This document shows positions 1 through 64,000 of a stretch of 64,000 bases of DNA, one piece after another. The notes under the pieces are model-generated. The model made no database searches, was not told the DNA's origin, and saw nothing but the letters and a program-made list of their open reading frames with translations. Positions within the stretch are counted from its first letter, which is position 1, and every line of letters begins with the position of its first letter. The translations under genes and the position numbers were made by a program. This DNA comes from a virus, in IMG/VR virus record IMGVR_UViG_3300002131_000090, positions 64,001 through 128,000 of that record; one strand, 5' to 3'.

Positions 1-1
1 T

Positions 2-352
2 TGAATTTGATCCACCAAGAATCCATTTTATATTAGGATGAGTATTTCTAAAAACATCTCTTAAATGCTGTACCCACTTCGGATATACAATGCCGCCGAC
101 TGTTACACTATTTAACTCAATTCCGGTTACTTCCCAAAAGGTAGTACTTACTCCAAAAGCAAGAGTGGTGTTATCGATATGTTTTTTAGCAATCTCTTCT
201 ATTATATGAGGTTGTAGTTTAAAACAAAAGTCTATTACTTTTACAGTGTACCCAAACGTTCTTAGCCAAGAAGCAAGTTGATATTGGCCACCACTACGCA
301 CAGCGTAATGCTCCGGTTCTTCCATTCCGGCAAAAATAATAAAATTTGTCAT
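2..352 (-). CDS. Partial (N-terminus only): cobalamin-binding domain protein, probable B12-dependent radical SAM enzyme
   Basis: Not in the ORF track. ATG at 352-350 overlaps the TAA of the upstream gene (TAATG). Manual translation gives MTNFIIFAGMEEPEHYAVRSGGQYQLASWLRTFGYTVKVIDF...LAFGVSTTF...PNIKWILGGSN, open to the window edge. The G-x-Y-x-LAS-x-LR-xx-GY-x-V-x-VID, GVS and ILGG pattern is typical of the B12-binding Rossmann domain of cobalamin-dependent radical SAM proteins. The CxxxCxxC would lie outside the window. Confidence 0.75.
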   Translation of the reverse strand, partial: MTNFIIFAGMEEPEHYAVRSGGQYQLASWLRTFGYTVKVIDFCFKLQPHIIEEIAKKHIDNTTLAFGVSTTFWEVTGIELNSVTVGGIVYPKWVQHLRDVFRNTHPNIKWILGGSNS

Positions 353-1464
353 TAAACTTTCCTTTTAGGTATTTTACTGTCTGCACTACTTACACAGCTA
401 TCAGTTATACAAGGCATTGGTTTGTTAAATAGCGTAAAGCCTGTTTCGATATTACCAAGTGGAACATCGTGACAACTATAACTACGCTTTACGCTGCCGT
501 CGGGTTCGCGTATGATAATACCTTGATACCCAGCATTACAATGCCATCCTTTAAACTTGTTAAAGTTAAAAGCGTTAAATCGTTCTGCTTGATCCATATA
601 GTATTTATTACCGTTAGAATCCGCCATTTCAATTTGCATATGCCACGGCACACTAGAATCGTTCTTTTCGTTAATTTCTGTAGGTACTTGAAAATTAGGT
701 GTAGGACGCTCCGCCCACTTACGCTTGCTTTCTGTGTACGCACGTTGCGGCATACCGTTGTGTAAACGCTTTAGGTTGTCGTCGGTGTAGCCATCTACCA
801 CTCGACTAGCTGTAGGGTCGCTTTGAGGCTTCAGCGTGACGTTTATACCTTGCTCGTGAAAGAACAATGCATTGTCCCAATCCTTCTCAAACCACTCTGG
901 TACCATAACCATGTTGATAGTTACTTGTACATCATGCTCTTGACAGAAAATTAACTTGTCTGCAAAATCCTGCATCTTCTCTGGTGTGCTAAGATGTTCA
1001 GTGTGCAAACTTGCTGTAATACTTGCACGGTGAAATGGCGTTACTGCTTCTACGTACTGCTCAAACCACGCCATATTGCGTGAGCAGTTTGATGTCATAT
1101 GAACACTAGTGTAATTAGTATTACCAACATCATTAGCAAGATGTTTGAGAATGTCCAAGTAACCAGGGTGAAAAGTAGGCTCGCCTCCACTAAGACTAAA
1201 ATGAAAGCTATTAAAACCGTTGTCACGTGCCTGCCTTTTTATTTCGTCAATTGTTGTAAGACATAGCTCTGTTGGTCTATGGTCTTTTCGATCAGATCTA
1301 GCGTACGGCCAACAGTAACTACATTTATAGTTACAGAAACGGCCCAATAGCCAACTAACAGTAAAAAGATCGCGGTAAAGAAGAGTCCTTTGCCCGACAC
1401 TAACAATGTCGTCAAACGGGATTTTTGTAAAATCATAATTACTCCATTTTAAATCTTCAGTCAT
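352..1464 (-). CDS. Radical SAM protein with C-terminal Twitch/SPASM-like Cys region
   Basis: CNYKCSYC (CxxxCxxC), SGGEPT, MTSN; C-terminal CNAG...SYSCH...PCITDSC. Confidence 0.92.
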   Translation of the reverse strand: MTEDLKWSNYDFTKIPFDDIVSVGQRTLLYRDLFTVSWLLGRFCNYKCSYCWPYARSDRKDHRPTELCLTTIDEIKRQARDNGFNSFHFSLSGGEPTFHPGYLDILKHLANDVGNTNYTSVHMTSNCSRNMAWFEQYVEAVTPFHRASITASLHTEHLSTPEKMQDFADKLIFCQEHDVQVTINMVMVPEWFEKDWDNALFFHEQGINVTLKPQSDPTASRVVDGYTDDNLKRLHNGMPQRAYTESKRKWAERPTPNFQVPTEINEKNDSSVPWHMQIEMADSNGNKYYMDQAERFNAFNFNKFKGWHCNAGYQGIIIREPDGSVKRSYSCHDVPLGNIETGFTLFNKPMPCITDSCVSSADSKIPKRKV

Positions 1465-1469
1465 AGTTT

Positions 1470-1498
1470 ATTATATTACATTCGAGCTGTTATGTCAA
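1470..1498 (-). promoter_or_regulatory. Perfect sigma70-type promoter; probable leaderless transcript
   Basis: Minus strand reads TTGACA (1498-1493), 17-nt spacer, TATAAT (1475-1470), then AAACT-ATG (1464). Confidence 0.85.
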
Positions 1499-1508
1499 GT
1501 TTATTTAA

Positions 1509-1514
1509 TAAATA
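1509..1514 (+). promoter_or_regulatory. TAAATA late-type promoter motif upstream of the only plus-strand gene
   Basis: ATAAATA about 21 nt upstream of ATG 1536; the same motif precedes structural genes. Short and AT-rich, so tentative. Confidence 0.45.
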
Positions 1515-1535
1515 ACTTTAGAACAGGGGTTCCGT

Positions 1536-2516
1536 ATGGATATTGATGAAATAATTGAACTATGTATATTGTATCAAAAAACAAATCATGGTGGAAGGAC
1601 AAGTAGTTATGACAAATGCAGAAGAGATCTAAAACATATTTTAGAAGCTGTTCAAAAAGACATACAGCACAACTCGACTGATTTTATTACAGGAATTGCA
1701 AATTATTTTTGGCAAAATCAAAAACGTATGGTGTTGCGTTATAAAGTCGAACTTGACATTTACCGTTACATGTTAACGTTGCTAAAATCAAAATTTACGG
1801 CAGCAGATTTTAAAAAAGCAGATGCTAGTATTGGTGTACTTTGCGAAATCGTAGAGCACGGCCCGAGGTTAAAATCAAAACAGCTACATACAAGACTCCA
1901 AGATGCTGCAAATCATGCTAATATTTGTCAACGAAACTGGGACTATTCAATAGAAATTCCAGAGAACGACATTAGTGCATTAGTTAATGTTGCTAAACAT
2001 ATGCCAACAAAACAAAACTTAGAATGTTATCAGTTAGTTGTTTCTAACAATAGAGAGTTTAATAAATATTTTTATGAACTATCGTACGACGGAATTAATG
2101 ATAATAATAAATGGCGTAATGGCCAAGTTAATGCACCGTTACTTTTTTTGTGGGTTTGGCCTAATGGAACATGGGAAAGAACTCATGAGATACAAAAAGA
2201 TTTTAATACTGCATGTGGCATTTCATCAGGTGCAGTAGCATTGTCTGCTAACATGTTAGGATATCGTACTGGATTTTGTAGATGTTTTCAAGGCGAAACT
2301 ATAACTAAAGAAATGAATAAATTACTCAATATTAATTCAGACGGAGTATTTCTTGCACTTGGAATCGGATATCCTAATACGAAATACCAAAGTAACGAAG
2401 TTGTTTACTACGAAGGAATATCTTATCTAGGTAGACCTAAACAAGTTAAAAAAGATAAAGGTATTGTAACAACTATTGCACGAGAAGTTAAAGATATAAA
2501 AGTATACAGAGTCTAA
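1536..2516 (+). CDS. Nitroreductase-fold flavoprotein with an additional N-terminal domain
   Basis: C-terminal half matches the nitroreductase pattern: QRNWDYSIEIPENDISALVNVAKHMPTKQN...ACGISSGAVALSANMLGYRTGFCRCF...LALGIGYP. Confidence 0.75.
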   Translation: MDIDEIIELCILYQKTNHGGRTSSYDKCRRDLKHILEAVQKDIQHNSTDFITGIANYFWQNQKRMVLRYKVELDIYRYMLTLLKSKFTAADFKKADASIGVLCEIVEHGPRLKSKQLHTRLQDAANHANICQRNWDYSIEIPENDISALVNVAKHMPTKQNLECYQLVVSNNREFNKYFYELSYDGINDNNKWRNGQVNAPLLFLWVWPNGTWERTHEIQKDFNTACGISSGAVALSANMLGYRTGFCRCFQGETITKEMNKLLNINSDGVFLALGIGYPNTKYQSNEVVYYEGISYLGRPKQVKKDKGIVTTIAREVKDIKVYRV

Positions 2517-3667
2517 ATTTTAAATTCTTCTACAATATCAAACAGACTTTCATCTCTACTTTTATCTAATGCATCAGTATAATCTAAAAATTTATTGTAT
2601 TTGTTACTCCAGTCTTCTGAAAACATATAATCAATAATGCCTTGTACTCTATCTAAATATACATAGGGCTGCAAACGTTGTTGTGCAAGTGTTTTTAAGT
2701 GTTCGGGCAAAACTTTAATATTAAGCTCGTCGGGATGATTTAAAATATTAAAATAAATTTTGTGTCCATATGGTATAGCCCAATCAATAAATTTATAAAG
2801 ATGCAATATATTATACATCTGTACTGTACAGTGTATTTCAATATTAGCATTTTCTAAAGTTCTAATTGTTTCAAAGTTTTCAACAATCTTGTTCCAGTTG
2901 CTAGGGTGTCTTATATATCTATCTAATGCACCAGTTGCGTCAATTGAACAGTTCAACTGGATTTGTTTAAACTTCTTCCATTTTTCTAAAAGATGTTTTG
3001 GAACATTTGTTAAGTTGGTGTTGTATTTTAGTTTGATATTACGAGCAGTTCCGTTTTCAATAAAGTAGTCTAACAGTCTATGCTGTTCTTTAATGATAGT
3101 AGGTTCGCCGCCTGTTAAATATATTTCTTCAACAGTGTTTGCAATACTAAACAAATTCTCCCAAGTTTTTTCAAGCTCGGGCCAATCCATACTACTTAAT
3201 CTTTTGTACTCACTTTCACTTAGCGCATCGTTAATTAAGTTCCATTCTTTAACCCACATGTTACTTGCATATGGATTACACATGCGACATTTTAGATTAC
3301 ACAAGTTTCCTAAGCGTAAGTCAACATATTTTATATCAAACGTTGCATCTGTTGTATACGTTTTATCTTCTTCCCACTTGTTGTTCCATGCTTGTCTTGC
3401 ACTTTTAATACCAACATCTTCTTCTTGAAAGCAGCGTTGACACATTTCAGGACGTTCGTTTGAAAGCATCTGTTTACGAATAGTAGTATAAACTTCACTG
3501 TTCCATGCATCTTCTAAATTATCTTTGTATAACTTATATGGAACGCCGGCGGTGTTGGTTATAAAGTTTTTTCCTGGAGTCGAGTTGCAACATACTCTTA
3601 AATTGCCACTAGCATTAGTTGCAAGATGCATCCAAGGTAAGACACAGAATGTTTTAGAAGTTGACAT
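2513..3667 (-). CDS. Radical SAM protein with N-terminal Twitch-like domain
   Basis: FCVLPW...RVCC...CQRC, then LGNLCNLKCRMCNPYASN, TGGEPT, YNTNLT, SIDA. Start moved from 3691 to ATG 3667 (MSTSKTFC), which fits paralog N-termini. Confidence 0.92.
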   Translation of the reverse strand: MSTSKTFCVLPWMHLATNASGNLRVCCNSTPGKNFITNTAGVPYKLYKDNLEDAWNSEVYTTIRKQMLSNERPEMCQRCFQEEDVGIKSARQAWNNKWEEDKTYTTDATFDIKYVDLRLGNLCNLKCRMCNPYASNMWVKEWNLINDALSESEYKRLSSMDWPELEKTWENLFSIANTVEEIYLTGGEPTIIKEQHRLLDYFIENGTARNIKLKYNTNLTNVPKHLLEKWKKFKQIQLNCSIDATGALDRYIRHPSNWNKIVENFETIRTLENANIEIHCTVQMYNILHLYKFIDWAIPYGHKIYFNILNHPDELNIKVLPEHLKTLAQQRLQPYVYLDRVQGIIDYMFSEDWSNKYNKFLDYTDALDKSRDESLFDIVEEFKI

Positions 3668-4727
3668 ATTGTTGTTTCCTAAGTGTATCACGCAACTGCG
3701 TTTGTTTTTTAAATGTAGCGTTTAGTTTATCGTCGTATTTATTTTCAAGTTCTAAAATGTCTTTTAGATATTCATTTAAGTTTGGATATTTATTATACTT
3801 ATTTTTTATTTTATCTCTATATTCGAGACGGTGTACCCACGGATGTAAATGAGTCGGTTCTTCGACAAATATTAGACTTATTTCCATTCCGCGATTTAGA
3901 AAATATTCTAGCGTTTCAGGAATATAAAACACATTATATGCACTTACAGTTACAAAAATCTTTAATTCAATGTCGCGTTCTAATATTAATTTGTTAAATC
4001 TATTCTCAAAGTTTTTCCATTTACCAGGCCAACGAATATATTCGTACAAGTCGCCTATTGCATCACAACTGATATATAATGTTTTCTTTTTAAATCTGTT
4101 AAGCACTTCTAACTTATCATCACTTATTAATAATGCATTAGTTATAAAAGAAATCTCTATATTTTCTGGGTTATGTAGTGATTTTAAAAATTTCATTATA
4201 TTAGGATTGGCAAACGGTTCTCCACCGGTAAATTTTAGATATTTTAAATTTTCTAATTTGCTAATTTTATCAAATGCAATGGTGACCCAGTCTTCATTGT
4301 AATGTTGGTTAGCAGTCCATAGGTCAGTGTCAGTCCATTCTAGTGCATTTTTTAAAACTTCTTGTTTTAATACAGAACTACTATGCGGTTCGCACATTCT
4401 GCAACCGAGATTACACAAATTACCTAATTTTAAATCAATACTTACAAGCTCGTACGGTTGTTTGTACATTTTTAAAGATTGTTCTCTAAGACTTTCAATA
4501 CCAACGGCTTCTTTTTTCCAGCATATATTACACTCTTTTGGTTTTTTATTATCCAGTAGTTGTGATTTTATATATGTTATTTTATCTGCCTTGGTTTGCC
4601 AACTATCTTGCCAGGAGACTGTTTTTTCATTTTGTTCCCACTTGAATTCGCAACACGGACGATAGTATCCATCCGTTGTACTTGCTGCTTGAGTCCAAGG
4701 TAGAGGACAAAAGGTTTTAGATTCCAT
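3654..4727 (-). CDS. Radical SAM protein with N-terminal Twitch-like domain
   Basis: FCPLPW...RPCC...CNIC; LGNLCNLGCRMCEPHSSS; TGGEPF; YIRWPGKW. Confidence 0.92.
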   Translation of the reverse strand: MESKTFCPLPWTQAASTTDGYYRPCCEFKWEQNEKTVSWQDSWQTKADKITYIKSQLLDNKKPKECNICWKKEAVGIESLREQSLKMYKQPYELVSIDLKLGNLCNLGCRMCEPHSSSVLKQEVLKNALEWTDTDLWTANQHYNEDWVTIAFDKISKLENLKYLKFTGGEPFANPNIMKFLKSLHNPENIEISFITNALLISDDKLEVLNRFKKKTLYISCDAIGDLYEYIRWPGKWKNFENRFNKLILERDIELKIFVTVSAYNVFYIPETLEYFLNRGMEISLIFVEEPTHLHPWVHRLEYRDKIKNKYNKYPNLNEYLKDILELENKYDDKLNATFKKQTQLRDTLRKQQYVNF

Positions 4728-5163
4728 TTACAATTGTTTCGTAATAGTGCTGTGGCCAACTTTTATAATAATCAGTTGTGTGAAGATACTTGCGTTTTTC
4801 TAATATGTCACTTTTAGATTGTATAAAAATACAATTAGTAAAGTTCTGGGTAAAGAATCCAGAATCAGGAGAACTTATAAAATATAAAAGATTAGTATCT
4901 TTTTTATTATACTCTTCTATTATTTCTTTACAATTTGCAATATTGATATTTTCTCCTAACCAACAAATTCCAATATCGTATCTATTGCTATCAAACATAT
5001 TTAAATTGTCGTTGACTAATACGCTAGCATTAATAAACTGTATTTTATCAGTTAGTCTGGCACGTTTGGCATAAGGACACACAGGAAATCCATCATTCCT
5101 TACAGGTTCAATTTCTTCTTGTATCCACAATACAAACTTTATTTTAAATTCTTCAAATGTCAT
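4717..5163 (-). CDS. Hypothetical protein (CPYA motif, weakly DUF1415-like N-terminus)
   Basis: 148-aa ORF coupled to both neighbours; WIQEEIE...PVCPYAKRAR. Confidence 0.55.
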   Translation of the reverse strand: MTFEEFKIKFVLWIQEEIEPVRNDGFPVCPYAKRARLTDKIQFINASVLVNDNLNMFDSNRYDIGICWLGENINIANCKEIIEEYNKKDTNLLYFISSPDSGFFTQNFTNCIFIQSKSDILEKRKYLHTTDYYKSWPQHYYETIVNGI

Positions 5164-5930
5164 TTATGCTCTTTATAAAATTGTATATTAATTGCGTTCT
5201 TCATCCAAGTATAATTATCGCCGGTAAGATTGCAACTAGCATGTATTTGGCAAGAATCAAATACAATTAAGGATCTAATTTTTTGCTCAATAATAATTTC
5301 TTCACTAAATCCTTTAAAGTTGTTTTTAGTTATTTGTGGGTACTTAGTTTCAGTCCACTGATTAAGATCTAGGTTGTCGTCTGTTGGAGTTCCGTTTATG
5401 TCAATCAATCCGTTGTAAGATCTTAGAATTTCGTACATCGAACTTTCGTCTCCGGACAAATAATCTTTATCAAATATTACACTGTAACCAATTCGTCTTT
5501 GATTCATAAACGCAGTACATGCCTGAGAACCTTTTGTTAGAAATAAAGGAATAATAACACTTTTATAAGGTATTAAATTTTCTGTCCATTCATTATTAAC
5601 TTCTTCATCTTGTGAAATTAAATCAACATGAGCGTCATGTAGTTGACTTGTTATAAAATAGTTTCCAGTATGCTGTTCGGCAAAATCGCCTAATAGCTCT
5701 CTGAACCTTACAGATATCTCGGGCAAATCTTTCATCATTTTAGTTATAGATACCACAGGTTGAATATTAGACGAGCTTGGTTGCATCTTTACTCTTTTAG
5801 CGTTCTGAAATTGATACAATCTTAAAGTATCAATTTCTTCAATTGTAAAAAAGTTATCAATTGATTGTGCTTTTGAAAAACGATTAACTATATCATTGTT
5901 ATAGTGTTTGCAGCAATCTATATATTTCAT
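5160..5930 (-). CDS. Putative 2OG-Fe(II) oxygenase-fold protein
   Basis: AHVD (HxD), then SVIIPL strand and IVFDSCQIHAS (distal His); C-terminal KNAINIQF. Confidence 0.55.
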   Translation of the reverse strand: MKYIDCCKHYNNDIVNRFSKAQSIDNFFTIEEIDTLRLYQFQNAKRVKMQPSSSNIQPVVSITKMMKDLPEISVRFRELLGDFAEQHTGNYFITSQLHDAHVDLISQDEEVNNEWTENLIPYKSVIIPLFLTKGSQACTAFMNQRRIGYSVIFDKDYLSGDESSMYEILRSYNGLIDINGTPTDDNLDLNQWTETKYPQITKNNFKGFSEEIIIEQKIRSLIVFDSCQIHASCNLTGDNYTWMKNAINIQFYKEHK

Positions 5931-6856
5931 CCTAGCTTTTCTTTCATTTTTTGATAAAACACGCCGTTTCTTGAATCTAATAACGGAGTTCTAATATTAA
6001 TTCTATTTGTAGTTTTATCTCTATGGAACTCGTTCCATTCAAAGTCTCCTTGTGCAACATGTATAGTATGAGATGGGGTCAATCCAAAGTAATCACATAC
6101 TGTTGCTTGATGTTCTTTATATATGTTTGCACAATTATCTGGTGAAAATTCTTTCATTAATAGCAATCCTGCAAATATGTTAGTATGTATTCCGTGTCGC
6201 CATTCGTACTGTAGTGCTAACGGACCATGATTCCACTTACTAAAACATATTCCAGATCTCCATTGCCCAGTTTGCAATCCTTTTGTTGTACTAAATGTAA
6301 CTACCTTGATACAATCATGATCTAAAGACCAACTAAGATCGTAACATGTTCCAAACCATGCACAGTCAATTAAAACTGGAATATTTAACTTATTACAAGT
6401 TTCCATAATTTCTTCATATAGTGGATGTACTTCGCCTGTACCACTAAATGGTATACTAAGAATAACTGCATCGCCGAATTCTAACGGTCTGTCGTCAATA
6501 AAGTCATCCCAATTCCATGCATATGCATCTCTATTGTAAGGGTATTCACCTCTTAACATTCTCGGTGTCCAGTTATTTCTTGCACATTCGTAATGGAACC
6601 AATCTAAAGTTTGTGTTGCTCCTAGACTTACATATCGATGCGGAAAAGTTTCTAATCCAGTAATCTTAACAGTTTCTGAAGATTCTATCCATTTAGGATA
6701 AAATTCTAAAAATTCATCTTGTACATCGTAGTCGCCATTAAACCATCCGTTTTCCTTTATGTAGTTAGATAAAAATTTTGTACATTCGGAAACTTTAGCA
6801 GAGTTGCCAGTTTTTCCTAAATAGTCTCCATACAAGGATTCAAACTTTTTACTCAT
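5927..6856 (-). CDS. PLP-dependent enzyme, fold type I (aminotransferase-like)
   Basis: GATQTLD, SIPFSGTG, PVLIDCAW (PLP Asp), FSTTKGL...WRSG (Schiff-base Lys). Start moved to ATG 6856 (MSKKF). Confidence 0.8.
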   Translation of the reverse strand: MSKKFESLYGDYLGKTGNSAKVSECTKFLSNYIKENGWFNGDYDVQDEFLEFYPKWIESSETVKITGLETFPHRYVSLGATQTLDWFHYECARNNWTPRMLRGEYPYNRDAYAWNWDDFIDDRPLEFGDAVILSIPFSGTGEVHPLYEEIMETCNKLNIPVLIDCAWFGTCYDLSWSLDHDCIKVVTFSTTKGLQTGQWRSGICFSKWNHGPLALQYEWRHGIHTNIFAGLLLMKEFSPDNCANIYKEHQATVCDYFGLTPSHTIHVAQGDFEWNEFHRDKTTNRINIRTPLLDSRNGVFYQKMKEKLG

Positions 6857-8174
6857 TCCAATATTTCCTATAATTTGGCACAATTTTTAGAAAATCTGTT
6901 TTTCTAATCTTGTCTAATGCATTCATGTAATTCTTAAACATGTTAAATAAGTATGGCTGGTTCTCTGAATCGCCTTCTTTAATAGTTTTAAGTAAAGTTT
7001 TTCTAAACTTGTATATACCTGCAGAATATGTATATGTACTCCCATCATAGGGATAAGGCATTTCATCGTCGATATCTTTTATCATATCGTATGCAGTTTG
7101 TTTCATTTCTTTAGTTAACACTTCGAGACTCAGATATTTTGGTGTTACTACTGTATTTGAAAATGTTATAGTAGCAGTATCTTTGTATTGTTGGAACCAG
7201 TTCCATGTTTGTGCAATATTAAATATATTTGGTGCCATTGTTGTATAAGCTATACACAATTCTATGTTATCAAAAGAAATAAAGTACTGAATCATTTTGT
7301 CTAAGTGATCTTGGTCATAATGTAGGCCGCCTCGACATAGTTGATACAGTTCTCCTATACCTTCAATACTAAGATAGAGTACAATCTTTTTAAATTTTGT
7401 AAGAAGTTCAAAAAATTCAGGATTTATAATTGTTGCATTAGTTGAAATGTCTAAGGTAATACGATCATTCCATCCAAATTCAATTAGCTTTTCTAATATC
7501 TTAATATTTTTATCTTCGTAAAACGGTTCGCCGCCTCTAAATGCAACAAACTGGAGATTTTTAAAATAATCCTTGTTAGAAAATAAGTTTTCTATAACTG
7601 CATCATCAATACTATAATATCCATAAGGATTTTGTTCATTTCTAAAAACTTCGCTGTGTTTCTTTTTTAACTTTTTTTCATCAGGTATCCACGCAGTGCT
7701 TACGTCTCCGTTGCAATGAATACATTTTAAATTACATTTATTTGAAGTGTTAATATCTAAATATATAAAGTCTGGTTTATCAAAGTTTTCAACCTTTGGT
7801 CTACGAATAGGATTATTAAGATTAGGATCACCACGTGTATCAGGGTAGTAGTACTTTTCTTCTAATGTATCTTGTGGTATTCTTGTAGTAAAAAATGTTT
7901 CAAAAAACTTACGTCTACTATGTCCTGCAAACTGTTCTTTTTTAACACAGTTTGAACAACCAATATTATCAGAAAAGTTAATGTGATCTTTTCTTAGGTT
8001 AGACCAGACTTCTCCGTCCCACATTTCGGATAGTGAAGATGTATTAAGATTTCCGAAGTACGGATCTCTAAATATACCGTCTGGCGCTACATTACCAAAA
8101 CTATCGATGCTTAATGCCTTCCACGGTGCAATACATAATGGCTTTGGTATAAGACCTTTCCATTTACTATCCAA
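6849..8174 (-). CDS. Radical SAM protein with N-terminal Twitch-like domain (CC motif replaced by PDG)
   Basis: LCIAPW...VAPDG...CSNC; SNKCNLKCIHCNGDVST; RGGEPF; ISTNAT. Confidence 0.9.
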   Translation of the reverse strand: MDSKWKGLIPKPLCIAPWKALSIDSFGNVAPDGIFRDPYFGNLNTSSLSEMWDGEVWSNLRKDHINFSDNIGCSNCVKKEQFAGHSRRKFFETFFTTRIPQDTLEEKYYYPDTRGDPNLNNPIRRPKVENFDKPDFIYLDINTSNKCNLKCIHCNGDVSTAWIPDEKKLKKKHSEVFRNEQNPYGYYSIDDAVIENLFSNKDYFKNLQFVAFRGGEPFYEDKNIKILEKLIEFGWNDRITLDISTNATIINPEFFELLTKFKKIVLYLSIEGIGELYQLCRGGLHYDQDHLDKMIQYFISFDNIELCIAYTTMAPNIFNIAQTWNWFQQYKDTATITFSNTVVTPKYLSLEVLTKEMKQTAYDMIKDIDDEMPYPYDGSTYTYSAGIYKFRKTLLKTIKEGDSENQPYLFNMFKNYMNALDKIRKTDFLKIVPNYRKYWNE

Positions 8175-9240
8175 AGTAATCCTCCTTGGAACCTTCTCTA
8201 ACTAAGTCTTGGGTTACGCAATGTATACCACCGTCCCAGAAGTATTGATGTCTAAATTTCCAATAAATTGGTGTAATGCCGTGGTTTTCCATTCGACGAA
8301 ATGCGTCTTTATTAGTACCAGTACATATTACTGCTTCTTCTGATACACTTAAAACATTTACATCAAATACTGTTTCATCAACACAACCAATCCAATGTGA
8401 GAACCATTCTTCTATAAACCCTTTATAAAAACGTTGTTTACGTATTGATGTAAATTCTGTAGGAAGTTCTGTTTCGCTATCTACTTCAATAATATCCCAA
8501 TGTTTTAATTTTTCAGGGATCCATGATTTCTTCCATGTCATTAATACACCAGGTTTTAACAAGGCAATCTTACCATCGCAATGTCCGCCAACTTCAACTT
8601 GGTTAAATGTAAACTCTTCGCCTAATTCTCGTTTTAACCATTCCAAGCCTGCTGTAGTTCCTCTACCTTTTACTGTATCAACGTCACCCGGCAATGTATG
8701 AAACAAGTCCTTACCACATTTGATAATATTTGCAGCATGGAACAGTATTTGACTATTAGCTAGTGCTTCATAAGAAGTTTTTTTGTTTGGAACTTTTGCC
8801 ATTGGCATTGATAGCCAACGCATACCTCTATCATATAGTCCACGACTAATATCTTGATATGCTAAATTTTCAAACATTCTTCCCGAGTCGCCAGTGTAAT
8901 GCTCAACAATAGTTGATCCAAACACCCCTAGCACATCTCTGGGCATAAGTGGGTGATTAGGATATTCACATTGTAACCAAGGTAAGTCAATTGATTCAAT
9001 TTGAGAAAAGTTAAACAAATTGTTAGGTCTATGAACTTTAATACCCATTCCAGTTAACAATGTTACTAGGTTGTCAAGGTCTTCGGCAGTTTCTTCAAAT
9101 ACTCGTTTTAACAAATCACGGGCTTCTGGATCAGGGATGTTATCAAAGTTGTCAGGGCTAAATGCACTTCCGACAATAACTTCTTTTAAAGGCTGAAATT
9201 CTGTATATGTTGCAGGGCTATTCAATTTATTTCTCTCCAT
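8167..9240 (-). CDS. Amidinotransferase (glycine / inosamine-phosphate amidinotransferase family)
   Basis: EFQPLKEVIVG, MPRD, GHCDG, FDVNVL, GGIHCVTQD (catalytic Cys); pentein-fold motifs. Confidence 0.88.
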   Translation of the reverse strand: MERNKLNSPATYTEFQPLKEVIVGSAFSPDNFDNIPDPEARDLLKRVFEETAEDLDNLVTLLTGMGIKVHRPNNLFNFSQIESIDLPWLQCEYPNHPLMPRDVLGVFGSTIVEHYTGDSGRMFENLAYQDISRGLYDRGMRWLSMPMAKVPNKKTSYEALANSQILFHAANIIKCGKDLFHTLPGDVDTVKGRGTTAGLEWLKRELGEEFTFNQVEVGGHCDGKIALLKPGVLMTWKKSWIPEKLKHWDIIEVDSETELPTEFTSIRKQRFYKGFIEEWFSHWIGCVDETVFDVNVLSVSEEAVICTGTNKDAFRRMENHGITPIYWKFRHQYFWDGGIHCVTQDLVREGSKEDYFG

Positions 9241-10307
9241 CTGTAACCAAGTACGCTACTGTCTTGTTTTCTGTGCTTGTCTAGTATTTTAAAATAGTTA
9301 TAAACACTAGTAAGATTTTCTATATTTCCTGGTTTTTCTACTATGTTTTTAATTTTTCTTGCAGGTTGATAGGTTTCGCATAATTTGTAAAATATGTCTT
9401 TAGAATAACTATTGCAATGAGACGGATTCATAAACCCGGGCGTAATAGTAGTATTCATTAAATGATCAAGACTTTCTTCTTCGGCCCATCTGCACAAGTT
9501 AGGTAACGTATGTAAATTATAACACGAAACTGTAGTAAAGCAACTGATTTTTTTAGCTATTGTCTTGATTTCTTTAATATTTTTTTCTATCTTTGACCAT
9601 TTGCTAGGCCAGCGTATATATTCATTTATCTCTTTATAACCGTCAATACTTAAATCAACATTAACTTTAAAATTTGAAAGTTTCTCTGTTAGTTTTTTTG
9701 GCCAATTATTTGCATTAGTTGTTAAACGTATAGTAGCTTTACTATTGTTTTTTATCAATACGTCAAGAAAGTCAACAAGATAGTTAGAAACTGTTGGTTC
9801 TCCTCCAGTAAAACGTATTTCGTCTCTGTCGCTCATAAACTCAGCTACTTCGGATAATAATTTAGGATCGTCGTACCAATTGCTGTTGTTGCTGTTGCTG
9901 TTGAACAAGGATCTGTTGTTGATAAACTCGTGATCTGCTGTATTTTTTAATGTTCTAATTTCTAAATCAATTAAACTGCTATTAGTAGGACTACACATCA
10001 TACATGCAAGATTACATAAGTTACCAAACTTTACTTCTGCATCTCTTTTGTTAGAGTACTTGTTTATACCAGTGTAACGTAAACTTTCAACGTTGTTTTC
10101 TTCTTCAAATTTACAATCAGCACAGCCAGACGGCCATTCGTTATTATCTAACGTATCCTCTATGGTTTTTACCCATGCACTGTTTGTATATTGAGATATA
10201 TTATCAGTTACATTATATGAATTTCCAGTATTTCTCCAACTACAGCAAGGCCTTAAATCACCATTAACGTCCATACTTACATGATTTTTAAGCCAATTGC
10301 ATTTCAT
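9222..10307 (-). CDS. Radical SAM protein with N-terminal Twitch-like domain
   Basis: MKC...RPCC...CADC; FGNLCNLACMMCSPTNSS; TGGEPT; YIRWPSKW. Confidence 0.92.
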   Translation of the reverse strand: MKCNWLKNHVSMDVNGDLRPCCSWRNTGNSYNVTDNISQYTNSAWVKTIEDTLDNNEWPSGCADCKFEEENNVESLRYTGINKYSNKRDAEVKFGNLCNLACMMCSPTNSSLIDLEIRTLKNTADHEFINNRSLFNSNSNNSNWYDDPKLLSEVAEFMSDRDEIRFTGGEPTVSNYLVDFLDVLIKNNSKATIRLTTNANNWPKKLTEKLSNFKVNVDLSIDGYKEINEYIRWPSKWSKIEKNIKEIKTIAKKISCFTTVSCYNLHTLPNLCRWAEEESLDHLMNTTITPGFMNPSHCNSYSKDIFYKLCETYQPARKIKNIVEKPGNIENLTSVYNYFKILDKHRKQDSSVLGYRWREIN

Positions 10308-11515
10308 TAATACATCTCCACTGGTATAATTTTAGTTAAATCTTTTTTTGTAAACTTGTCTAAAGATTTCATTTTAATTAAAAATTCTTTCCAGAATTCA
10401 TTATTTGATTCTTCTGACAATATATGATCAATTATTCGTTTCTTTCCTTCGTTTGATAGTTGCATATTTTTAATCTTATCTATATATAAATCTTTTAAGT
10501 TTGCTGGCATATATGCTAAATTTAGATACTTAGGATATCTAACAAGATCTATGCTTTTTTGATTAAAGTTTTTAGTGTTTATATCGCTTGACATCCAGTT
10601 GGATAATTTATCAAAATGCCAAGTAGTTAATACATTTAAAACAGTATGTATTCCAAATATTAAGTTAGTATTATACAATAAGTTTAATGAATAATACCAT
10701 TCTATATTTTTTTCAATAGTTTTCCAATTACTAAGTGTTCTAGCATAATCATTAACTTCTCCGTAGCCGTCAATACTAAAAATTATATTAACTGTTCCAA
10801 TTTTTTTCCAAATTTCAATTACTTCCAACGGAGGACGTTTTGTAACGTTAGTATGATATATTATTTCTAAAGATTCTAAATTAGGATGTACTCGTTCGAG
10901 CTCTTTTAAAAATCCTACATGCTCTACAGACATCATAGGTTCGCCGCCAAGAATTTTTATTAATGTTAATTTTGATAAATCTATTTCTGTAAAATCGTAT
11001 TGATTCATGCTTATAACATTTGTCTTTGCTTTTCCATTAGCATTAATAGTTTCTCTTGGAACTATATGTTCGTCTCGTATGTTATCTACATAAAAAGTTT
11101 TATTATATAGATTTGCCCAACTAGAACTATCAACTATAGTACACATTCTACAAGCTAGATTGCAAAGATTACTAAAAACAATTTCTAAATACTCTAATTC
11201 AAATTTTTCAACATTAACTGTATTAGCAAACTGCTTATTAAATAGTTGACGCATACTTTCTTTACCGGCAGCTTCCTCGTTCCAACATTTAATGCATCCG
11301 GGAAGTTTTTCTCCATTTTGCATTTTTTGTTGTAGAAGTTTGATATAGTTTTCGTCTTTAATTGCCTCGTGCGGTGGTTGAAAGATGTTATACTCGTTAT
11401 TCTCGTCTTTTCCAATAAAGAATCTGCAACATGGAGTAACAATTGGACCGTCTGGATGAGTGCCTAGTGCAACGTGTTTCCACAATAAAGAACACGCATT
11501 TGGATGTAACGTCAA
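10307..11515 (-). CDS. Radical SAM protein with N-terminal Twitch-like domain
   Basis: ACSLLW...TPCC...CIKC; SNLCNLACRMCTIVDSS; LGGEPM; SIDG. Confidence 0.92.
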   Translation of the reverse strand: MTLHPNACSLLWKHVALGTHPDGPIVTPCCRFFIGKDENNEYNIFQPPHEAIKDENYIKLLQQKMQNGEKLPGCIKCWNEEAAGKESMRQLFNKQFANTVNVEKFELEYLEIVFSNLCNLACRMCTIVDSSSWANLYNKTFYVDNIRDEHIVPRETINANGKAKTNVISMNQYDFTEIDLSKLTLIKILGGEPMMSVEHVGFLKELERVHPNLESLEIIYHTNVTKRPPLEVIEIWKKIGTVNIIFSIDGYGEVNDYARTLSNWKTIEKNIEWYYSLNLLYNTNLIFGIHTVLNVLTTWHFDKLSNWMSSDINTKNFNQKSIDLVRYPKYLNLAYMPANLKDLYIDKIKNMQLSNEGKKRIIDHILSEESNNEFWKEFLIKMKSLDKFTKKDLTKIIPVEMY

Positions 11516-12915
11516 TTAAAAATTCCTTTCATTTCAGGAAATGTTTCAGCAAATGTAATTCCTCTTTGCTTATCGCACAACTCTAGAAATTCCTTCATCT
11601 CAGGTAAACGTACACTCCAGTCTTCTGATTCCATAAACTGTAACATACCCATTAACCTATCTACGCCGTAACTAGCAGCTCTCCATGTTTCAAAATCAAC
11701 CTTGCCTTTATGCCAGCTAGGAATTCCTTTTTCCCAATTAGCTTCCCACCACGGTATAAATTCTTCATACTTTTTACGGCATTCTTCTTTAAACCATTTA
11801 GGAAGTACTTTGACATTAAGATGTGGAGGATGGTAAACAAAGTGATAGTTTACCCCGCCTGCGCCAAAAGGCCACATATTAATTTTCTTAAAGCCTTGTT
11901 CTAATTTCCATTTAATAAGATCGGGTATGTAATATATGTTTAGTGCTTGTACTGCACATGCAATTGTGATTTCAGTATTGTTTGGAGTTTGCGTGTCTAG
12001 TATATGAAATACTTCTTCCATACGGTTCCATTTACTAGGATAACGAATGTAATCGTTCATTTGCTCAATGCTGTCTATTGAATAATGGAAACGTACTAAT
12101 TTAAAATGACTCCATAACTCGAATAAATCTTCTCTCCATTCAACACCGTTTGAGTTGTAACGTATTTCTAAGTCTTTTGCATAACCCATCTTAATGGCAT
12201 ATTCAAGTATTTCGTAATGTTCTTCAATAATAAGACTTTCACCGCCAGCAAAGTAAATTTGTTGCATACTGGGCATCTGTTCGTAAAATTGTTTCCAAAA
12301 TGTAGGATTTTGCTTATGCCAGTTGTAACTACTGCCGTTGTAACTGCCTTTGTTTTCCCATTGCATTGTTTCTTTAAGAGATTCATTTTTTACAGCAGGA
12401 AAGATTGATTTGTAATCTTTAATCCAACCGCTACTATCATGCGGTGAACACATTACACAAGCTAACTGACACTTTGTGCCAAAACGTAAATCAATGTATG
12501 CTAGTTGTGGCGGAACGCGGCCGTCTTCCTTTGTGTCTGCAAGTATTTTATCAACATCAACACGCTGACTCCAATATTCTGTTTCCCACATACGTTTACT
12601 ATTATGCCCTGCTGCTTCTTCTTTATAACATTTTATACAGCTAGGCGGCTTTTCTCCTGCAAGCATTTGCTTACGCACATTCCTCATATATGTGCTGTTC
12701 CATGCTGTTTCAAAGTCGCTAACATTTAAATTGCTAGGTTTACCATCTTCTGTTTTAAGAATACCAACTTGTCCTCCGTGTACTTTATCATTTGTTGCAC
12801 CAACACTGCTTGCATTAGCTGTACAACATACACGCATACTACCATCTGGGCGTGTACTTAGATGTACCCAAGGCAATAAGCAAAACGTATCAGATGGCAT
12901 CTTTTTATCAGTCAT
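11512..12915 (-). CDS. Radical SAM protein with N-terminal Twitch-like domain
   Basis: FCLLPW...RVCC...CIKC; GTKCQLACVMCSPHDSS; AGGES. Start taken as ATG 12915 (MTDKK, AGAAGG upstream); alternative ATG at 12999. Confidence 0.9.
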   Translation of the reverse strand: MTDKKMPSDTFCLLPWVHLSTRPDGSMRVCCTANASSVGATNDKVHGGQVGILKTEDGKPSNLNVSDFETAWNSTYMRNVRKQMLAGEKPPSCIKCYKEEAAGHNSKRMWETEYWSQRVDVDKILADTKEDGRVPPQLAYIDLRFGTKCQLACVMCSPHDSSGWIKDYKSIFPAVKNESLKETMQWENKGSYNGSSYNWHKQNPTFWKQFYEQMPSMQQIYFAGGESLIIEEHYEILEYAIKMGYAKDLEIRYNSNGVEWREDLFELWSHFKLVRFHYSIDSIEQMNDYIRYPSKWNRMEEVFHILDTQTPNNTEITIACAVQALNIYYIPDLIKWKLEQGFKKINMWPFGAGGVNYHFVYHPPHLNVKVLPKWFKEECRKKYEEFIPWWEANWEKGIPSWHKGKVDFETWRAASYGVDRLMGMLQFMESEDWSVRLPEMKEFLELCDKQRGITFAETFPEMKGIFN

Positions 12916-12988
12916 TTGTCGGCCTTCTATCTTTCTTTTCTTTAATTTTTTTCTCTTGTATGCTTGCTTTGTTGCAACTTTAAACAAC

Positions 12989-14308
12989 TTATAATCCATC
13001 GTACCAGTAATCGGACAATTCTGGAAAATAGTCAAATATATTGTTATTGTTTATTCTATCGCACATATTGAAAAAATTACAAACGTTTTTTGTAAGTTTA
13101 GGATTGTTGTAATCTGAATTTTTTAAAAAGTTATAACAATTAGTTGCATGATGAAGATAGTCTTCAACAAAATAACGGTCAGTTGAATAATCACCAACAT
13201 GTGCTATTGTCCATTCGATATCAGCTAATGCCTTTAATTTTAAGTCATCAGGTAAATGGATTGACGAAGTAGGATTTTTAAGTACTAAACTTGAATGAAA
13301 ACCAAGATCGTTCTCTATCCAGTCAAACATTATGTCTTTCCATCGCAAGGCAGAAAACATATTAAATGTTACAGTTCCAACTATATATCTTCTACTTTTA
13401 CCTTTAAAATAATGACTAAATTTTTTAATATTATCTGTTAGAAGTTCTATGTTACCTTCGGCTCTAAAATAATTATATGTCAAAAAAGATGTATCAATAC
13501 TTACACGTACTATTAATTTATTAAACTTATCCCAGTATTCAAAATATTTTTCGATGTTGTTAATGTTGAAATTTGAATTATAATCAAGATCTTGTTTATA
13601 TGAAGTTTTAGATGTATTAACTAGATAGTCTAGCCATTCTGTATGTTCAGGGGCTAATAATGGCTCGCCACCGGAAAATTGTATTAACTTAGTTGAACTT
13701 AAAAGTTCTTTTATATCTTCTTTATATTTAGATTTACTAGTCAAACCGTTTTTAAAATGATTATTAAAATTGTCAAACGGCACATCAGTGTCACCGTTTT
13801 CAATTCCTACTACATGATCGTATATGTCAAAGTTTTCTTTGACTGATAGTTTTTCAATCCACTTAGTAGACGAATCAGGCCCGCAGTGCATACATCTTAG
13901 ATTACATAATAGACTCGGTCTCATTTCAATACGCACAAAATTTTCAATTTTAGCAGTCAATGGATCTTGTTTAATTCTTGAAATTAATGTATCTTTTTCT
14001 TTTTCATCAAGTCTAAGATTATAATCTTTAAAAAAATCCATTCTTGGAGATATAGCGTTATGCGATTCAGCATACCAACAAGACTGGCAGTTTTTATGCT
14101 GTTTTCCTGTATACAATGCATCTCTTATTTCTTTTGCTTTGTCACTATTAAACACATCAATAAATCGTTCTTCTTTCCAGTTACCTATGTTTTGTTGACC
14201 GCGATAACATGTTCTAACATCGCCTACTTGATCAAGGTCGGTTCCAATATACGGAGCAAAACAAAAGGTTTCAGGATTTAATCCAAGTTTTTTTAATTGT
14301 TGTTTCAT
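12989..14308 (-). CDS. Radical SAM protein with N-terminal Twitch-like domain
   Basis: FCFAPY...RTCYR...CQSC; LLCNLRCMHCGPDSST; SGGEPL. Confidence 0.92.
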   Translation of the reverse strand: MKQQLKKLGLNPETFCFAPYIGTDLDQVGDVRTCYRGQQNIGNWKEERFIDVFNSDKAKEIRDALYTGKQHKNCQSCWYAESHNAISPRMDFFKDYNLRLDEKEKDTLISRIKQDPLTAKIENFVRIEMRPSLLCNLRCMHCGPDSSTKWIEKLSVKENFDIYDHVVGIENGDTDVPFDNFNNHFKNGLTSKSKYKEDIKELLSSTKLIQFSGGEPLLAPEHTEWLDYLVNTSKTSYKQDLDYNSNFNINNIEKYFEYWDKFNKLIVRVSIDTSFLTYNYFRAEGNIELLTDNIKKFSHYFKGKSRRYIVGTVTFNMFSALRWKDIMFDWIENDLGFHSSLVLKNPTSSIHLPDDLKLKALADIEWTIAHVGDYSTDRYFVEDYLHHATNCYNFLKNSDYNNPKLTKNVCNFFNMCDRINNNNIFDYFPELSDYWYDGL

Positions 14309-14315
14309 TATTATG

Positions 14316-14322
14316 TATTTAT
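14316..14322 (-). promoter_or_regulatory. TAAATA late-type promoter motif
   Basis: ATAAATA 7 nt upstream of ATG 14308, in one of the few intergenic gaps of the cluster. Confidence 0.55.
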
Positions 14323-14354
14323 TGACACTTTATATAAACTGCGCACTAAATGGA

Positions 14355-15086
14355 TCAAACTCGGTCCGAGTCTGACTTTCTGTAAATTACTTCAACCCAG
14401 TCAGTCCTTCCGTTTAGAGGATTTTTACTAATATGTGATATATCATATAGTTCAAAGTTATACGGTATAATAAGTTTTTCAAATTCTAAAAAACTAATAC
14501 GTGTTTCGTATAAATCGTATAAATTTAATTCGCTAACTATTATGTCAGTGTTATTTAAAATGGACGACGCACCTTCTAAAATTAAAAGTTCAGCGCCCTG
14601 TACATCCATTTTTAAAATATCGACCTTTGTAATATTTGAATCTTTTAAACAATTATCAAGCGTATCTACAGCAACCGTTTCAGTAGTATTATTAAAGAAA
14701 TTATGATGTCCTTCTTCGGGGCGATTGACTGCTATTGAATCAGTACTAAGTTTGTTAAGATTAAAAAAACTACTCAACATTATTTGATGATGATTAACAT
14801 TAAACTCACTAGTTCCTTGAAAATTTGATAATGCAATATTATATAATGTTACATCAGTATAGTGTTGTGTATTTTCTTTTAAATAATTAAACGACTGCAA
14901 TACAGGCTCAAAACTATGTATAATTGCCAAAGGCCATAGTGATTTAAAATAGTCAACACTTTGTCCTATATTTGCACCGGCATCAATAATAACAGGATTT
15001 TTAGTATGTACTAAACTTTTTAATAAATTACCTTTATTAAATTTTTCTTTAGAAATTTCACTACGAGTATGTTCCGGAGTATACAT
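14355..15086 (-). CDS. FkbM-family SAM-dependent methyltransferase
   Basis: IIDAGANIG, SFEP, DILKMDVQGAE. Confidence 0.92.
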   Translation of the reverse strand: MYTPEHTRSEISKEKFNKGNLLKSLVHTKNPVIIDAGANIGQSVDYFKSLWPLAIIHSFEPVLQSFNYLKENTQHYTDVTLYNIALSNFQGTSEFNVNHHQIMLSSFFNLNKLSTDSIAVNRPEEGHHNFFNNTTETVAVDTLDNCLKDSNITKVDILKMDVQGAELLILEGASSILNNTDIIVSELNLYDLYETRISFLEFEKLIIPYNFELYDISHISKNPLNGRTDWVEVIYRKSDSDRV

Positions 15087-15607
15087 TAATAAAACTCCTT
15101 TTCTGAAAGCATCAACAACAGTGTACGTCTATTTTCTGTACATTCCAAACTATCAAAATCGTGCCACGTATGATCATTTCTAATAAATCCAGAGCCACGG
15201 TTTGGTAACCAATTGGTAGTTTTGACGTATGTAGTTGTGTCTTTTTCTTTAAATAATTGTGTGCCACTGCCTGTGTTAGATATAGCTAATACAAATGTCA
15301 TAACTTTTAATGGATTATCATTGTGTATTTTATTATATGCCCAGCCAGGCTTAATAACATCAAATTCTATAGCAGGATACAAATTTGTTATATCGTCAAT
15401 ACCTGCAATACTAGCAATTTTGTGTATATACGGAACTAATAGATTATACATTTCGGGGAAGTTATTTGAACGAACCTGTATGTTATTACGATCTCCAGTA
15501 ACTGATATATTTTTACTAAATTCATTAACCCGATCAAACGCATCAATATCTAATAAATTAGTAATTGTAAAATGCTTCCACGGATCATTGTAAAATTCTA
15601 TTTTCAT
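15086..15607 (-). CDS. 2OG-Fe(II) oxygenase
   Basis: IHNDNPLK (HxD), GTQLF, TWHDF, RRTL; start moved to ATG 15607 (TAATG overlap). Confidence 0.8.
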   Translation of the reverse strand: MKIEFYNDPWKHFTITNLLDIDAFDRVNEFSKNISVTGDRNNIQVRSNNFPEMYNLLVPYIHKIASIAGIDDITNLYPAIEFDVIKPGWAYNKIHNDNPLKVMTFVLAISNTGSGTQLFKEKDTTTYVKTTNWLPNRGSGFIRNDHTWHDFDSLECTENRRTLLLMLSEKEFY

Positions 15608-16149
15608 TATACTAGTACTTCCTTGTTTTTCCAATTTGAATTTACATAATTCACAATAACACTTGTTCTATCAGATGTTAATGGCGATAATGCATGTATT
15701 TCTGTGCCTGTATTATTAAAAAACCACCCACAGTTAACATGTGTATCAGTGTTAATATTATTAAAATTTGTACTAATATCACTATCACTTAAATAAATTT
15801 GTAATGTAAAAAGTTTAGCTGCATCATCTGTGTGTCCTTCTAGCCAACTTGCTTTGCTGTCTTTACACAATTCGATACGTGTTCTGCACGAACTATAATC
15901 AGTTCCTGTTATATTAGAAAATAACTGCTTTGTTTTGATACTATCAAAATAAGAAGAAAGTTCTTGATAACTACTGTTATTAATTTGATGTGTCCAAATT
16001 CGAGAAATTCTATCAGTTCTCTTACCTGACAATAATGCATACTCGTATTTTTCTGCACACGTAGTTAATTGTAACAGTTTCGCCTTATCAAAAAAATTAA
16101 CAAATTTAAAAATTTTAAATCCAACATCTGCTTCTGTATAATTAAACAT
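15607..16149 (-). CDS. 2OG-Fe(II) oxygenase
   Basis: GHTDDAAKLFTLQIYL, EIHAL, RTSVIVNY; start moved to ATG 16149. Confidence 0.8.
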   Translation of the reverse strand: MFNYTEADVGFKIFKFVNFFDKAKLLQLTTCAEKYEYALLSGKRTDRISRIWTHQINNSSYQELSSYFDSIKTKQLFSNITGTDYSSCRTRIELCKDSKASWLEGHTDDAAKLFTLQIYLSDSDISTNFNNINTDTHVNCGWFFNNTGTEIHALSPLTSDRTSVIVNYVNSNWKNKEVLV

Positions 16150-16846
16150 CAAACATCCATTTCGTTTTTCTTTTATATAATACGCAACTGTCATTAACAT
16201 ACACTGCTTTATTTTTTAATTCAAATTTAACTATAGGATCAAGTTCAAGAGGTAATGCCCACGAATTATTCTTAATGTTTATACACTCTTTATACACAAT
16301 TTCCTGTTCCGCAGCGTTTCTGATACTTCGAGGATGAGTAATTGCAGTACTTGATAGAAAATAAAGATCGTTGCAATTAAACTCTGCAGTTGATATATCA
16401 TTGAAAGATACATCATTAAAATCGGATATTACAGTGTTACTGTAATCAGTAATTATTACGTCTACCTTATCAGTATATTGCCCAAGAAAGGACAATCTAG
16501 TTTGTCCTGGGTGTAATGCAACTTTTTTATTCTTAAAGTAGTGAATATTTAAAGGATGCAGTAGTTTACATCCTTTTTTTAGATCATCTAATATTCGAAA
16601 AAATGAATATAATTTAACTATACTGTCAGTATCAATTGTAGCATTATTACTATAAACTAACGTACTATGTTTAAATACAGAATGTATATCACCAGCTATT
16701 TTCTTTTGAATATTTCTTTTTAAAAAAATATTATTAGTGTCTTCTAACGTTAATTTAGCAATATATGTATTTGTATTATGCATACTATCAAACTCGTTAG
16801 TTAGATTTACGAAATGCAAATAATCATTTAATTTAATTATGCTCAT
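16142..16846 (-). CDS. Hypothetical protein (HPGxxR motif)
   Basis: 234-aa ORF coupled to neighbours; HPLNIH...LHPGQTR is reminiscent of ParB/Srx-like folds but not conclusive. Confidence 0.55.
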   Translation of the reverse strand: MSIIKLNDYLHFVNLTNEFDSMHNTNTYIAKLTLEDTNNIFLKRNIQKKIAGDIHSVFKHSTLVYSNNATIDTDSIVKLYSFFRILDDLKKGCKLLHPLNIHYFKNKKVALHPGQTRLSFLGQYTDKVDVIITDYSNTVISDFNDVSFNDISTAEFNCNDLYFLSSTAITHPRSIRNAAEQEIVYKECINIKNNSWALPLELDPIVKFELKNKAVYVNDSCVLYKRKTKWMFDV

Positions 16847-17910
16847 TTAAATTGTTCCCCAAATGGATCAAATTCGGCGCCGCATTTCATTGAGCATACT
16901 TTTAATTTGCCAGAGGCACAACTTGGTTTACTCCAGCTATCTTGTATTCTATCAAATATACCAGTAGCAAATACTGACTCTAATCCGTTACGTGCATCTA
17001 ACACACTTTTATTAGGAATAAAATCCCATATCTGTTCTACTTTAGGATCTTTATGCCACCATTTATACATACGGCCCGCAGTCCAACAACACGGTAATGC
17101 CAGACCTTCTGCTGTAATAAACAAACTGTTGTCTTTTTTAACTTTACAAATAATAGGTGCAGCATCATAGTATGCATCCATACTTCCGTATTTGTTAATA
17201 ATAACGTCTTGTTTTTTAAGTGCAGCATTTTGATATTTTTCATCTGGCTTTTTAAGTTCTGTTGTTTCGTTGCCTTTACGATCAACTGCTTGATGCTTGT
17301 CTTTAGGCTCTACCTTTGATGTAACAAATCTACCAGTTTTTTTAGCAACAAATTTTTCAAATCCCCATTTACTAGCAAGTGCTTCTGCTTCTTCTACTTG
17401 ATGTTGATTGTGTTCAAATATTAAAAAGTCCCAACGTGCTCTGCCGCCTGCTTTAATAAACGCTTTTATGTTGCGCTCTACATTAGTCCAACTAACGCCT
17501 TGACGATATATATGATTGGTGTCTTTTAATCCGTCAACACTAAAAATAACTGCTCCATTGCTGCCGATAGTTTTAGCAAGTGCATGCCACCATATTGTGT
17601 TTTTAGCACCAGCATTAGTGTTCATGCTTAACCACATTTTAGGATTGTGATCTCTAAAATATGTAAAGATTTCTAAAGTATCTCGTGCAATAATAGGATC
17701 GCCTAAGTTTCCGCACATATACATAGTATCTAACTGTGAAATAAATTCTGGCAGGAATATCTTTTTACAATCTTCAATAGTAAGTTCATCTAAATTAATG
17801 TGCGGATTGACACCTTTACCGTTCATATTACGATCACACATAGGACAACTAGCTTGACAGTTTTGCGTAACTTCTAAGTGTATACTTCTAATATCTTCGT
17901 ACTTATACAT
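16843..17910 (-). CDS. Radical SAM protein with C-terminal Twitch/SPASM-like region
   Basis: CQASCPMC, CGNLGDP, SVDG; C-terminal ICK...PCC...CSMKC. Confidence 0.9.
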   Translation of the reverse strand: MYKYEDIRSIHLEVTQNCQASCPMCDRNMNGKGVNPHINLDELTIEDCKKIFLPEFISQLDTMYMCGNLGDPIIARDTLEIFTYFRDHNPKMWLSMNTNAGAKNTIWWHALAKTIGSNGAVIFSVDGLKDTNHIYRQGVSWTNVERNIKAFIKAGGRARWDFLIFEHNQHQVEEAEALASKWGFEKFVAKKTGRFVTSKVEPKDKHQAVDRKGNETTELKKPDEKYQNAALKKQDVIINKYGSMDAYYDAAPIICKVKKDNSLFITAEGLALPCCWTAGRMYKWWHKDPKVEQIWDFIPNKSVLDARNGLESVFATGIFDRIQDSWSKPSCASGKLKVCSMKCGAEFDPFGEQFK

Positions 17911-18172
17911 CCATTACCAACTTTATATCTTTGCCAGGGCCGCCAACACTTGGCAGGAAAAAGTATTCTGCCATATACCACTTGATTACTGCACGATACC
18001 ATTTTTGACTGTCGTGATGTGCTTGTTTATTAAACTGGTGTATATTATTATTAGTGGTCTGCATTGTAGCAAGTGCTCTTGCACTTTCAAGTTGCAATCT
18101 TCTAACTGAAAACTGATCTAACAATACTTCAATACTTTCGTCTCTAAGACGATCACTGTTATTTAAATCCAA
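17903..18172 (-). CDS. Hypothetical protein (89 aa, TTG start)
   Basis: Overlaps the downstream gene start; its TTG start lies inside the duplicated segment. Confidence 0.6.
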   Translation of the reverse strand: MDLNNSDRLRDESIEVLLDQFSVRRLQLESARALATMQTTNNNIHQFNKQAHHDSQKWYRAVIKWYMAEYFFLPSVGGPGKDIKLVMDV

Positions 18173-18263
18173 TTCTCATAAACCTTGTGTACTTTTCTAG
18201 TTCTAGACTTCCTTTATATAATACATTAGTTAGAGGAGTTTGTCTACTAAAATCTTCAAGATT
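18159..18263. repeat. Diverged direct repeat, copy B (105 bp)
   Basis: 91/105 nt identical to 18958..19062 by manual alignment, no indels. Confidence 0.95.
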
Positions 18264-18266
18264 CAT
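18159..18266 (-). pseudogene. 35-aa mini-ORF: relic C-terminus of the methyltransferase at 18958..19803
   Basis: MNLEDFSRQTPLTNVLYKGSLELEKYTRFMRIGFK*, compared with DLNNFSRQTPLNNVLYEGSLELEKYTRFMRIGFK* in the parent. Its ATG overlaps the sulfotransferase TGA (ATGA). Confidence 0.8.
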
Positions 18267-18961
18267 TTTAGTTTTATACGACCGTTATTATTATTTAAAT
18301 ACGGGTGTGACAATACAGTTAACATTTTTTCACCCCCTATCTGCCTAAGTCTGTTATAATTAATTAAAATGCTATCTTTTGGCTGAGATTTTTTTATATT
18401 ATTTTTTTTAAATGTCATTGATTGAGTATTAGATAATTTTAAATTCTTATAATCTTTATCATAGTCAAATTTTAAATCTTCGTAATAAACAATTTCATTT
18501 AACAATTTATTTTTGTGATTCCATTCAGCAAGATCTATAATACTTTGGTATCGACTTTCTAATGTAGATAAAAAATAAGTTTCATCTATAACAAATTTTT
18601 CTAAATAAGGAGTATCCGATGCTTGCCATAAATTAGTTTTTTCTGCAATTAGATTACTTATAGTTGATTCAACTAAATCTTGTCTTAATATAGATATTAT
18701 ATACCAATTGTTATTTAAAAACGCAGTTTTGTCAGCATCCGATAATCTTTTGTTGATGTTAGAAAAATGGTCTTTACACACGTTATTAGGAGTTCTTTTA
18801 ATTGTTTTAATAATACGTTTTATATATTTTTGAGAATAGCTTTCCATATGTTCGTAATTAAACGGCTCGGGGTATTTTTTAAATTTTATATTAGAATTTA
18901 CAAACATATTTAGTAAATATGTGCTACCTGTTCTAGACTGAGAAACAATTAAAATATTCAC
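18263..18961 (-). CDS. Sulfotransferase (P-loop, Stf0-like)
   Basis: 5'-PSB loop SQSRTGSTYL, EPF, 3'-PB motif ILRQDLVESTIS, VYYEDL. Confidence 0.8.
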   Translation of the reverse strand: MNILIVSQSRTGSTYLLNMFVNSNIKFKKYPEPFNYEHMESYSQKYIKRIIKTIKRTPNNVCKDHFSNINKRLSDADKTAFLNNNWYIISILRQDLVESTISNLIAEKTNLWQASDTPYLEKFVIDETYFLSTLESRYQSIIDLAEWNHKNKLLNEIVYYEDLKFDYDKDYKNLKLSNTQSMTFKKNNIKKSQPKDSILINYNRLRQIGGEKMLTVLSHPYLNNNNGRIKLK

Positions 18962-19062
18962 TTAAATCCGATCCTCATAAATCTTGTATACTTCTCTAGT
19001 TCTAGACTTCCTTCATATAATACATTATTTAGAGGAGTTTGTCTACTGAAATTGTTAAGATC
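18958..19062. repeat. Diverged direct repeat, copy A (3' end of methyltransferase)
   Basis: Matches 18159..18263. Confidence 0.95.
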
Positions 19063-19803
19063 TGCACTGCAATTTACGTGTTCGTTAACTTCAAAGTAGT
19101 TATTACTTTGCAATACTATTAGTACGTTATAAGGAAGTTTGTCATACCATTCTGCAAAATTTGGAATGTGTTCACAACTTGTATTAATAATAGTATTAGG
19201 CTTGTCTGTTATCGGATAACTCATTCTGTTGTTAGCATTACTCCAATATTGCCAAGTATGTTCATTATAGTCTATATCCATAATGTCTTGAGTTAATGAT
19301 TTAAAACGCCATTGATCAGTAAACCACGGAGCATTAAATACTTCTGCAATATTAACACAAGTAGGATCAATATCAAAACTTCTAATTTTATCTATTCTAA
19401 GATTTTTTTCAAATAACATTGTAGCAAGTGTAGCATACCATCCTGCACAAAGAAATACTGTTCCTAAATAAGGATTAATTCTTTTAAGTTCTTTAACTAG
19501 CCATAGTTTACTTTGTAGCTGTCCTCTACTAAAACAGTCATTCCATATTTCTGTTTTATTTACAAAAAAGTTTTTAAATGCTGCGGTAAATTGTGTATCA
19601 ACATAGCGATCTAACATAGGCCATAGTTTCCAAGTATTATCTTCCATAATCAATTTGCGAAGATCATCTTTATTTTCATCTGTAATTATTCTAAAGATAC
19701 TATGTAAATCGTGATCAATATATGCTCTACGCAAATCAGTTAACTTACTATTAGTTGGATATAATAACTCAAATCTATCCAATAGTTCAAATGTTTGAAG
19801 CAT
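18958..19803 (-). CDS. Putative class I SAM-dependent methyltransferase
   Basis: VFLCAGWY (motif I-like), IRSFDIDP (acidic motif II), QDI, IINTSCEH. Confidence 0.65.
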   Translation of the reverse strand: MLQTFELLDRFELLYPTNSKLTDLRRAYIDHDLHSIFRIITDENKDDLRKLIMEDNTWKLWPMLDRYVDTQFTAAFKNFFVNKTEIWNDCFSRGQLQSKLWLVKELKRINPYLGTVFLCAGWYATLATMLFEKNLRIDKIRSFDIDPTCVNIAEVFNAPWFTDQWRFKSLTQDIMDIDYNEHTWQYWSNANNRMSYPITDKPNTIINTSCEHIPNFAEWYDKLPYNVLIVLQSNNYFEVNEHVNCSADLNNFSRQTPLNNVLYEGSLELEKYTRFMRIGFK

Positions 19804-21130
19804 AAAACTGTTCCTTTAACCAATCAAAATCATTTATTAATCGTAATGCGTCTGTATTGCCTTTATTAGATTCACCGTATTTTCTGCCAAAATTAGCACC
19901 ACTAATCGCTAAATCGCCAAACGTTCTGTCATTACCTAACGTACACCACGTGTTAAGTCTAATATAAGTTTCCTCTTGTTTTTGTCTATCAATAATATTA
20001 CTGCTTAACTTGACACACTCTCTAAAAGCACTCTTCCACGTATTAAATGGGTCTGTATTAAATGCTGTGATATTAGATACAACATCTACAGTTCTAAATC
20101 GGTTGCTTATGCTAGTTGTCATATCAGGTTTGGTAATATCCATGTTGATTGTTAAATCACGTGGAAATAATTTTATACCACCATATCCATAAACAAGATC
20201 ATTTATTGGATTTTGACTTCTCCATACATGAACAATGTCTTTTTCCCAACGGTGGACCTTGAAATCAAAATCAAAATCATCTACTATTTCGGCATCACCG
20301 TCAACAATCCAAAACATGTCAGTATCACACAACTTTGCAGCAGCAATATGTGCCTGATGTATACCCTTTACTCCATGTACTCGTTTGGCATCTGGTCTTT
20401 TTTCTAAAAGTCTATTATAGTTAACGTCTGCATTAGGTTCTTGATAACTGATAAACACTACATCATAAGGCTTAGGAATACTTCCTATAACATTAATTTC
20501 TTTTCTATTTACAAGATGCTTAAACTCTATTTCTTTTTGTGTCACAGGTTTGTGCTTACTTAATAACCAAAGTCCGTTGTAAAGATCCTCGTCATCTTCT
20601 CTATGTATAAATGCGTGATTTTCATTTCTGTCATAGTTATCGTGATGCGATATATAAAACTGTTCAAAGATTTCTTGACTGACTAGGACATTTTTACTTG
20701 CAGTCCAAAACATTTCAGTAGTAGTATTTTCTAACGCATCTAGATAGTCTTTATACGAATCAACTAGAAATAAGTCAAATGTCTTTGGAGTACTAGCAAG
20801 TATGTCTACTTGTTTCTTTTTTACAAAAAATCTATGATTTATTTCGTTGTCTGTTATTATTGCATGTTTAGGTACTAAACAAACACCGTCATACGAATCT
20901 TTATTTAAAAATATATGTATGTATTCTTTACTCCAGTCATCTGGAATATAATCAAAATCAAAAGATTGTAAAACTACAATGTCATCCCACACTGCCCAAA
21001 AGAAATCAGTTAGACAAACTTTTTGTGCTTGTCTAAATGTTTTTGCATGTTTAGAGATAGGGTAGCGTTTTTTAAATTCTTTGTAATTTGTATCTAAAGG
21101 ATTTGCAGAAATAAAAATAATATCATACAT
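19787..21130 (-). CDS. Glycosyltransferase-like (GT-A) protein with three tandem related modules
   Basis: Modules begin YDIIFIS, FDLFLVD and YDVVFISY; FWAVWDD and FWIVDGD (DxD); YGYGGIKLFP; paralog of 31618..32541. Confidence 0.65.
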   Translation of the reverse strand: MYDIIFISANPLDTNYKEFKKRYPISKHAKTFRQAQKVCLTDFFWAVWDDIVVLQSFDFDYIPDDWSKEYIHIFLNKDSYDGVCLVPKHAIITDNEINHRFFVKKKQVDILASTPKTFDLFLVDSYKDYLDALENTTTEMFWTASKNVLVSQEIFEQFYISHHDNYDRNENHAFIHREDDEDLYNGLWLLSKHKPVTQKEIEFKHLVNRKEINVIGSIPKPYDVVFISYQEPNADVNYNRLLEKRPDAKRVHGVKGIHQAHIAAAKLCDTDMFWIVDGDAEIVDDFDFDFKVHRWEKDIVHVWRSQNPINDLVYGYGGIKLFPRDLTINMDITKPDMTTSISNRFRTVDVVSNITAFNTDPFNTWKSAFRECVKLSSNIIDRQKQEETYIRLNTWCTLGNDRTFGDLAISGANFGRKYGESNKGNTDALRLINDFDWLKEQFYASNI

Positions 21131-21132
21131 AA

Positions 21133-22653
21133 TTATTTTCCAATGCTTTTATATACATTGTACAACTCAGGAAACGTATTTCTAAAAGATGTGTTTCTTC
21201 TAAAATCGTGTTGATCTAAATACTTTACAAAATTCAATTCGTTTGTCTTTACTTCTTCGGTTGAGATAGTACTTCTATCTAAGAATATTTTTAAATTGCG
21301 TTCTGCTTTTTCAATTTCAAAATCATAAAATCCAACAAAATTATCAGTGTCAATATTTTCTTTCATAAAGTCTATTGCGCTCTGAATGTACGTAGCATAC
21401 TCAACAGGCAGCACATGTATATTTTGCCACTCTGGTTTACGCATAATTGGAATATCAAACCATATGCGCTGACGAGGATGTATCTCATAATCGGGATGAG
21501 TATTGTAAGGATCTACAATAGGAATATGTTTTATACCTTGGTTTGATCTGCTGTATTGATTTCTAAGATTTAAAATATTTTGTAGATATTCTTTAAACTT
21601 TGGTATGCTTAATGCATTAAATGTATTAATAAATGTTACAGTTGTATTTGCAGTTTCATCTAGCACTCTTTGTACATTCTTTTGCATAAGATTGTAATTC
21701 AATCCTGTACGTATGTATTCTGCTTGTTCTCCAACACTGTCTACACTTACAAACAACGCAAAATTCTTTAATGCCATGTTTACATACCAGTTGTTTCCAG
21801 ACCCAGGATTAAATCGTTTCTTATCTTCCCATATCTGAATTTGTTCTAGTTTTTTAAGTTTTTCTATAAACTTATCCATAAGTTCCTCACGCGGAGGACA
21901 CATATTTGTAGTAACACTAAGTTCTAACCAAGTGTTTGGATTTTCGTAAATGTAATCTAATACTTTAAATGTGTTTACATCCATCAACGGTTCGCCGCCG
22001 GTAATTCTAAACACTTCTAATTTTGTGTACAAAGTAGGCCACCAACGCCAGAACGCATCAAGATAAGGATTGTCACTTTGTTTAGTTTTTAAAGGCATTA
22101 ACCCTTGTGCTTCTAATGCAGCAATATTGTTATGTCCGATTGTATTTCCGTATGTATCAAGAATCTTAAAATCGCCATATTGCTTTATTTCATCTTCCCA
22201 AGCTGTACTAAGATGAGGACTGCAATACATACATTTTAAATTACACGCTTGGTTAAAGTTGACTTCCATGTATCGAGGAATGATATTTCCTGTATCAAGT
22301 GCATCAATAATATCGCCGCGACTGTTTTGCGCCCAGTATTCTCCAGATCTATAAATTCTATCACTACGATTTTTGTTATCTTCAATCTTCCAACAATAAC
22401 TGCAACCGTCTGGTCTTACACCAGCAAGCATTTGTTTTCTTTCTGCTTTCTTTTGCTGTGTATTATGCAATGCACTTGGGTTTGTTTTAATTTCTGCTAA
22501 GTCTACTTTGTGCAACGGCGGATGATAACAACTATGTGTCATTCCATTAGTTAAGTGCATTGACACTTGACTCCATTTAGCATAACACATAGTTGGACTA
22601 ATTCTTTTTAATTGAGTTTCTGCAATATCTGCAGAATTTTTATAAATGCTCAC
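21133..22653 (-). CDS. Radical SAM protein with N-terminal Twitch-like domain (SCYHP subtype)
   Basis: MCYAKW...HSCYHP...CSYCW; CNLKCMYCSPHLST; TGGEPL. Confidence 0.92.
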   Translation of the reverse strand: MSIYKNSADIAETQLKRISPTMCYAKWSQVSMHLTNGMTHSCYHPPLHKVDLAEIKTNPSALHNTQQKKAERKQMLAGVRPDGCSYCWKIEDNKNRSDRIYRSGEYWAQNSRGDIIDALDTGNIIPRYMEVNFNQACNLKCMYCSPHLSTAWEDEIKQYGDFKILDTYGNTIGHNNIAALEAQGLMPLKTKQSDNPYLDAFWRWWPTLYTKLEVFRITGGEPLMDVNTFKVLDYIYENPNTWLELSVTTNMCPPREELMDKFIEKLKKLEQIQIWEDKKRFNPGSGNNWYVNMALKNFALFVSVDSVGEQAEYIRTGLNYNLMQKNVQRVLDETANTTVTFINTFNALSIPKFKEYLQNILNLRNQYSRSNQGIKHIPIVDPYNTHPDYEIHPRQRIWFDIPIMRKPEWQNIHVLPVEYATYIQSAIDFMKENIDTDNFVGFYDFEIEKAERNLKIFLDRSTISTEEVKTNELNFVKYLDQHDFRRNTSFRNTFPELYNVYKSIGK

Positions 22654-23877
22654 TTAGCTATACTCGCGTTCTAATTTATCGTGGTCAAATAATTTGTCGA
22701 CCCATAAAAAGTTATCTTTAAAAATTACATCATTGTGTTGTTGTATAAAGAGCTCGCGATTATGTTTTGTAATTACCGAAAGTCTAGTGTTTAAATTTGC
22801 AAATTTTAGCGGATTTAACATTGCTAATCTTTCAAACTCATTTGCAATTGCTTGTAGTCTTTTATCATCATCTTCTATTTCGTCATAGCTTTCATCAATT
22901 AACGGGCTAAATGTTTTATACCCTTGCTCTCTTAATTCTTTCATAAAATAAGGAGTTGTAAAGGCAATAAACGGTCTATTTGCTGACATTGCTTTCCACG
23001 TTTTCTCTGTAGGAAATGATGGAGCAAACTCTTGTATCGGTATTGACTGACGTAGTCCTTTGTATGTCCAAAAAGGATCATAATGTGATTCAATTAAAAG
23101 GTGAATATTTCCGGACTGTATAAGGTTATAAGTTTGCATATCCATTTTGTTAGTAATACAATTTTCAGCTTTTACATCATTCACAAAGTAATCACTCATT
23201 GTATAAGGAATGTTACCTATCCATTTTTTTATCTTTTTAGAGTTACTATCATATCCTAGATCAGCTGCATCTTGAAGCATTTGTTCTTCTGATATAATTT
23301 TTAAACCGCCATATGGCAAGATATTGTTGAACGTATAATTAAACTGACTCACTATACTTCTATTAACTAATTCTAAATATATGTTAGTTCTATACAAATT
23401 GTAATTTCTTGATAGTGCAGTAAATCGATGCTTAGGTTTAATATTATCATCAATTATTGCTGTTCGTTTTAACAATAACGAAAATGCTTGTATATTTGGA
23501 ATATTAGGCATTCTTTCTAAGAACTTTTTTTCAGCCCAAGTTTTCCAAAATTCATTTAAAACTACTATGTATACTTGCTTTGGATTTATTTTTTGAGCTA
23601 ATATTGTACGAGCCCAATCAGTTAATTCACTCAAACTAAAATATTCATCGCCAAAGAACAATAGGATTTTTGCAGTTGAATCTGTTTTAATATGATCCCA
23701 ATGCGTGTCGTCAATAAAATTATTAAAAGATTGATTGTACAATACTCTGTCGTGCTGGTCGTACCAATAAACGGCATCTTTTTCATATGTTGCGTGATCA
23801 AGATGCTTCATGTTTTCATGTTTAAAGAGATGATGAAGCCCGGGCTTTTTTTCAAGTATTCTACTATATATTATCAT
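22654..23877 (-). CDS. Putative glycosyltransferase (TEKT motif, GT10/GT-B-like C-terminus)
   Basis: LLIES...PTEKTWKAM..NRPFI...GYKTF...IDESYD resembles the E-x(n)-TEK...P-I motif of alpha-1,3-fucosyltransferase-like proteins; start moved to ATG 23877. Confidence 0.5.
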   Translation of the reverse strand: MIIYSRILEKKPGLHHLFKHENMKHLDHATYEKDAVYWYDQHDRVLYNQSFNNFIDDTHWDHIKTDSTAKILLFFGDEYFSLSELTDWARTILAQKINPKQVYIVVLNEFWKTWAEKKFLERMPNIPNIQAFSLLLKRTAIIDDNIKPKHRFTALSRNYNLYRTNIYLELVNRSIVSQFNYTFNNILPYGGLKIISEEQMLQDAADLGYDSNSKKIKKWIGNIPYTMSDYFVNDVKAENCITNKMDMQTYNLIQSGNIHLLIESHYDPFWTYKGLRQSIPIQEFAPSFPTEKTWKAMSANRPFIAFTTPYFMKELREQGYKTFSPLIDESYDEIEDDDKRLQAIANEFERLAMLNPLKFANLNTRLSVITKHNRELFIQQHNDVIFKDNFLWVDKLFDHDKLEREYS

Positions 23878-24584
23878 TATTTTTGATCTCTTTTGTCGTA
23901 CGGTTGGGTTGTTACAGGATCGACCCAATATAAACTTCTGTGCGGCATATCATCTGTTTTGTACTGAGAATCACTTGTATAATAAAATAATCTAAAAGTT
24001 GTACGTTGTAAGTCTTCCGGACAAGTCAACGGTTCTTTGTATCCGTGAAATCCTAATTTATGGTATTGCCAAATTACTGCTCTGTTGAATACACAATCAA
24101 TTGCGTTTACAAGATTGTTATTTTTAAAATCATAAAATCCTAGTGCGCCTCCCCAATCAGGATTCCATTCTGGAGTAAGATAAACAATAAACGATAATGC
24201 TCTGTGTAATTTTAATTTTTCATTCCAGTTAAAGTCAGTGTGAACTTTTAGAGAATCATTTTTAAAACTTTTGCTGTAACCTGCACCTGTTAAATACGGA
24301 TCCGGAATCAAGCTACCAATACCGGTTAGTTCTTCTAACCATAATAGCATTTTAGGACTATGCATATACTCTACAAACTTTGATGCAATTGGTAGTACTG
24401 TTAAGTCTTTACATTCCTTCATATAACTTTTATTTCTAGTAAATTCAGACCAGTGAGTATCATCAACTGTACGAGTTTCGTTGTACATACTTTTAGCAAA
24501 ATCTATATCTAAAAAGTTATCTACACAAGCTGTTGGTACAGGGTCGTTAAATTTTGTTATATTTAAATTATTTGATAAACTCAT
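23877..24584 (-). CDS. 2OG-Fe(II) oxygenase (prolyl-hydroxylase-like)
   Basis: LKVHTDFN, IVYLTPEW...WGGAL, FNRAVI, GFHG, RTTF. Confidence 0.88.
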   Translation of the reverse strand: MSLSNNLNITKFNDPVPTACVDNFLDIDFAKSMYNETRTVDDTHWSEFTRNKSYMKECKDLTVLPIASKFVEYMHSPKMLLWLEELTGIGSLIPDPYLTGAGYSKSFKNDSLKVHTDFNWNEKLKLHRALSFIVYLTPEWNPDWGGALGFYDFKNNNLVNAIDCVFNRAVIWQYHKLGFHGYKEPLTCPEDLQRTTFRLFYYTSDSQYKTDDMPHRSLYWVDPVTTQPYDKRDQK

Positions 24585-24602
24585 GATGCATCCTTTAAAT
24601 AG

Positions 24603-24630
24603 ATTATAACAGCTAGATATTATTTGTCAA
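24603..24630 (-). promoter_or_regulatory. sigma70-type promoter with extended -10
   Basis: TTGACA (24630-24625), 16-nt spacer ending TGT, TATAAT (24608-24603); AAGGA RBS before ATG 24584. Confidence 0.75.
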
Positions 24631-25543
24631 GCAGTTTCTTGTGTATATACTCTGCTACACGACAATGGTCTAAGTGTCCTGGATGTATTAAGTCTCGTGC
24701 ATCGCATGTAAATTTAAAATAAGTTGATCTTGCAAAACGTGCTGCTGCTGGAAAGTACGAAAACTCAACTAACGGTACTCTGTCTTTACACAGTTGTTTA
24801 AATGATTTTGCTGTATAGTATGTTAACATGTTTTCGTTGTATATGTCTGTGTTTCTATATTGATATAATTTTAATAGTGTTTCTTCTCGTTTACCATTTA
24901 CATTAAAGGCATTCCATAATCCAATTTGCCAATATCCTTCAAATTCAAAATAACGAAAACGATCGCAAGCTGTCCAATTAACTGCAATTGCATGTGGACG
25001 ATCAAATCTTTCTAATAACAATGCTGCTGTATGAAGTAGTAATTCGTTTGATGCACTAGGTATGCCCAAGTTTACAACCTGGCGACCTGTTAATTGTTCT
25101 AATTCATATGCTATTGTTTCGTCATCCGAAACTCCAACACCAAATGTATTCGAGCATCCAATTAGAACAATAGCATCCTTCCAATTTACATCTTTCCACT
25201 CATAAGTTCTAAAACCGTTAGAGTTTAACTTATATGTTACTTTCTTATTTCTATACTTCCAATCCGGAGGCATTTTTTTTAGACTTTCTTGTAATGATGT
25301 AATTGAATCAGTATTACTATACTCGTCTGGGTTGATTCCATTCTCAGGAGTAAATCTCCATAATTTAAAATCAAAAGGCAGTAACGGATCCATTGCATAC
25401 TCAGGAAACGTCGATTGATCTTTAACTAGTTCAATTATGTCACCGTCAAGAATTCTTTGTAGTCGTTGTTCTTGACGTACTTGAGCTTTTGCTTCGAGTC
25501 GTTGTGTTTTTGCTTCGAGTTCAGATAATCTTGATTTTTTCAT
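24620..25543 (-). CDS. SGNH/GDSL-like protein (acyl-esterase or acyltransferase)
   Basis: LNSNGFR, IGCSNTFGVG, VNLGIPSASN, RDLIHPG. Confidence 0.7.
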   Translation of the reverse strand: MKKSRLSELEAKTQRLEAKAQVRQEQRLQRILDGDIIELVKDQSTFPEYAMDPLLPFDFKLWRFTPENGINPDEYSNTDSITSLQESLKKMPPDWKYRNKKVTYKLNSNGFRTYEWKDVNWKDAIVLIGCSNTFGVGVSDDETIAYELEQLTGRQVVNLGIPSASNELLLHTAALLLERFDRPHAIAVNWTACDRFRYFEFEGYWQIGLWNAFNVNGKREETLLKLYQYRNTDIYNENMLTYYTAKSFKQLCKDRVPLVEFSYFPAAARFARSTYFKFTCDARDLIHPGHLDHCRVAEYIHKKLLDK

Positions 25544-26565
25544 TGTAGACTTAATATGTGATTATGTAAATATTTAGCAAACAAATCATGTGCTTTTTCT
25601 CCAGGGTGAGCACACGGTGTAATCCATCCATTTGGAGACCTGTTTCCTAAAAATTGGAAATAGTAATCAGTCCTATCTTCTACATCAGGTTCTTGCGATA
25701 ATGCTAATTCTGCAAAAGTTTTCTTGTTAGCAGGAGAAAACATCAATCTCCAAGGAAACTGATTTAATAACTTTCTACTGTGCTTAGGATCCCACGACGG
25801 CTTTAACTCTACAGGTATTGTATTATTGTAGTCGTCTGCTCTTCTTACATCTTGTTTTAATATGTATTCAAAATAGTCTTTGTCGTACCTTTTATCAAAC
25901 CCAGGAGTGATAATTAACTTAGCATTATTGTGTGCTGTACACCACGATAATAATTCTTGAACATGTCCAATTTGTTCAAGAACTCCAAACTTTTCGCTCC
26001 ATAAATTTTTTCCGTAACCTTCCCAAAGAGTTCTTCTGTCAGACGGTTCCATACTTTCGTAATGAGGCCACATACAAACCCATCTAAAATGATCGTCGCA
26101 TGTATCGTTAATAAAGTCAAATCTTTCAAGGCCGCTTGGCATGTATACTACAATAACTTCTTTTGCAAGACTCCACCTAATATCAGGATGAAAATAAAGT
26201 TCTTTAATCGAGCCGCGATTGCCGCAGCCTCTAAGTCCGAGATTTATTGGAGTATATGTATGATTAAAGTATCTGTTACATAGTATATTTACAAATGAAT
26301 TTGCATATTCTAAAAAGGTAAAATCAATGCTGCCGTCTTTTGCCCTTTTTGTAGCGGGATATTGTTTTAATATTCGTTTAACGTCTTTATCCGTTAGCGT
26401 AGGTTTTAACGATGCTCCTTCGCCTTTGTATTCCCATTCAAAGTTATCATACAAGGTATCGTTAATTGCACCCTGTCCTTGTACAAAGGAACACCCGATT
26501 GATATTATTGCTTTACCTGTTTTTTTTAAACTATCGTTTATTTCTTCGACTTGAGAATTGTACAT
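25540..26565 (-). CDS. SGNH/GDSL-like protein
   Basis: IGCSFVQGQG, INLGLRGCGN, CAHPGEKAH. Confidence 0.7.
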   Translation of the reverse strand: MYNSQVEEINDSLKKTGKAIISIGCSFVQGQGAINDTLYDNFEWEYKGEGASLKPTLTDKDVKRILKQYPATKRAKDGSIDFTFLEYANSFVNILCNRYFNHTYTPINLGLRGCGNRGSIKELYFHPDIRWSLAKEVIVVYMPSGLERFDFINDTCDDHFRWVCMWPHYESMEPSDRRTLWEGYGKNLWSEKFGVLEQIGHVQELLSWCTAHNNAKLIITPGFDKRYDKDYFEYILKQDVRRADDYNNTIPVELKPSWDPKHSRKLLNQFPWRLMFSPANKKTFAELALSQEPDVEDRTDYYFQFLGNRSPNGWITPCAHPGEKAHDLFAKYLHNHILSLQ

Positions 26566-27877
26566 CGTTTTCCTTAAAATGATTTGTCAACATGTTAACT
26601 GCAGGACTGACAGTTACTCTAGTATTTAACAAGGTATTACTATTGTGAATTAATATTGATTTTAGTCCTTTAAATAACTCAAACTTTTCATCGTTGTTCA
26701 TAGCGTTCAAACGTTTTAATTCTGTAATTATTGCATACAAACGATCCCATGTTTCTAGTTCATCATATGCTTCGTTTATAAAAGGATGAAATGTTTTGTA
26801 ACCAAGTTCCTTAAGGTGTTTTAACGAATGTCGATTTCCAAACATAATAAAAGGATGATTACATGCTATTGTTTTAAATGTTTTTTCACTTAAAAAACAA
26901 GTATTTGTATTGTCACTGTAGTGTGCTTCGCTGATTACACTTAACCAAGTGTCTAGTGTAATTTGTTCGTTAAAGTTAGTTAAGTAATTTCCACAATCGC
27001 TGTCTGCAAACCCTTCTACATTTTCTGCATTAGGAGGGGTCATAGGCATCAATGGCAACAACTTTTTATAAAGATCGTGCCCAACTTCTTTTCCGTCCAT
27101 ATGAGAATAAAGTTGTGCAAAATGATTCATACTATTAATATTGTTGTTTAGCAAGTCTGCATTATATAGACAACTAAAGAGATGCGCCCTGTGATTTCTT
27201 GGTCTTTTTTGTAAACAATTAAAAGTTTTAATATTTGCTAAGTTGCTTTCTTTATATCTTTTTTGCTGTTTAAAAGAAGGCACCCCTTGACGATATGCTA
27301 TTTCAGCCATTGATGATTCAAAGTGCGGATATGGTATAACTAAGATACGGCTACTGTGTACATGTATAGTTGCCCATTCGTCATATTGCTCTTTACTTGC
27401 CATGTTTCCAGTGACATATATTACTTGCTTAGGATCAATTTTATATTCTGTACACTGATCATGAAACCATTGCCATTGCCATGTTTCTTGATAACCTTCA
27501 TGTGATTGATCTAATAATAAAAATGCCTTTCCAGATTGTAAGTCTTCTAAATAGATTGGATTTAACCAATAAAACACCGACTGCTGGTTCATTGAAAATG
27601 CTTTGCTGTTTGAATAATTTTTAAAGCCGCCGGACCAGTTATCCGGAGAATGTGCAACTCCTGATGAAAGAATATAGTTAAATCCTTTAGACGGTCTATT
27701 TTTTGAAACTACTATATCATCTAGCAACCCATCTACGTCTTGCCCTAATCTTATAAGATGTAATAATAAAGGAGTGGCTGTAAATCTTTTTATGCCAGAG
27801 CTATTAGTATCACCGCATTTTACAAAATTTAAAAATACGTTTGTTTTTTCTTCTATTTCTTCAAACATAAAATACAT
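26531..27877 (-). CDS. Putative glycosyltransferase (SEKT motif), paralog of 22654..23877
   Basis: RPRNHR, SVISE...FLSEKTFKTIACNHPFI...GYKTF...INEAYD. Confidence 0.5.
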   Translation of the reverse strand: MYFMFEEIEEKTNVFLNFVKCGDTNSSGIKRFTATPLLLHLIRLGQDVDGLLDDIVVSKNRPSKGFNYILSSGVAHSPDNWSGGFKNYSNSKAFSMNQQSVFYWLNPIYLEDLQSGKAFLLLDQSHEGYQETWQWQWFHDQCTEYKIDPKQVIYVTGNMASKEQYDEWATIHVHSSRILVIPYPHFESSMAEIAYRQGVPSFKQQKRYKESNLANIKTFNCLQKRPRNHRAHLFSCLYNADLLNNNINSMNHFAQLYSHMDGKEVGHDLYKKLLPLMPMTPPNAENVEGFADSDCGNYLTNFNEQITLDTWLSVISEAHYSDNTNTCFLSEKTFKTIACNHPFIMFGNRHSLKHLKELGYKTFHPFINEAYDELETWDRLYAIITELKRLNAMNNDEKFELFKGLKSILIHNSNTLLNTRVTVSPAVNMLTNHFKENDVQFSSRRNKR

Positions 27878-28879
27878 TTAAATTAATCTTTCCTTCCAGG
27901 TTCTTGGAGTTTTAGAGTTTACTATTTCTAAAGGAAACGTATAATCAAACGGTTTGGTGCCGCGCTTTTTGATATAATCGATTGTACGTTCAACTGCTGT
28001 TTCTAAATCTGTTGTTGTTTTATAGTTTAATACTTGTCTTGCTTTGTCTGCACTACATGTTGCATGTTTAACTTCTTGTGGTCTGTCATCTACATGTATC
28101 GGTTGTAAGTTACAACCGGTTTTGTTAGCTATTAAATTTGCCAAATCTTTAACTGTAATTGTTCCTTCATCTGGTCCGATGTTTATTATTTGTCCTACAA
28201 TATCGTTGTCTAATATAAGTTTTTCAAGACACTGTATACAATCGTCTACATAACTAAAGCATCGTGTTTGTAAACCATCGCCATATATAATAGCAGGCTT
28301 ACCTTGTAAATTTCTGTTTATCATAATGCTCATTACGTTTCTAAACGGATCGTCATAGCGTTGTCTTGGCCCTACAATGTTGTGAGGTACTGCTATATTC
28401 CATTCCATTCCGTGCGTATCACTTAGCATACGCAATGTATCTTCGCCTGCTACTTTTGCAATGCCATATGGATCTACAGGCATAGGCTTCATATCTTCGG
28501 TAAACGGAGTTTGTTGATTTCCATAACGTGCCATACTAGAGCAATATACAAAGCGTCTTACTTTATTTTCTAATGCTGCACTAATTGTAGAGACTGTTGC
28601 TTGAAACACGTTTTTAGTAATAAAGTCGGGGCTTACTACACTTAGACCTTCGTGTGCTGTTGCAGCAGTATGTATTACAACATCGACATTTTTCATTATG
28701 TCTGCCATACGTTCTCTGTTGCAGCAATCTACTTTGTAAAGTGTTGCTTTATGATTTACGTTATCTTCATACCCACCAATTAAGGTATCATTACCTAATA
28801 CGTCGTGTCCTAAATTAATCATTCGATCGGCTAAATGGCTTCCTAGAAAGCCTGCTATACCTGTTATAAAAATTCGCAT
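27878..28879 (-). CDS. NAD-dependent nucleotide-sugar epimerase/dehydratase (extended SDR)
   Basis: [25 protein letters not shown] (YxxxK), [21 protein letters not shown]. Confidence 0.95.
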
Positions 28880-29568
28880 ATTCTCTCCGCAAAATAACTA
28901 TGTGCTGTTTCTGAAGGATGGAATCTAGGCATAATCCATCCGTTAAGTTCAGGAAACTTTTTATCTGTAAAATGCATTTCCATCATGGAAAGCTCTGCTG
29001 TTGAGCCTGCTTGTTTTACTGTCCAATCAAAGAAGTTAGAACATCCGTCAATAGTTAAAAATCTATCCCATTCAACTGAATTAACAAAGTTACTATTAAT
29101 AATTTTATAGAAATATTCTTTATTATATTCTCGTGTAAATGCAGGAAACATAATAAGGTTATGTCCATTAGCTTTACAAAAATTTTGAATATTAACAATG
29201 CTTACAATTGCATTTAAAACTTCTGTTTTTGCCGAAACAAAAAAAGACAAAGCCTTTTCAAGATTTACAAGTTCAACAGAACCAATGTTAACAGGTGAAG
29301 TATGCGGAAAGACATGCTCAAAGCCGTTGCCGTCGCGTCTAAATAAGTCAACTCTGTTCATACCAGTCGGCATAAAAATTACTGTAGAATTACTAGGAAT
29401 GTCTGCCATTAGTACTCGCGTTACTGCACCTGCATTACCGGATGATTCTTCTCCCAAGTTAATACCGCCAAGGCAATCTATAAAGGACTTGCCTTTTTCA
29501 ATTTCTGCACCTTGCACAAAAGAACACCCAGTGCCGATAATTATTTTATTAAGTTTACGTTTTTTCAT
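28864..29568 (-). CDS. SGNH/GDSL-like protein
   Basis: [26 protein letters not shown]. Confidence 0.7.
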
Positions 29569-29577
29569 ATTGCGTTT

Positions 29578-30264
29578 TTAATGTATATCTAAAAATTCTT
29601 TTAACTGCGGATACATATAATTATTACAATATCTCATGTATGCTTCAAGTCTTGGGTGGTTGCCGTCTTTAAAAAACGGTAATTTATTTTTACGACACCA
29701 ATCAACAATAGGGTTGTTAAAGATGTTAACATTATGTTTAGATAAATGTTCTTCAAATATTATTTTTTGATCGGTTGTAATTACAGTATCCCAGCCATAC
29801 ACTACAAATGTATTAGGTGTCATCTTTTTAGCAGAGATTATGTAAAATAAAAGATCCTCAAGATGCTGTTCAACATCCATTAGATCTCCGCCGGTTTCTT
29901 TTTGAGAAAAATATGAATGAGATAAGAAATCAATTCTTTCTTTTTTATCAAAAATATTTATAGACTTTATAACAGTTGAAGCAAGAGCATTTTTATTTTC
30001 ATTTTTTTGCTGTTTAATAAAAAAAGGAGTCATTGGTTTTCTTAAATAACTACGTTCTGACCCAGTTATTTGCCATATAACTATATCGTTAGTAGTAATA
30101 GGAGTATTAAACATTAGTTCTTGAAATCGACGTTGCTGTAAACCATTGGAACTTGAAGATTGGGCAAGATTTATTAATGGAATTTTCATAGATTCCGAAA
30201 GACACCTTGCCCATCCCACGTGATGTGTAATACTGCAACCTAATGTTATTAATCTATCATACAT
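29578..30264 (-). CDS. SGNH/GDSL-like protein
   Basis: LGCSIT, INLAQSSSSN, DGNHP. Confidence 0.7.
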   Translation of the reverse strand: MYDRLITLGCSITHHVGWARCLSESMKIPLINLAQSSSSNGLQQRRFQELMFNTPITTNDIVIWQITGSERSYLRKPMTPFFIKQQKNENKNALASTVIKSINIFDKKERIDFLSHSYFSQKETGGDLMDVEQHLEDLLFYIISAKKMTPNTFVVYGWDTVITTDQKIIFEEHLSKHNVNIFNNPIVDWCRKNKLPFFKDGNHPRLEAYMRYCNNYMYPQLKEFLDIH

Positions 30265-31621
30265 AACTTTTGCATAAATTCCAAAATTCTGTCATTTCAG
30301 GAAATGTTTCTAATAAGTTTGTATTCCTTCTACGATCATATTCAGTAAACCAATTGTAAAAATCTTTTCTACCTTCGGTTATTTTATGGTCATCGTATTT
30401 TACAGTGGCAAAATAATTTCTTACTCTGCGAAATCTTTCATATTCTAGGTCACTAAACTTAGTTGTATCGTTGTCATCTTTGTTATCTTTGATAAATTGT
30501 AAGATGTTATCAAAGTAAGGAAGGAATTCTTCCTTAGGAAGTATGTGCATATCGTACTGCAAGGGTTCTTTAAGATAAGGAGTGTCAAATCTAATTCTAC
30601 GTCTCTTTGGATCGTGATACTGTTTTCTCCATTCAAGAACTTTTTCTAAAAAGTCAGTAAAACTAGTGACACTTAAAATGTTAAATGTACACATTACTGT
30701 CAGGTCGGCGCCAGTAATATCGAGGTAATTCTTCATATTACTTTCCCACAACTCTACGTTTAAACCAGTACGCAGGTATTCTGCACGTTTGCTGAATGTA
30801 TCTATACTGGTATACAATTTAAACTTGTTGATTGTATTCGTATCTAGAAGTTCTTTTACGTTGTTAGATAATTTTGTAACTAATCGCGGAGTTACTCCGA
30901 GGTTGCTGTTTAAGTTAAGTTCAAGATTAGGTCTTGGCTCTTCTCTGAGTCTATCAAACAAATTCCAAGTGCTTTTGTGCATAAGTGGCTCGCCGCCGGT
31001 AATGCGTAAAATGTTTAATGTTTTACTTAGCTCGGGCCACCATTCCCACCATGCTTTAATATAAGGATTGTCATCTTCGGGAATTGGAGTAAACCAATCT
31101 ACGTCAAGTGCGTGATTTTTTACAGTAGTATAAGGTCCAAACTTTTTAATTTCAGCATGAAAACTACTACTTGCCATTGGGTGACAATATCCACATTTGA
31201 AATTACATTCATTACTAAATGCAATTTCAACGTATTCAGGATTAACATTAAAATCCCAAGGGTTATCAAGAATTTCTTTTATACGTTCTGGCTTATAGAT
31301 ACTTTCATTACGAATCATTCTATCTGATATATGATCAGTACCTAGCGATTCGACATTCCAACAGTACTTACACCCTGCAGGCTTTTCTCCAATTAACATT
31401 TTTGCACGTTCTTTTTTCTTAATAAGCGTATTATGCAATGCACTTGGATTGTTTTTTATTTCAGCTAAATCAATTGCATGTGGAGCAGGATGATAACAAC
31501 TGTGCGTTTGCCCGGTATGCAAATATATTGTAGTATGATGCCACTTTGCCAAACAGAATGTTGGGCTTATTTCGTCCATTTCAAATGTACGATTTTTTAT
31601 GTTTTCTGTTTCAGATGTCAT
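30257..31621 (-). CDS. Radical SAM protein with N-terminal Twitch-like domain (SCYHP subtype)
   Basis: FCLAKW...HSCYHP...CKYCW; SNECNFKCGYCHPMASS; TGGEPL. Confidence 0.92.
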   Translation of the reverse strand: MTSETENIKNRTFEMDEISPTFCLAKWHHTTIYLHTGQTHSCYHPAPHAIDLAEIKNNPSALHNTLIKKKERAKMLIGEKPAGCKYCWNVESLGTDHISDRMIRNESIYKPERIKEILDNPWDFNVNPEYVEIAFSNECNFKCGYCHPMASSSFHAEIKKFGPYTTVKNHALDVDWFTPIPEDDNPYIKAWWEWWPELSKTLNILRITGGEPLMHKSTWNLFDRLREEPRPNLELNLNSNLGVTPRLVTKLSNNVKELLDTNTINKFKLYTSIDTFSKRAEYLRTGLNVELWESNMKNYLDITGADLTVMCTFNILSVTSFTDFLEKVLEWRKQYHDPKRRRIRFDTPYLKEPLQYDMHILPKEEFLPYFDNILQFIKDNKDDNDTTKFSDLEYERFRRVRNYFATVKYDDHKITEGRKDFYNWFTEYDRRRNTNLLETFPEMTEFWNLCKSYV

Positions 31622-32541
31622 GTTTCGATATCAATGAATTGCTGCTCAGAGTTTCTTGCTGGATTTTGATAAACTGTTTTAAAGAATTTACTGCCGCCGG
31701 CGTCTAACGGCATAACACCTATTGGGAGATCGAGTTCGTGTTTAAGAGTTTCACCAATTGATTCTATTTCGTCAATAAGATTTTCCTCGGTTACTTCCAT
31801 ATTATTCCACATGTTGTTAAGATACTCAAAGTCACGAACGTTGATATAATCCCAATCTGTACACATAGTTTTATACAAACCTTCACGAGCTCCGTAGATA
31901 GCCCATAATCCATTTTCAACATCGGCACCAATCATAAGCCAAATATATAAACGATGCAAGTTTTTCCAATGATTCTTTTTAAATTCATCATAGGATACCT
32001 TTACTCCACGATCAAGTGCCATTTTAACACCTTCGCGAAAGCCGGCACGCCACGCTTGTTGTGCTGTAGCATTGTTTATAATTTCACTATAGCAACTGTT
32101 CATTTGAATATATTTAATATCCCAACAAAAATCTACTTGTGCATGTGGATTGTTTGGATCGGCATTTTCATGCGTTTTCATATTTAACACATATTCTTTA
32201 GGCCAACATTTAAGTCCGCCATTACCATACATAAGTCCGTTGATAGTATTTTTAGCAGTCCAACTCATTACACACTTTTCAAGATCTTCGTTCTCGCCGA
32301 AGTCAAACTCTTTAGACAAGAATTCGCTGTTGATAATGTTGTCACCATCAACAGTAATAAATCTATCAGTTTCGCTAAGCCTTGCACATGCTTTATGTGC
32401 AGCATCACTGCCTTCTACGCCGTGTACACGCTTTGCCCACGGAATCTTTTTACAAAGATCTGCATAATTTTTTTCTGCATTAGGCTCGTCGTAGCTAAGA
32501 TAAATGATATCATAGTCTAGCACTCTAAATTTATTACTCAT
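31618..32541 (-). CDS. Glycosyltransferase-like (GT-A) protein
   Basis: YDIIYLSYDEPNA, RVHGVEG, FITVDGD (DxD), YGNGGLKCWP, AWRAGFREGVK. Confidence 0.6.
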   Translation of the reverse strand: MSNKFRVLDYDIIYLSYDEPNAEKNYADLCKKIPWAKRVHGVEGSDAAHKACARLSETDRFITVDGDNIINSEFLSKEFDFGENEDLEKCVMSWTAKNTINGLMYGNGGLKCWPKEYVLNMKTHENADPNNPHAQVDFCWDIKYIQMNSCYSEIINNATAQQAWRAGFREGVKMALDRGVKVSYDEFKKNHWKNLHRLYIWLMIGADVENGLWAIYGAREGLYKTMCTDWDYINVRDFEYLNNMWNNMEVTEENLIDEIESIGETLKHELDLPIGVMPLDAGGSKFFKTVYQNPARNSEQQFIDIET

Positions 32542-33116
32542 TGTATAACCTCATGATAGTATGTCTCAAGTCTCTTTACAGTATATACACTCAATGCATC
32601 AGAGTCAAGTTCAATCTGACTCTTAAATGGAATTTTAACATCTTCTTTAATTAATTGCTCCATTGACAAATTTAAAAAATTTTCTAATCGATGTGGATCA
32701 TTATATCTTGTAATACTAAAACTTAAATTCTTGTTAAAGGATATTTTGTTATTTTTGAAATTATCTTTTATACCTTGATCTAACATAAATTGCCATTCTT
32801 TGTCTTTAATGTTTTGTATAATTAACAAGTCTGGTCTGCTTATAACACGCTTTGATATAAGATAAATTTGATTATTAATATCAAACATAATATCTTCTTC
32901 GTTAAATCTGTGTTTTAATATATAAGACTTTTTAATTGTATCAAACAATACAACATAATGGCTAAACTGTTCTTTACCACTGATTAAATTTTTAACTTCG
33001 TCGTAAGTTGTTTCAAAATAGCTGCCTTCTTCTAAGTTATTATTTGAAACAGATAACAAGTTACCGTCTTCATCAAAGTAAACATATTTTAAAATTGGAA
33101 TATAAAAATCATTCAT
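32538..33116 (-). CDS. Hypothetical protein
   Basis: 192-aa ORF overlapping both neighbours. Confidence 0.7.
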   Translation of the reverse strand: MNDFYIPILKYVYFDEDGNLLSVSNNNLEEGSYFETTYDEVKNLISGKEQFSHYVVLFDTIKKSYILKHRFNEEDIMFDINNQIYLISKRVISRPDLLIIQNIKDKEWQFMLDQGIKDNFKNNKISFNKNLSFSITRYNDPHRLENFLNLSMEQLIKEDVKIPFKSQIELDSDALSVYTVKRLETYYHEVIQ

Positions 33117-33954
33117 TGTTTAAGTAGCTTTCGTATATCTCAATTATATCATCTGTAACAAAGTCTTTTTCAGTATAATGAAAAATTCCATTTTGTTTGT
33201 AATTACCAATTTTGAGATTTAGTTCCTTATCTAAATACACTCCAACTCGGTCTTGCCATCTTTCAGAAAAAGTAGATTTCCATTCTTGATTGCGAGTCTT
33301 CATATGTACAAAATTTGGGTAACTAATATTTTTGTTTGTAATCTTATCTTCGCAGTTGAGTATTTTAGTAACGATAGCTGCACTAACATCAACACTGGGA
33401 AATTTTTGAAAATGTTTGCCGCCGGCATATTGTCCGTAAAATAATTCCCAATTATTCATTACAAACTCTAGCCATTTGTAAAAAGTATGCGCTTCGTCTG
33501 AACGCTCAAAATAATTAAAGCCAGCATACACATTTGGTAGCATATGATTTCTAAATGCTTTCCTATAGTATACACTAGTTACCGGATTGCCTCTATAAGT
33601 TAGTACGTTTGTAGTAAAAAATACTTTGTGATTTTTTAAATAATTCCACCAAAGTTCAATGTTGTCTAGTACTAATACATCTGTATCTAATATAATAGTG
33701 CGATCGTACGGGCAGGCATGATAAATTTTCCAACGATTTTCTATTTTCCAATTGCTGTCTTCTGCCGAATCCTCCCACGGAATTTCAACAATGTCGTCAA
33801 ATACACTAACTGTTTTTTCATCTAACGTATTATTAGTTATAAGACATATTTTACTGTCTGGATTAGTTGCACGTATGCTTAATGCACACAAGTATGCTTG
33901 TTTTACATAATCGTGTGTACTGTTTTGTGCTAGCATTGTAAAATTAATTGTCAT
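33109..33954 (-). CDS. Glycosyltransferase (GT-A, GT8-like)
   Basis: LCALSIR, FDDIVEI, PYDRTIILDTD (DxD), FVHMK, FHY. Confidence 0.75.
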   Translation of the reverse strand: MTINFTMLAQNSTHDYVKQAYLCALSIRATNPDSKICLITNNTLDEKTVSVFDDIVEIPWEDSAEDSNWKIENRWKIYHACPYDRTIILDTDVLVLDNIELWWNYLKNHKVFFTTNVLTYRGNPVTSVYYRKAFRNHMLPNVYAGFNYFERSDEAHTFYKWLEFVMNNWELFYGQYAGGKHFQKFPSVDVSAAIVTKILNCEDKITNKNISYPNFVHMKTRNQEWKSTFSERWQDRVGVYLDKELNLKIGNYKQNGIFHYTEKDFVTDDIIEIYESYLNNE

Positions 33955-34786
33955 TATCTATTACTCTAGTTAAGCTAAATTTATTCATTATATGAATGTT
34001 ACTATCTTTTATCTTTGCTGGAAAGTATTGATTAGACTGTGTTTCTTTTTCAATTAAAAAAAGGAATTCGTTGCCATTTATTTTTAATACTAAATCTTTA
34101 TCAGTTGTATAAAACAATGTTCCTGGCATTTCTTTGGCAAAGTCACCCGACTTGTATCCGTTCATTGTGTGTATTGCTATACTAAATGCATGATCGTTTC
34201 TAAAAACACCGGTTGAGATTTGATATAGATTTTTATAATGTGCCCAATTGTCTTGCACATGTTTTAATAAATCAAAAAATAACTTGTTGACTTCTGTTTT
34301 TCTAAAAAATACAACAGTTGCCCAATAAAAGTCTGGACCGGTTTCGCTAATGTAATTAAATTCTGATAAATCTCTCCACCCGCTTAACTCAAACCCATTT
34401 CTATACAATAAGAAGTCGTGCTGTTGTAAAAAGCATTGGCTAAACAAGTCATTTGATATTATAAAATCGGTATCCAATAGCAAAGTTTCGTCATAAGGAG
34501 TTAAATCAAATACACTACTACGACTAGAATTTTTAAACTCTAAACGCTTTCTTGTAAAAGTACCGTCATTGTATTTTCTAAAAGTATAATTAGAGTCGTT
34601 TGAAACTTCAATTATTTGATCAAACACTGCATAGTCATAATTGTTTATTAGATAATTTTTATTATCTGTAATTAAACTAACTGGTATATTTAGAAATTCT
34701 TTAATTCGTTTAGCAGAATATACAGCTTGCTTAATGTAGTCAATTTCACTATTATTTCTTGCTATTAATAAAGCGCCTTGACTCAT
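33944..34786 (-). CDS. Glycosyltransferase (GT-A, GT8-like), paralog of 33109..33954
   Basis: YIKQA, FDQIIEV, PYDETLLLDTD, FRNDHAFSIA, IHIMNK. Confidence 0.75.
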   Translation of the reverse strand: MSQGALLIARNNSEIDYIKQAVYSAKRIKEFLNIPVSLITDNKNYLINNYDYAVFDQIIEVSNDSNYTFRKYNDGTFTRKRLEFKNSSRSSVFDLTPYDETLLLDTDFIISNDLFSQCFLQQHDFLLYRNGFELSGWRDLSEFNYISETGPDFYWATVVFFRKTEVNKLFFDLLKHVQDNWAHYKNLYQISTGVFRNDHAFSIAIHTMNGYKSGDFAKEMPGTLFYTTDKDLVLKINGNEFLFLIEKETQSNQYFPAKIKDSNIHIMNKFSLTRVIDNDN

Positions 34787-35130
34787 AAGTCAACAATACC
34801 TTCGACTGTTCTATTAGATTTTAACTTGTTATATTCTGTCATATAACGATTAGCAGCTTTCCAGTATACACTTACTAATGTATCTGCAAATTTTTGTAAA
34901 TCGTCAATCTCGATAGGAATATCATTATCATCAATTAAAATTGTACTAGTTTGTTCAAGTGCTAACAAACTCTGACAGAAACTTACCAATTGTTGTGTAA
35001 CTGTAAACTGCCCGCCATTATAATAATGAACAACATCGTTTTGATATTGTTCTCTTAAAATACGTTTTTGATTATTTAAAGTAATCATATAATTACTAAA
35101 ATCTAACGCAGATACTAATCGTTCGTCCAT
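34783..35130 (-). CDS. Hypothetical protein, possibly tail-fibre assembly/chaperone-like
   Basis: 115 aa, GGAG RBS; follows the fibre genes; NGGQF...IDDNDIPI pattern is weakly DUF4376-like. Confidence 0.55.
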   Translation of the reverse strand: MDERLVSALDFSNYMITLNNQKRILREQYQNDVVHYYNGGQFTVTQQLVSFCQSLLALEQTSTILIDDNDIPIEIDDLQKFADTLVSVYWKAANRYMTEYNKLKSNRTVEGIVDL

Positions 35131-35151
35131 AGAATTCTCCTATCAAATACT

Positions 35152-35180
35152 ATTGTATATTTTTTTTATCTATTTGTCAA
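35152..35180 (-). promoter_or_regulatory. sigma70-type promoter at the head of the modification cluster
   Basis: TTGACA (35180-35175), 17-nt spacer, TACAAT (35157-35152), then AGGAG RBS and ATG 35130. Confidence 0.8.
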
Positions 35181-35185
35181 GTAAT

Positions 35186-36208
35186 TTATGCAGGAGGAGT
35201 TACATTATCTGAAGTAAGTTGGACTACTGTTGCAATTGTAGGCGCTGAAATACTAACAGCTTGATAGGAAGTAGCAGCGTAAGTAAACGTACTATCTGGT
35301 CTAAATGTGTTAATCGAACTGTTGGTTGAGCCGCCAACTGATTCATCTTGAGGATCTAGAGGGACGCCGGCTTGATCGCCTGTGTCGCCGTCATTAAAGC
35401 TAATTCTAAATCTTATAACTGATCCGGTAACGTAACCTTCAATCGTATAATCATTATCGGCATACACTCCTGATCCTGTTTTTATATATAACTGTGCATA
35501 ACTACCAGTGAGACCATCATACCCTGTACCAGATCCGCTATCCGAAGTAATTCCATACTTGTCAAACTTAATAGTTCCCATGTTTGTTAACATAGTTGCC
35601 CAATCAGTATCTTTAGCACCTGCTCCACTAGTAAGTGATGCTGCAAAACGGATTTCTCCGCCGGCGTTAAAATAGTAATTCATTTGATTGACACTGGCAA
35701 ACGTTACTGTTACAACGTGGTATATCGACTTAGCAACATCTACAGAACCGCCCCAACTAGTAGTTCGCGGAGTACTTGATACAGCTGATCCTAATGTAAA
35801 CGAACTGTCTGGCCAACCTGATACTGATCCGTTGAAATTACTTATAGCAACAATTAACGTATCATAATCGTTATGTCCTTGATTACCGCCATCAGTAGGA
35901 GTAGCAGTTGCACCAGTTGTTTGATTAAAAGTTTGACTTACATCGGCACCAACAGTTTGTCCTGTTGGTGGTACTGCAACGCTAGTACTTGTTGCACCTT
36001 GCTGATGTATATATACACTCTGCGCATCTAGGAATAACAAACGCATCTGATCTGAAGTAACTGAATTACTTACTCCAAAAGTGCTGCCGCCTGTAACTGC
36101 TACAGCTCTCATAGTTTGTCCGTACTCAGTTGAATATACTCCACTTAATGTAGTTCTAATATTGTTATAATTTGCGGCTGTAATAGAACCGCCGGTGACT
36201 ACGGCCAT
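35186..36208 (-). CDS. Virion structural protein (fibre-associated), paralog of 36263..37180
   Basis: S/T/G-rich; shares YGQ and FNxGGEIR...W..LL..MGTIKF motifs with its neighbour; AGGAGA RBS. Confidence 0.7.
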   Translation of the reverse strand: MAVVTGGSITAANYNNIRTTLSGVYSTEYGQTMRAVAVTGGSTFGVSNSVTSDQMRLLFLDAQSVYIHQQGATSTSVAVPPTGQTVGADVSQTFNQTTGATATPTDGGNQGHNDYDTLIVAISNFNGSVSGWPDSSFTLGSAVSSTPRTTSWGGSVDVAKSIYHVVTVTFASVNQMNYYFNAGGEIRFAASLTSGAGAKDTDWATMLTNMGTIKFDKYGITSDSGSGTGYDGLTGSYAQLYIKTGSGVYADNDYTIEGYVTGSVIRFRISFNDGDTGDQAGVPLDPQDESVGGSTNSSINTFRPDSTFTYAATSYQAVSISAPTIATVVQLTSDNVTPPA

Positions 36209-36230
36209 ACAAAATCTCCTATGTTACTAG

Positions 36231-36237
36231 TATTTAT
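36231..36237 (-). promoter_or_regulatory. TAAATA late-type promoter motif
   Basis: ATAAATA 22 nt upstream of ATG 36208, followed by AGGAGA. Confidence 0.6.
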
Positions 36238-36262
36238 TAAAATATGTTCTATCAAAAAAATA

Positions 36263-37180
36263 TTATTCTAACGGTGTTGTAGTAAGATAGCTAGGAGTTG
36301 TAACATCTACATAACTGCCTGTTGCTCTTAACTGAGATACCGAACTAGTCAATGTACCGTTGATTGTTTCGTCAATAATGCCGGCGTCTCTATCTACAAA
36401 TGTTACTTGGAATTCAATTGTAGAACTATTAATTGTTCGTGCTTTAACAATATATTCTGCATTGATGCCTGCATATATCCCAGTAGATTGTTTGCTATAT
36501 AATGTCTGAAATGTACCAGTTAAACTGTTGTTACCAATACTAGTTCCGGTTCCGGAACTAGCAGTAACTCCGTTATAAGTAAATTTAATTGTGCCCATCG
36601 AAGACAATAAATCTCTCCAATATGTACTCTTATCTCCAGAAGAACCTGCTAACGATGCAACTAATCTTATTTCGCCGCCGCTATTAAAAAAATGTCTTCT
36701 ATGATTTGCACCAGTTGCACTGACTGTTGTACCATCAGTTTTGCCTACAGTATAGCCGCCTGCAAATATTACTTTAAATGTATGAGTTAATATATTTACA
36801 GGATCACCCCATGTACTCGACCTAGTACTTGATAGTTTATTTTCTGTTGACACTTGATTTGCAAGATAAACATCTTGTTTACTGTTATATAATGTTGTAG
36901 CAAGTGTTTCGTACGATAACCATTCTGCATCTTCAACATCAGCGTTTGCTATTATTGTAGCTAATGATACAGAGTTTCCGGTCTGATGAACGTTTACTTT
37001 ATTGATGTCTTCTTTTAAAAAATTTAAATGATTTGCAGAAACAGTATTAGTCAACGAAACTGGACTACTGCTTAATAGCTGTCCGTATCCAAACGTTAAT
37101 TGTCCTTGTCCTAATACTTCTGCAATTCGGTTTTGCATTAAGTTAAAACGTGATACTGATATTATTTCGCCTACGGCCAT
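36263..37180 (-). CDS. Virion structural protein
   Basis: GYGQ, HFFNSGGEIR, MGTIKF; AGGA RBS. Confidence 0.7.
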   Translation of the reverse strand: MAVGEIISVSRFNLMQNRIAEVLGQGQLTFGYGQLLSSSPVSLTNTVSANHLNFLKEDINKVNVHQTGNSVSLATIIANADVEDAEWLSYETLATTLYNSKQDVYLANQVSTENKLSSTRSSTWGDPVNILTHTFKVIFAGGYTVGKTDGTTVSATGANHRRHFFNSGGEIRLVASLAGSSGDKSTYWRDLLSSMGTIKFTYNGVTASSGTGTSIGNNSLTGTFQTLYSKQSTGIYAGINAEYIVKARTINSSTIEFQVTFVDRDAGIIDETINGTLTSSVSQLRATGSYVDVTTPSYLTTTPLE

Positions 37181-37197
37181 TGTGTATTCCTAAAATA

Positions 37198-38652
37198 TTA
37201 TACTTTTAAAACGCATTCGACTAATTTCTCATCTGCACTATCGTTTGATTCAAGTGCAATACCTACTAAAGCAGTTGTTGCTAGTGTTGTACATACGCCG
37301 TCTGCCATTGCATAAACTGCTTGACCCTTTTTAACAGCACCTTTAACACGTACAGGAAGACGCCCCTTTAAACCAATGTACTGCCCAGTTGCTTCGCTGT
37401 TCATCATGTAAGCAGGATCAGTTGAAACAACACCAATACAATGATTACTTGCATTTGCTGGTTCTACATCGTGATCTTCACAAGCGCATACTGCTACTGC
37501 AGTACCTGGTGCTAGTTCTTCTTTAGTTGAATATTTTTCTGCTAAGTCAGCATAACGTGCTTTTGTTGCAGTACCTTGGAACAGGTTGGCATATAAGTCA
37601 CCGCTTGCATCTCTTGCTGCAATAGTATTTGCTGTAGCAGCAGTGCTGGCAGCTCTTCCTGTTGCGCCAACAGTAAGTAACCCTGCTTGTGTTGCTATAC
37701 CGCTAAATGTGTCAGCATACACAGTTTGCCATTTGGTACCAGCTTTACCTAAATCATACGCACTACCTGCATTTGGATGTATACCAGTAGCATCAAGATA
37801 ATATATGATTGTGCCAGATGAGTTCTTAACTCTTAATAAATTTCTCACCAGTTGAATCATTGGTGTTTCGTTGTCGGTATCAATTTTTACAATTAAGTCG
37901 GCACCTAGTCCTAACGTATAACCAAGATCACTAAATACCACTGTTGATGTAAATGCACTCGAATCAGAAGTTACATAATTAGATGCTGCAATTCCGTTTA
38001 GTTTTATAGCATTGCTTGCTGTTCCCCAAAAACGATGTGCAGTACTTGTAATACCGTCTGTAGATGCAACAGTATTAACTAATGTAATACCCTTCCTAAT
38101 TACATCAAATCCAGTAACTGAAGTACCAGCAGAATTAGTAAATTCGTCTTTACTAATTATGTATACTACTTCATCGCCGATTACTGCTTCTTGTACATCG
38201 TGTGTTGTATTAAGAGTATCAGTTAGTGTAGTTGATACCATTCTAGTTATTGTACTAGCAGAGCCACCTTGCGGGCCTACAAGAATCCATTCTGATGATG
38301 CATTTTTAACATAAAGTTGTCCAGTTGTACTGTTCCACCAAAGGTCACCTTCTACTAGTCCAGAAGGCGCTGATGTTGACACTTCAGTTGATCCAGTATT
38401 TTTAAATGAAGTTCCATTATATACTTTAATTTTTTGTGTACTATTATCGTACCAAATCATTCCTGCAACTGGTTTTGAAGGCGCGGTAGATCCGGCAAAA
38501 TGTTCTAATAAAAACATAAAGTTTTCATTTTGTGCTTCACCATAACCGGCATAATTTTTACCGATAAACTTTACTTCTGTACTTTGATTTATAGTACCGT
38601 CTTGGACTGTTGCTTGTACAGCGCCGTTGTATCTATTAATAGTATATGCCAT
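37198..38652 (-). CDS. Tail fibre protein with C-terminal intramolecular-chaperone/autocleavage-like domain
   Basis: Shared N-terminal domain (GKNYAGYGE..NENF..LLEHFA...WYD); TIAARDASGD; ARYADLAEKY...GVVSTDPAYMMN...GRLPVRV. Confidence 0.75.
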   Translation of the reverse strand: MAYTINRYNGAVQATVQDGTINQSTEVKFIGKNYAGYGEAQNENFMFLLEHFAGSTAPSKPVAGMIWYDNSTQKIKVYNGTSFKNTGSTEVSTSAPSGLVEGDLWWNSTTGQLYVKNASSEWILVGPQGGSASTITRMVSTTLTDTLNTTHDVQEAVIGDEVVYIISKDEFTNSAGTSVTGFDVIRKGITLVNTVASTDGITSTAHRFWGTASNAIKLNGIAASNYVTSDSSAFTSTVVFSDLGYTLGLGADLIVKIDTDNETPMIQLVRNLLRVKNSSGTIIYYLDATGIHPNAGSAYDLGKAGTKWQTVYADTFSGIATQAGLLTVGATGRAASTAATANTIAARDASGDLYANLFQGTATKARYADLAEKYSTKEELAPGTAVAVCACEDHDVEPANASNHCIGVVSTDPAYMMNSEATGQYIGLKGRLPVRVKGAVKKGQAVYAMADGVCTTLATTALVGIALESNDSADEKLVECVLKV

Positions 38653-38680
38653 TTATGGACAACCCTTCTTTTAACATTAA

Positions 38681-38686
38681 TATTTA
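38681..38686 (-). promoter_or_regulatory. TAAATA late-type promoter motif
   Basis: CTAAATA in the intergenic gap, 28 nt upstream of ATG 38652. Confidence 0.5.
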
Positions 38687-38691
38687 GCTAT

Positions 38692-40497
38692 TTAAACACT
38701 AGAAACTAATTCTTGATCATATAGCCAAACATTTGCTCCATTTATAATAAATCTTTTTAGAGATCTTGTTGGTACAAAGGATACAGATTCACTTACATTA
38801 CTAAAACTAACGTCTTGTATAACACTTTGATTTTCTGTACCATTTTTATCAACTGCAACAGTAGTTTTTGCAAGTCCATCGCCTGCATTATACAAAATTG
38901 TTCCGCTGTAACTTACGCAATGAACGTATGCATAAACACCAGTATTTCGTGCTGCTGCTGGATATAAATCTTCTAATACTAAAGCAACATCGCCGTTAGT
39001 TAATCCAGTAATATCTAAATACAAAGATACATCTTGATTTAACGTTGTTTCGTCTACATACTCTTTTGTTGCAACAGTGTTAGGATCGTCACTTACATCT
39101 GGTGTAGCAACTCCTAGTATTTTTCTAAATCCGCTGATTGTAATATCACCTGAGCTTGTAATAGTTAACGGATTGGTTGTTGTTATTGTTGTCCCATTTA
39201 AATTTATGTTATCAACGTCTAAACTTGTAAGTGTACCAATTGAAGTTAATCCAGAAGCAGTTGTTACTCCTGCTCCTAATGCAGTTGAACTTAATACAAT
39301 AGCATTGTTAATCTTATAACTATGCCCAACTGGTAAATCAAAGTTAGCAGAACTTGTCCAGTTACCAGTACCGCCTGTGTTTAACCATGTAATACTTTTG
39401 TCATCACCGGTTGCTCTAACAACTATACCAGCACCATTAACACCTACGTCATCTAAAAGTACACTATCAGAAGTAATTGCTAATTCAATTAGCTTGTCTT
39501 CAACACGCAATGTACTTACATCAATACTGGTTGTGTCACCTTCAACAATAAAGTTTCCAGTAACTCTTAGGTCACCTGTAACATCTAAACTGTATTGAGG
39601 ATTACTTTGCCAAATACCAACTTTAGTTTCGCTGTTATCCACTGTTATAACATCAACCGGAAACAACCCTTGCTTTATTTGAATTTTCAAATCTGCTGCA
39701 GAGTTTTGTGTTTGCATAAACACAGTATTGCCAGATACACTTACTTTAAAATCACTGTCGTCACCTACTACAAATCCAGTGTCGTTTTTTACATGCAGTG
39801 TTCCTGTAGTAGTATTATTCGTTGAGGTCTTTAAAAAGTTATCAGGTGTATACGGATTACTGGCTCCATCTAATAACGAAAGTGCAGTTGAGGCAGTTCC
39901 GTAATATCTAAAATTAGCATAAGCAGTACTTATATTAATACCTGCATTAATAGTTGTACCAAAATTTGTAATTGTAGTCGCTGCTGTAAATTCTACTTTA
40001 CTAATGATTGCAATTGCTGTGCCGCCGATCATTAGTCTAGCAACTGTTCTTTCATTACCACTTATATCAATTATAGTTTGTACATCAAATCCAGTAACAC
40101 CTTGTCCGTATGTATAAATTGGACCTGCTAGAATAGTTTGAGTGCCATCACTAAAACTAACTTGTTTATTTGTAGAATCAACCCATATGTCACCTGCTAA
40201 CAATGCCGGTGCTGTTGCACTAACTATAGTAGTATCCGCAGAACGAAATACTAATCCGTTATATACTTTTAATCTACCTTCGCTAGAATCGTACCATAGT
40301 TGTCCTGTGATAGGATATAATGGTTCGGATGTACTAGCAAAATTTTCTAATAATTTAACAAAGTTTTCGTTAAAATCTTCACCATATCCTGTATAGTTTT
40401 TTCCTACTAATGTTAAATCGGTACTAGCTTGATCAATTCTTCCATCGATTAATTCGACTAACAACGTCCCGTCTGTTTTATTAATTGTATAGCTCAT
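38692..40497 (-). CDS. Tail fibre/baseplate-associated structural protein
   Basis: Same N-terminal domain as 37198 and 40497; fibre-like VGIWQSNPQYSLDVTG, VEDKLIEL, VATKEYVD. Confidence 0.75.
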   Translation of the reverse strand: MSYTINKTDGTLLVELIDGRIDQASTDLTLVGKNYTGYGEDFNENFVKLLENFASTSEPLYPITGQLWYDSSEGRLKVYNGLVFRSADTTIVSATAPALLAGDIWVDSTNKQVSFSDGTQTILAGPIYTYGQGVTGFDVQTIIDISGNERTVARLMIGGTAIAIISKVEFTAATTITNFGTTINAGINISTAYANFRYYGTASTALSLLDGASNPYTPDNFLKTSTNNTTTGTLHVKNDTGFVVGDDSDFKVSVSGNTVFMQTQNSAADLKIQIKQGLFPVDVITVDNSETKVGIWQSNPQYSLDVTGDLRVTGNFIVEGDTTSIDVSTLRVEDKLIELAITSDSVLLDDVGVNGAGIVVRATGDDKSITWLNTGGTGNWTSSANFDLPVGHSYKINNAIVLSSTALGAGVTTASGLTSIGTLTSLDVDNINLNGTTITTTNPLTITSSGDITISGFRKILGVATPDVSDDPNTVATKEYVDETTLNQDVSLYLDITGLTNGDVALVLEDLYPAAARNTGVYAYVHCVSYSGTILYNAGDGLAKTTVAVDKNGTENQSVIQDVSFSNVSESVSFVPTRSLKRFIINGANVWLYDQELVSSV

Positions 40498-42503
40498 TAA
40501 AAGACTCCATGAAAGATGATATAATTGACAGTTGTAAACGGTGGCACGGTAGTAAATTCATCTTGAGAACTGAATCCTTCGATGCTACCTGTTCTTATAA
40601 TACCAGTGCCTGGATCTCCGCCAACTGCATTTGTAGTAGTAGTAGCAGAATCAGTCACCGAAGTTAATCCTGATGTTGCAAGGAACGGAGTTCCGGCATC
40701 GCCTTCTAAAGTATGATAGTGGTCTGGTAGTTGATCAGGTGTAATTAATGCACTCTCATCGCCGCCTACGTTACCAATAGTGTTAACACCTACATCGTTT
40801 AAAACGCGAGTTCCAGCTGACGCTGCGCCAATCCAACCTAATGGAAATCTTCCTCGCATATCAGGAGCTTTAAATAATAATGACGGTGACGATGACGTAC
40901 CAAACGAAGCACCTATGACAGTATATAATGCATTATATGTTGCTATAGTATATTCTGCTCCATCACATAAGAACCAACCTGCCGGTGCAGTTGTTCCGCC
41001 CCACATAGATATCATTCCTACTGGCGTTACAGGACCTACTGCAGAGTTTGGTATTTTACTAACTAGATTAGTTTGTGTAATTCTTTTAAGTGTGCCGGCA
41101 TTATTAATTAATACTTCGTCAGTTGTTAGAACTGTTGTAGCTAATGTCTTTCCAGTAAAGAAGCTATCGTTTAATGATGTAGTAAAAGTTTTTGTAGTTC
41201 CACCAGTCTGTCCATCAAATGTGAAGCTACTAGCACTTACATCGCCAGTTAATGCAAATGTAGTCGGACTCGAAAGTTTTCCTGCAGTAGCAGCAGCACC
41301 TGTTATACTCCCTGCTAATGACCCAACAAATGATCCGTAAAAGTTGTTTGCATAGACATTGTTAAATTTAAGTAAGTTAGTTCCTATACTTGTAGTTTGA
41401 GTTGTTTCTGGTAAAATATTACCAGACACCGTAGTTGTTCCAGTTATATCAATTGCACCGCCAACTACAATATCTTGAGCAACGCCAATGCCGCCTTTAA
41501 CAACTAATGATCCAGTGCCAATGCTAGAGCTATTAGTAGTGCTATTAGCTGTGATAGTGCCAGATGCATATATATTTCCAACAACGTCAAGTGCTTCGGT
41601 TGGGATTTTAGTAGGCGAGCCTATTGCTACTTTAGTGTCATTAAATATTCTTAATGCAGTAGTTGCAGTTCCACTATTGTTTACTTTAAAGTCAATGTTG
41701 CCATCGCTGGTTGTATTTCTAATTTCTGCAGTACTTCCGGAAACAGACAGCGATAGAGTTGAATTTTCGCCAATTGAAACTCCACTATTAGTTGATACTT
41801 TTAACAGTTGAGTTAATACGTTTGCTGCGTCTAATCTAGCAAAAGCTGCTCCGTTATAGGCAGTACCTGATACTAGTAATTGTTCAGATTTTTGAGATGT
41901 ACCGTAGTACTTATAACTGCTACTAACGTTAACACCTGCACTAATTGTAGCAAAGCCACTTATAGCAGCTTTTGGCGTAAAGCTAGTTGAACTTATAATT
42001 GATACTGGAGTACCGTCTGAATAATTTATAATTATAGGAATGTTTACGTTTTCTGTACTTGCTATAGTTTCAAATTGCGCTCCTGTAGTATTGCCTTCTG
42101 AGTATTCTGGTCCTACTAAAACCCAGCCACTTCCGCTGTATAGATATAATTGTTGAGAACTTGTATTAACCCATAGGTCGCCTACAACACTTAATGATGC
42201 ATCTGGCGCCGATGTTGCTTTTTTTAATCCACCTGCACTTATCCATTGTGCCCCTGTGTATATTTTAAGTTGATCAACACCGTCGGTGTTATCATACCAT
42301 AGTTGACCTTCTACTGGATTAATTGGGCTATTATTATTAGCAAAATTTTCCAATAGATGCAAAAAGTTTTCTAAAACCACAGTTCCGTAATCAGTAAAAT
42401 TACGTCCAGGTAGTCCTAGACTAGTCTCTACATTTAGAGTAGTATCTTCTACTGTAATAGATCCTTTATTAACACTGTCGGTAAAATTTACTGTATATGC
42501 CAT
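40497..42503 (-). CDS. Tail fibre protein with tail-collar domain
   Basis: PVGMISMWGGTTAPAGWFLCDG...YNALYTVIG...PDMRGRFPLG...VNYII is the phage tail collar signature; shared N-terminal domain. Confidence 0.85.
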   Translation of the reverse strand: MAYTVNFTDSVNKGSITVEDTTLNVETSLGLPGRNFTDYGTVVLENFLHLLENFANNNSPINPVEGQLWYDNTDGVDQLKIYTGAQWISAGGLKKATSAPDASLSVVGDLWVNTSSQQLYLYSGSGWVLVGPEYSEGNTTGAQFETIASTENVNIPIIINYSDGTPVSIISSTSFTPKAAISGFATISAGVNVSSSYKYYGTSQKSEQLLVSGTAYNGAAFARLDAANVLTQLLKVSTNSGVSIGENSTLSLSVSGSTAEIRNTTSDGNIDFKVNNSGTATTALRIFNDTKVAIGSPTKIPTEALDVVGNIYASGTITANSTTNSSSIGTGSLVVKGGIGVAQDIVVGGAIDITGTTTVSGNILPETTQTTSIGTNLLKFNNVYANNFYGSFVGSLAGSITGAAATAGKLSSPTTFALTGDVSASSFTFDGQTGGTTKTFTTSLNDSFFTGKTLATTVLTTDEVLINNAGTLKRITQTNLVSKIPNSAVGPVTPVGMISMWGGTTAPAGWFLCDGAEYTIATYNALYTVIGASFGTSSSPSLLFKAPDMRGRFPLGWIGAASAGTRVLNDVGVNTIGNVGGDESALITPDQLPDHYHTLEGDAGTPFLATSGLTSVTDSATTTTNAVGGDPGTGIIRTGSIEGFSSQDEFTTVPPFTTVNYIIFHGVF

Positions 42504-42507
42504 TTAA

Positions 42508-43119
42508 TTATACTCCATTTAGTCCGCTAAGACTTTGTATTCTTACAGTATAATCAATTTGAATTAATCTATTCAAACTCTTTTGTACTGGGTGGAAAAT
42601 AACATGAGTGATCAATCTGCCATCGCCGGATGCATTATAACTTCTTAAACCTAGTTCATCAAATACAAACTCCGAGTCTGTATTAGCCGAAGTATCAAAC
42701 GCTTGTTGGCCGTTTGGTTCGCTATAATCTAGTAAACAACTTACTACAATGTCGGTATAATTTGTACCAGGTACGTGTCTTATTTCCGTTTTATTTCTAT
42801 ACGGATCTGTGTTGTTTACACTTCTATCATCAACAATCTTTGCATATGTTTGGTTATAAAGACTACTGTTTGTTCCAGTAGTATTTGGAGTTAAGTACGT
42901 AATTATACCAGTAGGATCGACACTAGTACCTCCGTTGCCAAACGACATCTGATATATGAACCCTTGACCTGCGTTGCTTAAACTCTCAGCTAGGGCCACA
43001 CTCATATTTTCGTAATGAATTGCATTACGTTTGTTAATGAATATCTGTTTGCTCAAAGGGTCATATATTTTAATATGCCCTTCAATATGTATTCCGTTGT
43101 AATCTTTAAAGTCTGTCAT
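42508..43119 (-). CDS. Baseplate/fibre-attachment structural protein
   Basis: MSFGNGG, FVFDELGL, LITHVIFHPVQKS...IDYTVRI; position within the baseplate module. Confidence 0.65.
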   Translation of the reverse strand: MTDFKDYNGIHIEGHIKIYDPLSKQIFINKRNAIHYENMSVALAESLSNAGQGFIYQMSFGNGGTSVDPTGIITYLTPNTTGTNSSLYNQTYAKIVDDRSVNNTDPYRNKTEIRHVPGTNYTDIVVSCLLDYSEPNGQQAFDTSANTDSEFVFDELGLRSYNASGDGRLITHVIFHPVQKSLNRLIQIDYTVRIQSLSGLNGV

Positions 43120-43137
43120 GTTTTATACCTTATACTG

Positions 43138-43144
43138 TATTTAT
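43138..43144 (-). promoter_or_regulatory. TAAATA late-type promoter motif overlapping the upstream stop codon
   Basis: ATAAATA 18 nt upstream of ATG 43119. Confidence 0.55.
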
Positions 43145-46100
43145 TTAGGTAAGCTGATTGTTGCGCCGCGTAAGAATCTGCTTATTGCATTATCCGATTG
43201 TGCTAAACTATTATTACCATTGTTCCATATTTTTCCTGTTTTTCTAACAATTTTAACGTCTATTCCTGCATCTGGTGTAGTACTTAACAATACATCGTTC
43301 CCTGATATTGTAAATTCGGGTTCTAATGTAACTGTTCCTTTGTTACTGTTGTATCTATCAATATCTAATGATGGATTGTGTACGGTTAATGCAGTTTTTC
43401 TTAAACGTATACCTCCAACAAACACATCGATTTCATTTACATTAGTAGAAGCCATGTAATCTCTAAATGCTATCTGATAGCTGCCAGAACTACCATCAGA
43501 AATAGTTGTTTGCGATAAAATTACATCCGAATAGTTTATTGTTTCGTCAAGTCCTTGTCCGTATGCAACTGTTCCAACTGCATATACATTTCTAACACCA
43601 GTTCCGAGTGTACCTCTTCTTAACTGTGTTAAATCTCTTCCAGAAATTCCAAAGTACTCTATTCTTTCACCTTCAATGAATATAACTCCAGGAATATTTT
43701 TACTTGTGTTTGGTTGGAAAAGTCCGTCTGCACTTTCAAGACTTATTTTATGATCGTAGTAATTAAGAGATGATATTAATGCATAACCTTTATCTTGATT
43801 TAATCTCTTGTAATGAGTTCTGTCTAACATATCTTTAAATATTCTAAATCCAAACTTAGCAGTAGTTGGTGCGTTAGCAAATTGTAATACATCAATTATA
43901 TCGTTCTCTAAAGGCTTGTTTACTAGTTGTATAGCATCGCCTGCTGGTAATAGATAATAATCAATGTGCGGAGTTAGCAAGGTACCGTTTACCGAAACCC
44001 ATGCATACTCGGCACTGCTTATTGTACCGCGAAGTCTTACATAACCGCCAACTATAAGATTTCTTTGAATATAAGAGAACGTATCAATTGGCAGTGGAGC
44101 ATACCCTGTACTATCTTCTGGATTAGTAATACCAACTGTTCTGACTTTATAAGTAATTCTTTCAAACTGATTTACATCGTGATTACTGAAAGTATATATC
44201 TCAACTTCTTCTCCGCTTGAAGGAGCAATTGCAAATGTAACACTATCGCTAAGAACATATGATACATCTGTAATATAAGCATCGTGATTGACTTCTGAAT
44301 TACTCAAAAGAAGAATATTAAATTCTGTACTGTTGTATTGTGTAAACAACGCATGTATATCTTTACGATAACTTCTTACTACAACTGATGATTGACTAAT
44401 TGATTTAATTATTGCATTAACAGATGTTGCACTGCTGTCTATTGATTGTATAACAATTTCGTCACCTACATTAAATGTAGATGATATATTAATTTCAGAA
44501 CTGTCTATTGATTGTAAGTCTATTTGCGTATCAACAAAGTAGTATTCTGCATCGCCAATTACAAAAATATCAAGTTTTGTTCCTTGAGGTGCAACATCGT
44601 TTCTTAATAGAGTTATTCTTCCATTAATAGGATCCCATGTAAACTCTGTTCTTGTTAAACGTACACCGTCAGCAAATACTAAAACTTCAGCTTCGTCAAT
44701 TAAACTTATATCTTCAAATTGCCATTCCTCAATGTCATATGTTCTATGACTTTGTGTTGTGTAAGAAGTACTATAACCAGGATTAAGAATTGTATCGTTA
44801 ACTTTAACTAGAATTTTATGAGAGAACGGTTGACTTTCAAACGGAGCAGGATTAACTGTATGATAATCAGTTGTACCATTAGATTCAAACGTTCTATCAA
44901 TAACTACTTGACTATAAGTCTTAACTGTTGTACTATAGATACTATACTGGAAAAAGTCACCTTCTGCTAGGATACCTGGTTCAAAAACAATTTTAAGTCT
45001 GTTTGAAGCATTGTCTTCTGTTGTTGTAACTAGATAGTTGTAATCCACCCCACTTGTTTTTACAATTCCGTTTACTGTTAAAAATACAGATAAGCTGTCT
45101 GTCCATATTGCGCCAGTAATAAATGTTGTAGTGCTACCGTCTGACGTAAAGTAGTTTGTTTCAATTAGATTATTACCATTTGTACCTATTGTTGTAATAG
45201 CTAAACTGGATCCAATAGAAATACTACTGTCTGCAAACTCAAGTGTGTTATTCTCAAAATTCAAGTTATATCTGCTTGGATCTTGAATTACATTGTCAAG
45301 TTTTACAATTACAGATTCTGTTGTTTGTGCAATTCCAGGTAACCCAAATATTACAGTAGATCCATCTAAAAGAACGTAATTTGTAGTACTGATTACACCT
45401 ACGCCGTCGGAATCTCTATGATAAACTTTTATATCAAGGGTATCTACTATTTCTCCCGGAACAAGTTCTTCAGGACCTTTGCTTGTAGTTGGAGTAACAA
45501 ACCCATCGCCGTCAACTGTAATATCTTCAGTTAACAGTCCTGTAGCAGTTGTGTATGCTAGGTTGCCGCCGCCTAATGCAGTATCATAACTTGTGCTTGA
45601 TGGAGTATAACTTCCATCGCTTGTACTTTTTCTAATGATTACTATATCGCCGGCAAATGTTGGAACAAGGTCTTCGTCAATTGTAATTGTATCTGTTACC
45701 CCATCACCGACTATTGTTTCCAATACTGCATTTGGATTAGATAGCACAGTTGTTAAGTCATACTCTGGATCGTCAAGTCTAACTCCGTTTAGATAGAAGT
45801 TATATTCAACTCCGTCTTCTAATGCTTTAGATAGTTGGAATACTGTTGTACTGCCGTCAAGTACAAAGATTTCGTCTTCGTATGTGTTATCAAATGTATC
45901 CCACGGTGCAGCACCAAATAATCCGCCAAATCCTTGTTCGTTTCCAAATCCAATGCTATCAAATTTTACACCTGAATATTCAACGCCGTCCATCAGCTGT
46001 GCTAAATCTTTACCAGCCATTCCAGTTGTAGGATTATAGAAGAAGTTTATTCTGTCTGCAGCACTTAAGAAGCTAACATCTTTCATGTAGTAAACTTTAA

Positions 46101-49100
46101 TAACTGCTCCTACTGCAGGTGCTTTTACAAATCTAATACGACCGCGTTGCACATTATAACCAAGTGTTAAATGTGATGTGCCCGGACCTGCTGCAGTGTT
46201 TTGCAACGTGTCATAGTTAAATGATTCATCATCATATAACTTCTCTTGGTCAGTTGTAAAAGAATTAGAAACAGTATATGTACTACTTAATTGTAGAGTA
46301 TTATTAATGTAAACACTGTACTGATCAGTTCTAATATCAAGTGGCCACTTAGTATTAAAAGTGCGCTGGGAGCCAGTGCCGACAAATGTTTCGTATCCAT
46401 CTACATTTGGTTTAAGGTCAGTAACATAATAATTGCCACTAACTCTGTCAAACTTAATTGTAATATGTGCAGATCTAACCAGTGGATTTCCAAGTACCGG
46501 AGATACTTTAGCAGTATATCCGTTTGTATCAGGATCGGCAACAGTTACAGTTGGCGGAGTAATAAAACGCTCACCTCTTGTTATTAATTCAACTTGATAA
46601 ACAGCACCTTTTCTAACATAAGCTCTAGCAGTTGCACCATTACTTGGTGTTACTGTTACAGCTGGTGATGAAGTATAACCAGACCCGCCTTCAACTACTT
46701 CATATGATACAACATGATAACCGTTGTTATCTACCCAATTATCATAAGGAGAGTAAAGATATTTGTCAAGTATATTAGTTACAACACCATCCTGCACTGT
46801 TGCAATACTTGTTTCGATAATGTTAGTTTCTTCGTTGTAACTTGGAGGTAAATCAAAGTCAGTTGTTAATGAACCAGTTGGTTCAACATAAGTGTAACTA
46901 CTAATATATTCTCTCACCTTAGTACTGTAAGGTTTTACTTCGTTAACATAGTCTTGATAATTTTCTAAATTATCATTCTGGAATGTAAGTTCTTGACGGA
47001 AATCTCCAAGGTTATGTTTTGCTCTTACAAAACTTGTTTTGAATATCCAATCAATATTTGACTGTTCTGCAAATGCGTATCGTACACCTGCAAAGAATAG
47101 CTTGTTGTATTCTACTGCTAAGTCGCTTATAAAGATATCGTCACGTAGTGCTATAATTATATTTCTTAGTTCATATATTGGTTCTCTATCATAAAATGAT
47201 GTATCGTATATTCCGTTGTCAAATCCAGTAGAAACAGTATACAAATACGGACTAAGTTGTAAAGTTCCGTTTTGTCGTCCTACAGTACGATAATTAATTG
47301 TATAATCTTCTGTTAGCTGATCGTCAACTTTTTCTAATAATAGCCAGCCGCCGCTGCCTACGTTTTCAATTTTAACTATGTCACCAATAATATCATTTAA
47401 AGGATATAGTTTATAGCTCGAGTCTATTAAATGTTTAATTTCAGTTGAACTAGCGTATCCTTCGGCATACCAATCTGTATAACTCCAATAACGTGTAGTA
47501 TCATATGCTTGATTGCTAGTTCTGAACCATACTTGCTGTGCAGAATCCCAACTATAAATTGCCCAACGGTTTCCAATTTCAGAATCTGAACTTACTAATA
47601 CCGAGAATGGGCGAACTTCTAAAGCGGTATCTGGTGAATAGTTTTTACCTTGAGAACGTATATTAACACTGGTAACTTGCCCTAAATTGTTTATAGTTGT
47701 TTTAATAATAGCCCTAGAACCATAAGTGTCTGTTACAGTAACAACCGGAGAAACTTTATATCCTCTACCAGCATTCAGAATAGTAACATTTGTTATTTTT
47801 CCATTAACAACAGTAGGTTGCAACACTGCTTGAGAAAGTTTTGCAACTCCAAGAAATTGAAGTTGACTTACTGTATCTGCTGTAGTGTCATATTTTCCTA
47901 CGTTGATATTAGGAACTTCGTCTTTAAGTAACATACCTGTTAAGTTGTAGTTGTCAACAATTTGGTTTTCTGCAAATACAATATTAACTCTTTCAACAAA
48001 CTGTTTAAGTGCTTCTATTCTATTAACAAACATACTTTGTCTTGGAACATTTAAAATTCCATATTTTTGTTTTACAGTTAATCTAGTATCGGGCACTGGT
48101 TTATTATTAGAGTCGTAACCTATTAAACTGTCAAACCACTTTGTTTCTATTTCACTGTTTACACGACTTGTATCCAGTCCTTCTGTAATTAGCTGATATT
48201 CGTTGTGTGTATTTGATTGTAGTTCGTTATCTTTATAAAATCCAAAGTGTAGTATTGTGTTAGTACCTTCGACTAACCCTTTAGAGTTATATAATGCAAA
48301 CTTGTCTTTATCAAGTGGTGCAATAAATCTATATCCAAAGCCTGCAGGGTCTTCTATCAGTGCTGCAACTTGCTGCGCTGATAGTCTTCTGTTATTATTG
48401 TTTTGTGGTAATATTCTATTATTTTTAACCCAGAAGTAGTATTTTAAAACAGTTGTATTTTTTTCAACATCGTATGTATTTTTAAAACTAAAAATTGTAT
48501 CATCGTATAGCGGAAGCCCGCTGATTCCTCTTGAAATGCCTGCAGTTGTATCAGCTAATGCAGCCCATTCAGTTGGAGATACATCTGACCTTACCCATTC
48601 GTATACATCAACAGTTGACCCAACTGTTAGTTTATTCCATACAGAAGATCTATATTGTATATCGCCTTGGTACGGATTGTACCAACTAGCAGTACTCATA
48701 TCCCACCATAACATTCCAACGTATTTGTCTGTCCAATTAATCGAACTATCAACAGTAATGTCAGTAATGGTTCCTGATGCATTAACAGAATATGTTGCTG
48801 GATCGTAATGAGTTTTGAAACTTAATTCTTGTTCTGCCGGTCCTGCAAATTTTCCTTGACGTGGATCAATAATATCTAAGTTTAAAATTAAATCGCTTGT
48901 ATCGTTTGCATATAAGAAACAACGTTGTATTGCTGGTATGCTAACTTTGCCAGACTGTTGTGCAATATTCACCCAAGCATTGGCATTTTGTTCTGATCTT
49001 AAGTCTGCAAGAATACCAACAGAAGAGTTGTCAGTTATATTATATCCGTCTTCTAACGAAGAATCACCAACTAAGTTAAGATCAACTTTTGGTAAGCCTA

Positions 49101-52100
49101 TATATAAATGATTGTTTACTAATTTAAAATTACTTACATCATTAAATTTAATATTTCTATTATACGCTGCATCTTCTCCGTATATATAATAGTCATCAAT
49201 TTCTTGCCATATAGAAACTCGTCCTGAGTCCTTTATAGTAGTAATTAACTTAGTAGAATTACCATCAAACGTAGTAGGTGCTGCACTTTCTGCAGAAGTA
49301 TTATCAAATACATAAACAGAATATATATTAGCACCGTCTTCGTCTTTACCAACAACTACATTATAATTTAATTCAGTGTATCTGTCAAGTGTTGTATGAA
49401 TCTTTGTATCTGTGTTTTTTCCACTGATAGCAAGTTTATTTCCGTAAAAATCTAAACCAGTGCCAAATGCTTCGTTTGGTTCGTCAAACGGACTTTTTAA
49501 TGTTTGATTAAGTGTATATGTAGATACGTTATCTGTTGTAACTTGCTTATAAACATATACTACACCTTGATCAATGCCAGCATCGTCGTTAAGAGGAGCA
49601 CCAATAGCAATTTTTTCTCCTACTTCGTCAATAGCAACAACATAGCCAAAATCTTCTAGCGAATCGTCAGTGTCAATACTTTGGCTATAAGTCCATCTGT
49701 TATCAGTATGTCTGTATATTGTAACACGTTCGTGTGCTGCTGCATTATTTTGATCAGTTGAAGCTGGCATAACAAAAATGTCAGCAAGTTTGTTAACATC
49801 AAATATTTTACCTATGTTTGTTGCAGTAGAAAATAATGAGGCTTCCGAAGCTTCGATTGATAAATCGCCATGCGGTACATATCCAGTATGCTCTACATCT
49901 GTAACTACTTGCCAATCAGTGTTAATTGACGTTGGAGGCGAAACTCCTGCATCGATGTTTGTTAGTGCTTTATACAAAACATTAGACTCAAATACAATAT
50001 CATTAATATCGTATTTTGCATAATCACTGTAACTTCCTTTGAACTTTCTGTCTTTAGTATATGTCCATGCATCATCTGTATTGTCTAAAAAGTAAATTCT
50101 TCCTTGGTCAACAGCATCTTCGCCTGGAGCTCCAACAAACAACTTTGTTAAGCCAGTTGAAGTTTTTCTTAATTCAACCTTGTATCCAAATCTTTCATCT
50201 GTAGTCGGATTTGGACTTACAATACAATGCGATAGTTCGTATGTATTATCATCTATTCTGCGTTCATATAAAAATACTGCACCCTGATTTGTATAACCAA
50301 AGTCCGTATTTCCAAATTCTGATGTTTCATTTAAATATGCAGGGGCCCAGTCTTGATCATTTATATCAATAGTACTACTATCGCCCGATCCCCAACTAGC
50401 TATGTCAGTTAATGCTCTCCATAGAGTTCCTCTATCGTTTACAATGTCACCTATGTTATAAGATTTATCTGGTTCAACATAGCCTGCATAATAAGTTTTT
50501 GCATTACTTGCATTTGGTGCGCCAACAGCAATATACTTACCGTCTTCACTTATTGCAACGTCAAATCCATATTTGCTATCAACATCAATGGTTGAATTAA
50601 CTAACAACGTCTGGAATAAAGTTTTTTCTTGTGCTTCAACATTTCTAGTATAAATTCTTACACTATTGTCTATTGACCCAACAACAACCACAGCATTAGA
50701 ATCGTTAATGTCAAAACTGGTAGAGAACCCAGTGCTTGTTACATCTGGATTTACAATTTCTTGTTGTACTGAGAATACAGGATTATTAGTAAACACAGCA
50801 AACGATTCTTCGCCACTGTCTATCCATACAGTATCATCAAATTCTGAAGCAACTTGTTTTATATTTTGATTTAAGTCGTTTATATCAGTAAAGCGTCTTT
50901 TTACAAAACGTGAAACGTTTATTACTGTACTATCGTCACCTTCATCTGGTTCTGTAATCTCAGCTTGTGTAATGAATACAACTTCATTACCAACTACACT
51001 TTTAACTTTGTGGAACCCGTTAACACCATCTAGCCTGCTTCTAAGTCCTACAAGTTCATCTTCAACAAAATCTACAGTTGTATCAAAGTAAACTGTAAAC
51101 CCTATAAGATCTGTTGCATCAAACGTAGTTTCGTCTGGTAGTCTAGCAATAATGCTTTCAACATTATAGCCTGTGCTCACATGTCTAATTGCATTCCAGT
51201 TTTGTTTTTGATTTTTGATCCATACAAAATCGCCAATTTGTATGTCATCAATATTAAGATTTACTAATTGTTCTTCACTTTCAGAAACAAACGTAACGTC
51301 TTCGTTACGGCAGTATCCTGAATTTTTAGTAAAAATTGATTTATTAACTGTAGTTGAAAATAGTGCAGAATGGTCGTAATCAGTTGGTAACAAAACTGCA
51401 TCACTTTGTAAAAGTTCGTAAGTTAAATCTGTTCTGTTTACATTTGTATTATTAACTAATTCAAATAACTGAGGCTCAAGCCTATATTTTGACTCGTCAA
51501 GTTTAAATTCTACTTCTATATTGTTTTCTACAGAACCATACTGGCCTAATCGTATAGCCCATTCTTCGTAAAATTCTAAACTATCAGTGTTTGCACTACT
51601 TAAAGCATCAAACAATTTAGTCAAACTATTTTTTGTACCTTTGTCTTGAATAAATCCTTGATAGAACTTATATTGGCTTACACTATCTGTAATAATATTA
51701 CTTAGATAATTACGTTTTTGATATCCAATTAAATGCTGGCCTAGTCTTTGTTGCTCGGAATCAAAGTTGTCAGTATCTAGACTATAGAAATCTGTAAACT
51801 GATTTACTCTATAATCCCAGTTTGGCAATAGCTCAGGCTCTGGTCTGTCATTTAATATAGACCAGTGGTTTGCATCAAAGTATTCATTACTAGTATGTTT
51901 TACAGTTGATACATAATAGAATTCTTTATATTTTACTAGATCGCCTAATGAGTAATCAGTCCATATGCTCCATACTGTAACTTTTGCATCATCATATATA
52001 AATCCAGGAATGTTAAGACTACCGTTCCAGTTGTCAGTTCTATAACCCACAAGTTTTATTCTATCTTGTCTGTATCCAGTAATTTTATCAAATATTACAT

Positions 52101-55100
52101 CATTAAACACAGTTTCGTTGTCAATAAGAATAACATGCTCTTTTTGAACCAATGGTAGTTTTACAAGAAAAATGCCTTCTGACATTCCGATAGGTTTTAA
52201 TCCAAACTCGTTTTGACTATTTCTAAATATATTAGAAAACTCTTTACTTACACTTTGACCATTTCCTGCTAACAAGCTATAGTCATAAAATCCATCAAAC
52301 AAGTTATCAACTACATGATAAGGTCTTTCAAATGAAACTTGATTAGCTACAGGACTTACTGTTAATATAGTACCGTTGTCCCAGTTTTGTGTAGTCCAGA
52401 ATAAGAATTCCTTGACACAAAGTTGCATGTTTTCTACTGCTTCGGTTTCGGTATTAAAGTATTCAAACTTAAATCCTTGATTTTTTAAATAGTATTCATA
52501 CCCTAACATAAAGTCAACTAGATCTTGCTTACTTGATAGCAGTGTGCCGTATGATAAACGAGAAACTTGAACATCGAAGTTTCTTTTTAATACTGCGCTT
52601 GCACCACCAACAATAGGAATACTTGCTATTTGTGCAAATTTATTTGAATCAAATTCTGTTGTACTTTGATGTGTTGTTTTTGTTCTATAATACTTACTGT
52701 TGTATTCGACAATTGTACCAATAGGATATGTTTTATTTTCAGCCCAAGTCACAAACTTTTCAGAAATACCGCCAACTGTTATTGCAGGATCTGAATTTGT
52801 TAATGCCGGAACATTGTATAAGAAAACAGGATCTTCTTTATCGTACCCAGATATAAGATAACCGTTTGCGGTTTTTTCTATTATAATACCACTTAACACT
52901 GCAATTTCTAATGCAGAACTTGTAATGAATGCAATTTGATAATTTTCATCTGGTACAAATACACTGGTTTTATTCAGTGGGCTTCTACTATCTAATAATA
53001 GTTTTAACTTAGTCTTATCAGCAAACCCGCCTAGCTTTATTGCAAGTTGGTTGTTTAACCCTTTTAAATTAGTAATGTAATTTGTGTATCTTGATGCATT
53101 TTTACCTGACATGTAACTAGCAATATAGTTAACCAATCCAGATGTTAGGATAACATTTGTATCTATACCTATTGTTGGAAATTTTAAACTACTAAGAGAA
53201 ATTCTTTTATCAGTTTCTGTATAAACTAAATTTCCAGCAGCATCTCTTTTAATCCTACTTAGGTCAAACCCTAGGCCTAATAACTTAGCCGGTTGTAATA
53301 GTACCCATGAAGTAATTAAGGAGAACGGGTATTCACTACTACGTCTCCATGCAGTTTCAACAGGCGAAGAATCACCAAACTTAAATGCTGCTTGTCCATT
53401 TGAAATACTAAAGTTTTTTGCTAATCCACACTCTAATGGGCTTAATAATTTACCATATTCGTCTACAGGAATAAAGGTTAATAATCCAGGTCTTATATAT
53501 TTTGGATCTCTTATTATAGCTGCATTTGGTACTTTTATAATACCGTCTTGTAGGTCGTTCCATAATATTAAGTTGTCGCTAGTATACGGAGCAGGGCCGT
53601 ATTGAGCTTCCCACCATGTTGGTTTAATTGTAAACCCTAACATTTCCCAAGGATGGGTATGAGGTCTATCTGTGTCAAAGTATTTTTTAAAAATACTTCT
53701 CCAATAACCTGATATTTCATTATCGTTGTAATCTGTCATTGAATAATAGTTATAAGTAAAACTATCTTGACTATCGTAAAACGTATTTGAGGAATAGTCA
53801 GGCGATCCTGCTATCTCTATCCATTGTGCAAAATCGGCCAGCATTGCATTGTTAATATCTACTGTGTCAAAATTAGTATTTCTAAATGCGCCACCGACAA
53901 AACTGTGTACATCTAGCAATGACGTATTGTACTCTATTTTGATATTGTTATAAATTCTAGTTTCTAGTTCTAATATTAAGTCATCTCTATAGTCATCAAA
54001 GGCAAGTATAATACTACCATCGTGTCCTTGAATTACATTTTTAGGAGTACTATAAGAGTTGTCAGTAAACTTCATAGGAAGATATTTTGGATATAATCCT
54101 AATTTAGTAGGTGTTGGAGGAATATACGTCCCGTTTGTTGACTGGTATTCGTAAACTGTAACAGTATCGCCATATACTAAATCTAACACATAAACAAATC
54201 TATCTGTAAAATTATAATCATCTCCGTGAACTAGTTGCACATCGTTTTTATAAACAAGAACAGATTTTGTTGAAAGGGTTAACAGGTCAAAGTCTAATGA
54301 AAGTGCAAAATACGACGGGCCGTCATATTCAACTGTATGTATAGTTTTAGTATTTGCGCCAACTCCCAGCATATCACTGAAGTAGAAAGGCATAGATGAT
54401 GTTTTGTCTTTTGTAATAGTAGATAAAATTAAATCAACATGCTCTTTTGTACCGCCATGAAATCCAGTGTACTCAAATTCATTAATAAACTGTCTTTTAA
54501 ATTTTGCATATTCCTTTCTAGCAAATTTTAAAGATTTAATAATGTTAGCATCTTTATCGGTAACATGGTATAGTGCAAGATTTAAAGGACCACTGTGTTG
54601 TACAAAACGCTTGCCGTGTTCGGTTACATTTCCAAGATCACGCAGGTTGTTAACACCTAAAATATCTCCAGAAAATCCTGGAACATCTTGTACTATACTG
54701 CTAACATGATCATTTACTTCGCCAAGTGTAAAGGTTAACAGATTTTCGTTTAACGGATTTTTTTCAAAGTTAATAGGCATTTCGTAAAACCCATTGCTGT
54801 TTTTATTTGCGTTACTATAGCATTTTAAAACAACACTTGAATTAGCAGTTGATATTGTAGGTAAGAAAGTAACAATTTTTATATTGTTTCTAGTTGAAAG
54901 TGTATAGTGAACGTTTTCTTCTTTCTTTACACCATCGAGATATACTCTAACAACAAGATCTGTTAACAATCCGCTGGAGACGGTAAAAACGTCAACTTTG
55001 TAAGGACCGGGTTCACTTACGTACTGTCTTATAACAGGTTGTTTACTATTAGCAATTGCTTTTTTCCAACCGTTTACATATATAGATTGATCTCCTATAT

Positions 55101-57060
55101 TATTATAAGATTTTAAAAATCCAGTATCGGTGTAGACAGTAATTGATTCCTGTGCAGTGTCTTGGTATATAAATGAACTGTCTAGTATATTAAAATCAAA
55201 AAGGATATCGCCAATATTGTTAATATTTCTATAAGATAATGAAAATCCTAATTCGCTATCAGCTGTGCTAGTTCCAACTTGGTAGCTAAAAAGTTTATTT
55301 CCTGCAAAAGTACTATAAGGATATATTATAGAATCGTTAAAAGAATTTCCATCTTTATCAAACATATCAAATAACGGTGCTTGGTTTACTGCTGTTTTTT
55401 CTTGTGATGGATTCCACAAAGTTCCGTTATAGTAGAACATCTTTCCTTTGTATTCAGTTCCTTGCAGTACTAATACTGTTTCGTTAATAACAGGAGAAGA
55501 ATCGGTTGTAGCAATTAAACTGATCTGTCTACGACCGTTATGAGTTATAAAGTTTACTTCGTAAATGTTATTAGCTACTAGTATGTCTTTATCAGCAGTA
55601 AATAAGATACGCATACCATCAACTAAATTGATTCCGTCAACGTTGTATCCAATACTACCTTCAATGTTGCTAAAAACATCTGTAGTGTAAGTATCAACTA
55701 AGTCAACATTTACTTTACATTTTGTACCGTGCTGAAACAGTTTTAACCCTGCTTCAAATTCAATAATAGGACGTTTAGCTCGTTGGGTTTGATCAAGAAC
55801 AACAGGTTGATTGTTAATATAAGCAACTTGTTCGATAATTGAACGATGGCACCATCTGTTATATCTACTCCACGGGTTTCTGTCTGCACTTGCTCTATTA
55901 ATTACAATGTAATCTTTAGTGCCAGGAAAACTAGTACCATCTTCAAAGGGATATTGATCAAATGCTTCGTCGCCGCCATCAAACGGAATTTTATATTCGC
56001 TTGTAAAAATTGATGGTACTTCTAGATTCTTTTCTGATACTAGTACTATAGAATTACCAACACCTTCAACATACCAATAACCTTCGGCATATGTATCAGG
56101 AATAACTGTTCCAATAAACTTTAGTTTCATTCCATTACTTAATTCAGTACCGTTGCTAGTTTTATAAGTTTTCTTTCCTAGTATATCCGAGTTTATATCG
56201 AGTTCTGTATTTTCAGTTATATCATTAATTGAAAAAATACCACTAACGTTAATATCATTCTGACTAACGTAGTATAATGTATCAGGCGCATTATCAGGAA
56301 CTGTAAATTCAATAACTCCGTCTTCTACATAAACAGTTTCTTTTGAAACGCCTGTGTTATAGAAATTAGTTGTATTAAATTCTCTATTACTTGTAATAGC
56401 TATTGGATGCCCAACAGTATTGATTTCAAATTTATAACGTTGTCCTCTATACAACTTAATGATAGGGTTTCTTTCAATTCCTGTAGTAGGATAATCTGTT
56501 TCTGTGAATATATAAGACGGAGTAGCAATATCATAAACTAGACTTATCGAATATGTACTTACTACACTTCTTGATGTTCCGTATACAGTTATAGAATCCG
56601 GGCCCATAGGTAGCCAATAGTATTCTCTAAAGTTTGTAAACTTATCCCAATCGATATGAGGGTTCCATGTATAAAATTCTTGACTGTTTGTTAAACTATG
56701 ATTACTAGTTGTACCTTTAAAGTTTTTAATTTGAGATATATAATCATTGTAATTCTTTAAAAAGTTTACATTGTTTAATTCATCTTTATAAACTGCAACT
56801 GGCTCAAACTGATAGTTTGATCTATCTGCTGATACGTCCTCAAGGTAGCTATCATCAACTGATCTAGTTTTTGAATGTCTTCTTCCTGCAAAAACATTAA
56901 GTTTTTCAACAACACCTGGTGCAAGCATTTGATCAATAGTACTACTGATAAACTTTTTATTAATGTCTGTTCTAAAGTATTTTGGTAGAAAGTTTGATGA
57001 ACTTCTGTCAGTGTTATTGCCTGCAGGAAGATTAAATTCGTCTTGATTACTGTTAGCCAT
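43141..57060 (-). CDS. Giant (4639 aa) multidomain virion protein, probable baseplate wedge component
   Basis: Uninterrupted 13.9-kb ORF coupled to the gp6-like gene (TAATG). Contains FG-GAP-like repeats, Y-x-x-G-D-x-V...Y repeats, G-x-G-Y repeats and VKPYSTKVRE. Confidence 0.85.
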   Translation of the reverse strand: MANSNQDEFNLPAGNNTDRSSSNFLPKYFRTDINKKFISSTIDQMLAPGVVEKLNVFAGRRHSKTRSVDDSYLEDVSADRSNYQFEPVAVYKDELNNVNFLKNYNDYISQIKNFKGTTSNHSLTNSQEFYTWNPHIDWDKFTNFREYYWLPMGPDSITVYGTSRSVVSTYSISLVYDIATPSYIFTETDYPTTGIERNPIIKLYRGQRYKFEINTVGHPIAITSNREFNTTNFYNTGVSKETVYVEDGVIEFTVPDNAPDTLYYVSQNDINVSGIFSINDITENTELDINSDILGKKTYKTSNGTELSNGMKLKFIGTVIPDTYAEGYWYVEGVGNSIVLVSEKNLEVPSIFTSEYKIPFDGGDEAFDQYPFEDGTSFPGTKDYIVINRASADRNPWSRYNRWCHRSIIEQVAYINNQPVVLDQTQRAKRPIIEFEAGLKLFQHGTKCKVNVDLVDTYTTDVFSNIEGSIGYNVDGINLVDGMRILFTADKDILVANNIYEVNFITHNGRRQISLIATTDSSPVINETVLVLQGTEYKGKMFYYNGTLWNPSQEKTAVNQAPLFDMFDKDGNSFNDSIIYPYSTFAGNKLFSYQVGTSTADSELGFSLSYRNINNIGDILFDFNILDSSFIYQDTAQESITVYTDTGFLKSYNNIGDQSIYVNGWKKAIANSKQPVIRQYVSEPGPYKVDVFTVSSGLLTDLVVRVYLDGVKKEENVHYTLSTRNNIKIVTFLPTISTANSSVVLKCYSNANKNSNGFYEMPINFEKNPLNENLLTFTLGEVNDHVSSIVQDVPGFSGDILGVNNLRDLGNVTEHGKRFVQHSGPLNLALYHVTDKDANIIKSLKFARKEYAKFKRQFINEFEYTGFHGGTKEHVDLILSTITKDKTSSMPFYFSDMLGVGANTKTIHTVEYDGPSYFALSLDFDLLTLSTKSVLVYKNDVQLVHGDDYNFTDRFVYVLDLVYGDTVTVYEYQSTNGTYIPPTPTKLGLYPKYLPMKFTDNSYSTPKNVIQGHDGSIILAFDDYRDDLILELETRIYNNIKIEYNTSLLDVHSFVGGAFRNTNFDTVDINNAMLADFAQWIEIAGSPDYSSNTFYDSQDSFTYNYYSMTDYNDNEISGYWRSIFKKYFDTDRPHTHPWEMLGFTIKPTWWEAQYGPAPYTSDNLILWNDLQDGIIKVPNAAIIRDPKYIRPGLLTFIPVDEYGKLLSPLECGLAKNFSISNGQAAFKFGDSSPVETAWRRSSEYPFSLITSWVLLQPAKLLGLGFDLSRIKRDAAGNLVYTETDKRISLSSLKFPTIGIDTNVILTSGLVNYIASYMSGKNASRYTNYITNLKGLNNQLAIKLGGFADKTKLKLLLDSRSPLNKTSVFVPDENYQIAFITSSALEIAVLSGIIIEKTANGYLISGYDKEDPVFLYNVPALTNSDPAITVGGISEKFVTWAENKTYPIGTIVEYNSKYYRTKTTHQSTTEFDSNKFAQIASIPIVGGASAVLKRNFDVQVSRLSYGTLLSSKQDLVDFMLGYEYYLKNQGFKFEYFNTETEAVENMQLCVKEFLFWTTQNWDNGTILTVSPVANQVSFERPYHVVDNLFDGFYDYSLLAGNGQSVSKEFSNIFRNSQNEFGLKPIGMSEGIFLVKLPLVQKEHVILIDNETVFNDVIFDKITGYRQDRIKLVGYRTDNWNGSLNIPGFIYDDAKVTVWSIWTDYSLGDLVKYKEFYYVSTVKHTSNEYFDANHWSILNDRPEPELLPNWDYRVNQFTDFYSLDTDNFDSEQQRLGQHLIGYQKRNYLSNIITDSVSQYKFYQGFIQDKGTKNSLTKLFDALSSANTDSLEFYEEWAIRLGQYGSVENNIEVEFKLDESKYRLEPQLFELVNNTNVNRTDLTYELLQSDAVLLPTDYDHSALFSTTVNKSIFTKNSGYCRNEDVTFVSESEEQLVNLNIDDIQIGDFVWIKNQKQNWNAIRHVSTGYNVESIIARLPDETTFDATDLIGFTVYFDTTVDFVEDELVGLRSRLDGVNGFHKVKSVVGNEVVFITQAEITEPDEGDDSTVINVSRFVKRRFTDINDLNQNIKQVASEFDDTVWIDSGEESFAVFTNNPVFSVQQEIVNPDVTSTGFSTSFDINDSNAVVVVGSIDNSVRIYTRNVEAQEKTLFQTLLVNSTIDVDSKYGFDVAISEDGKYIAVGAPNASNAKTYYAGYVEPDKSYNIGDIVNDRGTLWRALTDIASWGSGDSSTIDINDQDWAPAYLNETSEFGNTDFGYTNQGAVFLYERRIDDNTYELSHCIVSPNPTTDERFGYKVELRKTSTGLTKLFVGAPGEDAVDQGRIYFLDNTDDAWTYTKDRKFKGSYSDYAKYDINDIVFESNVLYKALTNIDAGVSPPTSINTDWQVVTDVEHTGYVPHGDLSIEASEASLFSTATNIGKIFDVNKLADIFVMPASTDQNNAAAHERVTIYRHTDNRWTYSQSIDTDDSLEDFGYVVAIDEVGEKIAIGAPLNDDAGIDQGVVYVYKQVTTDNVSTYTLNQTLKSPFDEPNEAFGTGLDFYGNKLAISGKNTDTKIHTTLDRYTELNYNVVVGKDEDGANIYSVYVFDNTSAESAAPTTFDGNSTKLITTIKDSGRVSIWQEIDDYYIYGEDAAYNRNIKFNDVSNFKLVNNHLYIGLPKVDLNLVGDSSLEDGYNITDNSSVGILADLRSEQNANAWVNIAQQSGKVSIPAIQRCFLYANDTSDLILNLDIIDPRQGKFAGPAEQELSFKTHYDPATYSVNASGTITDITVDSSINWTDKYVGMLWWDMSTASWYNPYQGDIQYRSSVWNKLTVGSTVDVYEWVRSDVSPTEWAALADTTAGISRGISGLPLYDDTIFSFKNTYDVEKNTTVLKYYFWVKNNRILPQNNNNRRLSAQQVAALIEDPAGFGYRFIAPLDKDKFALYNSKGLVEGTNTILHFGFYKDNELQSNTHNEYQLITEGLDTSRVNSEIETKWFDSLIGYDSNNKPVPDTRLTVKQKYGILNVPRQSMFVNRIEALKQFVERVNIVFAENQIVDNYNLTGMLLKDEVPNINVGKYDTTADTVSQLQFLGVAKLSQAVLQPTVVNGKITNVTILNAGRGYKVSPVVTVTDTYGSRAIIKTTINNLGQVTSVNIRSQGKNYSPDTALEVRPFSVLVSSDSEIGNRWAIYSWDSAQQVWFRTSNQAYDTTRYWSYTDWYAEGYASSTEIKHLIDSSYKLYPLNDIIGDIVKIENVGSGGWLLLEKVDDQLTEDYTINYRTVGRQNGTLQLSPYLYTVSTGFDNGIYDTSFYDREPIYELRNIIIALRDDIFISDLAVEYNKLFFAGVRYAFAEQSNIDWIFKTSFVRAKHNLGDFRQELTFQNDNLENYQDYVNEVKPYSTKVREYISSYTYVEPTGSLTTDFDLPPSYNEETNIIETSIATVQDGVVTNILDKYLYSPYDNWVDNNGYHVVSYEVVEGGSGYTSSPAVTVTPSNGATARAYVRKGAVYQVELITRGERFITPPTVTVADPDTNGYTAKVSPVLGNPLVRSAHITIKFDRVSGNYYVTDLKPNVDGYETFVGTGSQRTFNTKWPLDIRTDQYSVYINNTLQLSSTYTVSNSFTTDQEKLYDDESFNYDTLQNTAAGPGTSHLTLGYNVQRGRIRFVKAPAVGAVIKVYYMKDVSFLSAADRINFFYNPTTGMAGKDLAQLMDGVEYSGVKFDSIGFGNEQGFGGLFGAAPWDTFDNTYEDEIFVLDGSTTVFQLSKALEDGVEYNFYLNGVRLDDPEYDLTTVLSNPNAVLETIVGDGVTDTITIDEDLVPTFAGDIVIIRKSTSDGSYTPSSTSYDTALGGGNLAYTTATGLLTEDITVDGDGFVTPTTSKGPEELVPGEIVDTLDIKVYHRDSDGVGVISTTNYVLLDGSTVIFGLPGIAQTTESVIVKLDNVIQDPSRYNLNFENNTLEFADSSISIGSSLAITTIGTNGNNLIETNYFTSDGSTTTFITGAIWTDSLSVFLTVNGIVKTSGVDYNYLVTTTEDNASNRLKIVFEPGILAEGDFFQYSIYSTTVKTYSQVVIDRTFESNGTTDYHTVNPAPFESQPFSHKILVKVNDTILNPGYSTSYTTQSHRTYDIEEWQFEDISLIDEAEVLVFADGVRLTRTEFTWDPINGRITLLRNDVAPQGTKLDIFVIGDAEYYFVDTQIDLQSIDSSEINISSTFNVGDEIVIQSIDSSATSVNAIIKSISQSSVVVRSYRKDIHALFTQYNSTEFNILLLSNSEVNHDAYITDVSYVLSDSVTFAIAPSSGEEVEIYTFSNHDVNQFERITYKVRTVGITNPEDSTGYAPLPIDTFSYIQRNLIVGGYVRLRGTISSAEYAWVSVNGTLLTPHIDYYLLPAGDAIQLVNKPLENDIIDVLQFANAPTTAKFGFRIFKDMLDRTHYKRLNQDKGYALISSLNYYDHKISLESADGLFQPNTSKNIPGVIFIEGERIEYFGISGRDLTQLRRGTLGTGVRNVYAVGTVAYGQGLDETINYSDVILSQTTISDGSSGSYQIAFRDYMASTNVNEIDVFVGGIRLRKTALTVHNPSLDIDRYNSNKGTVTLEPEFTISGNDVLLSTTPDAGIDVKIVRKTGKIWNNGNNSLAQSDNAISRFLRGATISLPK

Positions 57061-60000
57061 TAGTAAATAAAGCCCCCGGTTGTTGTTGTTGCAGTACTAA
57101 TGCCACTAGTAACTGTATTTGGTGTGGTAGCAGTTGTTGATGTTACTATGCTACCACTTGCTTTTAATCTCTCAGCAGTTATTGAAGAAATAATTTCTAC
57201 ATCTTTAACTGTTGCAGCACTTATGAAGATTTCATCTGATTCTGCTTTTATTTCAAATAAACTACCAAAACTACTAGTAGCATCTCTCGGAACAAGAACA
57301 ATACTGCTTATATCTGGTGCTAAATCTTGCATAATATAAGTAGACAATTCACTCCAATAAAAAGTTTCTCCAAAGTCCCAATTGTCTAATGCAAAAAACT
57401 TGTTAATAGCACCAATTGTTCTAGATTTTAAATCATTGTCATCAGTTACACGCCCGGCATTTTTTACTATTTTAAATGTAGCTTGCATATTTGTATCGCT
57501 CTTACTTCCAAATAATATTTTATATTTTACAGGATGATAAATTACTTCATCGCTTATACTTTTAATTTTATTAATTGCAGTACCGTAACTTCTATAAAGT
57601 TGGTCACTACTTTGTGCCAACGGTTTAACAGCTAATACTCCATTAAGATAATATCTAAAGTTTGTATCATATTGCTTTGTTAAAATATATGTGTCTATGA
57701 TATTAGTACTACTTGGATCAATACGACTATTTTCATCTGCTGCATGAAGATATTGGAATTTTATATTATCTCTTCCAATGTATGCTGTATAATCGTACAA
57801 TTGAGTTAACGCTCTTGTTGAGCTGTTTAGTTGTTTAAACACATTGTCGTCAACTATGTAATATATAGGATTGCCTTCAGCTAACAAGTTTGGCGATGAG
57901 CCAGTTGCTACTGTTACTATGTTCTCTGTAGTTGCGTTAACATATACATTAAAAACATTATTGTTTATAAGAATATTTTTAGTAAAGACAAAGTTAGTTG
58001 GACTTACAATAATAGCAAAAGTATCAGGATCATCAACTACTCCATCATCATCGAGATCTGCAAATGTTACTTCAATTTTTTTACTATCGATGTACCCTGC
58101 TGTATCACGATATTCGCTAACTATTTTCCATTCTAAATCTCTACTAAAAGGACGTCCAACATATGTGTTTACGTCACTGTTAATACTTAAAACAGATACA
58201 GTGTCTTTAATAATGCCGCCGGTCTTACTATCGTATATTTTTTTACTGCTATCATAATAAAATCTACATTCAGTGTCGCTTTCAAAAATATATCTTAATG
58301 TTTTGTAAGTCATTTCGTAATCAAAGCCGTTTGTTTCAAACAATATAATCCAACTACTATCAAGTTGTTGACCTGTTGTGTCTCCTGCTAACCCAAGGCT
58401 AAAATCGTCTATTAAATTAAGATCTGTAGGAAGAATAACTGTCCAACTTCTAGTTTCTCTATCATATCTTATTCCAAATGTTCTGTATGAAAACATATTA
58501 TCAATAATTTGTATTTTTGTATCGTCATTTAAGTCTCTTACAAATTTTGGTTTTGCAAAACTTAATAATGCACCGTTTGGTATTATATCGTTAAAAACGA
58601 TAGGTCCAAGTCCAGTTGTACTACTAACTTCTGTACCTGTTTCAAATACACTTACAACTTTTGTCCAAATATAACTTACCATGCCGGTATCATACAGATT
58701 AGTTGGTGTTACTAGTTTATTGTTATTTTTAGTATCAAACATTTGAGAACCCGGTGCAATAAATTTCACCATAGCATTTGGTTCAACAAAACGTAAAGGG
58801 CCTTCAGTAGAACTTCCTACTGTATAAGTTATTCCGGCTGCATCAACTAATTTACCAGTTGAAAGATTAACTGTACTAGTAATAGCGTTCCACGTTAATC
58901 CTAAGTCAATATAATTTTGATCTGGGTATTGATCTAGATAAAAACTTCTTACATTTTTATCTTCTAATATTTCAGTTATTTGATTATCAATTATACTTTC
59001 GATATCGGTTCTTGTTAAGAAAGAAAAGTTAGTTTTTTTATCTAGGAATTCTTTATAAAGTATGCCGTCTGTGCCAAAAATATTTGTTGTACTATATTTT
59101 CCAGTTGCATCTAATATATCATAGTATCTACTGATACCACTTGCTGTTCTATTAACTGCTTTAACTTTAATAATATCTTGACTTACTCCTAGCGGACCTA
59201 TGTTATAGTCTTCGCCAGTAATTAAACGATTTTGTGTATAATAAGTTGCAGGAGCATTACTTTTAATACTGTCAGTAGATTCTGAACTACTAGCATTATC
59301 TACTGTAGTTTTTAGATCTAACATAACTGTTAAAGTTTCTTGTCTTCCAATTTTACTTACATAAGGCAATTTTAACGTAATGTTACTCATACCTTGTGGA
59401 AGTATAGTGTAATCTGTATTTGCACTAGTTCTATAATATGTTCTAAATGTTCCTTTAGGAAGATTTCCAAATATACCATCAGAGAATATTAAACTAATTC
59501 TGTCGCTTACTCTAGTTAACACACTATAAATATTTCTAAGTTTTTTATTCAAACTATTGTAAACAACATTGTTGCCTTCTACTGCGTCAACTTTTGACCA
59601 CAGTTCAGATTCATTGCCGTTTGCATCTAGTGAATAAAGCCATACATCGTCATGGTTTATGTTTTCTGCATCAATGTCAACTGTTTGACTAGGAACGGGA
59701 GAATCGATTGCAAAGTCTCCTCTTTGCAATGTTCCTTGTCTAAAGTGTGCAAAGAATCCAGTTGTGTTACTGCCTGCACCTTGGCCGTTATCTCTGTATA
59801 AGAATCCAAATTGTTGTCCAGGAAGAGGTGCTTCTTCAACTACATTACCGTCTGACATACCGGTACTAACAACTTCAAAGTCTAATGATCTACTATTAAC
59901 AGACTTGTTAAAAGAAAATACAGAAACACTATTAGTTATGTTGTTAATACGATATTGCTCAGTTGGTATTCCGCTTATGTTTTCAAACTTTAACGGTCTT

Positions 60001-60512
60001 CCAAACGTGTTTTGTACAGGCAATGCTGCATTTAGAATTTTTGTAAAATGATCAAACCAGTCTGGATTAGTAGTATCGTTCCATACTGCTGATCTATTAC
60101 TTAAATTAAGGCCGTTACTGTCTAATACAGATTCAGATGTTTTAACACTGGTGAATTTTAATAGACCATTTGCTGATTTGTTTCTAGTAGGATTATAACT
60201 TAATAGTCTTGCTAAACGCAATACGCTTTCTCTGCGTTCTGCTAATTCAATAAAGTTTTCTCTAGCATTTAGATCAATACGGAAACTTATGTTTTGCCCG
60301 AGGAAAGCAATCATGTCAATTAATGCAAGGTACTCTGAACTTTCAATGTAATCATTGAAGTCTTCAGGGTAGTTTGTACGAAGATATTCAATCATTGTTC
60401 TTCGTAGATTGTCAAAGTCATAGCTTTTGAAATCGGCATATTTAAAACTTTGATAGACTTTTTTCCAGTCTTCTGCAAGCAATAATCTGTTTTGTCTGTC
60501 AGTTGATGACAT
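57060..60512 (-). CDS. Baseplate wedge protein (T4 gp6-like)
   Basis: DFDNLRRTMIEYL...FNDY..SS...LID..A...ENF...A..RESVLRLARLLSYNP; FSDGIFG; QNRLITGEDY. Start moved to ATG 60512 (GAGGA RBS). Confidence 0.85.
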   Translation of the reverse strand: MSSTDRQNRLLLAEDWKKVYQSFKYADFKSYDFDNLRRTMIEYLRTNYPEDFNDYIESSEYLALIDMIAFLGQNISFRIDLNARENFIELAERRESVLRLARLLSYNPTRNKSANGLLKFTSVKTSESVLDSNGLNLSNRSAVWNDTTNPDWFDHFTKILNAALPVQNTFGRPLKFENISGIPTEQYRINNITNSVSVFSFNKSVNSRSLDFEVVSTGMSDGNVVEEAPLPGQQFGFLYRDNGQGAGSNTTGFFAHFRQGTLQRGDFAIDSPVPSQTVDIDAENINHDDVWLYSLDANGNESELWSKVDAVEGNNVVYNSLNKKLRNIYSVLTRVSDRISLIFSDGIFGNLPKGTFRTYYRTSANTDYTILPQGMSNITLKLPYVSKIGRQETLTVMLDLKTTVDNASSSESTDSIKSNAPATYYTQNRLITGEDYNIGPLGVSQDIIKVKAVNRTASGISRYYDILDATGKYSTTNIFGTDGILYKEFLDKKTNFSFLTRTDIESIIDNQITEILEDKNVRSFYLDQYPDQNYIDLGLTWNAITSTVNLSTGKLVDAAGITYTVGSSTEGPLRFVEPNAMVKFIAPGSQMFDTKNNNKLVTPTNLYDTGMVSYIWTKVVSVFETGTEVSSTTGLGPIVFNDIIPNGALLSFAKPKFVRDLNDDTKIQIIDNMFSYRTFGIRYDRETRSWTVILPTDLNLIDDFSLGLAGDTTGQQLDSSWIILFETNGFDYEMTYKTLRYIFESDTECRFYYDSSKKIYDSKTGGIIKDTVSVLSINSDVNTYVGRPFSRDLEWKIVSEYRDTAGYIDSKKIEVTFADLDDDGVVDDPDTFAIIVSPTNFVFTKNILINNNVFNVYVNATTENIVTVATGSSPNLLAEGNPIYYIVDDNVFKQLNSSTRALTQLYDYTAYIGRDNIKFQYLHAADENSRIDPSSTNIIDTYILTKQYDTNFRYYLNGVLAVKPLAQSSDQLYRSYGTAINKIKSISDEVIYHPVKYKILFGSKSDTNMQATFKIVKNAGRVTDDNDLKSRTIGAINKFFALDNWDFGETFYWSELSTYIMQDLAPDISSIVLVPRDATSSFGSLFEIKAESDEIFISAATVKDVEIISSITAERLKASGSIVTSTTATTPNTVTSGISTATTTTGGFIY

Positions 60513-60537
60513 GGGCACGTTTCCTCATTATATCTTA

Positions 60538-60544
60538 TATTTAT
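60538..60544 (-). promoter_or_regulatory. TAAATA late-type promoter motif
   Basis: ATAAATA upstream of the GAGGA RBS and ATG 60512. Confidence 0.6.
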
Positions 60545-60566
60545 GAGATTTATAAAGTGCGTAGAT

Positions 60567-61013
60567 TTAATTCAATCCATTATTTTGATCAAATGTAAAA
60601 CGTAATTTTTCACTAATGTTGTATTCTAAGTACGTTAATTCACATTCAATTTGTATTCCTGATTCGTAGCTATCTACAACTACTCTGTCTACTTTAACTC
60701 TTGGTTCATGCACTGACACTATTTCGGTAACATTTTGAACTATTATATCTTTAAGAGAATCAGTTAATGGTTCATATAATATATCCCATATTATAGTACC
60801 AAACCCAGGGTTTTCTAACTTTTCACCTAATCGAATATGAAAATGATTTACAATGTCTTGTTTTATTAATGCAAGGTCATATAATTTAAATTCTTTACTG
60901 TTTGAATTAACTGTGCTAATTCCACGATAAGCACCTGCAGTAACTAAAGGAAGTTCTTTCTTTGGCAATTGCAATCTTAAATTTTTATAAAGATTTTTTT
61001 CTAATGTACTCAT
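60567..61013 (-). CDS. Baseplate wedge/sheath-initiator protein (T4 gp25-like)
   Basis: LIKQDIVN...GEKLENPGFGT.I...LYEP...EPRV. Confidence 0.9.
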   Translation of the reverse strand: MSTLEKNLYKNLRLQLPKKELPLVTAGAYRGISTVNSNSKEFKLYDLALIKQDIVNHFHIRLGEKLENPGFGTIIWDILYEPLTDSLKDIIVQNVTEIVSVHEPRVKVDRVVVDSYESGIQIECELTYLEYNISEKLRFTFDQNNGLN

Positions 61014-61017
61014 ACTA

Positions 61018-61023
61018 TATTTA
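61018..61023 (-). promoter_or_regulatory. TAAATA late-type promoter motif immediately before the start (leaderless-like)
   Basis: TAAATA-TAGT-ATG. Confidence 0.55.
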
Positions 61024-62559
61024 CCTTAAATATGACGGTGGCTTCCATCCACCGGTATTTGCTTCTGTATTGTCACTGTAATTTACTGTTTGATCAGGAC
61101 CTTTTCCAATAGACGCGGTTTTTGCATTATTTACTGTAGCACTACGATATGTTGTTGCTCTATCTATTGCTGCTTGAGTTTGCTGTATTAATCTGTCGTT
61201 AGCGAAGTTTCCTGTTATTCTGTTTATACCACTATCTGTATTATCGTTATTTAAATAAGTTACTGTAATAGGAGATGTTGCTGTATTTGTTGGTCTTGAC
61301 GAAACTGTAATTGTTTTAGCATTAGTTTTAGGAGAAGATTGTCTGCCTGTAGATAATTTAACTGGTTGAGCGTTTAATAAGTCAGTAGAAACACGCCCAC
61401 CTAACGCACCCGCTAAAACACTGTTTAAACTTCCGTTACCTCCTATTATGGCGCCGATTGCACCGCCGATAGTTCCGCCAAACAGTTTACCAGCAATAGC
61501 ACCGCCAATAGCTCCCTTTAAACCGCCGCCGGATAATAATCCTCCAAGTGCTCCGCTGACAGCGCCGCCACCTCCTAACACGCTTCCAAGTGCTCCGCCT
61601 AATGCACCATTTGCTAAGTTAGATTCTAATCCACCTAATGCTTTAGAAAGATTAGCACCTAGCACGCCTGTGCCTTTTGCAAGGTCTAAAGTTCCTACTG
61701 ATATGCCTTTAGCTGAACTAGCAGTTGTAGCAGTTTTTGGTAATGGAGTGTTTGGTGAAACCCAACTTCTTCTTACTGTACTAATTCTTAATCTTGGATC
61801 ACCGACACTGAATGGTATTTTCATAATTTTCACAGTTCCGGCTTGATTACCACCTAATATTTCTATAGTTTTAGTATCAGGATTAAATGCTCTTACAAAG
61901 CCTATATGTGAAGACCCAAACAAACTATCAAGTATTATAATATCGTTTAATCTAATTTCGGCACCGGAATGGAACTTTATAGCATCTCCGTATTTTAAAT
62001 ATGCTCTTGGACTCATTGTTTCAAGAGACGGCAAGCCTGATTTATTTAATATCCAATTTACATAACATGCTGCCCAACTAAACTGACCTGTTCTTCCGTC
62101 TTTTGTAAAACCTCTTCCACTTATTTTATATGCTTCAATTATATTAGGATTTCCAGGATCGGCATTTTTAGTTTTCCAGTCCATAGTTAAAGATTTATTA
62201 ATCATAAAATCTAAACTGTCAAATCCTATTTTTTTGTTTGATTTTGTAATTTCAAGATCTGGCGTGATTTTTGGATTAAATCTTATAGAAGATCCATTGT
62301 TATTTAAACCACCTGCAGCTTGATCGCTACCAAAACCAATATCGGTATTACCAGCCAAATCGCTTATAAAAAAATCTTTTGGAAAACTATTAGTAATTAT
62401 AATCTCATCAAACAATTCTGATATCGGGACAATTGATGCAGAGGTAACGACTCCATTAAGACTATTTGTTACACCCTCAACATATTCTATAATTTCGTCT
62501 GCGCTTGGCAATGCTGCTACTGCATCTCCTACTAAATCTCCTATTGGTCCTAGTGCCAT
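61021..62559 (-). CDS. CHAP/NlpC-P60-like (TIGR02594-type) domain protein with glycine-zipper region
   Basis: NPNII...SWAACYVNWIL..SG...SHIGFV...ILGGNQ; Gly-rich GGxxG repeats; AGGAGA RBS. Confidence 0.7.
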   Translation of the reverse strand: MALGPIGDLVGDAVAALPSADEIIEYVEGVTNSLNGVVTSASIVPISELFDEIIITNSFPKDFFISDLAGNTDIGFGSDQAAGGLNNNGSSIRFNPKITPDLEITKSNKKIGFDSLDFMINKSLTMDWKTKNADPGNPNIIEAYKISGRGFTKDGRTGQFSWAACYVNWILNKSGLPSLETMSPRAYLKYGDAIKFHSGAEIRLNDIIILDSLFGSSHIGFVRAFNPDTKTIEILGGNQAGTVKIMKIPFSVGDPRLRISTVRRSWVSPNTPLPKTATTASSAKGISVGTLDLAKGTGVLGANLSKALGGLESNLANGALGGALGSVLGGGGAVSGALGGLLSGGGLKGAIGGAIAGKLFGGTIGGAIGAIIGGNGSLNSVLAGALGGRVSTDLLNAQPVKLSTGRQSSPKTNAKTITVSSRPTNTATSPITVTYLNNDNTDSGINRITGNFANDRLIQQTQAAIDRATTYRSATVNNAKTASIGKGPDQTVNYSDNTEANTGGWKPPSYLR

Positions 62560-62576
62560 GTTATTCTCCTGTTAAG

Positions 62577-63728
62577 TTACAATATATTCTTAAGAGCAAA
62601 TGCTTTCTCTGCAGCGTTAGCGCCGCCCGCTGACAGCTTGCCGCCGCCGCCGATACCTGCATTGAATGCTGCTACTTCAGAAAGTGTAGATTGTCCTTTT
62701 GTTGCCAATGCATCTGCTGCTGTAAATTTTGATAGCTTAACAGGTGATCCTGTTGCACTTGTAAATTGAGAAGCTGCACTTTTTGTTAAAGGAACTTTTC
62801 CAGTTGCTAATGCGTTCACTGTATTAGTAGCAAGTTCTGGACTTTCTGCATCGTTATCAAATAGATTACTAGTATTATTAGGATTCCTTAGCTGTCTAAA
62901 CGCAGATTTTATAGGAGTACTAAGCCATGTAGGCATTTCTGCATGTGGATTATCATTTCCCCAAAGTCCAAGAAGGCTTCTATTAAATCCGTTACCTGAC
63001 TTTCCGCCTAGCATATCTATGTGGATTGCATCTGTAGTCATGTAACTTCCGTCACTATTATGTCCAAAGGCTCTGGCACCGTATTTTAATGCAGCAACAC
63101 AGAATCTTATTATTGCGTTTTTGCCTTCTTGATTTTTAGAATCAGCTCTTACAACAGATCCACTAGTATTTTTAAAAGATATATAAATATCTCCTGCTAA
63201 TCCGCTGTCGTGTCTTACAGATCCAGTTCTCCAAGGCGTTCCGACGGTACCGGGCCTATTTTGGAAAGTGCCATCGACTAATTTTTGCCAGTTTTTTGTA
63301 CCAGGAATTAATCGTAAGTCTGTACGATCAGGCTTAGTAGCAAAATTTTCCCAATCTTGCTTTCCAGTTCCAAAGTTTTTTAAAACTTCTTGAGCTGCAG
63401 AAAATAACAATATGTTAACAATTCCCGAGTCAGCAGCGGCTGCATTTAACATGTTAATAAACTGATTTTTAGGTGGATCTGCTCTAGTGGCACTCGCGTA
63501 CTTATGTTCTACAACGTTTGTAAAAGTGCCGCCAGATGCTAGTCCAGGATCAGCACCACTGCCCGGTGTCGGTGGCGAATATGTTGTAATTGCCGGTACA
63601 AATCCTGCACCTGGTAGTCCTGGAAGACTAAGAGGAACTCCTCCAAAACTAGGAATAGAACTTGCGCCACCGCTTATTGGAAACTGTGAGTTATCAATGA
63701 TCGGGAATATTGAACTATCTTCTGCCAT
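62577..63728 (-). CDS. Putative Zn-peptidase (M15/LAS-type) virion hydrolase
   Basis: SVRHDSGLAGD (H-x6-D) and AIHID; low-complexity termini. Confidence 0.6.
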   Translation of the reverse strand: MAEDSSIFPIIDNSQFPISGGASSIPSFGGVPLSLPGLPGAGFVPAITTYSPPTPGSGADPGLASGGTFTNVVEHKYASATRADPPKNQFINMLNAAAADSGIVNILLFSAAQEVLKNFGTGKQDWENFATKPDRTDLRLIPGTKNWQKLVDGTFQNRPGTVGTPWRTGSVRHDSGLAGDIYISFKNTSGSVVRADSKNQEGKNAIIRFCVAALKYGARAFGHNSDGSYMTTDAIHIDMLGGKSGNGFNRSLLGLWGNDNPHAEMPTWLSTPIKSAFRQLRNPNNTSNLFDNDAESPELATNTVNALATGKVPLTKSAASQFTSATGSPVKLSKFTAADALATKGQSTLSEVAAFNAGIGGGGKLSAGGANAAEKAFALKNIL

Positions 63729-64000
63729 TATTGTTGATTTCCTGTTGATTGTGTTGCTTTACTAAAATTTGTAAATAAGGACGTAGCTGCTTGTTGTCTA
63801 GCACGTAATCTTTGATTACTTCTTTCAAAGAATCTATCCCAAGCTAACGCTGTGTTACTAGCATCTAGTAAACCGTTGCCGGTGTTAATACGTAAACGTT
63901 GAACATTTCTAGCTGCTATAATATCAAGTACGTTTAGTTCTTCTCGTATTGCAGTTAGTTGGTCTTCAAAGGTTGCATTTACAAGTCCTACTCTTACGCC
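63728..64000 (-). CDS. Partial (C-terminus only): phage tail lysozyme-like domain
   Basis: Not in the ORF track. Manual translation: GVRVGLVNATFEDQLTAIREEL...ASNTALAWDRFFERSNQRLRARQQAATSLF...*. QL..I..EL, F-ER and R...A fit tail lysozyme C-termini; TAATG overlap with the next gene. Confidence 0.55.
   Translation of the reverse strand, partial: GVRVGLVNATFEDQLTAIREELNVLDIIAARNVQRLRINTGNGLLDASNTALAWDRFFERSNQRLRARQQAATSLFTNFSKATQSTGNQQ

Follow-up and report, generated by a model that had tools for sequence, protein, structure and literature searches.

Why should one phage carry nine related radical SAM genes within a single stretch of DNA, and do their products differ in the way an auxiliary cluster is held? 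These questions are raised by a 64,000-nucleotide segment from an uncultured marine T4-like giant phage (positions 64,001 to 128,000 of the 146.6-kb IMG/VR record IMGVR_UViG_3300002131_000090; hereafter the window). An earlier note, made from the DNA letters alone, had described nine paralogs with a Twitch-like, Cys-rich region ahead of the CxxxCxxC motif, had sorted them into three ligand variants and had pointed to an N-terminal-twitch radical SAM family of unknown function. All nine minus-strand ORFs are present and intact (Table 1; proteins are named here by the first coordinate of their gene), and the alignment places the Cys-rich region before CxxxCxxC in every one. Profile searches identified this family as NF033640 (N_Twi_rSAM). 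The nine proteins score 212-417 bits against a curated whole-protein cut-off of 170 bits, and each spans model positions 1-5 to 386-398, the N-terminal twitch part included. The cut-off was reached in none of 14 control genomes. Judged by these profile scores, the nine are members of NF033640 with no difference in kind. The family is already catalogued but has no characterised members, and our literature search found no paper on it. A tenth copy is located outside the window in the same record (genome 7474-8727, plus strand); it has SCYRG at the variable pair and is 43% identical to 12989. The two further radical SAM genes of the window (352-1464 and 16843-17910) do not have the N-terminal domain.

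The N-terminal domain occupies residues ~3-106, ahead of the core, in 9/9 proteins. The best and sole significant match of its profile is to residues 164-237 of BtrN (E 1.6e-6), with BtrN C169, C187, C232 and C235 aligned with the family Cys residues and F188 with the second Cys of the central pair. The 2513 protein signature, C16-x12-G29-x4-C34 ... C84xxC87, fits the twitch pattern CX9-15GX4C ... CX2C. This match makes the N-terminal domain a genuine Twitch domain, homologous to that of BtrN, as the earlier note had suspected, and in sequence C16, C34, C84 and C87 of the 2513 protein correspond one-to-one to the four auxiliary [4Fe-4S] Cys of BtrN. Four Cys ligate the auxiliary cluster of BtrN, and clusters of this type are considered to be electron acceptors (PMC9012708). 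In four of the nine proteins Pfam detects SPASM/twitch (residues ~14-88) ahead of Radical_SAM, and these matches span just the twitch-equivalent half. The SPASM-type CX2CX5CX3C and the seven or eight Cys of such domains are absent from the alignments of the nine proteins and of the 178 plus Asp homologues, which have four conserved ligand positions only.

Conservation was counted over 178 members of the family, drawn from 53 viral loci. C16 is conserved in 177 of these, the C34 column holds 174 Cys and 4 Asp, and C84 and C87 are found in all 178. At position 35, 151 members have Cys and the remainder Y, H, M, T, W, G, Q or P. As this second position aligns with BtrN Phe188, the four ligand Cys are identical in CC and CY enzymes. 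The idea that CC and CY proteins ligate the cluster differently was thus rejected, the first Cys being the ligand (equivalent to BtrN Cys187 and part of the Gx4C signature). The assignment of the pair in the earlier note is correct residue by residue (CC in 2513, 3654, 9222, 10307 and 11512; CY in 12989, 21133 and 30257; D-G within APDG in 6849), and its three ligand variants reduce to two predicted ligand sets: four Cys in eight copies, and three Cys plus Asp in 6849. The second Cys clearly matters, since it is kept in 110/110 consensus-like representatives, and formally it might still act as an alternative or extra ligand. The alignment rather suggests that the residue following the ligand Cys (C, Y, H or W) is characteristic of each subfamily and either belongs to the second shell or acts in catalysis.

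Invariant columns of the nine-protein alignment are the first Cys of the N-domain, both Cys of CxxC, the motifs CxxxCxxC and GGE, and one C-terminal Asp; the catalytic motifs are intact throughout. The motifs listed previously need only minor correction beyond this: a strict C-x-x-P-W occurs in 4/9 copies, with the PW motif absent from 9222, a protein on a long branch; in the C(N/Q)xxCxxCxPxxS(S/T/N) extension the Pro is found in seven copies and the Ser in all nine; and the C-terminal D..R is complete in 7/9 (10307 has D..T in its place), its Asp being present in 9/9.

6849-8174 is, by this alignment, the only copy of the nine with a changed ligand (Cys to Asp). The Asp at the second ligand position is invariant in 54 homologues of 32-96% identity, and no compensating Cys occurs among these 54, which have exactly six invariant Cys. 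It defines a conserved subfamily with a predicted 3-Cys+Asp site, and such a cluster would be expected to differ in potential or to contain an iron that can be exchanged. A counterpart is found in PqqE, where Asp319 stands in for a Cys ligand in Aux II (PMC5715301). The likeness lies in a strictly conserved Asp that replaces one Cys ligand of a SPASM/twitch-type [4Fe-4S] cluster (3 Cys + Asp319 in PqqE). However, PqqE has a C-terminal SPASM domain, two auxiliary clusters and a peptide substrate, and its Asp belongs to the second auxiliary cluster as opposed to the single twitch cluster of the 6849 subfamily.

Table 1 Radical SAM genes and neighbouring features of the window. Residue numbers refer to the encoded protein.
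Feature	Coordinates	Strand	Details
Radical SAM without N-terminal twitch	352..1464	-	PF04055 only; matches just the core of the family HMM; in island, outside family
N_Twi_rSAM, CC type	2513..3691	-	C16, C34-C35, C84xxC87; RS motif C131/C135/C138; NF033640 397 bits; AF2 pLDDT 96.1
N_Twi_rSAM, CC type	3654..4727	-	C7, C25-C26, C66xxC69; NF033640 251 bits; variable-cassette member
N_Twi_rSAM, Asp subfamily	6849..8174	-	C14, D32-G33, C73xxC76; NF033640 235 bits; AF2 pLDDT 94.1
N_Twi_rSAM, CC type	9222..10307	-	C3, C21-C22, C62xxC65; NF033640 215 bits
N_Twi_rSAM, CC type	10307..11515	-	C8, C29-C30, C74xxC77; NF033640 254 bits
N_Twi_rSAM, CC type	11512..13035	-	C52, C70-C71, C133xxC136 (507-aa frame); NF033640 417 bits
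N_Twi_rSAM, C-Y type	12989..14308	-	C16, C34-Y35, C74xxC77; NF033640 219 bits
FkbM-family methyltransferase	14355..15086	-	PF05050 E 1.4e-18
Radical SAM without N-terminal twitch	16843..17910	-	PF04055 weak; partial match to family HMM
N_Twi_rSAM, C-Y type	21133..22653	-	C23, C42-Y43, C84xxC87; NF033640 301 bits
2OG-Fe(II) oxygenase	23877..24584	-	PF13640 E 1e-12
NAD-dependent NDP-sugar epimerase/dehydratase	27878..28879	-	PF01370 E 8.9e-48, PF16363 E 3.3e-39
N_Twi_rSAM, C-Y type	30257..31621	-	C23, C42-Y43, C84xxC87; NF033640 316 bits
Upstream virion genes	37198..62559	-	Peptidase_G2-like spike, tail-collar fibre protein, 4639-aa protein (CBM5/12, FG-GAP), baseplate gp25

The paralogs share only 20-35% pairwise identity and fall into at least seven deep clades of the phylogeny, every clade containing orthologues from other phages. 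Six tandem copies in a Parcubacteria genome are scattered over the same clades. The paralogs are an ancient, diversified set under selection. The 12989 protein belongs to a T-C-(Y/W)-R clade with copies from two other loci (L015 and L052) and one Parcubacteria copy (support 98), and 21133 to an S-C-(Y/H)-H clade of 8 rows (support 99). At 35% identity 30257 is, by sequence comparison, an old duplicate of 21133; it has its own orthologue in L040/L043, adjoining the 21133 orthologue. Exact proteins occur on 20-89 contigs each (51 for 3654, 44 for 9222), and no close orthologue of 3654, 9222 or 10307 was found in IMG/VR. The 2513 protein has 23 orthologues of at least 50% identity in other phage loci, while 11512 falls into a 90%-identity cluster of 2014 members and has orthologues in Dojkabacteria and Parcubacteria MAGs (52-57% identity). 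Translation of 11512 probably begins at the ATG at 12915; the resulting 467 aa agree with the 465-471 aa of its cluster mates. The dN/dS values of 0.08-0.10 for 2513 and 0.03-0.07 for 11512 are rough, as dS is saturated (>1.4). In 16 loci the orthologues of 11512 and 2513 lie 2.0-5.3 kb apart with one or two family genes between them, compared with a 7.8 kb gap and four family genes in this phage. The order 11512 ... 2513 thus forms a conserved frame, with 11512 as the upstream and 2513 as the downstream anchor of the module and swappable copies in between.

We consider it reasonably likely, with a probability of about 60%, that the nine proteins are two-cluster NF033640 enzymes with a BtrN-type Twitch domain at the front, which carry out radical reactions one after another, without redundancy, in a single tailoring pathway. 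Successive and non-redundant steps are the most likely arrangement because ancient subfamilies travel together in phages and CPR bacteria, within a conserved frame with swappable copies. In such a pathway the CxxxCxxC cluster would cleave SAM, and the resulting 5'-deoxyadenosyl radical would abstract hydrogen from the substrate. The N-terminal cluster, with all its ligand positions filled, could then take up an electron or give one back, and the outcome would be a dehydrogenation, an epimerisation or a cross-link. The pathway, encoded directly behind tail-fibre genes, would tailor one sugar-like (or protein) substrate stepwise.

The genomic context offers weak and mixed hints as to this substrate, and as to the proposal of the earlier note that each enzyme may act on a different position or substrate, with NDP-sugars or glycopeptides as candidates. 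The island immediately follows the genes for baseplate, tail-collar and giant fibre-like proteins, which share its strand. It contains an FkbM methyltransferase and an NDP-sugar epimerase/dehydratase (27878..28879), the latter its clearest sugar-nucleotide enzyme. The neighbour at 22654-23928 shares its fold (TM 0.81) with a family of viral proteins that occur in fusion with an NDP-sugar epimerase, and the Parcubacteria array is adjoined by GT1, an AsnB-like amidotransferase and an SDR. The majority of neighbours match no Pfam family. Among 148 neighbours, further radical SAMs (13) and Asp/Asn beta-hydroxylases (8) are the most frequent families. Neither the window nor the top tally of these neighbours yielded a glycosyltransferase. 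The sugar reading of the context is weak. A sugar or sugar-nucleotide-like molecule is our first choice of substrate, at roughly even odds, and a virion protein a considerably less probable second choice.

Most SPASM/twitch radical SAM enzymes are protein or peptide maturases, and Asp/Asn beta-hydroxylases, which recur here (8/148) together with 2OG oxygenases, act on proteins. The nine enzymes might mark virion proteins by cross-links, epimerisations or other modifications; candidate targets would be the tail fibres and the 4639-aa protein, whose genes lie just upstream. The location of the island behind virion genes of the same strand and the lack of a detected glycosyltransferase would suit this role, as would the occurrence of anSME, SkfB, EpeE, SuiB and CteB among the best structural matches of the core. 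We nevertheless regard it as rather unlikely. Pfam and NCBIfam scans of the nine proteins detected no PqqD-like or RiPP-recognition domain, the tightly packed, overlapping genes leave no small-ORF slots for leader peptides bar one 353-bp gap, the twitch is closest to that of a cyclitol dehydrogenase (BtrN), and sugar-nucleotide enzymes are found in both the island and the CPR locus. A protein substrate encoded farther away might still exist. The structural matches themselves are of limited help: the nearest to the core are anSME (Z 13.6), BlsE (13.3), viperin (13.2) and SkfB (12.8), with peptide-modifying and sugar/nucleotide-modifying enzymes alike within one Z unit, and on these models they would not discriminate between substrate classes.

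It is improbable that the N-terminal domain serves for structure or recognition only, binding a [2Fe-2S] cluster or zinc and no [4Fe-4S] cluster. The [2Fe-2S] twitch of SkfB matches the profile weakly, and a C...C...CxxC arrangement of four Cys can also bind zinc, but the only significant match aligns all four [4Fe-4S] ligands of BtrN, and Asp is the sole ligand replacement tolerated, as in the PqqE Fe-S site and not in zinc sites. Action on nucleotides or DNA, whether viperin- or MoaA-like editing or DNA hypermodification, appears more improbable still. Viperin and MoaA are among the best matches of the core, and QueC, PTPS and phosphoribosyltransferase genes are found among the neighbouring genes of related loci; yet the MoaA, viperin and anSME equivalog cut-offs were not reached, with scores far below them (moaA 33.8 against 284, viperin_w_prok 25.7-32.8 against 180), the island is situated in the tail-fibre region and not in a replication or DNA-modification region, and the substrate-binding cluster of MoaA has an open iron site whereas 8/9 clusters here are predicted to be fully Cys-ligated. 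Finally, redundant or decaying duplicates from a recent tandem amplification are extremely unlikely: the copies are clustered on one strand and three lack a close IMG/VR orthologue, but this reading is argued against by their low pairwise identity, the intact catalytic motifs in 9/9, the position of each copy in a separate deep clade common to other phages and CPR bacteria, and the (rough) dN/dS of 0.03-0.10, far below 1 where measurable.

Returning to successive steps of one tailoring pathway, a more speculative and, at present, doubtful extension is that N_Twi arrays encode an undescribed multi-step radical pathway, producing a new decoration on phage particles and CPR cell surfaces. The residue after the ligand Cys (mostly Cys; Tyr, His or Trp in whole subfamilies) could then serve as hydrogen-atom donor or as redox relay and so determine what each step yields, and the Asp subfamily could bind substrate at its exchangeable iron site. 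In NeoN and HygY, which are sugar epimerases, a single Cys plays such a donor/relay role.

The nine proteins share the NF033640 architecture, i.e. N-terminal C...C(C)...CxxC followed by CxxxCxxC, GGE and a C-terminal D..R. KVP40.0272 of Vibrio phage KVP40, present in ~40 related cultured vibriophages, has the same architecture (C13, C31-C32 and C68xxC71 ahead of CNLACRMC), a full-length NF033640 match (E 4.8e-39) and a fold-level match to the 2513 model (TM 0.58-0.68). At 134.6 bits, below the cut-off of 170, it is an outlier and not a formal member, and unlike the genes described here it is a single copy outside a tail-fibre island. The frame-plus-cassette pattern fits the host recognition cluster of marine T4-like pelagimyophages and cyanomyophages (Zaragoza-Solas et al. 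2020, PMC7029224). That study stresses glycosyltransferases, none of which was detected in the window, and does not define the enzyme family, domain order or ligands. The cores of anSME, SkfB, BlsE, viperin and MoaA match the core barrel best (Z 12-13.6) and belong to the same SPASM/twitch/viperin branch, but their equivalog models are missed by wide margins, and those with an auxiliary domain have it C-terminally. The AF2 models of 2513 and 6849, both of high confidence, contain alike N-domains of hairpin-plus-helices. The closest relative of this domain is the homologous twitch of BtrN (2-deoxy-scyllo-inosamine dehydrogenase; PDB 4M7S/4M7T), with its four auxiliary Cys aligned and, in both cases (predicted here), a fully Cys-ligated site as expected for an electron-accepting cluster. 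Outside the twitch the likeness to BtrN is generic sequence similarity only. The proteins described here are larger (357-507 aa, with both the core and the C-terminal helical region enlarged, compared with 250-270 aa for BtrN), and the twitch that follows the core in BtrN precedes it in all nine.

All nine family ORFs (window start coordinates 2513, 3654, 6849, 9222, 10307, 11512, 12989, 21133 and 30257, minus strand) are intact, and each matches N_Twi_rSAM (NCBIfam NF033640, with a twitch domain N-terminal to the radical SAM core) over the whole model with 212-417 bits; the curated cut-off is 170 bits. None of the control genomes gave a match over this cut-off. The earlier note had described nine radical SAM proteins with a Cys region ahead of the CxxxCxxC motif, and had pointed to an N-terminal-twitch radical SAM family; the scores and an alignment of the nine proteins bear this out, the proteins being members of a catalogued, uncharacterised family for which a literature search found no paper. 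Invariant columns comprise the first Cys, the CxxC, the CxxxCxxC, a GGE and one C-terminal Asp. The variable pair reads exactly as first reported: five copies have CC, three have CY, and 6849 has D-G (APDG). Pfam places a SPASM/twitch match at the N-terminus, ahead of Radical_SAM, in four of the nine. Both a full SPASM domain and orthology with MoaA, viperin or anSME were rejected. The 507-aa frame of 11512 opens at a TTG, its cluster mates measuring 465-471 aa; with the ATG at 12915 as start, the protein measures 467 aa and its gene no longer overlaps the upstream one, which ends at 12989. Elsewhere in the record, at genome position 7474-8727, there is a tenth copy; it belongs to the CY type and shares 43% identity with 12989. 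Two further radical SAM genes of the window are without the N-terminal domain.

A profile built from the first ~100 residues of 60 family members was searched against all PDB sequences. The one significant match was the BtrN Twitch domain (residues 164-237, E 1.6e-6), which was also obtained with the full-length family profile. In 2513 numbering, C16, C34, C84 and C87 align with BtrN C169, C187, C232 and C235, the four Cys that hold the BtrN auxiliary [4Fe-4S] cluster (PMC9012708), while C35 falls on F188, a non-ligand. The C16-x12-G29-x4-C34 spacing agrees with the CX9-15GX4C signature, and the placing of a Twitch domain at the N-terminus was thus correct. Taken together, alignment and spacing give C16, C34, C84 and C87 as the predicted auxiliary-cluster ligands. 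The N-domain is modelled as hairpin-plus-helices alike in 2513 (CC; pLDDT 96.1) and 6849 (Asp; pLDDT 94.1).

Conservation was assessed over 178 full-length members of the family, drawn from 53 viral loci. Cys occupies the C16 position in 177 and the C84 and C87 positions in all 178 each. The C34 position is Cys in 174 and Asp in 4, with no other residue, and C35 is Cys in 151, the rest being Y, H, M, T, W, G, Q or P. Given this pattern and the F188 counterpart in BtrN, CC and CY enzymes therefore share one predicted four-Cys site. Which residue stands at position 35 depends on the clade: S-C-(Y/H)-H is typical of the clade of 21133 and 30257, and T-C-(Y/W)-R of the one that holds 12989 together with the tenth copy. 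The second Cys, found in 110/110 consensus-like representatives, is clearly functional on the basis of its conservation, and is predicted to act as a second-shell or catalytic residue rather than a ligand. Since Tyr, His or Trp can take its place, the residue at position 35 might serve as a hydrogen-atom donor or redox relay, which we put forward as a hypothesis. The single Cys of NeoN plays a comparable role (PMC10991966). The single Cys of HygY reportedly does so too.

The only genuine change at a predicted ligand position among the window copies is Cys to Asp in 6849 (D32). All 54 homologues of 6849 (32-96% identity) have Asp at this position and exactly six invariant Cys, with no compensating Cys. 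A precedent exists in PqqE, where Asp319 replaces a ligand Cys at Aux II (PMC5715301); PqqE and the 6849 subfamily are alike in having Asp where a ligand Cys is expected. Of the three ligand variants proposed in the earlier note, the Asp variant thus stands as an altered ligand position, but the CC versus CY distinction does not, as both have the same ligand set.

Pairwise identity among the nine copies is 20-35%, and a tree of 93 representatives distributes them over at least seven deep clades, each common to other phage contigs. This agrees with the diversified paralog set first proposed, and recent redundant duplication is rejected. A Parcubacteria MAG (CAWFCE010000002.1, a 1.27-Mb contig) carries six tandem N_Twi_rSAM genes (locus L054, 7986-17088) that scatter over the 11512 clade, the 12989 clade, a group with 6849 and the 9222/10307 group. 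Such a spread points to an old set of genes that travel together, as opposed to local amplification. The array, which is the cellular counterpart of the phage array, includes three other radical SAMs and is adjoined by a GT1, an AsnB-like amidotransferase, a Sua5/YrdC-like protein and an SDR. The two best-conserved copies are 2513, with 23 orthologues at at least 50% identity, and 11512, whose 90%-identity cluster has 2014 members; both are under strong constraint (dN/dS 0.03-0.10, with dS saturated). At 16 related loci, their orthologues frame 2.0-5.3 kb containing one or two family genes; in the window the two are 7.8 kb apart, and four family genes plus four unknown genes lie between them. 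Viral scans of IMG/VR found only distant relatives, and no close orthologues, of 3654, 9222 and 10307, the exact sequences of which recur on 20-51 contigs of the same phage population (longest 296.7 kb).

The window spans bases 64001-128000 of its source record, a 146.6 kb IMG/VR virus with a CheckV completeness of 41%. Almost all genes of the window are on the minus strand (G+C 30-38%), and an enzyme island of ~35 kb directly follows virion genes of the same orientation. Island genes abut or overlap, the sole larger gap being 353 bp (17911-18262). Members of the nitroreductase family also adjoin N_Twi genes at three other loci. For three neighbours, Pfam searched at E up to 1 gave sub-threshold hints only, and the corresponding labels were set aside.

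Features of the enzyme island and of the virion genes upstream of it
Feature	Position	Strand	Remarks
Baseplate gp25	upstream of island	as island	
CBM5/12 + FG-GAP ORF, 4639 aa	43141-57060		giant fibre or adhesin-like virion protein; between baseplate gp25 and tail-collar fibre gene
Tail-collar fibre protein	upstream of island	as island	
Peptidase_G2-like spike	upstream of island	as island	
Protein of 424 aa	22654-23928		TM 0.81 (predicted structure) to viral proteins with same fold fused to NDP-sugar epimerase/dehydratase domain; faint GT10-like feature score 0.79, lead only
Neighbour	18263-18961		sulfotransferase hint, E 0.12; set aside
Neighbour	8167-9240		amidinotransferase/ADI hint, E 0.16; set aside
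Neighbour	5927-6883		aminotransferase hint, E 0.042; set aside
Nitroreductase-family protein	1536-2516	+	E 9.2e-6; island's only plus-strand gene
NDP-sugar epimerase/dehydratase	in island		
FkbM methyltransferase	in island		

The best structural neighbours of the core are anSME (Z 13.6), BlsE (13.3), viperin (13.2), SkfB (12.8) and MoaA (12.1), the five scores differing by about one Z unit; these Foldseek and VIA matches are confined to the core and do not tell one function from another. They place the modelled core in the SPASM/twitch/viperin branch, and do not distinguish substrate class. We tallied 148 neighbours of N_Twi genes at 24 viral loci (alignment A4). About two thirds lack a Pfam family; the commonest non-rSAM family is aspartyl/asparaginyl beta-hydroxylase (8/148), and fatty-acid desaturases and nitroreductases number 3 each. 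The recurring Asp/Asn beta-hydroxylases, together with the placement of the island behind fibre genes and the lack of a detected glycosyltransferase in the window or in the top tally of neighbours, speak for a protein substrate. Pointing instead to a sugar-like molecule, in what is a mixed context, are the NDP-sugar epimerase/dehydratase and FkbM methyltransferase of the island, the genes beside the Parcubacteria array, the predicted fold of the 424-aa protein and, by analogy, the BtrN-like twitch domain. We consider a sugar-like substrate somewhat more likely, and a virion protein somewhat less so. As the context is mixed and the neighbours mostly Pfam-less, we limit our proposal to stepwise radical tailoring, which would be carried out by two-cluster oxidoreductase-type enzymes.

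With 10,131 clusters at 50% identity (E<=1e-30), the family is very large; it abounds in phages of oceans and lakes, and occurs as arrays in CPR bacteria. Many metagenome proteins of 770-1400 aa (P0280-P0309) contain two or three complete tandem N_Twi_rSAM units, which may be real fusions or gene-calling read-through; P0199 (716 aa) resembles a 3654+2513 fusion. New here are the residue-level ligand map onto BtrN, which can guide mutagenesis, the demonstration that CC and CY enzymes do not differ in their ligands, a conserved Asp subfamily that is now defined, the paralog-by-paralog correspondence with the CPR array and the culturable outlier KVP40.0272. The window offers a compact and well-conserved set of enzymes for testing, in which the active site occurs in three natural variants (C-C, C-Y and Asp for ligand Cys).

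Among cultured phages, 11512 has distant matches only (Ralstonia RsoM2USA, Vibrio K566/K567), and KVP40-type matches emerged only with the shorter 3654 query. KVP40.0272 of Vibrio phage KVP40 (locus L059, 5971-7023) shares the N-terminal C...CC...CxxC architecture with the window copies, but is an outlier at 134.6 bits, below the NF033640 cut-off. KVP40.0274 carries a GT1 annotation in GenBank, which current Pfam did not reproduce. About 40 relatives of KVP40, a T4-like cultured vibriophage, encode one such outlying relative each, and this distant single-copy gene in a culturable phage provides a route to a genetic test of function. Given that the enzyme genes of the window adjoin those for the tail fibres of an abundant phage, their product may bear on host recognition. 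The position of the island behind the virion genes agrees with the 'host recognition cluster' described for marine T4-like phages, where radical SAM cassettes have been reported as a difference between relatives (PMC7029224).

Follow-up and report, generated by a model that had tools for sequence, protein, structure and literature searches.

In a large marine or brackish-water phage, the gene of a predicted sulfotransferase lies between two copies of the 3′ end of the methyltransferase gene that precedes it, and the second copy forms part of a small open reading frame of 35 codons (mini35). We conclude that the locus is probably a hybrid recombination joint of a sulfotransferase-carrying and a sulfotransferase-lacking relative, across which translation would be relayed via the mini-ORF. 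This reading starts from the anatomy of the locus, from both parental arrangements as they are found in relatives and from the identity of the junction, and it is from these that we infer the ribosome relay.

The stretch of DNA analyzed, which will be referred to as the window (64,000 nucleotides), belongs to an IMG/VR virus record of 146.6 kb, for which CheckV gives a completeness of 41%. As related contigs reach 300-357 kb, the virus is considered to be a jumbo phage. Between 14 and 35 kb, every gene is located on the minus strand and the genes are tightly packed. The genes of the locus are transcribed in the order g447, MT281, ST232, mini35, g89 and rSAM355:

19787-21130, minus strand: g447.
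18958..19803, minus strand: MT281, a class I SAM-methyltransferase-fold protein according to its AlphaFold2 model (pLDDT 89.5), a conserved anchor gene.
18958..19062, minus strand: copy A of the repeat, the functional last 35 codons of MT281, ending AAG-TGA and containing ATC-GGA, that is, no TTG.
18263..18961, minus strand: ST232, a predicted sulfotransferase of 232 aa with a P-loop fold resembling Stf0; it begins with a GTG that overlaps the stop of MT281.
18159..18266, minus strand: mini35 (copy B of the repeat), an ORF of 35 codons; it opens with an ATG overlapping the stop of ST232 and closes 11 nt past the TTG of g89.
17903..18172, minus strand: g89, a small conserved protein of 89 aa; its reading frame starts at a TTG (18170-18172) that is embedded in the codons for the conserved Ile-Gly of the MT tail.
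16843..17910, minus strand: rSAM355, a radical SAM enzyme and the next conserved anchor after g89; its start overlaps the g89 end by 8 nt.

The geometry of coupled gene pairs, with stop and start on the same strand and overlapping or only a few nucleotides apart, is found across the whole locus. MT281 and ST232 overlap by 4 nt, ST232 and mini35 by 4 nt, mini35 and g89 by 14 nt, g89 and rSAM355 by 8 nt, and rSAM355 and the next gene by 4 nt; overlaps of 4-17 nt between genes occur operon-wide.

The direct repeat (positions 18163-18262 and 18962-19061) is identical at 89 of 100 positions, or at 91 of 105 when aligned in codon register, and its longest unbroken identity extends over ~19 nt. The sequences flanking the two copies are without similarity (11/60 and 14/58 identical). 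Over the last 31 codons (codons 6-36) the copies show ten differences, eight of which are synonymous when the TGA/TAA stop is counted. Every number given in a first-pass annotation of the window (91/105 for the repeat, 8/10 synonymous differences, both start contexts and the ORF of 35 codons) was reproduced. Copy A and copy B share 81 of 90 nt, while any other MT tail among 90 related loci reaches at most 65 of 90; as the two copies are thus mutual nearest relatives, the repeat is not due to chance.

Each copy supplies the start codon of the gene that follows it. In copy A, the terminal AAG-TGA contains the GTG of ST232, the overlap reading GTGA; in copy B, which ends AAA-TAA, ATT-GGA gives the TTG of g89 (18172). 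The ATG of mini35 at position 18266 and the stop of ST232 overlap as ATGA. The context in copy A is the derived one, AGG-ATC-GGA...AAG-TGA, in which the TTG has been removed and, by direct reading, a GAGGA has been created ~10 nt ahead of the GTG start of ST232. Copy B carries the ancestral AGA-ATT-GGA and is closer than copy A to the tails of all relatives, with the exception of one tie.

Comparing the 90 related loci that were collected revealed three arrangements of MT and g89. Most relatives carry the methyltransferase gene directly followed by g89, with ST absent (32 unique junctions), an order for which the first-pass annotation had proposed to search in related genomes, and their methyltransferase genes end like copy B; a copy-A-like end would have spoken against that annotation. 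In the second arrangement, represented by L084-L088, L089 and L090, MT is followed by ST and by g74, the homologue of g89 in these relatives; the tail is single, the genes are linked by ATGA overlaps, ST starts at an ATG within AAATGA, and the ATG of g74 overlaps the ST stop. The sulfotransferases of this group are 61% (L084-L088), 60% (L089) and 33% (L090) identical to that of the window. In the third arrangement (L011, L061 and L067), other genes are located between MT and g89, and g74 has its own ATG, which overlaps the upstream stop. The lineage of the window is the only one among the ST-bearing lineages that retains the tail-embedded TTG for g89, as a copy of the tail still stands in front of this gene. 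Two solutions after insertion are therefore observed, either a new start or a carried-over tail. The comparison also supports the view that ST represents an accessory gene at the site between MT and g89, as judged from gene order and sequence.

The start of g89 itself is well conserved. In most relatives, the homologues (n=312) are 74 aa long. All 32 unique MT-g89 junctions contain ATTGGA, with the TTG 11 nt ahead of the MT stop and the g89 frame open from the TTG onwards, and the Ile codon is ATT in all 34 tails that supply a TTG compared to 9 of 14 other tails (Fisher p 0.0012, calculated with kinship ignored). From this conservation and codon bias we conclude at the sequence level that the TTG start of g89 is real and conserved, and as copy B is the copy that carries it, the assignment of copy B as the old-type end in the first-pass annotation is confirmed. 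An Atlas search with g89 as query yielded no usable match.

Evidence for the origin of the locus comes from the bases at the end of the sulfotransferase gene:

18256..18271, minus strand: junction, consisting of the ST end and ATG AAT CTT GA; it matches the ST/g74 junction of L089 over 17 nt.

Across the ST end, the window reads CTAAAATGAATCTTGA, then AGATTTTAGT. The respective sequence of L089 is CTAAAATGAATCTTGA, then TAATTTAACA, which runs on as g74 (M-N-L-D-N-L-T-L-R-Q). The identity of 17 nt includes the bases just upstream; beyond it, the window switches in phase to the MT tail, which reads V-D-L-E/D-D-F-S-R-Q in relatives. The L089-type junction and the MT tail share a microhomology, (A/G)ATCTTGA(A), of ~7-8 nt in the same codon phase. 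These alignments show mini35 to be a chimera: the beginning of a g89 homologue that has been displaced (ATG, ~11 bases) continues in frame into the terminal ~32 codons of an MT gene. Because of the 17-nt identity to the ST/g74 junction of L089, its ATG must have been inherited together with ST and is not a new gain. The proposal of the first-pass annotation that copy B was reopened by a new ATG is thus not borne out, as this codon is the start of the g89 homologue of ST-carrying relatives (L084, L089), fused in frame.

A single crossover is the simplest account of this structure. An ST-carrying genome (..MT-ST-ATG of g74) would have been linked to an ST-less genome whose breakpoint lay 32 codons from the MT end, by one unequal, illegitimate crossover between co-infecting relatives that was guided by the microhomology of ~7-8 nt. 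The product would retain the full MT with copy A, the ST gene, a chimeric ORF of 35 codons and the native TTG start of g89. Copies A and B would then be the orthologous MT ends of two close relatives and, as they would have diverged as such, the excess of synonymous differences is explained without selection on the remnant. It is most simply in this sense that both copies evolved as coding sequence, as had been claimed from the repeat alone.

The further history of the site appears to have been more complex. Identity to L091, L034 and L035 is 50-65% in copy B, increases to 90-100% just past the MT stop (~18152) and drops again at the g89/rSAM overlap, and within the lineage of the window, L083 and L092 show divergent patches beginning in g89. 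As the history of g89 differs from that of copy B, several exchanges with breakpoints at gene ends must have occurred at this site. Which side was donor and which was recipient cannot be told, and conversion between A and B, as suggested by the variant L097 described below, may have homogenised the copies.

The structure was found in all contigs obtained by look-up of ST (24) and of MT (23) in JGI and ENA assemblies, two sets that may overlap, the only exceptions being a contig broken off at the MT stop and another interrupted by a scaffold gap. It is also present on one Tara scaffold, and records of exactly this 35-aa product exist for 94 contigs. The contigs are 99.8-99.99% identical to the window, and copy B is invariant in almost all of them; the population is nearly clonal, and selection on the mini-ORF is not measurable within the lineage. 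L100 and L102 differ from the window in gene calling only, and an apparent insertion of 155 nt in L101 turned out to be an N-filled scaffold gap whose end is repeated. The variant L097 has five differences in 2498 nt, of which four cluster in a 35-nt stretch of copy B; at three of these, the base is that of copy A. This conversion-like patch in copy B suggests from the sequence pattern that the copies, or close relatives, exchange A-type sequence. L096, a 202-kb contig whose sample also yielded an intact contig, is without ST; its deletion (17406-18961) reaches from the final bases of copy A into the middle of rSAM355 and is unrelated to the repeats. This contig also is without the 16845-14368 block and contains a single copy of the rSAM355 end.

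In view of this agreement between independent assemblies, the probability that the locus is an artefact joining two strains, the objection which the first-pass annotation itself had raised, is practically negligible. Repeats of ~100 nt can mislead assemblers; however, the same structure was obtained from numerous samples, in different projects (JGI, ENA, Tara) and with different assemblers, entries with the exact proteins also exist in Logan, some of the contigs are 154 kb long and the exact protein has also been recorded from a 297-kb contig, and the copies differ at 11/100 positions, which is enough to resolve them. The same contigs bear on the suggestion that the repeats act as an on/off switch, whereby recombination between A and B would excise 799 bp and restore the MT-g89 order, so that sulfation would vary within populations. 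The repeats are indeed direct and 89% identical, excision would restore a functional MT-g89 junction, and the patch in L097 shows that copies or close relatives exchange sequence. Nevertheless, we regard such a switch as very unlikely. ST is present in all 24 and 23 contigs read, the tail is of the A type in 9/9 members of the MT cluster, the only ST-less strain (L096) arose by an unrelated deletion that ends mid-rSAM355, and the longest unbroken identity between A and B is only ~19 nt. An A-left/B-right deletion junction gave 0 matches in pattern scans of metagenome and viral contigs, scans of low power in which the intact-locus control found one Tara scaffold only. Thus, flanking direct repeats are present as a switch requires, but the excised form was found neither in the 47 contig look-ups and the cluster members nor in these two scans, and the excision suggested by the first-pass annotation received no support.

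With respect to the origin of the repeat, the crossover has to be weighed against the insertion of a cassette, in which ST and a replacement MT end were put in by two crossovers and the ATG later arose or was selected. Most relatives are without ST, the ancestral TTG context sits in copy B, and the GC content of ST is distinct, all of which would fit such an insertion. We nevertheless consider it unlikely, since the ATG and its surroundings match the ST/g74 junction of L089 over 17 nt and therefore came with ST, and since one unequal crossover yields the same structure. What remains of the cassette model in the first-pass annotation is that ST is accessory at this site; a two-ended insertion is not required, and the donor is not assignable. 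Highly improbable, in our opinion, is a duplication of the tail in situ followed by divergence of the copies under purifying selection, according to which the 35-aa peptide would have a function of its own. A and B are mutually closest and 8/10 of their differences are synonymous, as a duplication would predict, but this bias is expected anyway for orthologous MT ends that diverged before they were joined, and no simple mechanism places the tail beyond ST with the start of g74 ahead of it. Furthermore, the helix and the last two strands to which the peptide corresponds in the MT model would be unlikely to fold alone, and variants of the mini-peptide (N13/E18, E18 and G33E) are in circulation. 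A transposon or IS element with target-site duplication was rejected: such elements encode a transposase, are bounded by terminal inverted repeats and duplicate 2-14 bp of their target, whereas here the duplication comprises 105 nt and is diverged, its ends lack inverted repeats, and ST is the sole gene inside.

For the hybrid joint, the question arises how g89 would be translated. Ribosomes ending ST would reinitiate at the ATGA, read the mini-ORF and stop 11 nt past the TTG. The mini-ORF would thereby copy the termination-reinitiation geometry that is given by MT in ST-less relatives, g89 and the downstream operon would stay coupled, and the 35-aa peptide would have no function of its own. 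Several features are consistent with this. The initiation context of the mini-ORF is that of the conserved gene g74 in relatives, and its stop has the same spacing to the TTG, 11 nt, as the MT stop in ST-less relatives. In the absence of the mini-ORF, the gap between the ST stop and the TTG would be 91 nt. In reporter work, termination-reinitiation coupling was nearly abolished at a stop-start distance of ~20 nt (PMC10666635; also PMC6728339). It is therefore plausible, as far as the sequence allows, that the mini-ORF preserves stop/start coupling to the embedded TTG. The predicted RNA fold of the region comprising the mini-ORF and the g89 start was unremarkable (z -0.47), giving no evidence of structure there.

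A comparable layout was found in L024/L025. In these loci, the MT tail gives the TTG start of a radical SAM gene of 409 aa, which is followed by an ORF of 46 codons (mini46). This ORF is composed of the ATG and five codons of a displaced rSAM355 homologue, an internal rSAM355 fragment and a remnant of 17-20 codons of the MT tail, which ends 11 nt past the TTG of a 400-aa rSAM paralogue; both joins are in frame. This independent scar with the same layout supports a coupling role of such ORFs, although it does not prove it. With the join in the window, this makes three joins that are all in frame, for which the random probability is ~1 in 27; at n=2 loci, this is suggestive and could be due to chance.

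A further remnant is located downstream of rSAM355 in the window:

14330..14365, minus strand: second scar, 36 nt left over from the 3′ end of rSAM355, agreeing with 16843-16878 at 27/36 positions and with the stop in register; no ORF.

It stands after a four-gene block. The gene behind it starts at an ATG of its own, 22 nt further downstream, and a relay is therefore not needed at this position.

Alternatively, the scar might be neutral: it would have the same origin, but the mini-ORF would be irrelevant and the TTG of g89 would be used independently, via a weak internal ribosome-binding site or another route. We rate this as rather unlikely. It would fit that the lineage is near-clonal, leaving no time for an open frame to decay, that an in-phase microhomology gives an in-frame join automatically, that the scar at 14330-14365 is not an ORF and that three amino-acid variants of the mini-peptide circulate. 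However, direct reading revealed no clear Shine-Dalgarno sequence at a usable distance from the TTG, all remaining g89 starts of the family overlap with a stop upstream, and an independent in-frame relay ORF with the same layout exists in L024/L025. The remnant at 14330-14365 is no counterexample, as the gene downstream of it has its own ATG. Whether the coupling extends to a more general rule, namely that scar mini-ORFs are selectively retained as translation relays and that in phage operons, genes whose start lies within the 3′ end of the gene upstream survive an insertion only via a new overlapping ATG or via a translated old end, is more speculative; we consider such a rule possible, but would assign it somewhat less than even chances. 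If it applied, a translated remnant would be opened by the start codon of the displaced gene, and mini35 and mini46 would be the first natural examples of such relays, counterparts of engineered bicistronic leaders.

Phage genomes that have become mosaic through illegitimate or homeologous recombination at gene boundaries typically contain accessory genes between conserved anchors, joints at the ends of genes and leftover pieces of genes (PMC2327257, PMC3029335), and overall the locus appears to be fairly ordinary phage gene shuffling and no new kind of genetic system. With mosaic phages such as lambdoid phages and mycobacteriophages it has in common an accessory gene that is present or absent between anchors, breakpoints at gene ends, a short microhomology and remnants of a flanking gene. 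It differs in that the remnant is in frame, comprises 105 nt, holds the start of the next gene and is opened by the start of the displaced orthologue. Coupled overlapping gene pairs likewise show ATGA or GTGA overlaps and a start a few nucleotides ahead of the preceding stop, and their coupling depends on a very short distance between stop and start (PMC6728339, PMC10666635, PMC12548453); in contrast to such pairs, the upstream partner of g89 in the putative coupling is a remnant of 35 codons and no real gene. Slightly new is that a scar keeps an embedded start in service and is itself opened by a displaced start, twice independently.

By analogy, the mini-ORF would act like the leader of a bicistronic design, a short ORF whose stop overlaps or lies just past the target start and which delivers ribosomes to it. 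In synthetic biology, such leader cistrons serve to standardise initiation (as reported by Mutalik et al. in 2013). Unlike these, mini35 is a natural product of recombination, contains no designed Shine-Dalgarno sequence, and the start codon it serves is TTG. Phage morons (as reported by Juhala et al. in 2000) carry their own promoter and terminator. ST resembles them as an extra gene of distinct base composition between genes that are adjacent in relatives (GC content of 22-25% for ST compared to 29-39% for its flanks), but it is without promoter or terminator of its own and is joined to both neighbours by stop/start overlaps, and it is therefore not classified as a moron: around ST, 14 promoter-like sites were counted with 13.7 expected, and 0 terminators.

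At this locus, one step of phage gene shuffling is recorded with unusual clarity: both parental arrangements, the exact junction and the microhomology can all be read. The locus also shows how an operon of overlapping stops and starts can accommodate an additional gene without the following gene being silenced. Should the relay be real, annotators should not discard such tiny ORFs, and the design principle would be one that is used in synthetic biology.

For MT281, at least 500 PDB matches at E ≤ 0.001 were obtained with the model, and the top matches listed (ranks to 49) were SAM-dependent methyltransferases or SAM-fold relatives; the model displays the Rossmann-like fold of seven strands characteristic of this class. 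The repeated 35 residues correspond in the model to a helix and the final two β-strands of the fold. MT281 gave no match in Pfam, and the MT profile gave none against the sequences in PDB. Homologues with 43-76% identity were detected in 33 IMG/VR loci. A DNA search of INPHARED phages resulted in no match, and a search of phage proteins identified distant MT homologues only, in Ralstonia phage RsoM2USA and Pelagibacter phage Mosig. Scans of MT, ST, mini35 and g89 against Pfam and PHROGs yielded nothing.

For ST232, the best Pfam hit was PF09037 (Stf0) with an E-value of 0.12 and 12.3 bits, below the cut-off of 22. Among its 51 homologues, matches at E ≤ 0.01 to Sulfotransfer_3 (6/51), Sulfotransfer_1 (3/51) and Stf0 (1/51) were found, and in PDB the family profile built from these 51 homologues matched nothing but sulfotransferases, with marginal E-values (NodH 0.0025, SULT1B1, CurM, Stf0). 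The ST232 model (pLDDT 96) has its best fold match in Stf0 (1tex, E 1.8e-5). The top four Foldseek matches are all Stf0 1tex (E 1.8e-5 to 2.5e-4, TM ~0.46); SULT7A1, SULT1A3 and the CurM sulfotransferase are listed as well, and P-loop kinases score similarly. Across the family of 51 homologues, R10, G12, R93 and S102 never vary, and S13 and H65 each occur in at least 90% of the sequences. We take these residues to be the 5′-phosphosulfate-binding loop, the R..S pair binding the 3′-phosphate and the catalytic His. The N-terminus reads S-Q-S-R-T-G-S-T and contains no G-K, and is thus without the Walker A motif G-K-S/T of kinases. With PAPS-dependent sulfotransferases of the Stf0 and Sulfotransfer_3 type, ST232 shares the fold, the N-terminal R-x-G-S loop, the central R..S pair and the conserved His; unlike them, it reaches no Pfam threshold, and its identity to solved structures is 14-16%. 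Taken together, sequence motifs and model make sulfotransferase a reasonable prediction at the family level for ST232, with a putative activity. A scan of IMG/VR for ST relatives, which possibly did not cover near-identical records, returned none.

Upstream of the locus, the window contains tail-fibre genes (a Collar domain and a weak match to Peptidase_G2), and the locus itself is surrounded by a long series of radical SAM/SPASM, 2OG-oxygenase and FkbM-methyltransferase genes, which form an island of tailoring enzymes.

Joints at which gene ends have been duplicated, lost or exchanged, and features adjoining them, occur at several points around the sulfotransferase gene ST232 and among the related loci compared with the window:

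L096:4743-5401, deletion joint at which window position 18962 is joined to 17405
Window 17910-18152, minus strand, exchange module in g89, a small conserved gene
Window 18139-18151, perfect hairpin with a 5-bp stem and a 3-nt loop (CGUCU-UAG-AGACG)
Window 14330-14365 and 16843-16878, second duplicated gene end, the 3′ end of the radical SAM gene rSAM355
Window 16846-14355, four-gene block ahead of the remnant of the rSAM355 end
L024 7830-7970, within L024:5920-10225, 46-codon scar ORF, also in L025

A strain without the sulfotransferase gene is represented by the 202-kb contig L096, which is 99.98% identical to the window upstream of the deletion joint. There, the 3′ end of the methyltransferase gene MT281 (copy A) runs directly into the middle of rSAM355, so that ST232, the 35-codon scar ORF mini35, g89 and the 5′ 505 nt of rSAM355 are lost and the methyltransferase acquires a new ending, ..G-F-N-I-K. 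Downstream of the joint the identity to the window is only 84-94%, which makes this strain a recombinant. In the same strain the four-gene block is absent and the rSAM355 end is present in one copy; L096 therefore represents an empty site for the block. In the window, the final 12 codons of rSAM355 are duplicated beyond the block with 27 of 36 nucleotides the same and the stop in register, the remnant lacking a start codon.

Judged by nucleotide comparison, g89 behaves as a separately exchanged module. In comparison with L091, L034 and L035 it is 90-100% identical inside the gene only, with a sharp fall at either gene end. The hairpin, located 18 nt downstream of the TTG start codon, coincides with the left breakpoint of the module and is kept in all three relatives. 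In L092 and L083, which belong to the window's lineage, divergent patches cover part of g89 and extend into rSAM355, while the upstream DNA is identical. One strain of the lineage (L083:1366-2445) has, in place of rSAM355, a version sharing just 67% identity with it, which gene calling divides into two ORFs (240 and 84 aa); the flanking genes are still 100% identical.

The 46-codon ORF of L024 and L025 is a scar independent of mini35. Three pieces make it up: the start of the rSAM355 homologue, a fragment from the interior of rSAM355 and a remnant of a methyltransferase tail. On either side of it lies a radical SAM gene; the two are paralogues of 409 and 400 aa with 52.5% identity, and each has as its start codon a TTG located inside a methyltransferase tail.

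The GC content of ST232 (window 18263-18961) is 22-25% compared to 29-39% for the neighbouring genes, a composition in keeping with an accessory gene whose history differs from theirs. Tandem pairs of methyltransferase paralogues were observed among L008, L009, L010, L014, L015, L022 and L033, the extra copy sharing 27-40% identity with MT281; some of these relatives have no recognisable g89 after the methyltransferase, and the ATTGGA context is still present. Finally, in one strain (L077/L099) g447 (window 19787-21130) is broken into an ORF of 309 aa and another of 154 aa, with five differences to the window; this may be a glycosyltransferase-like gene carrying a frameshift.
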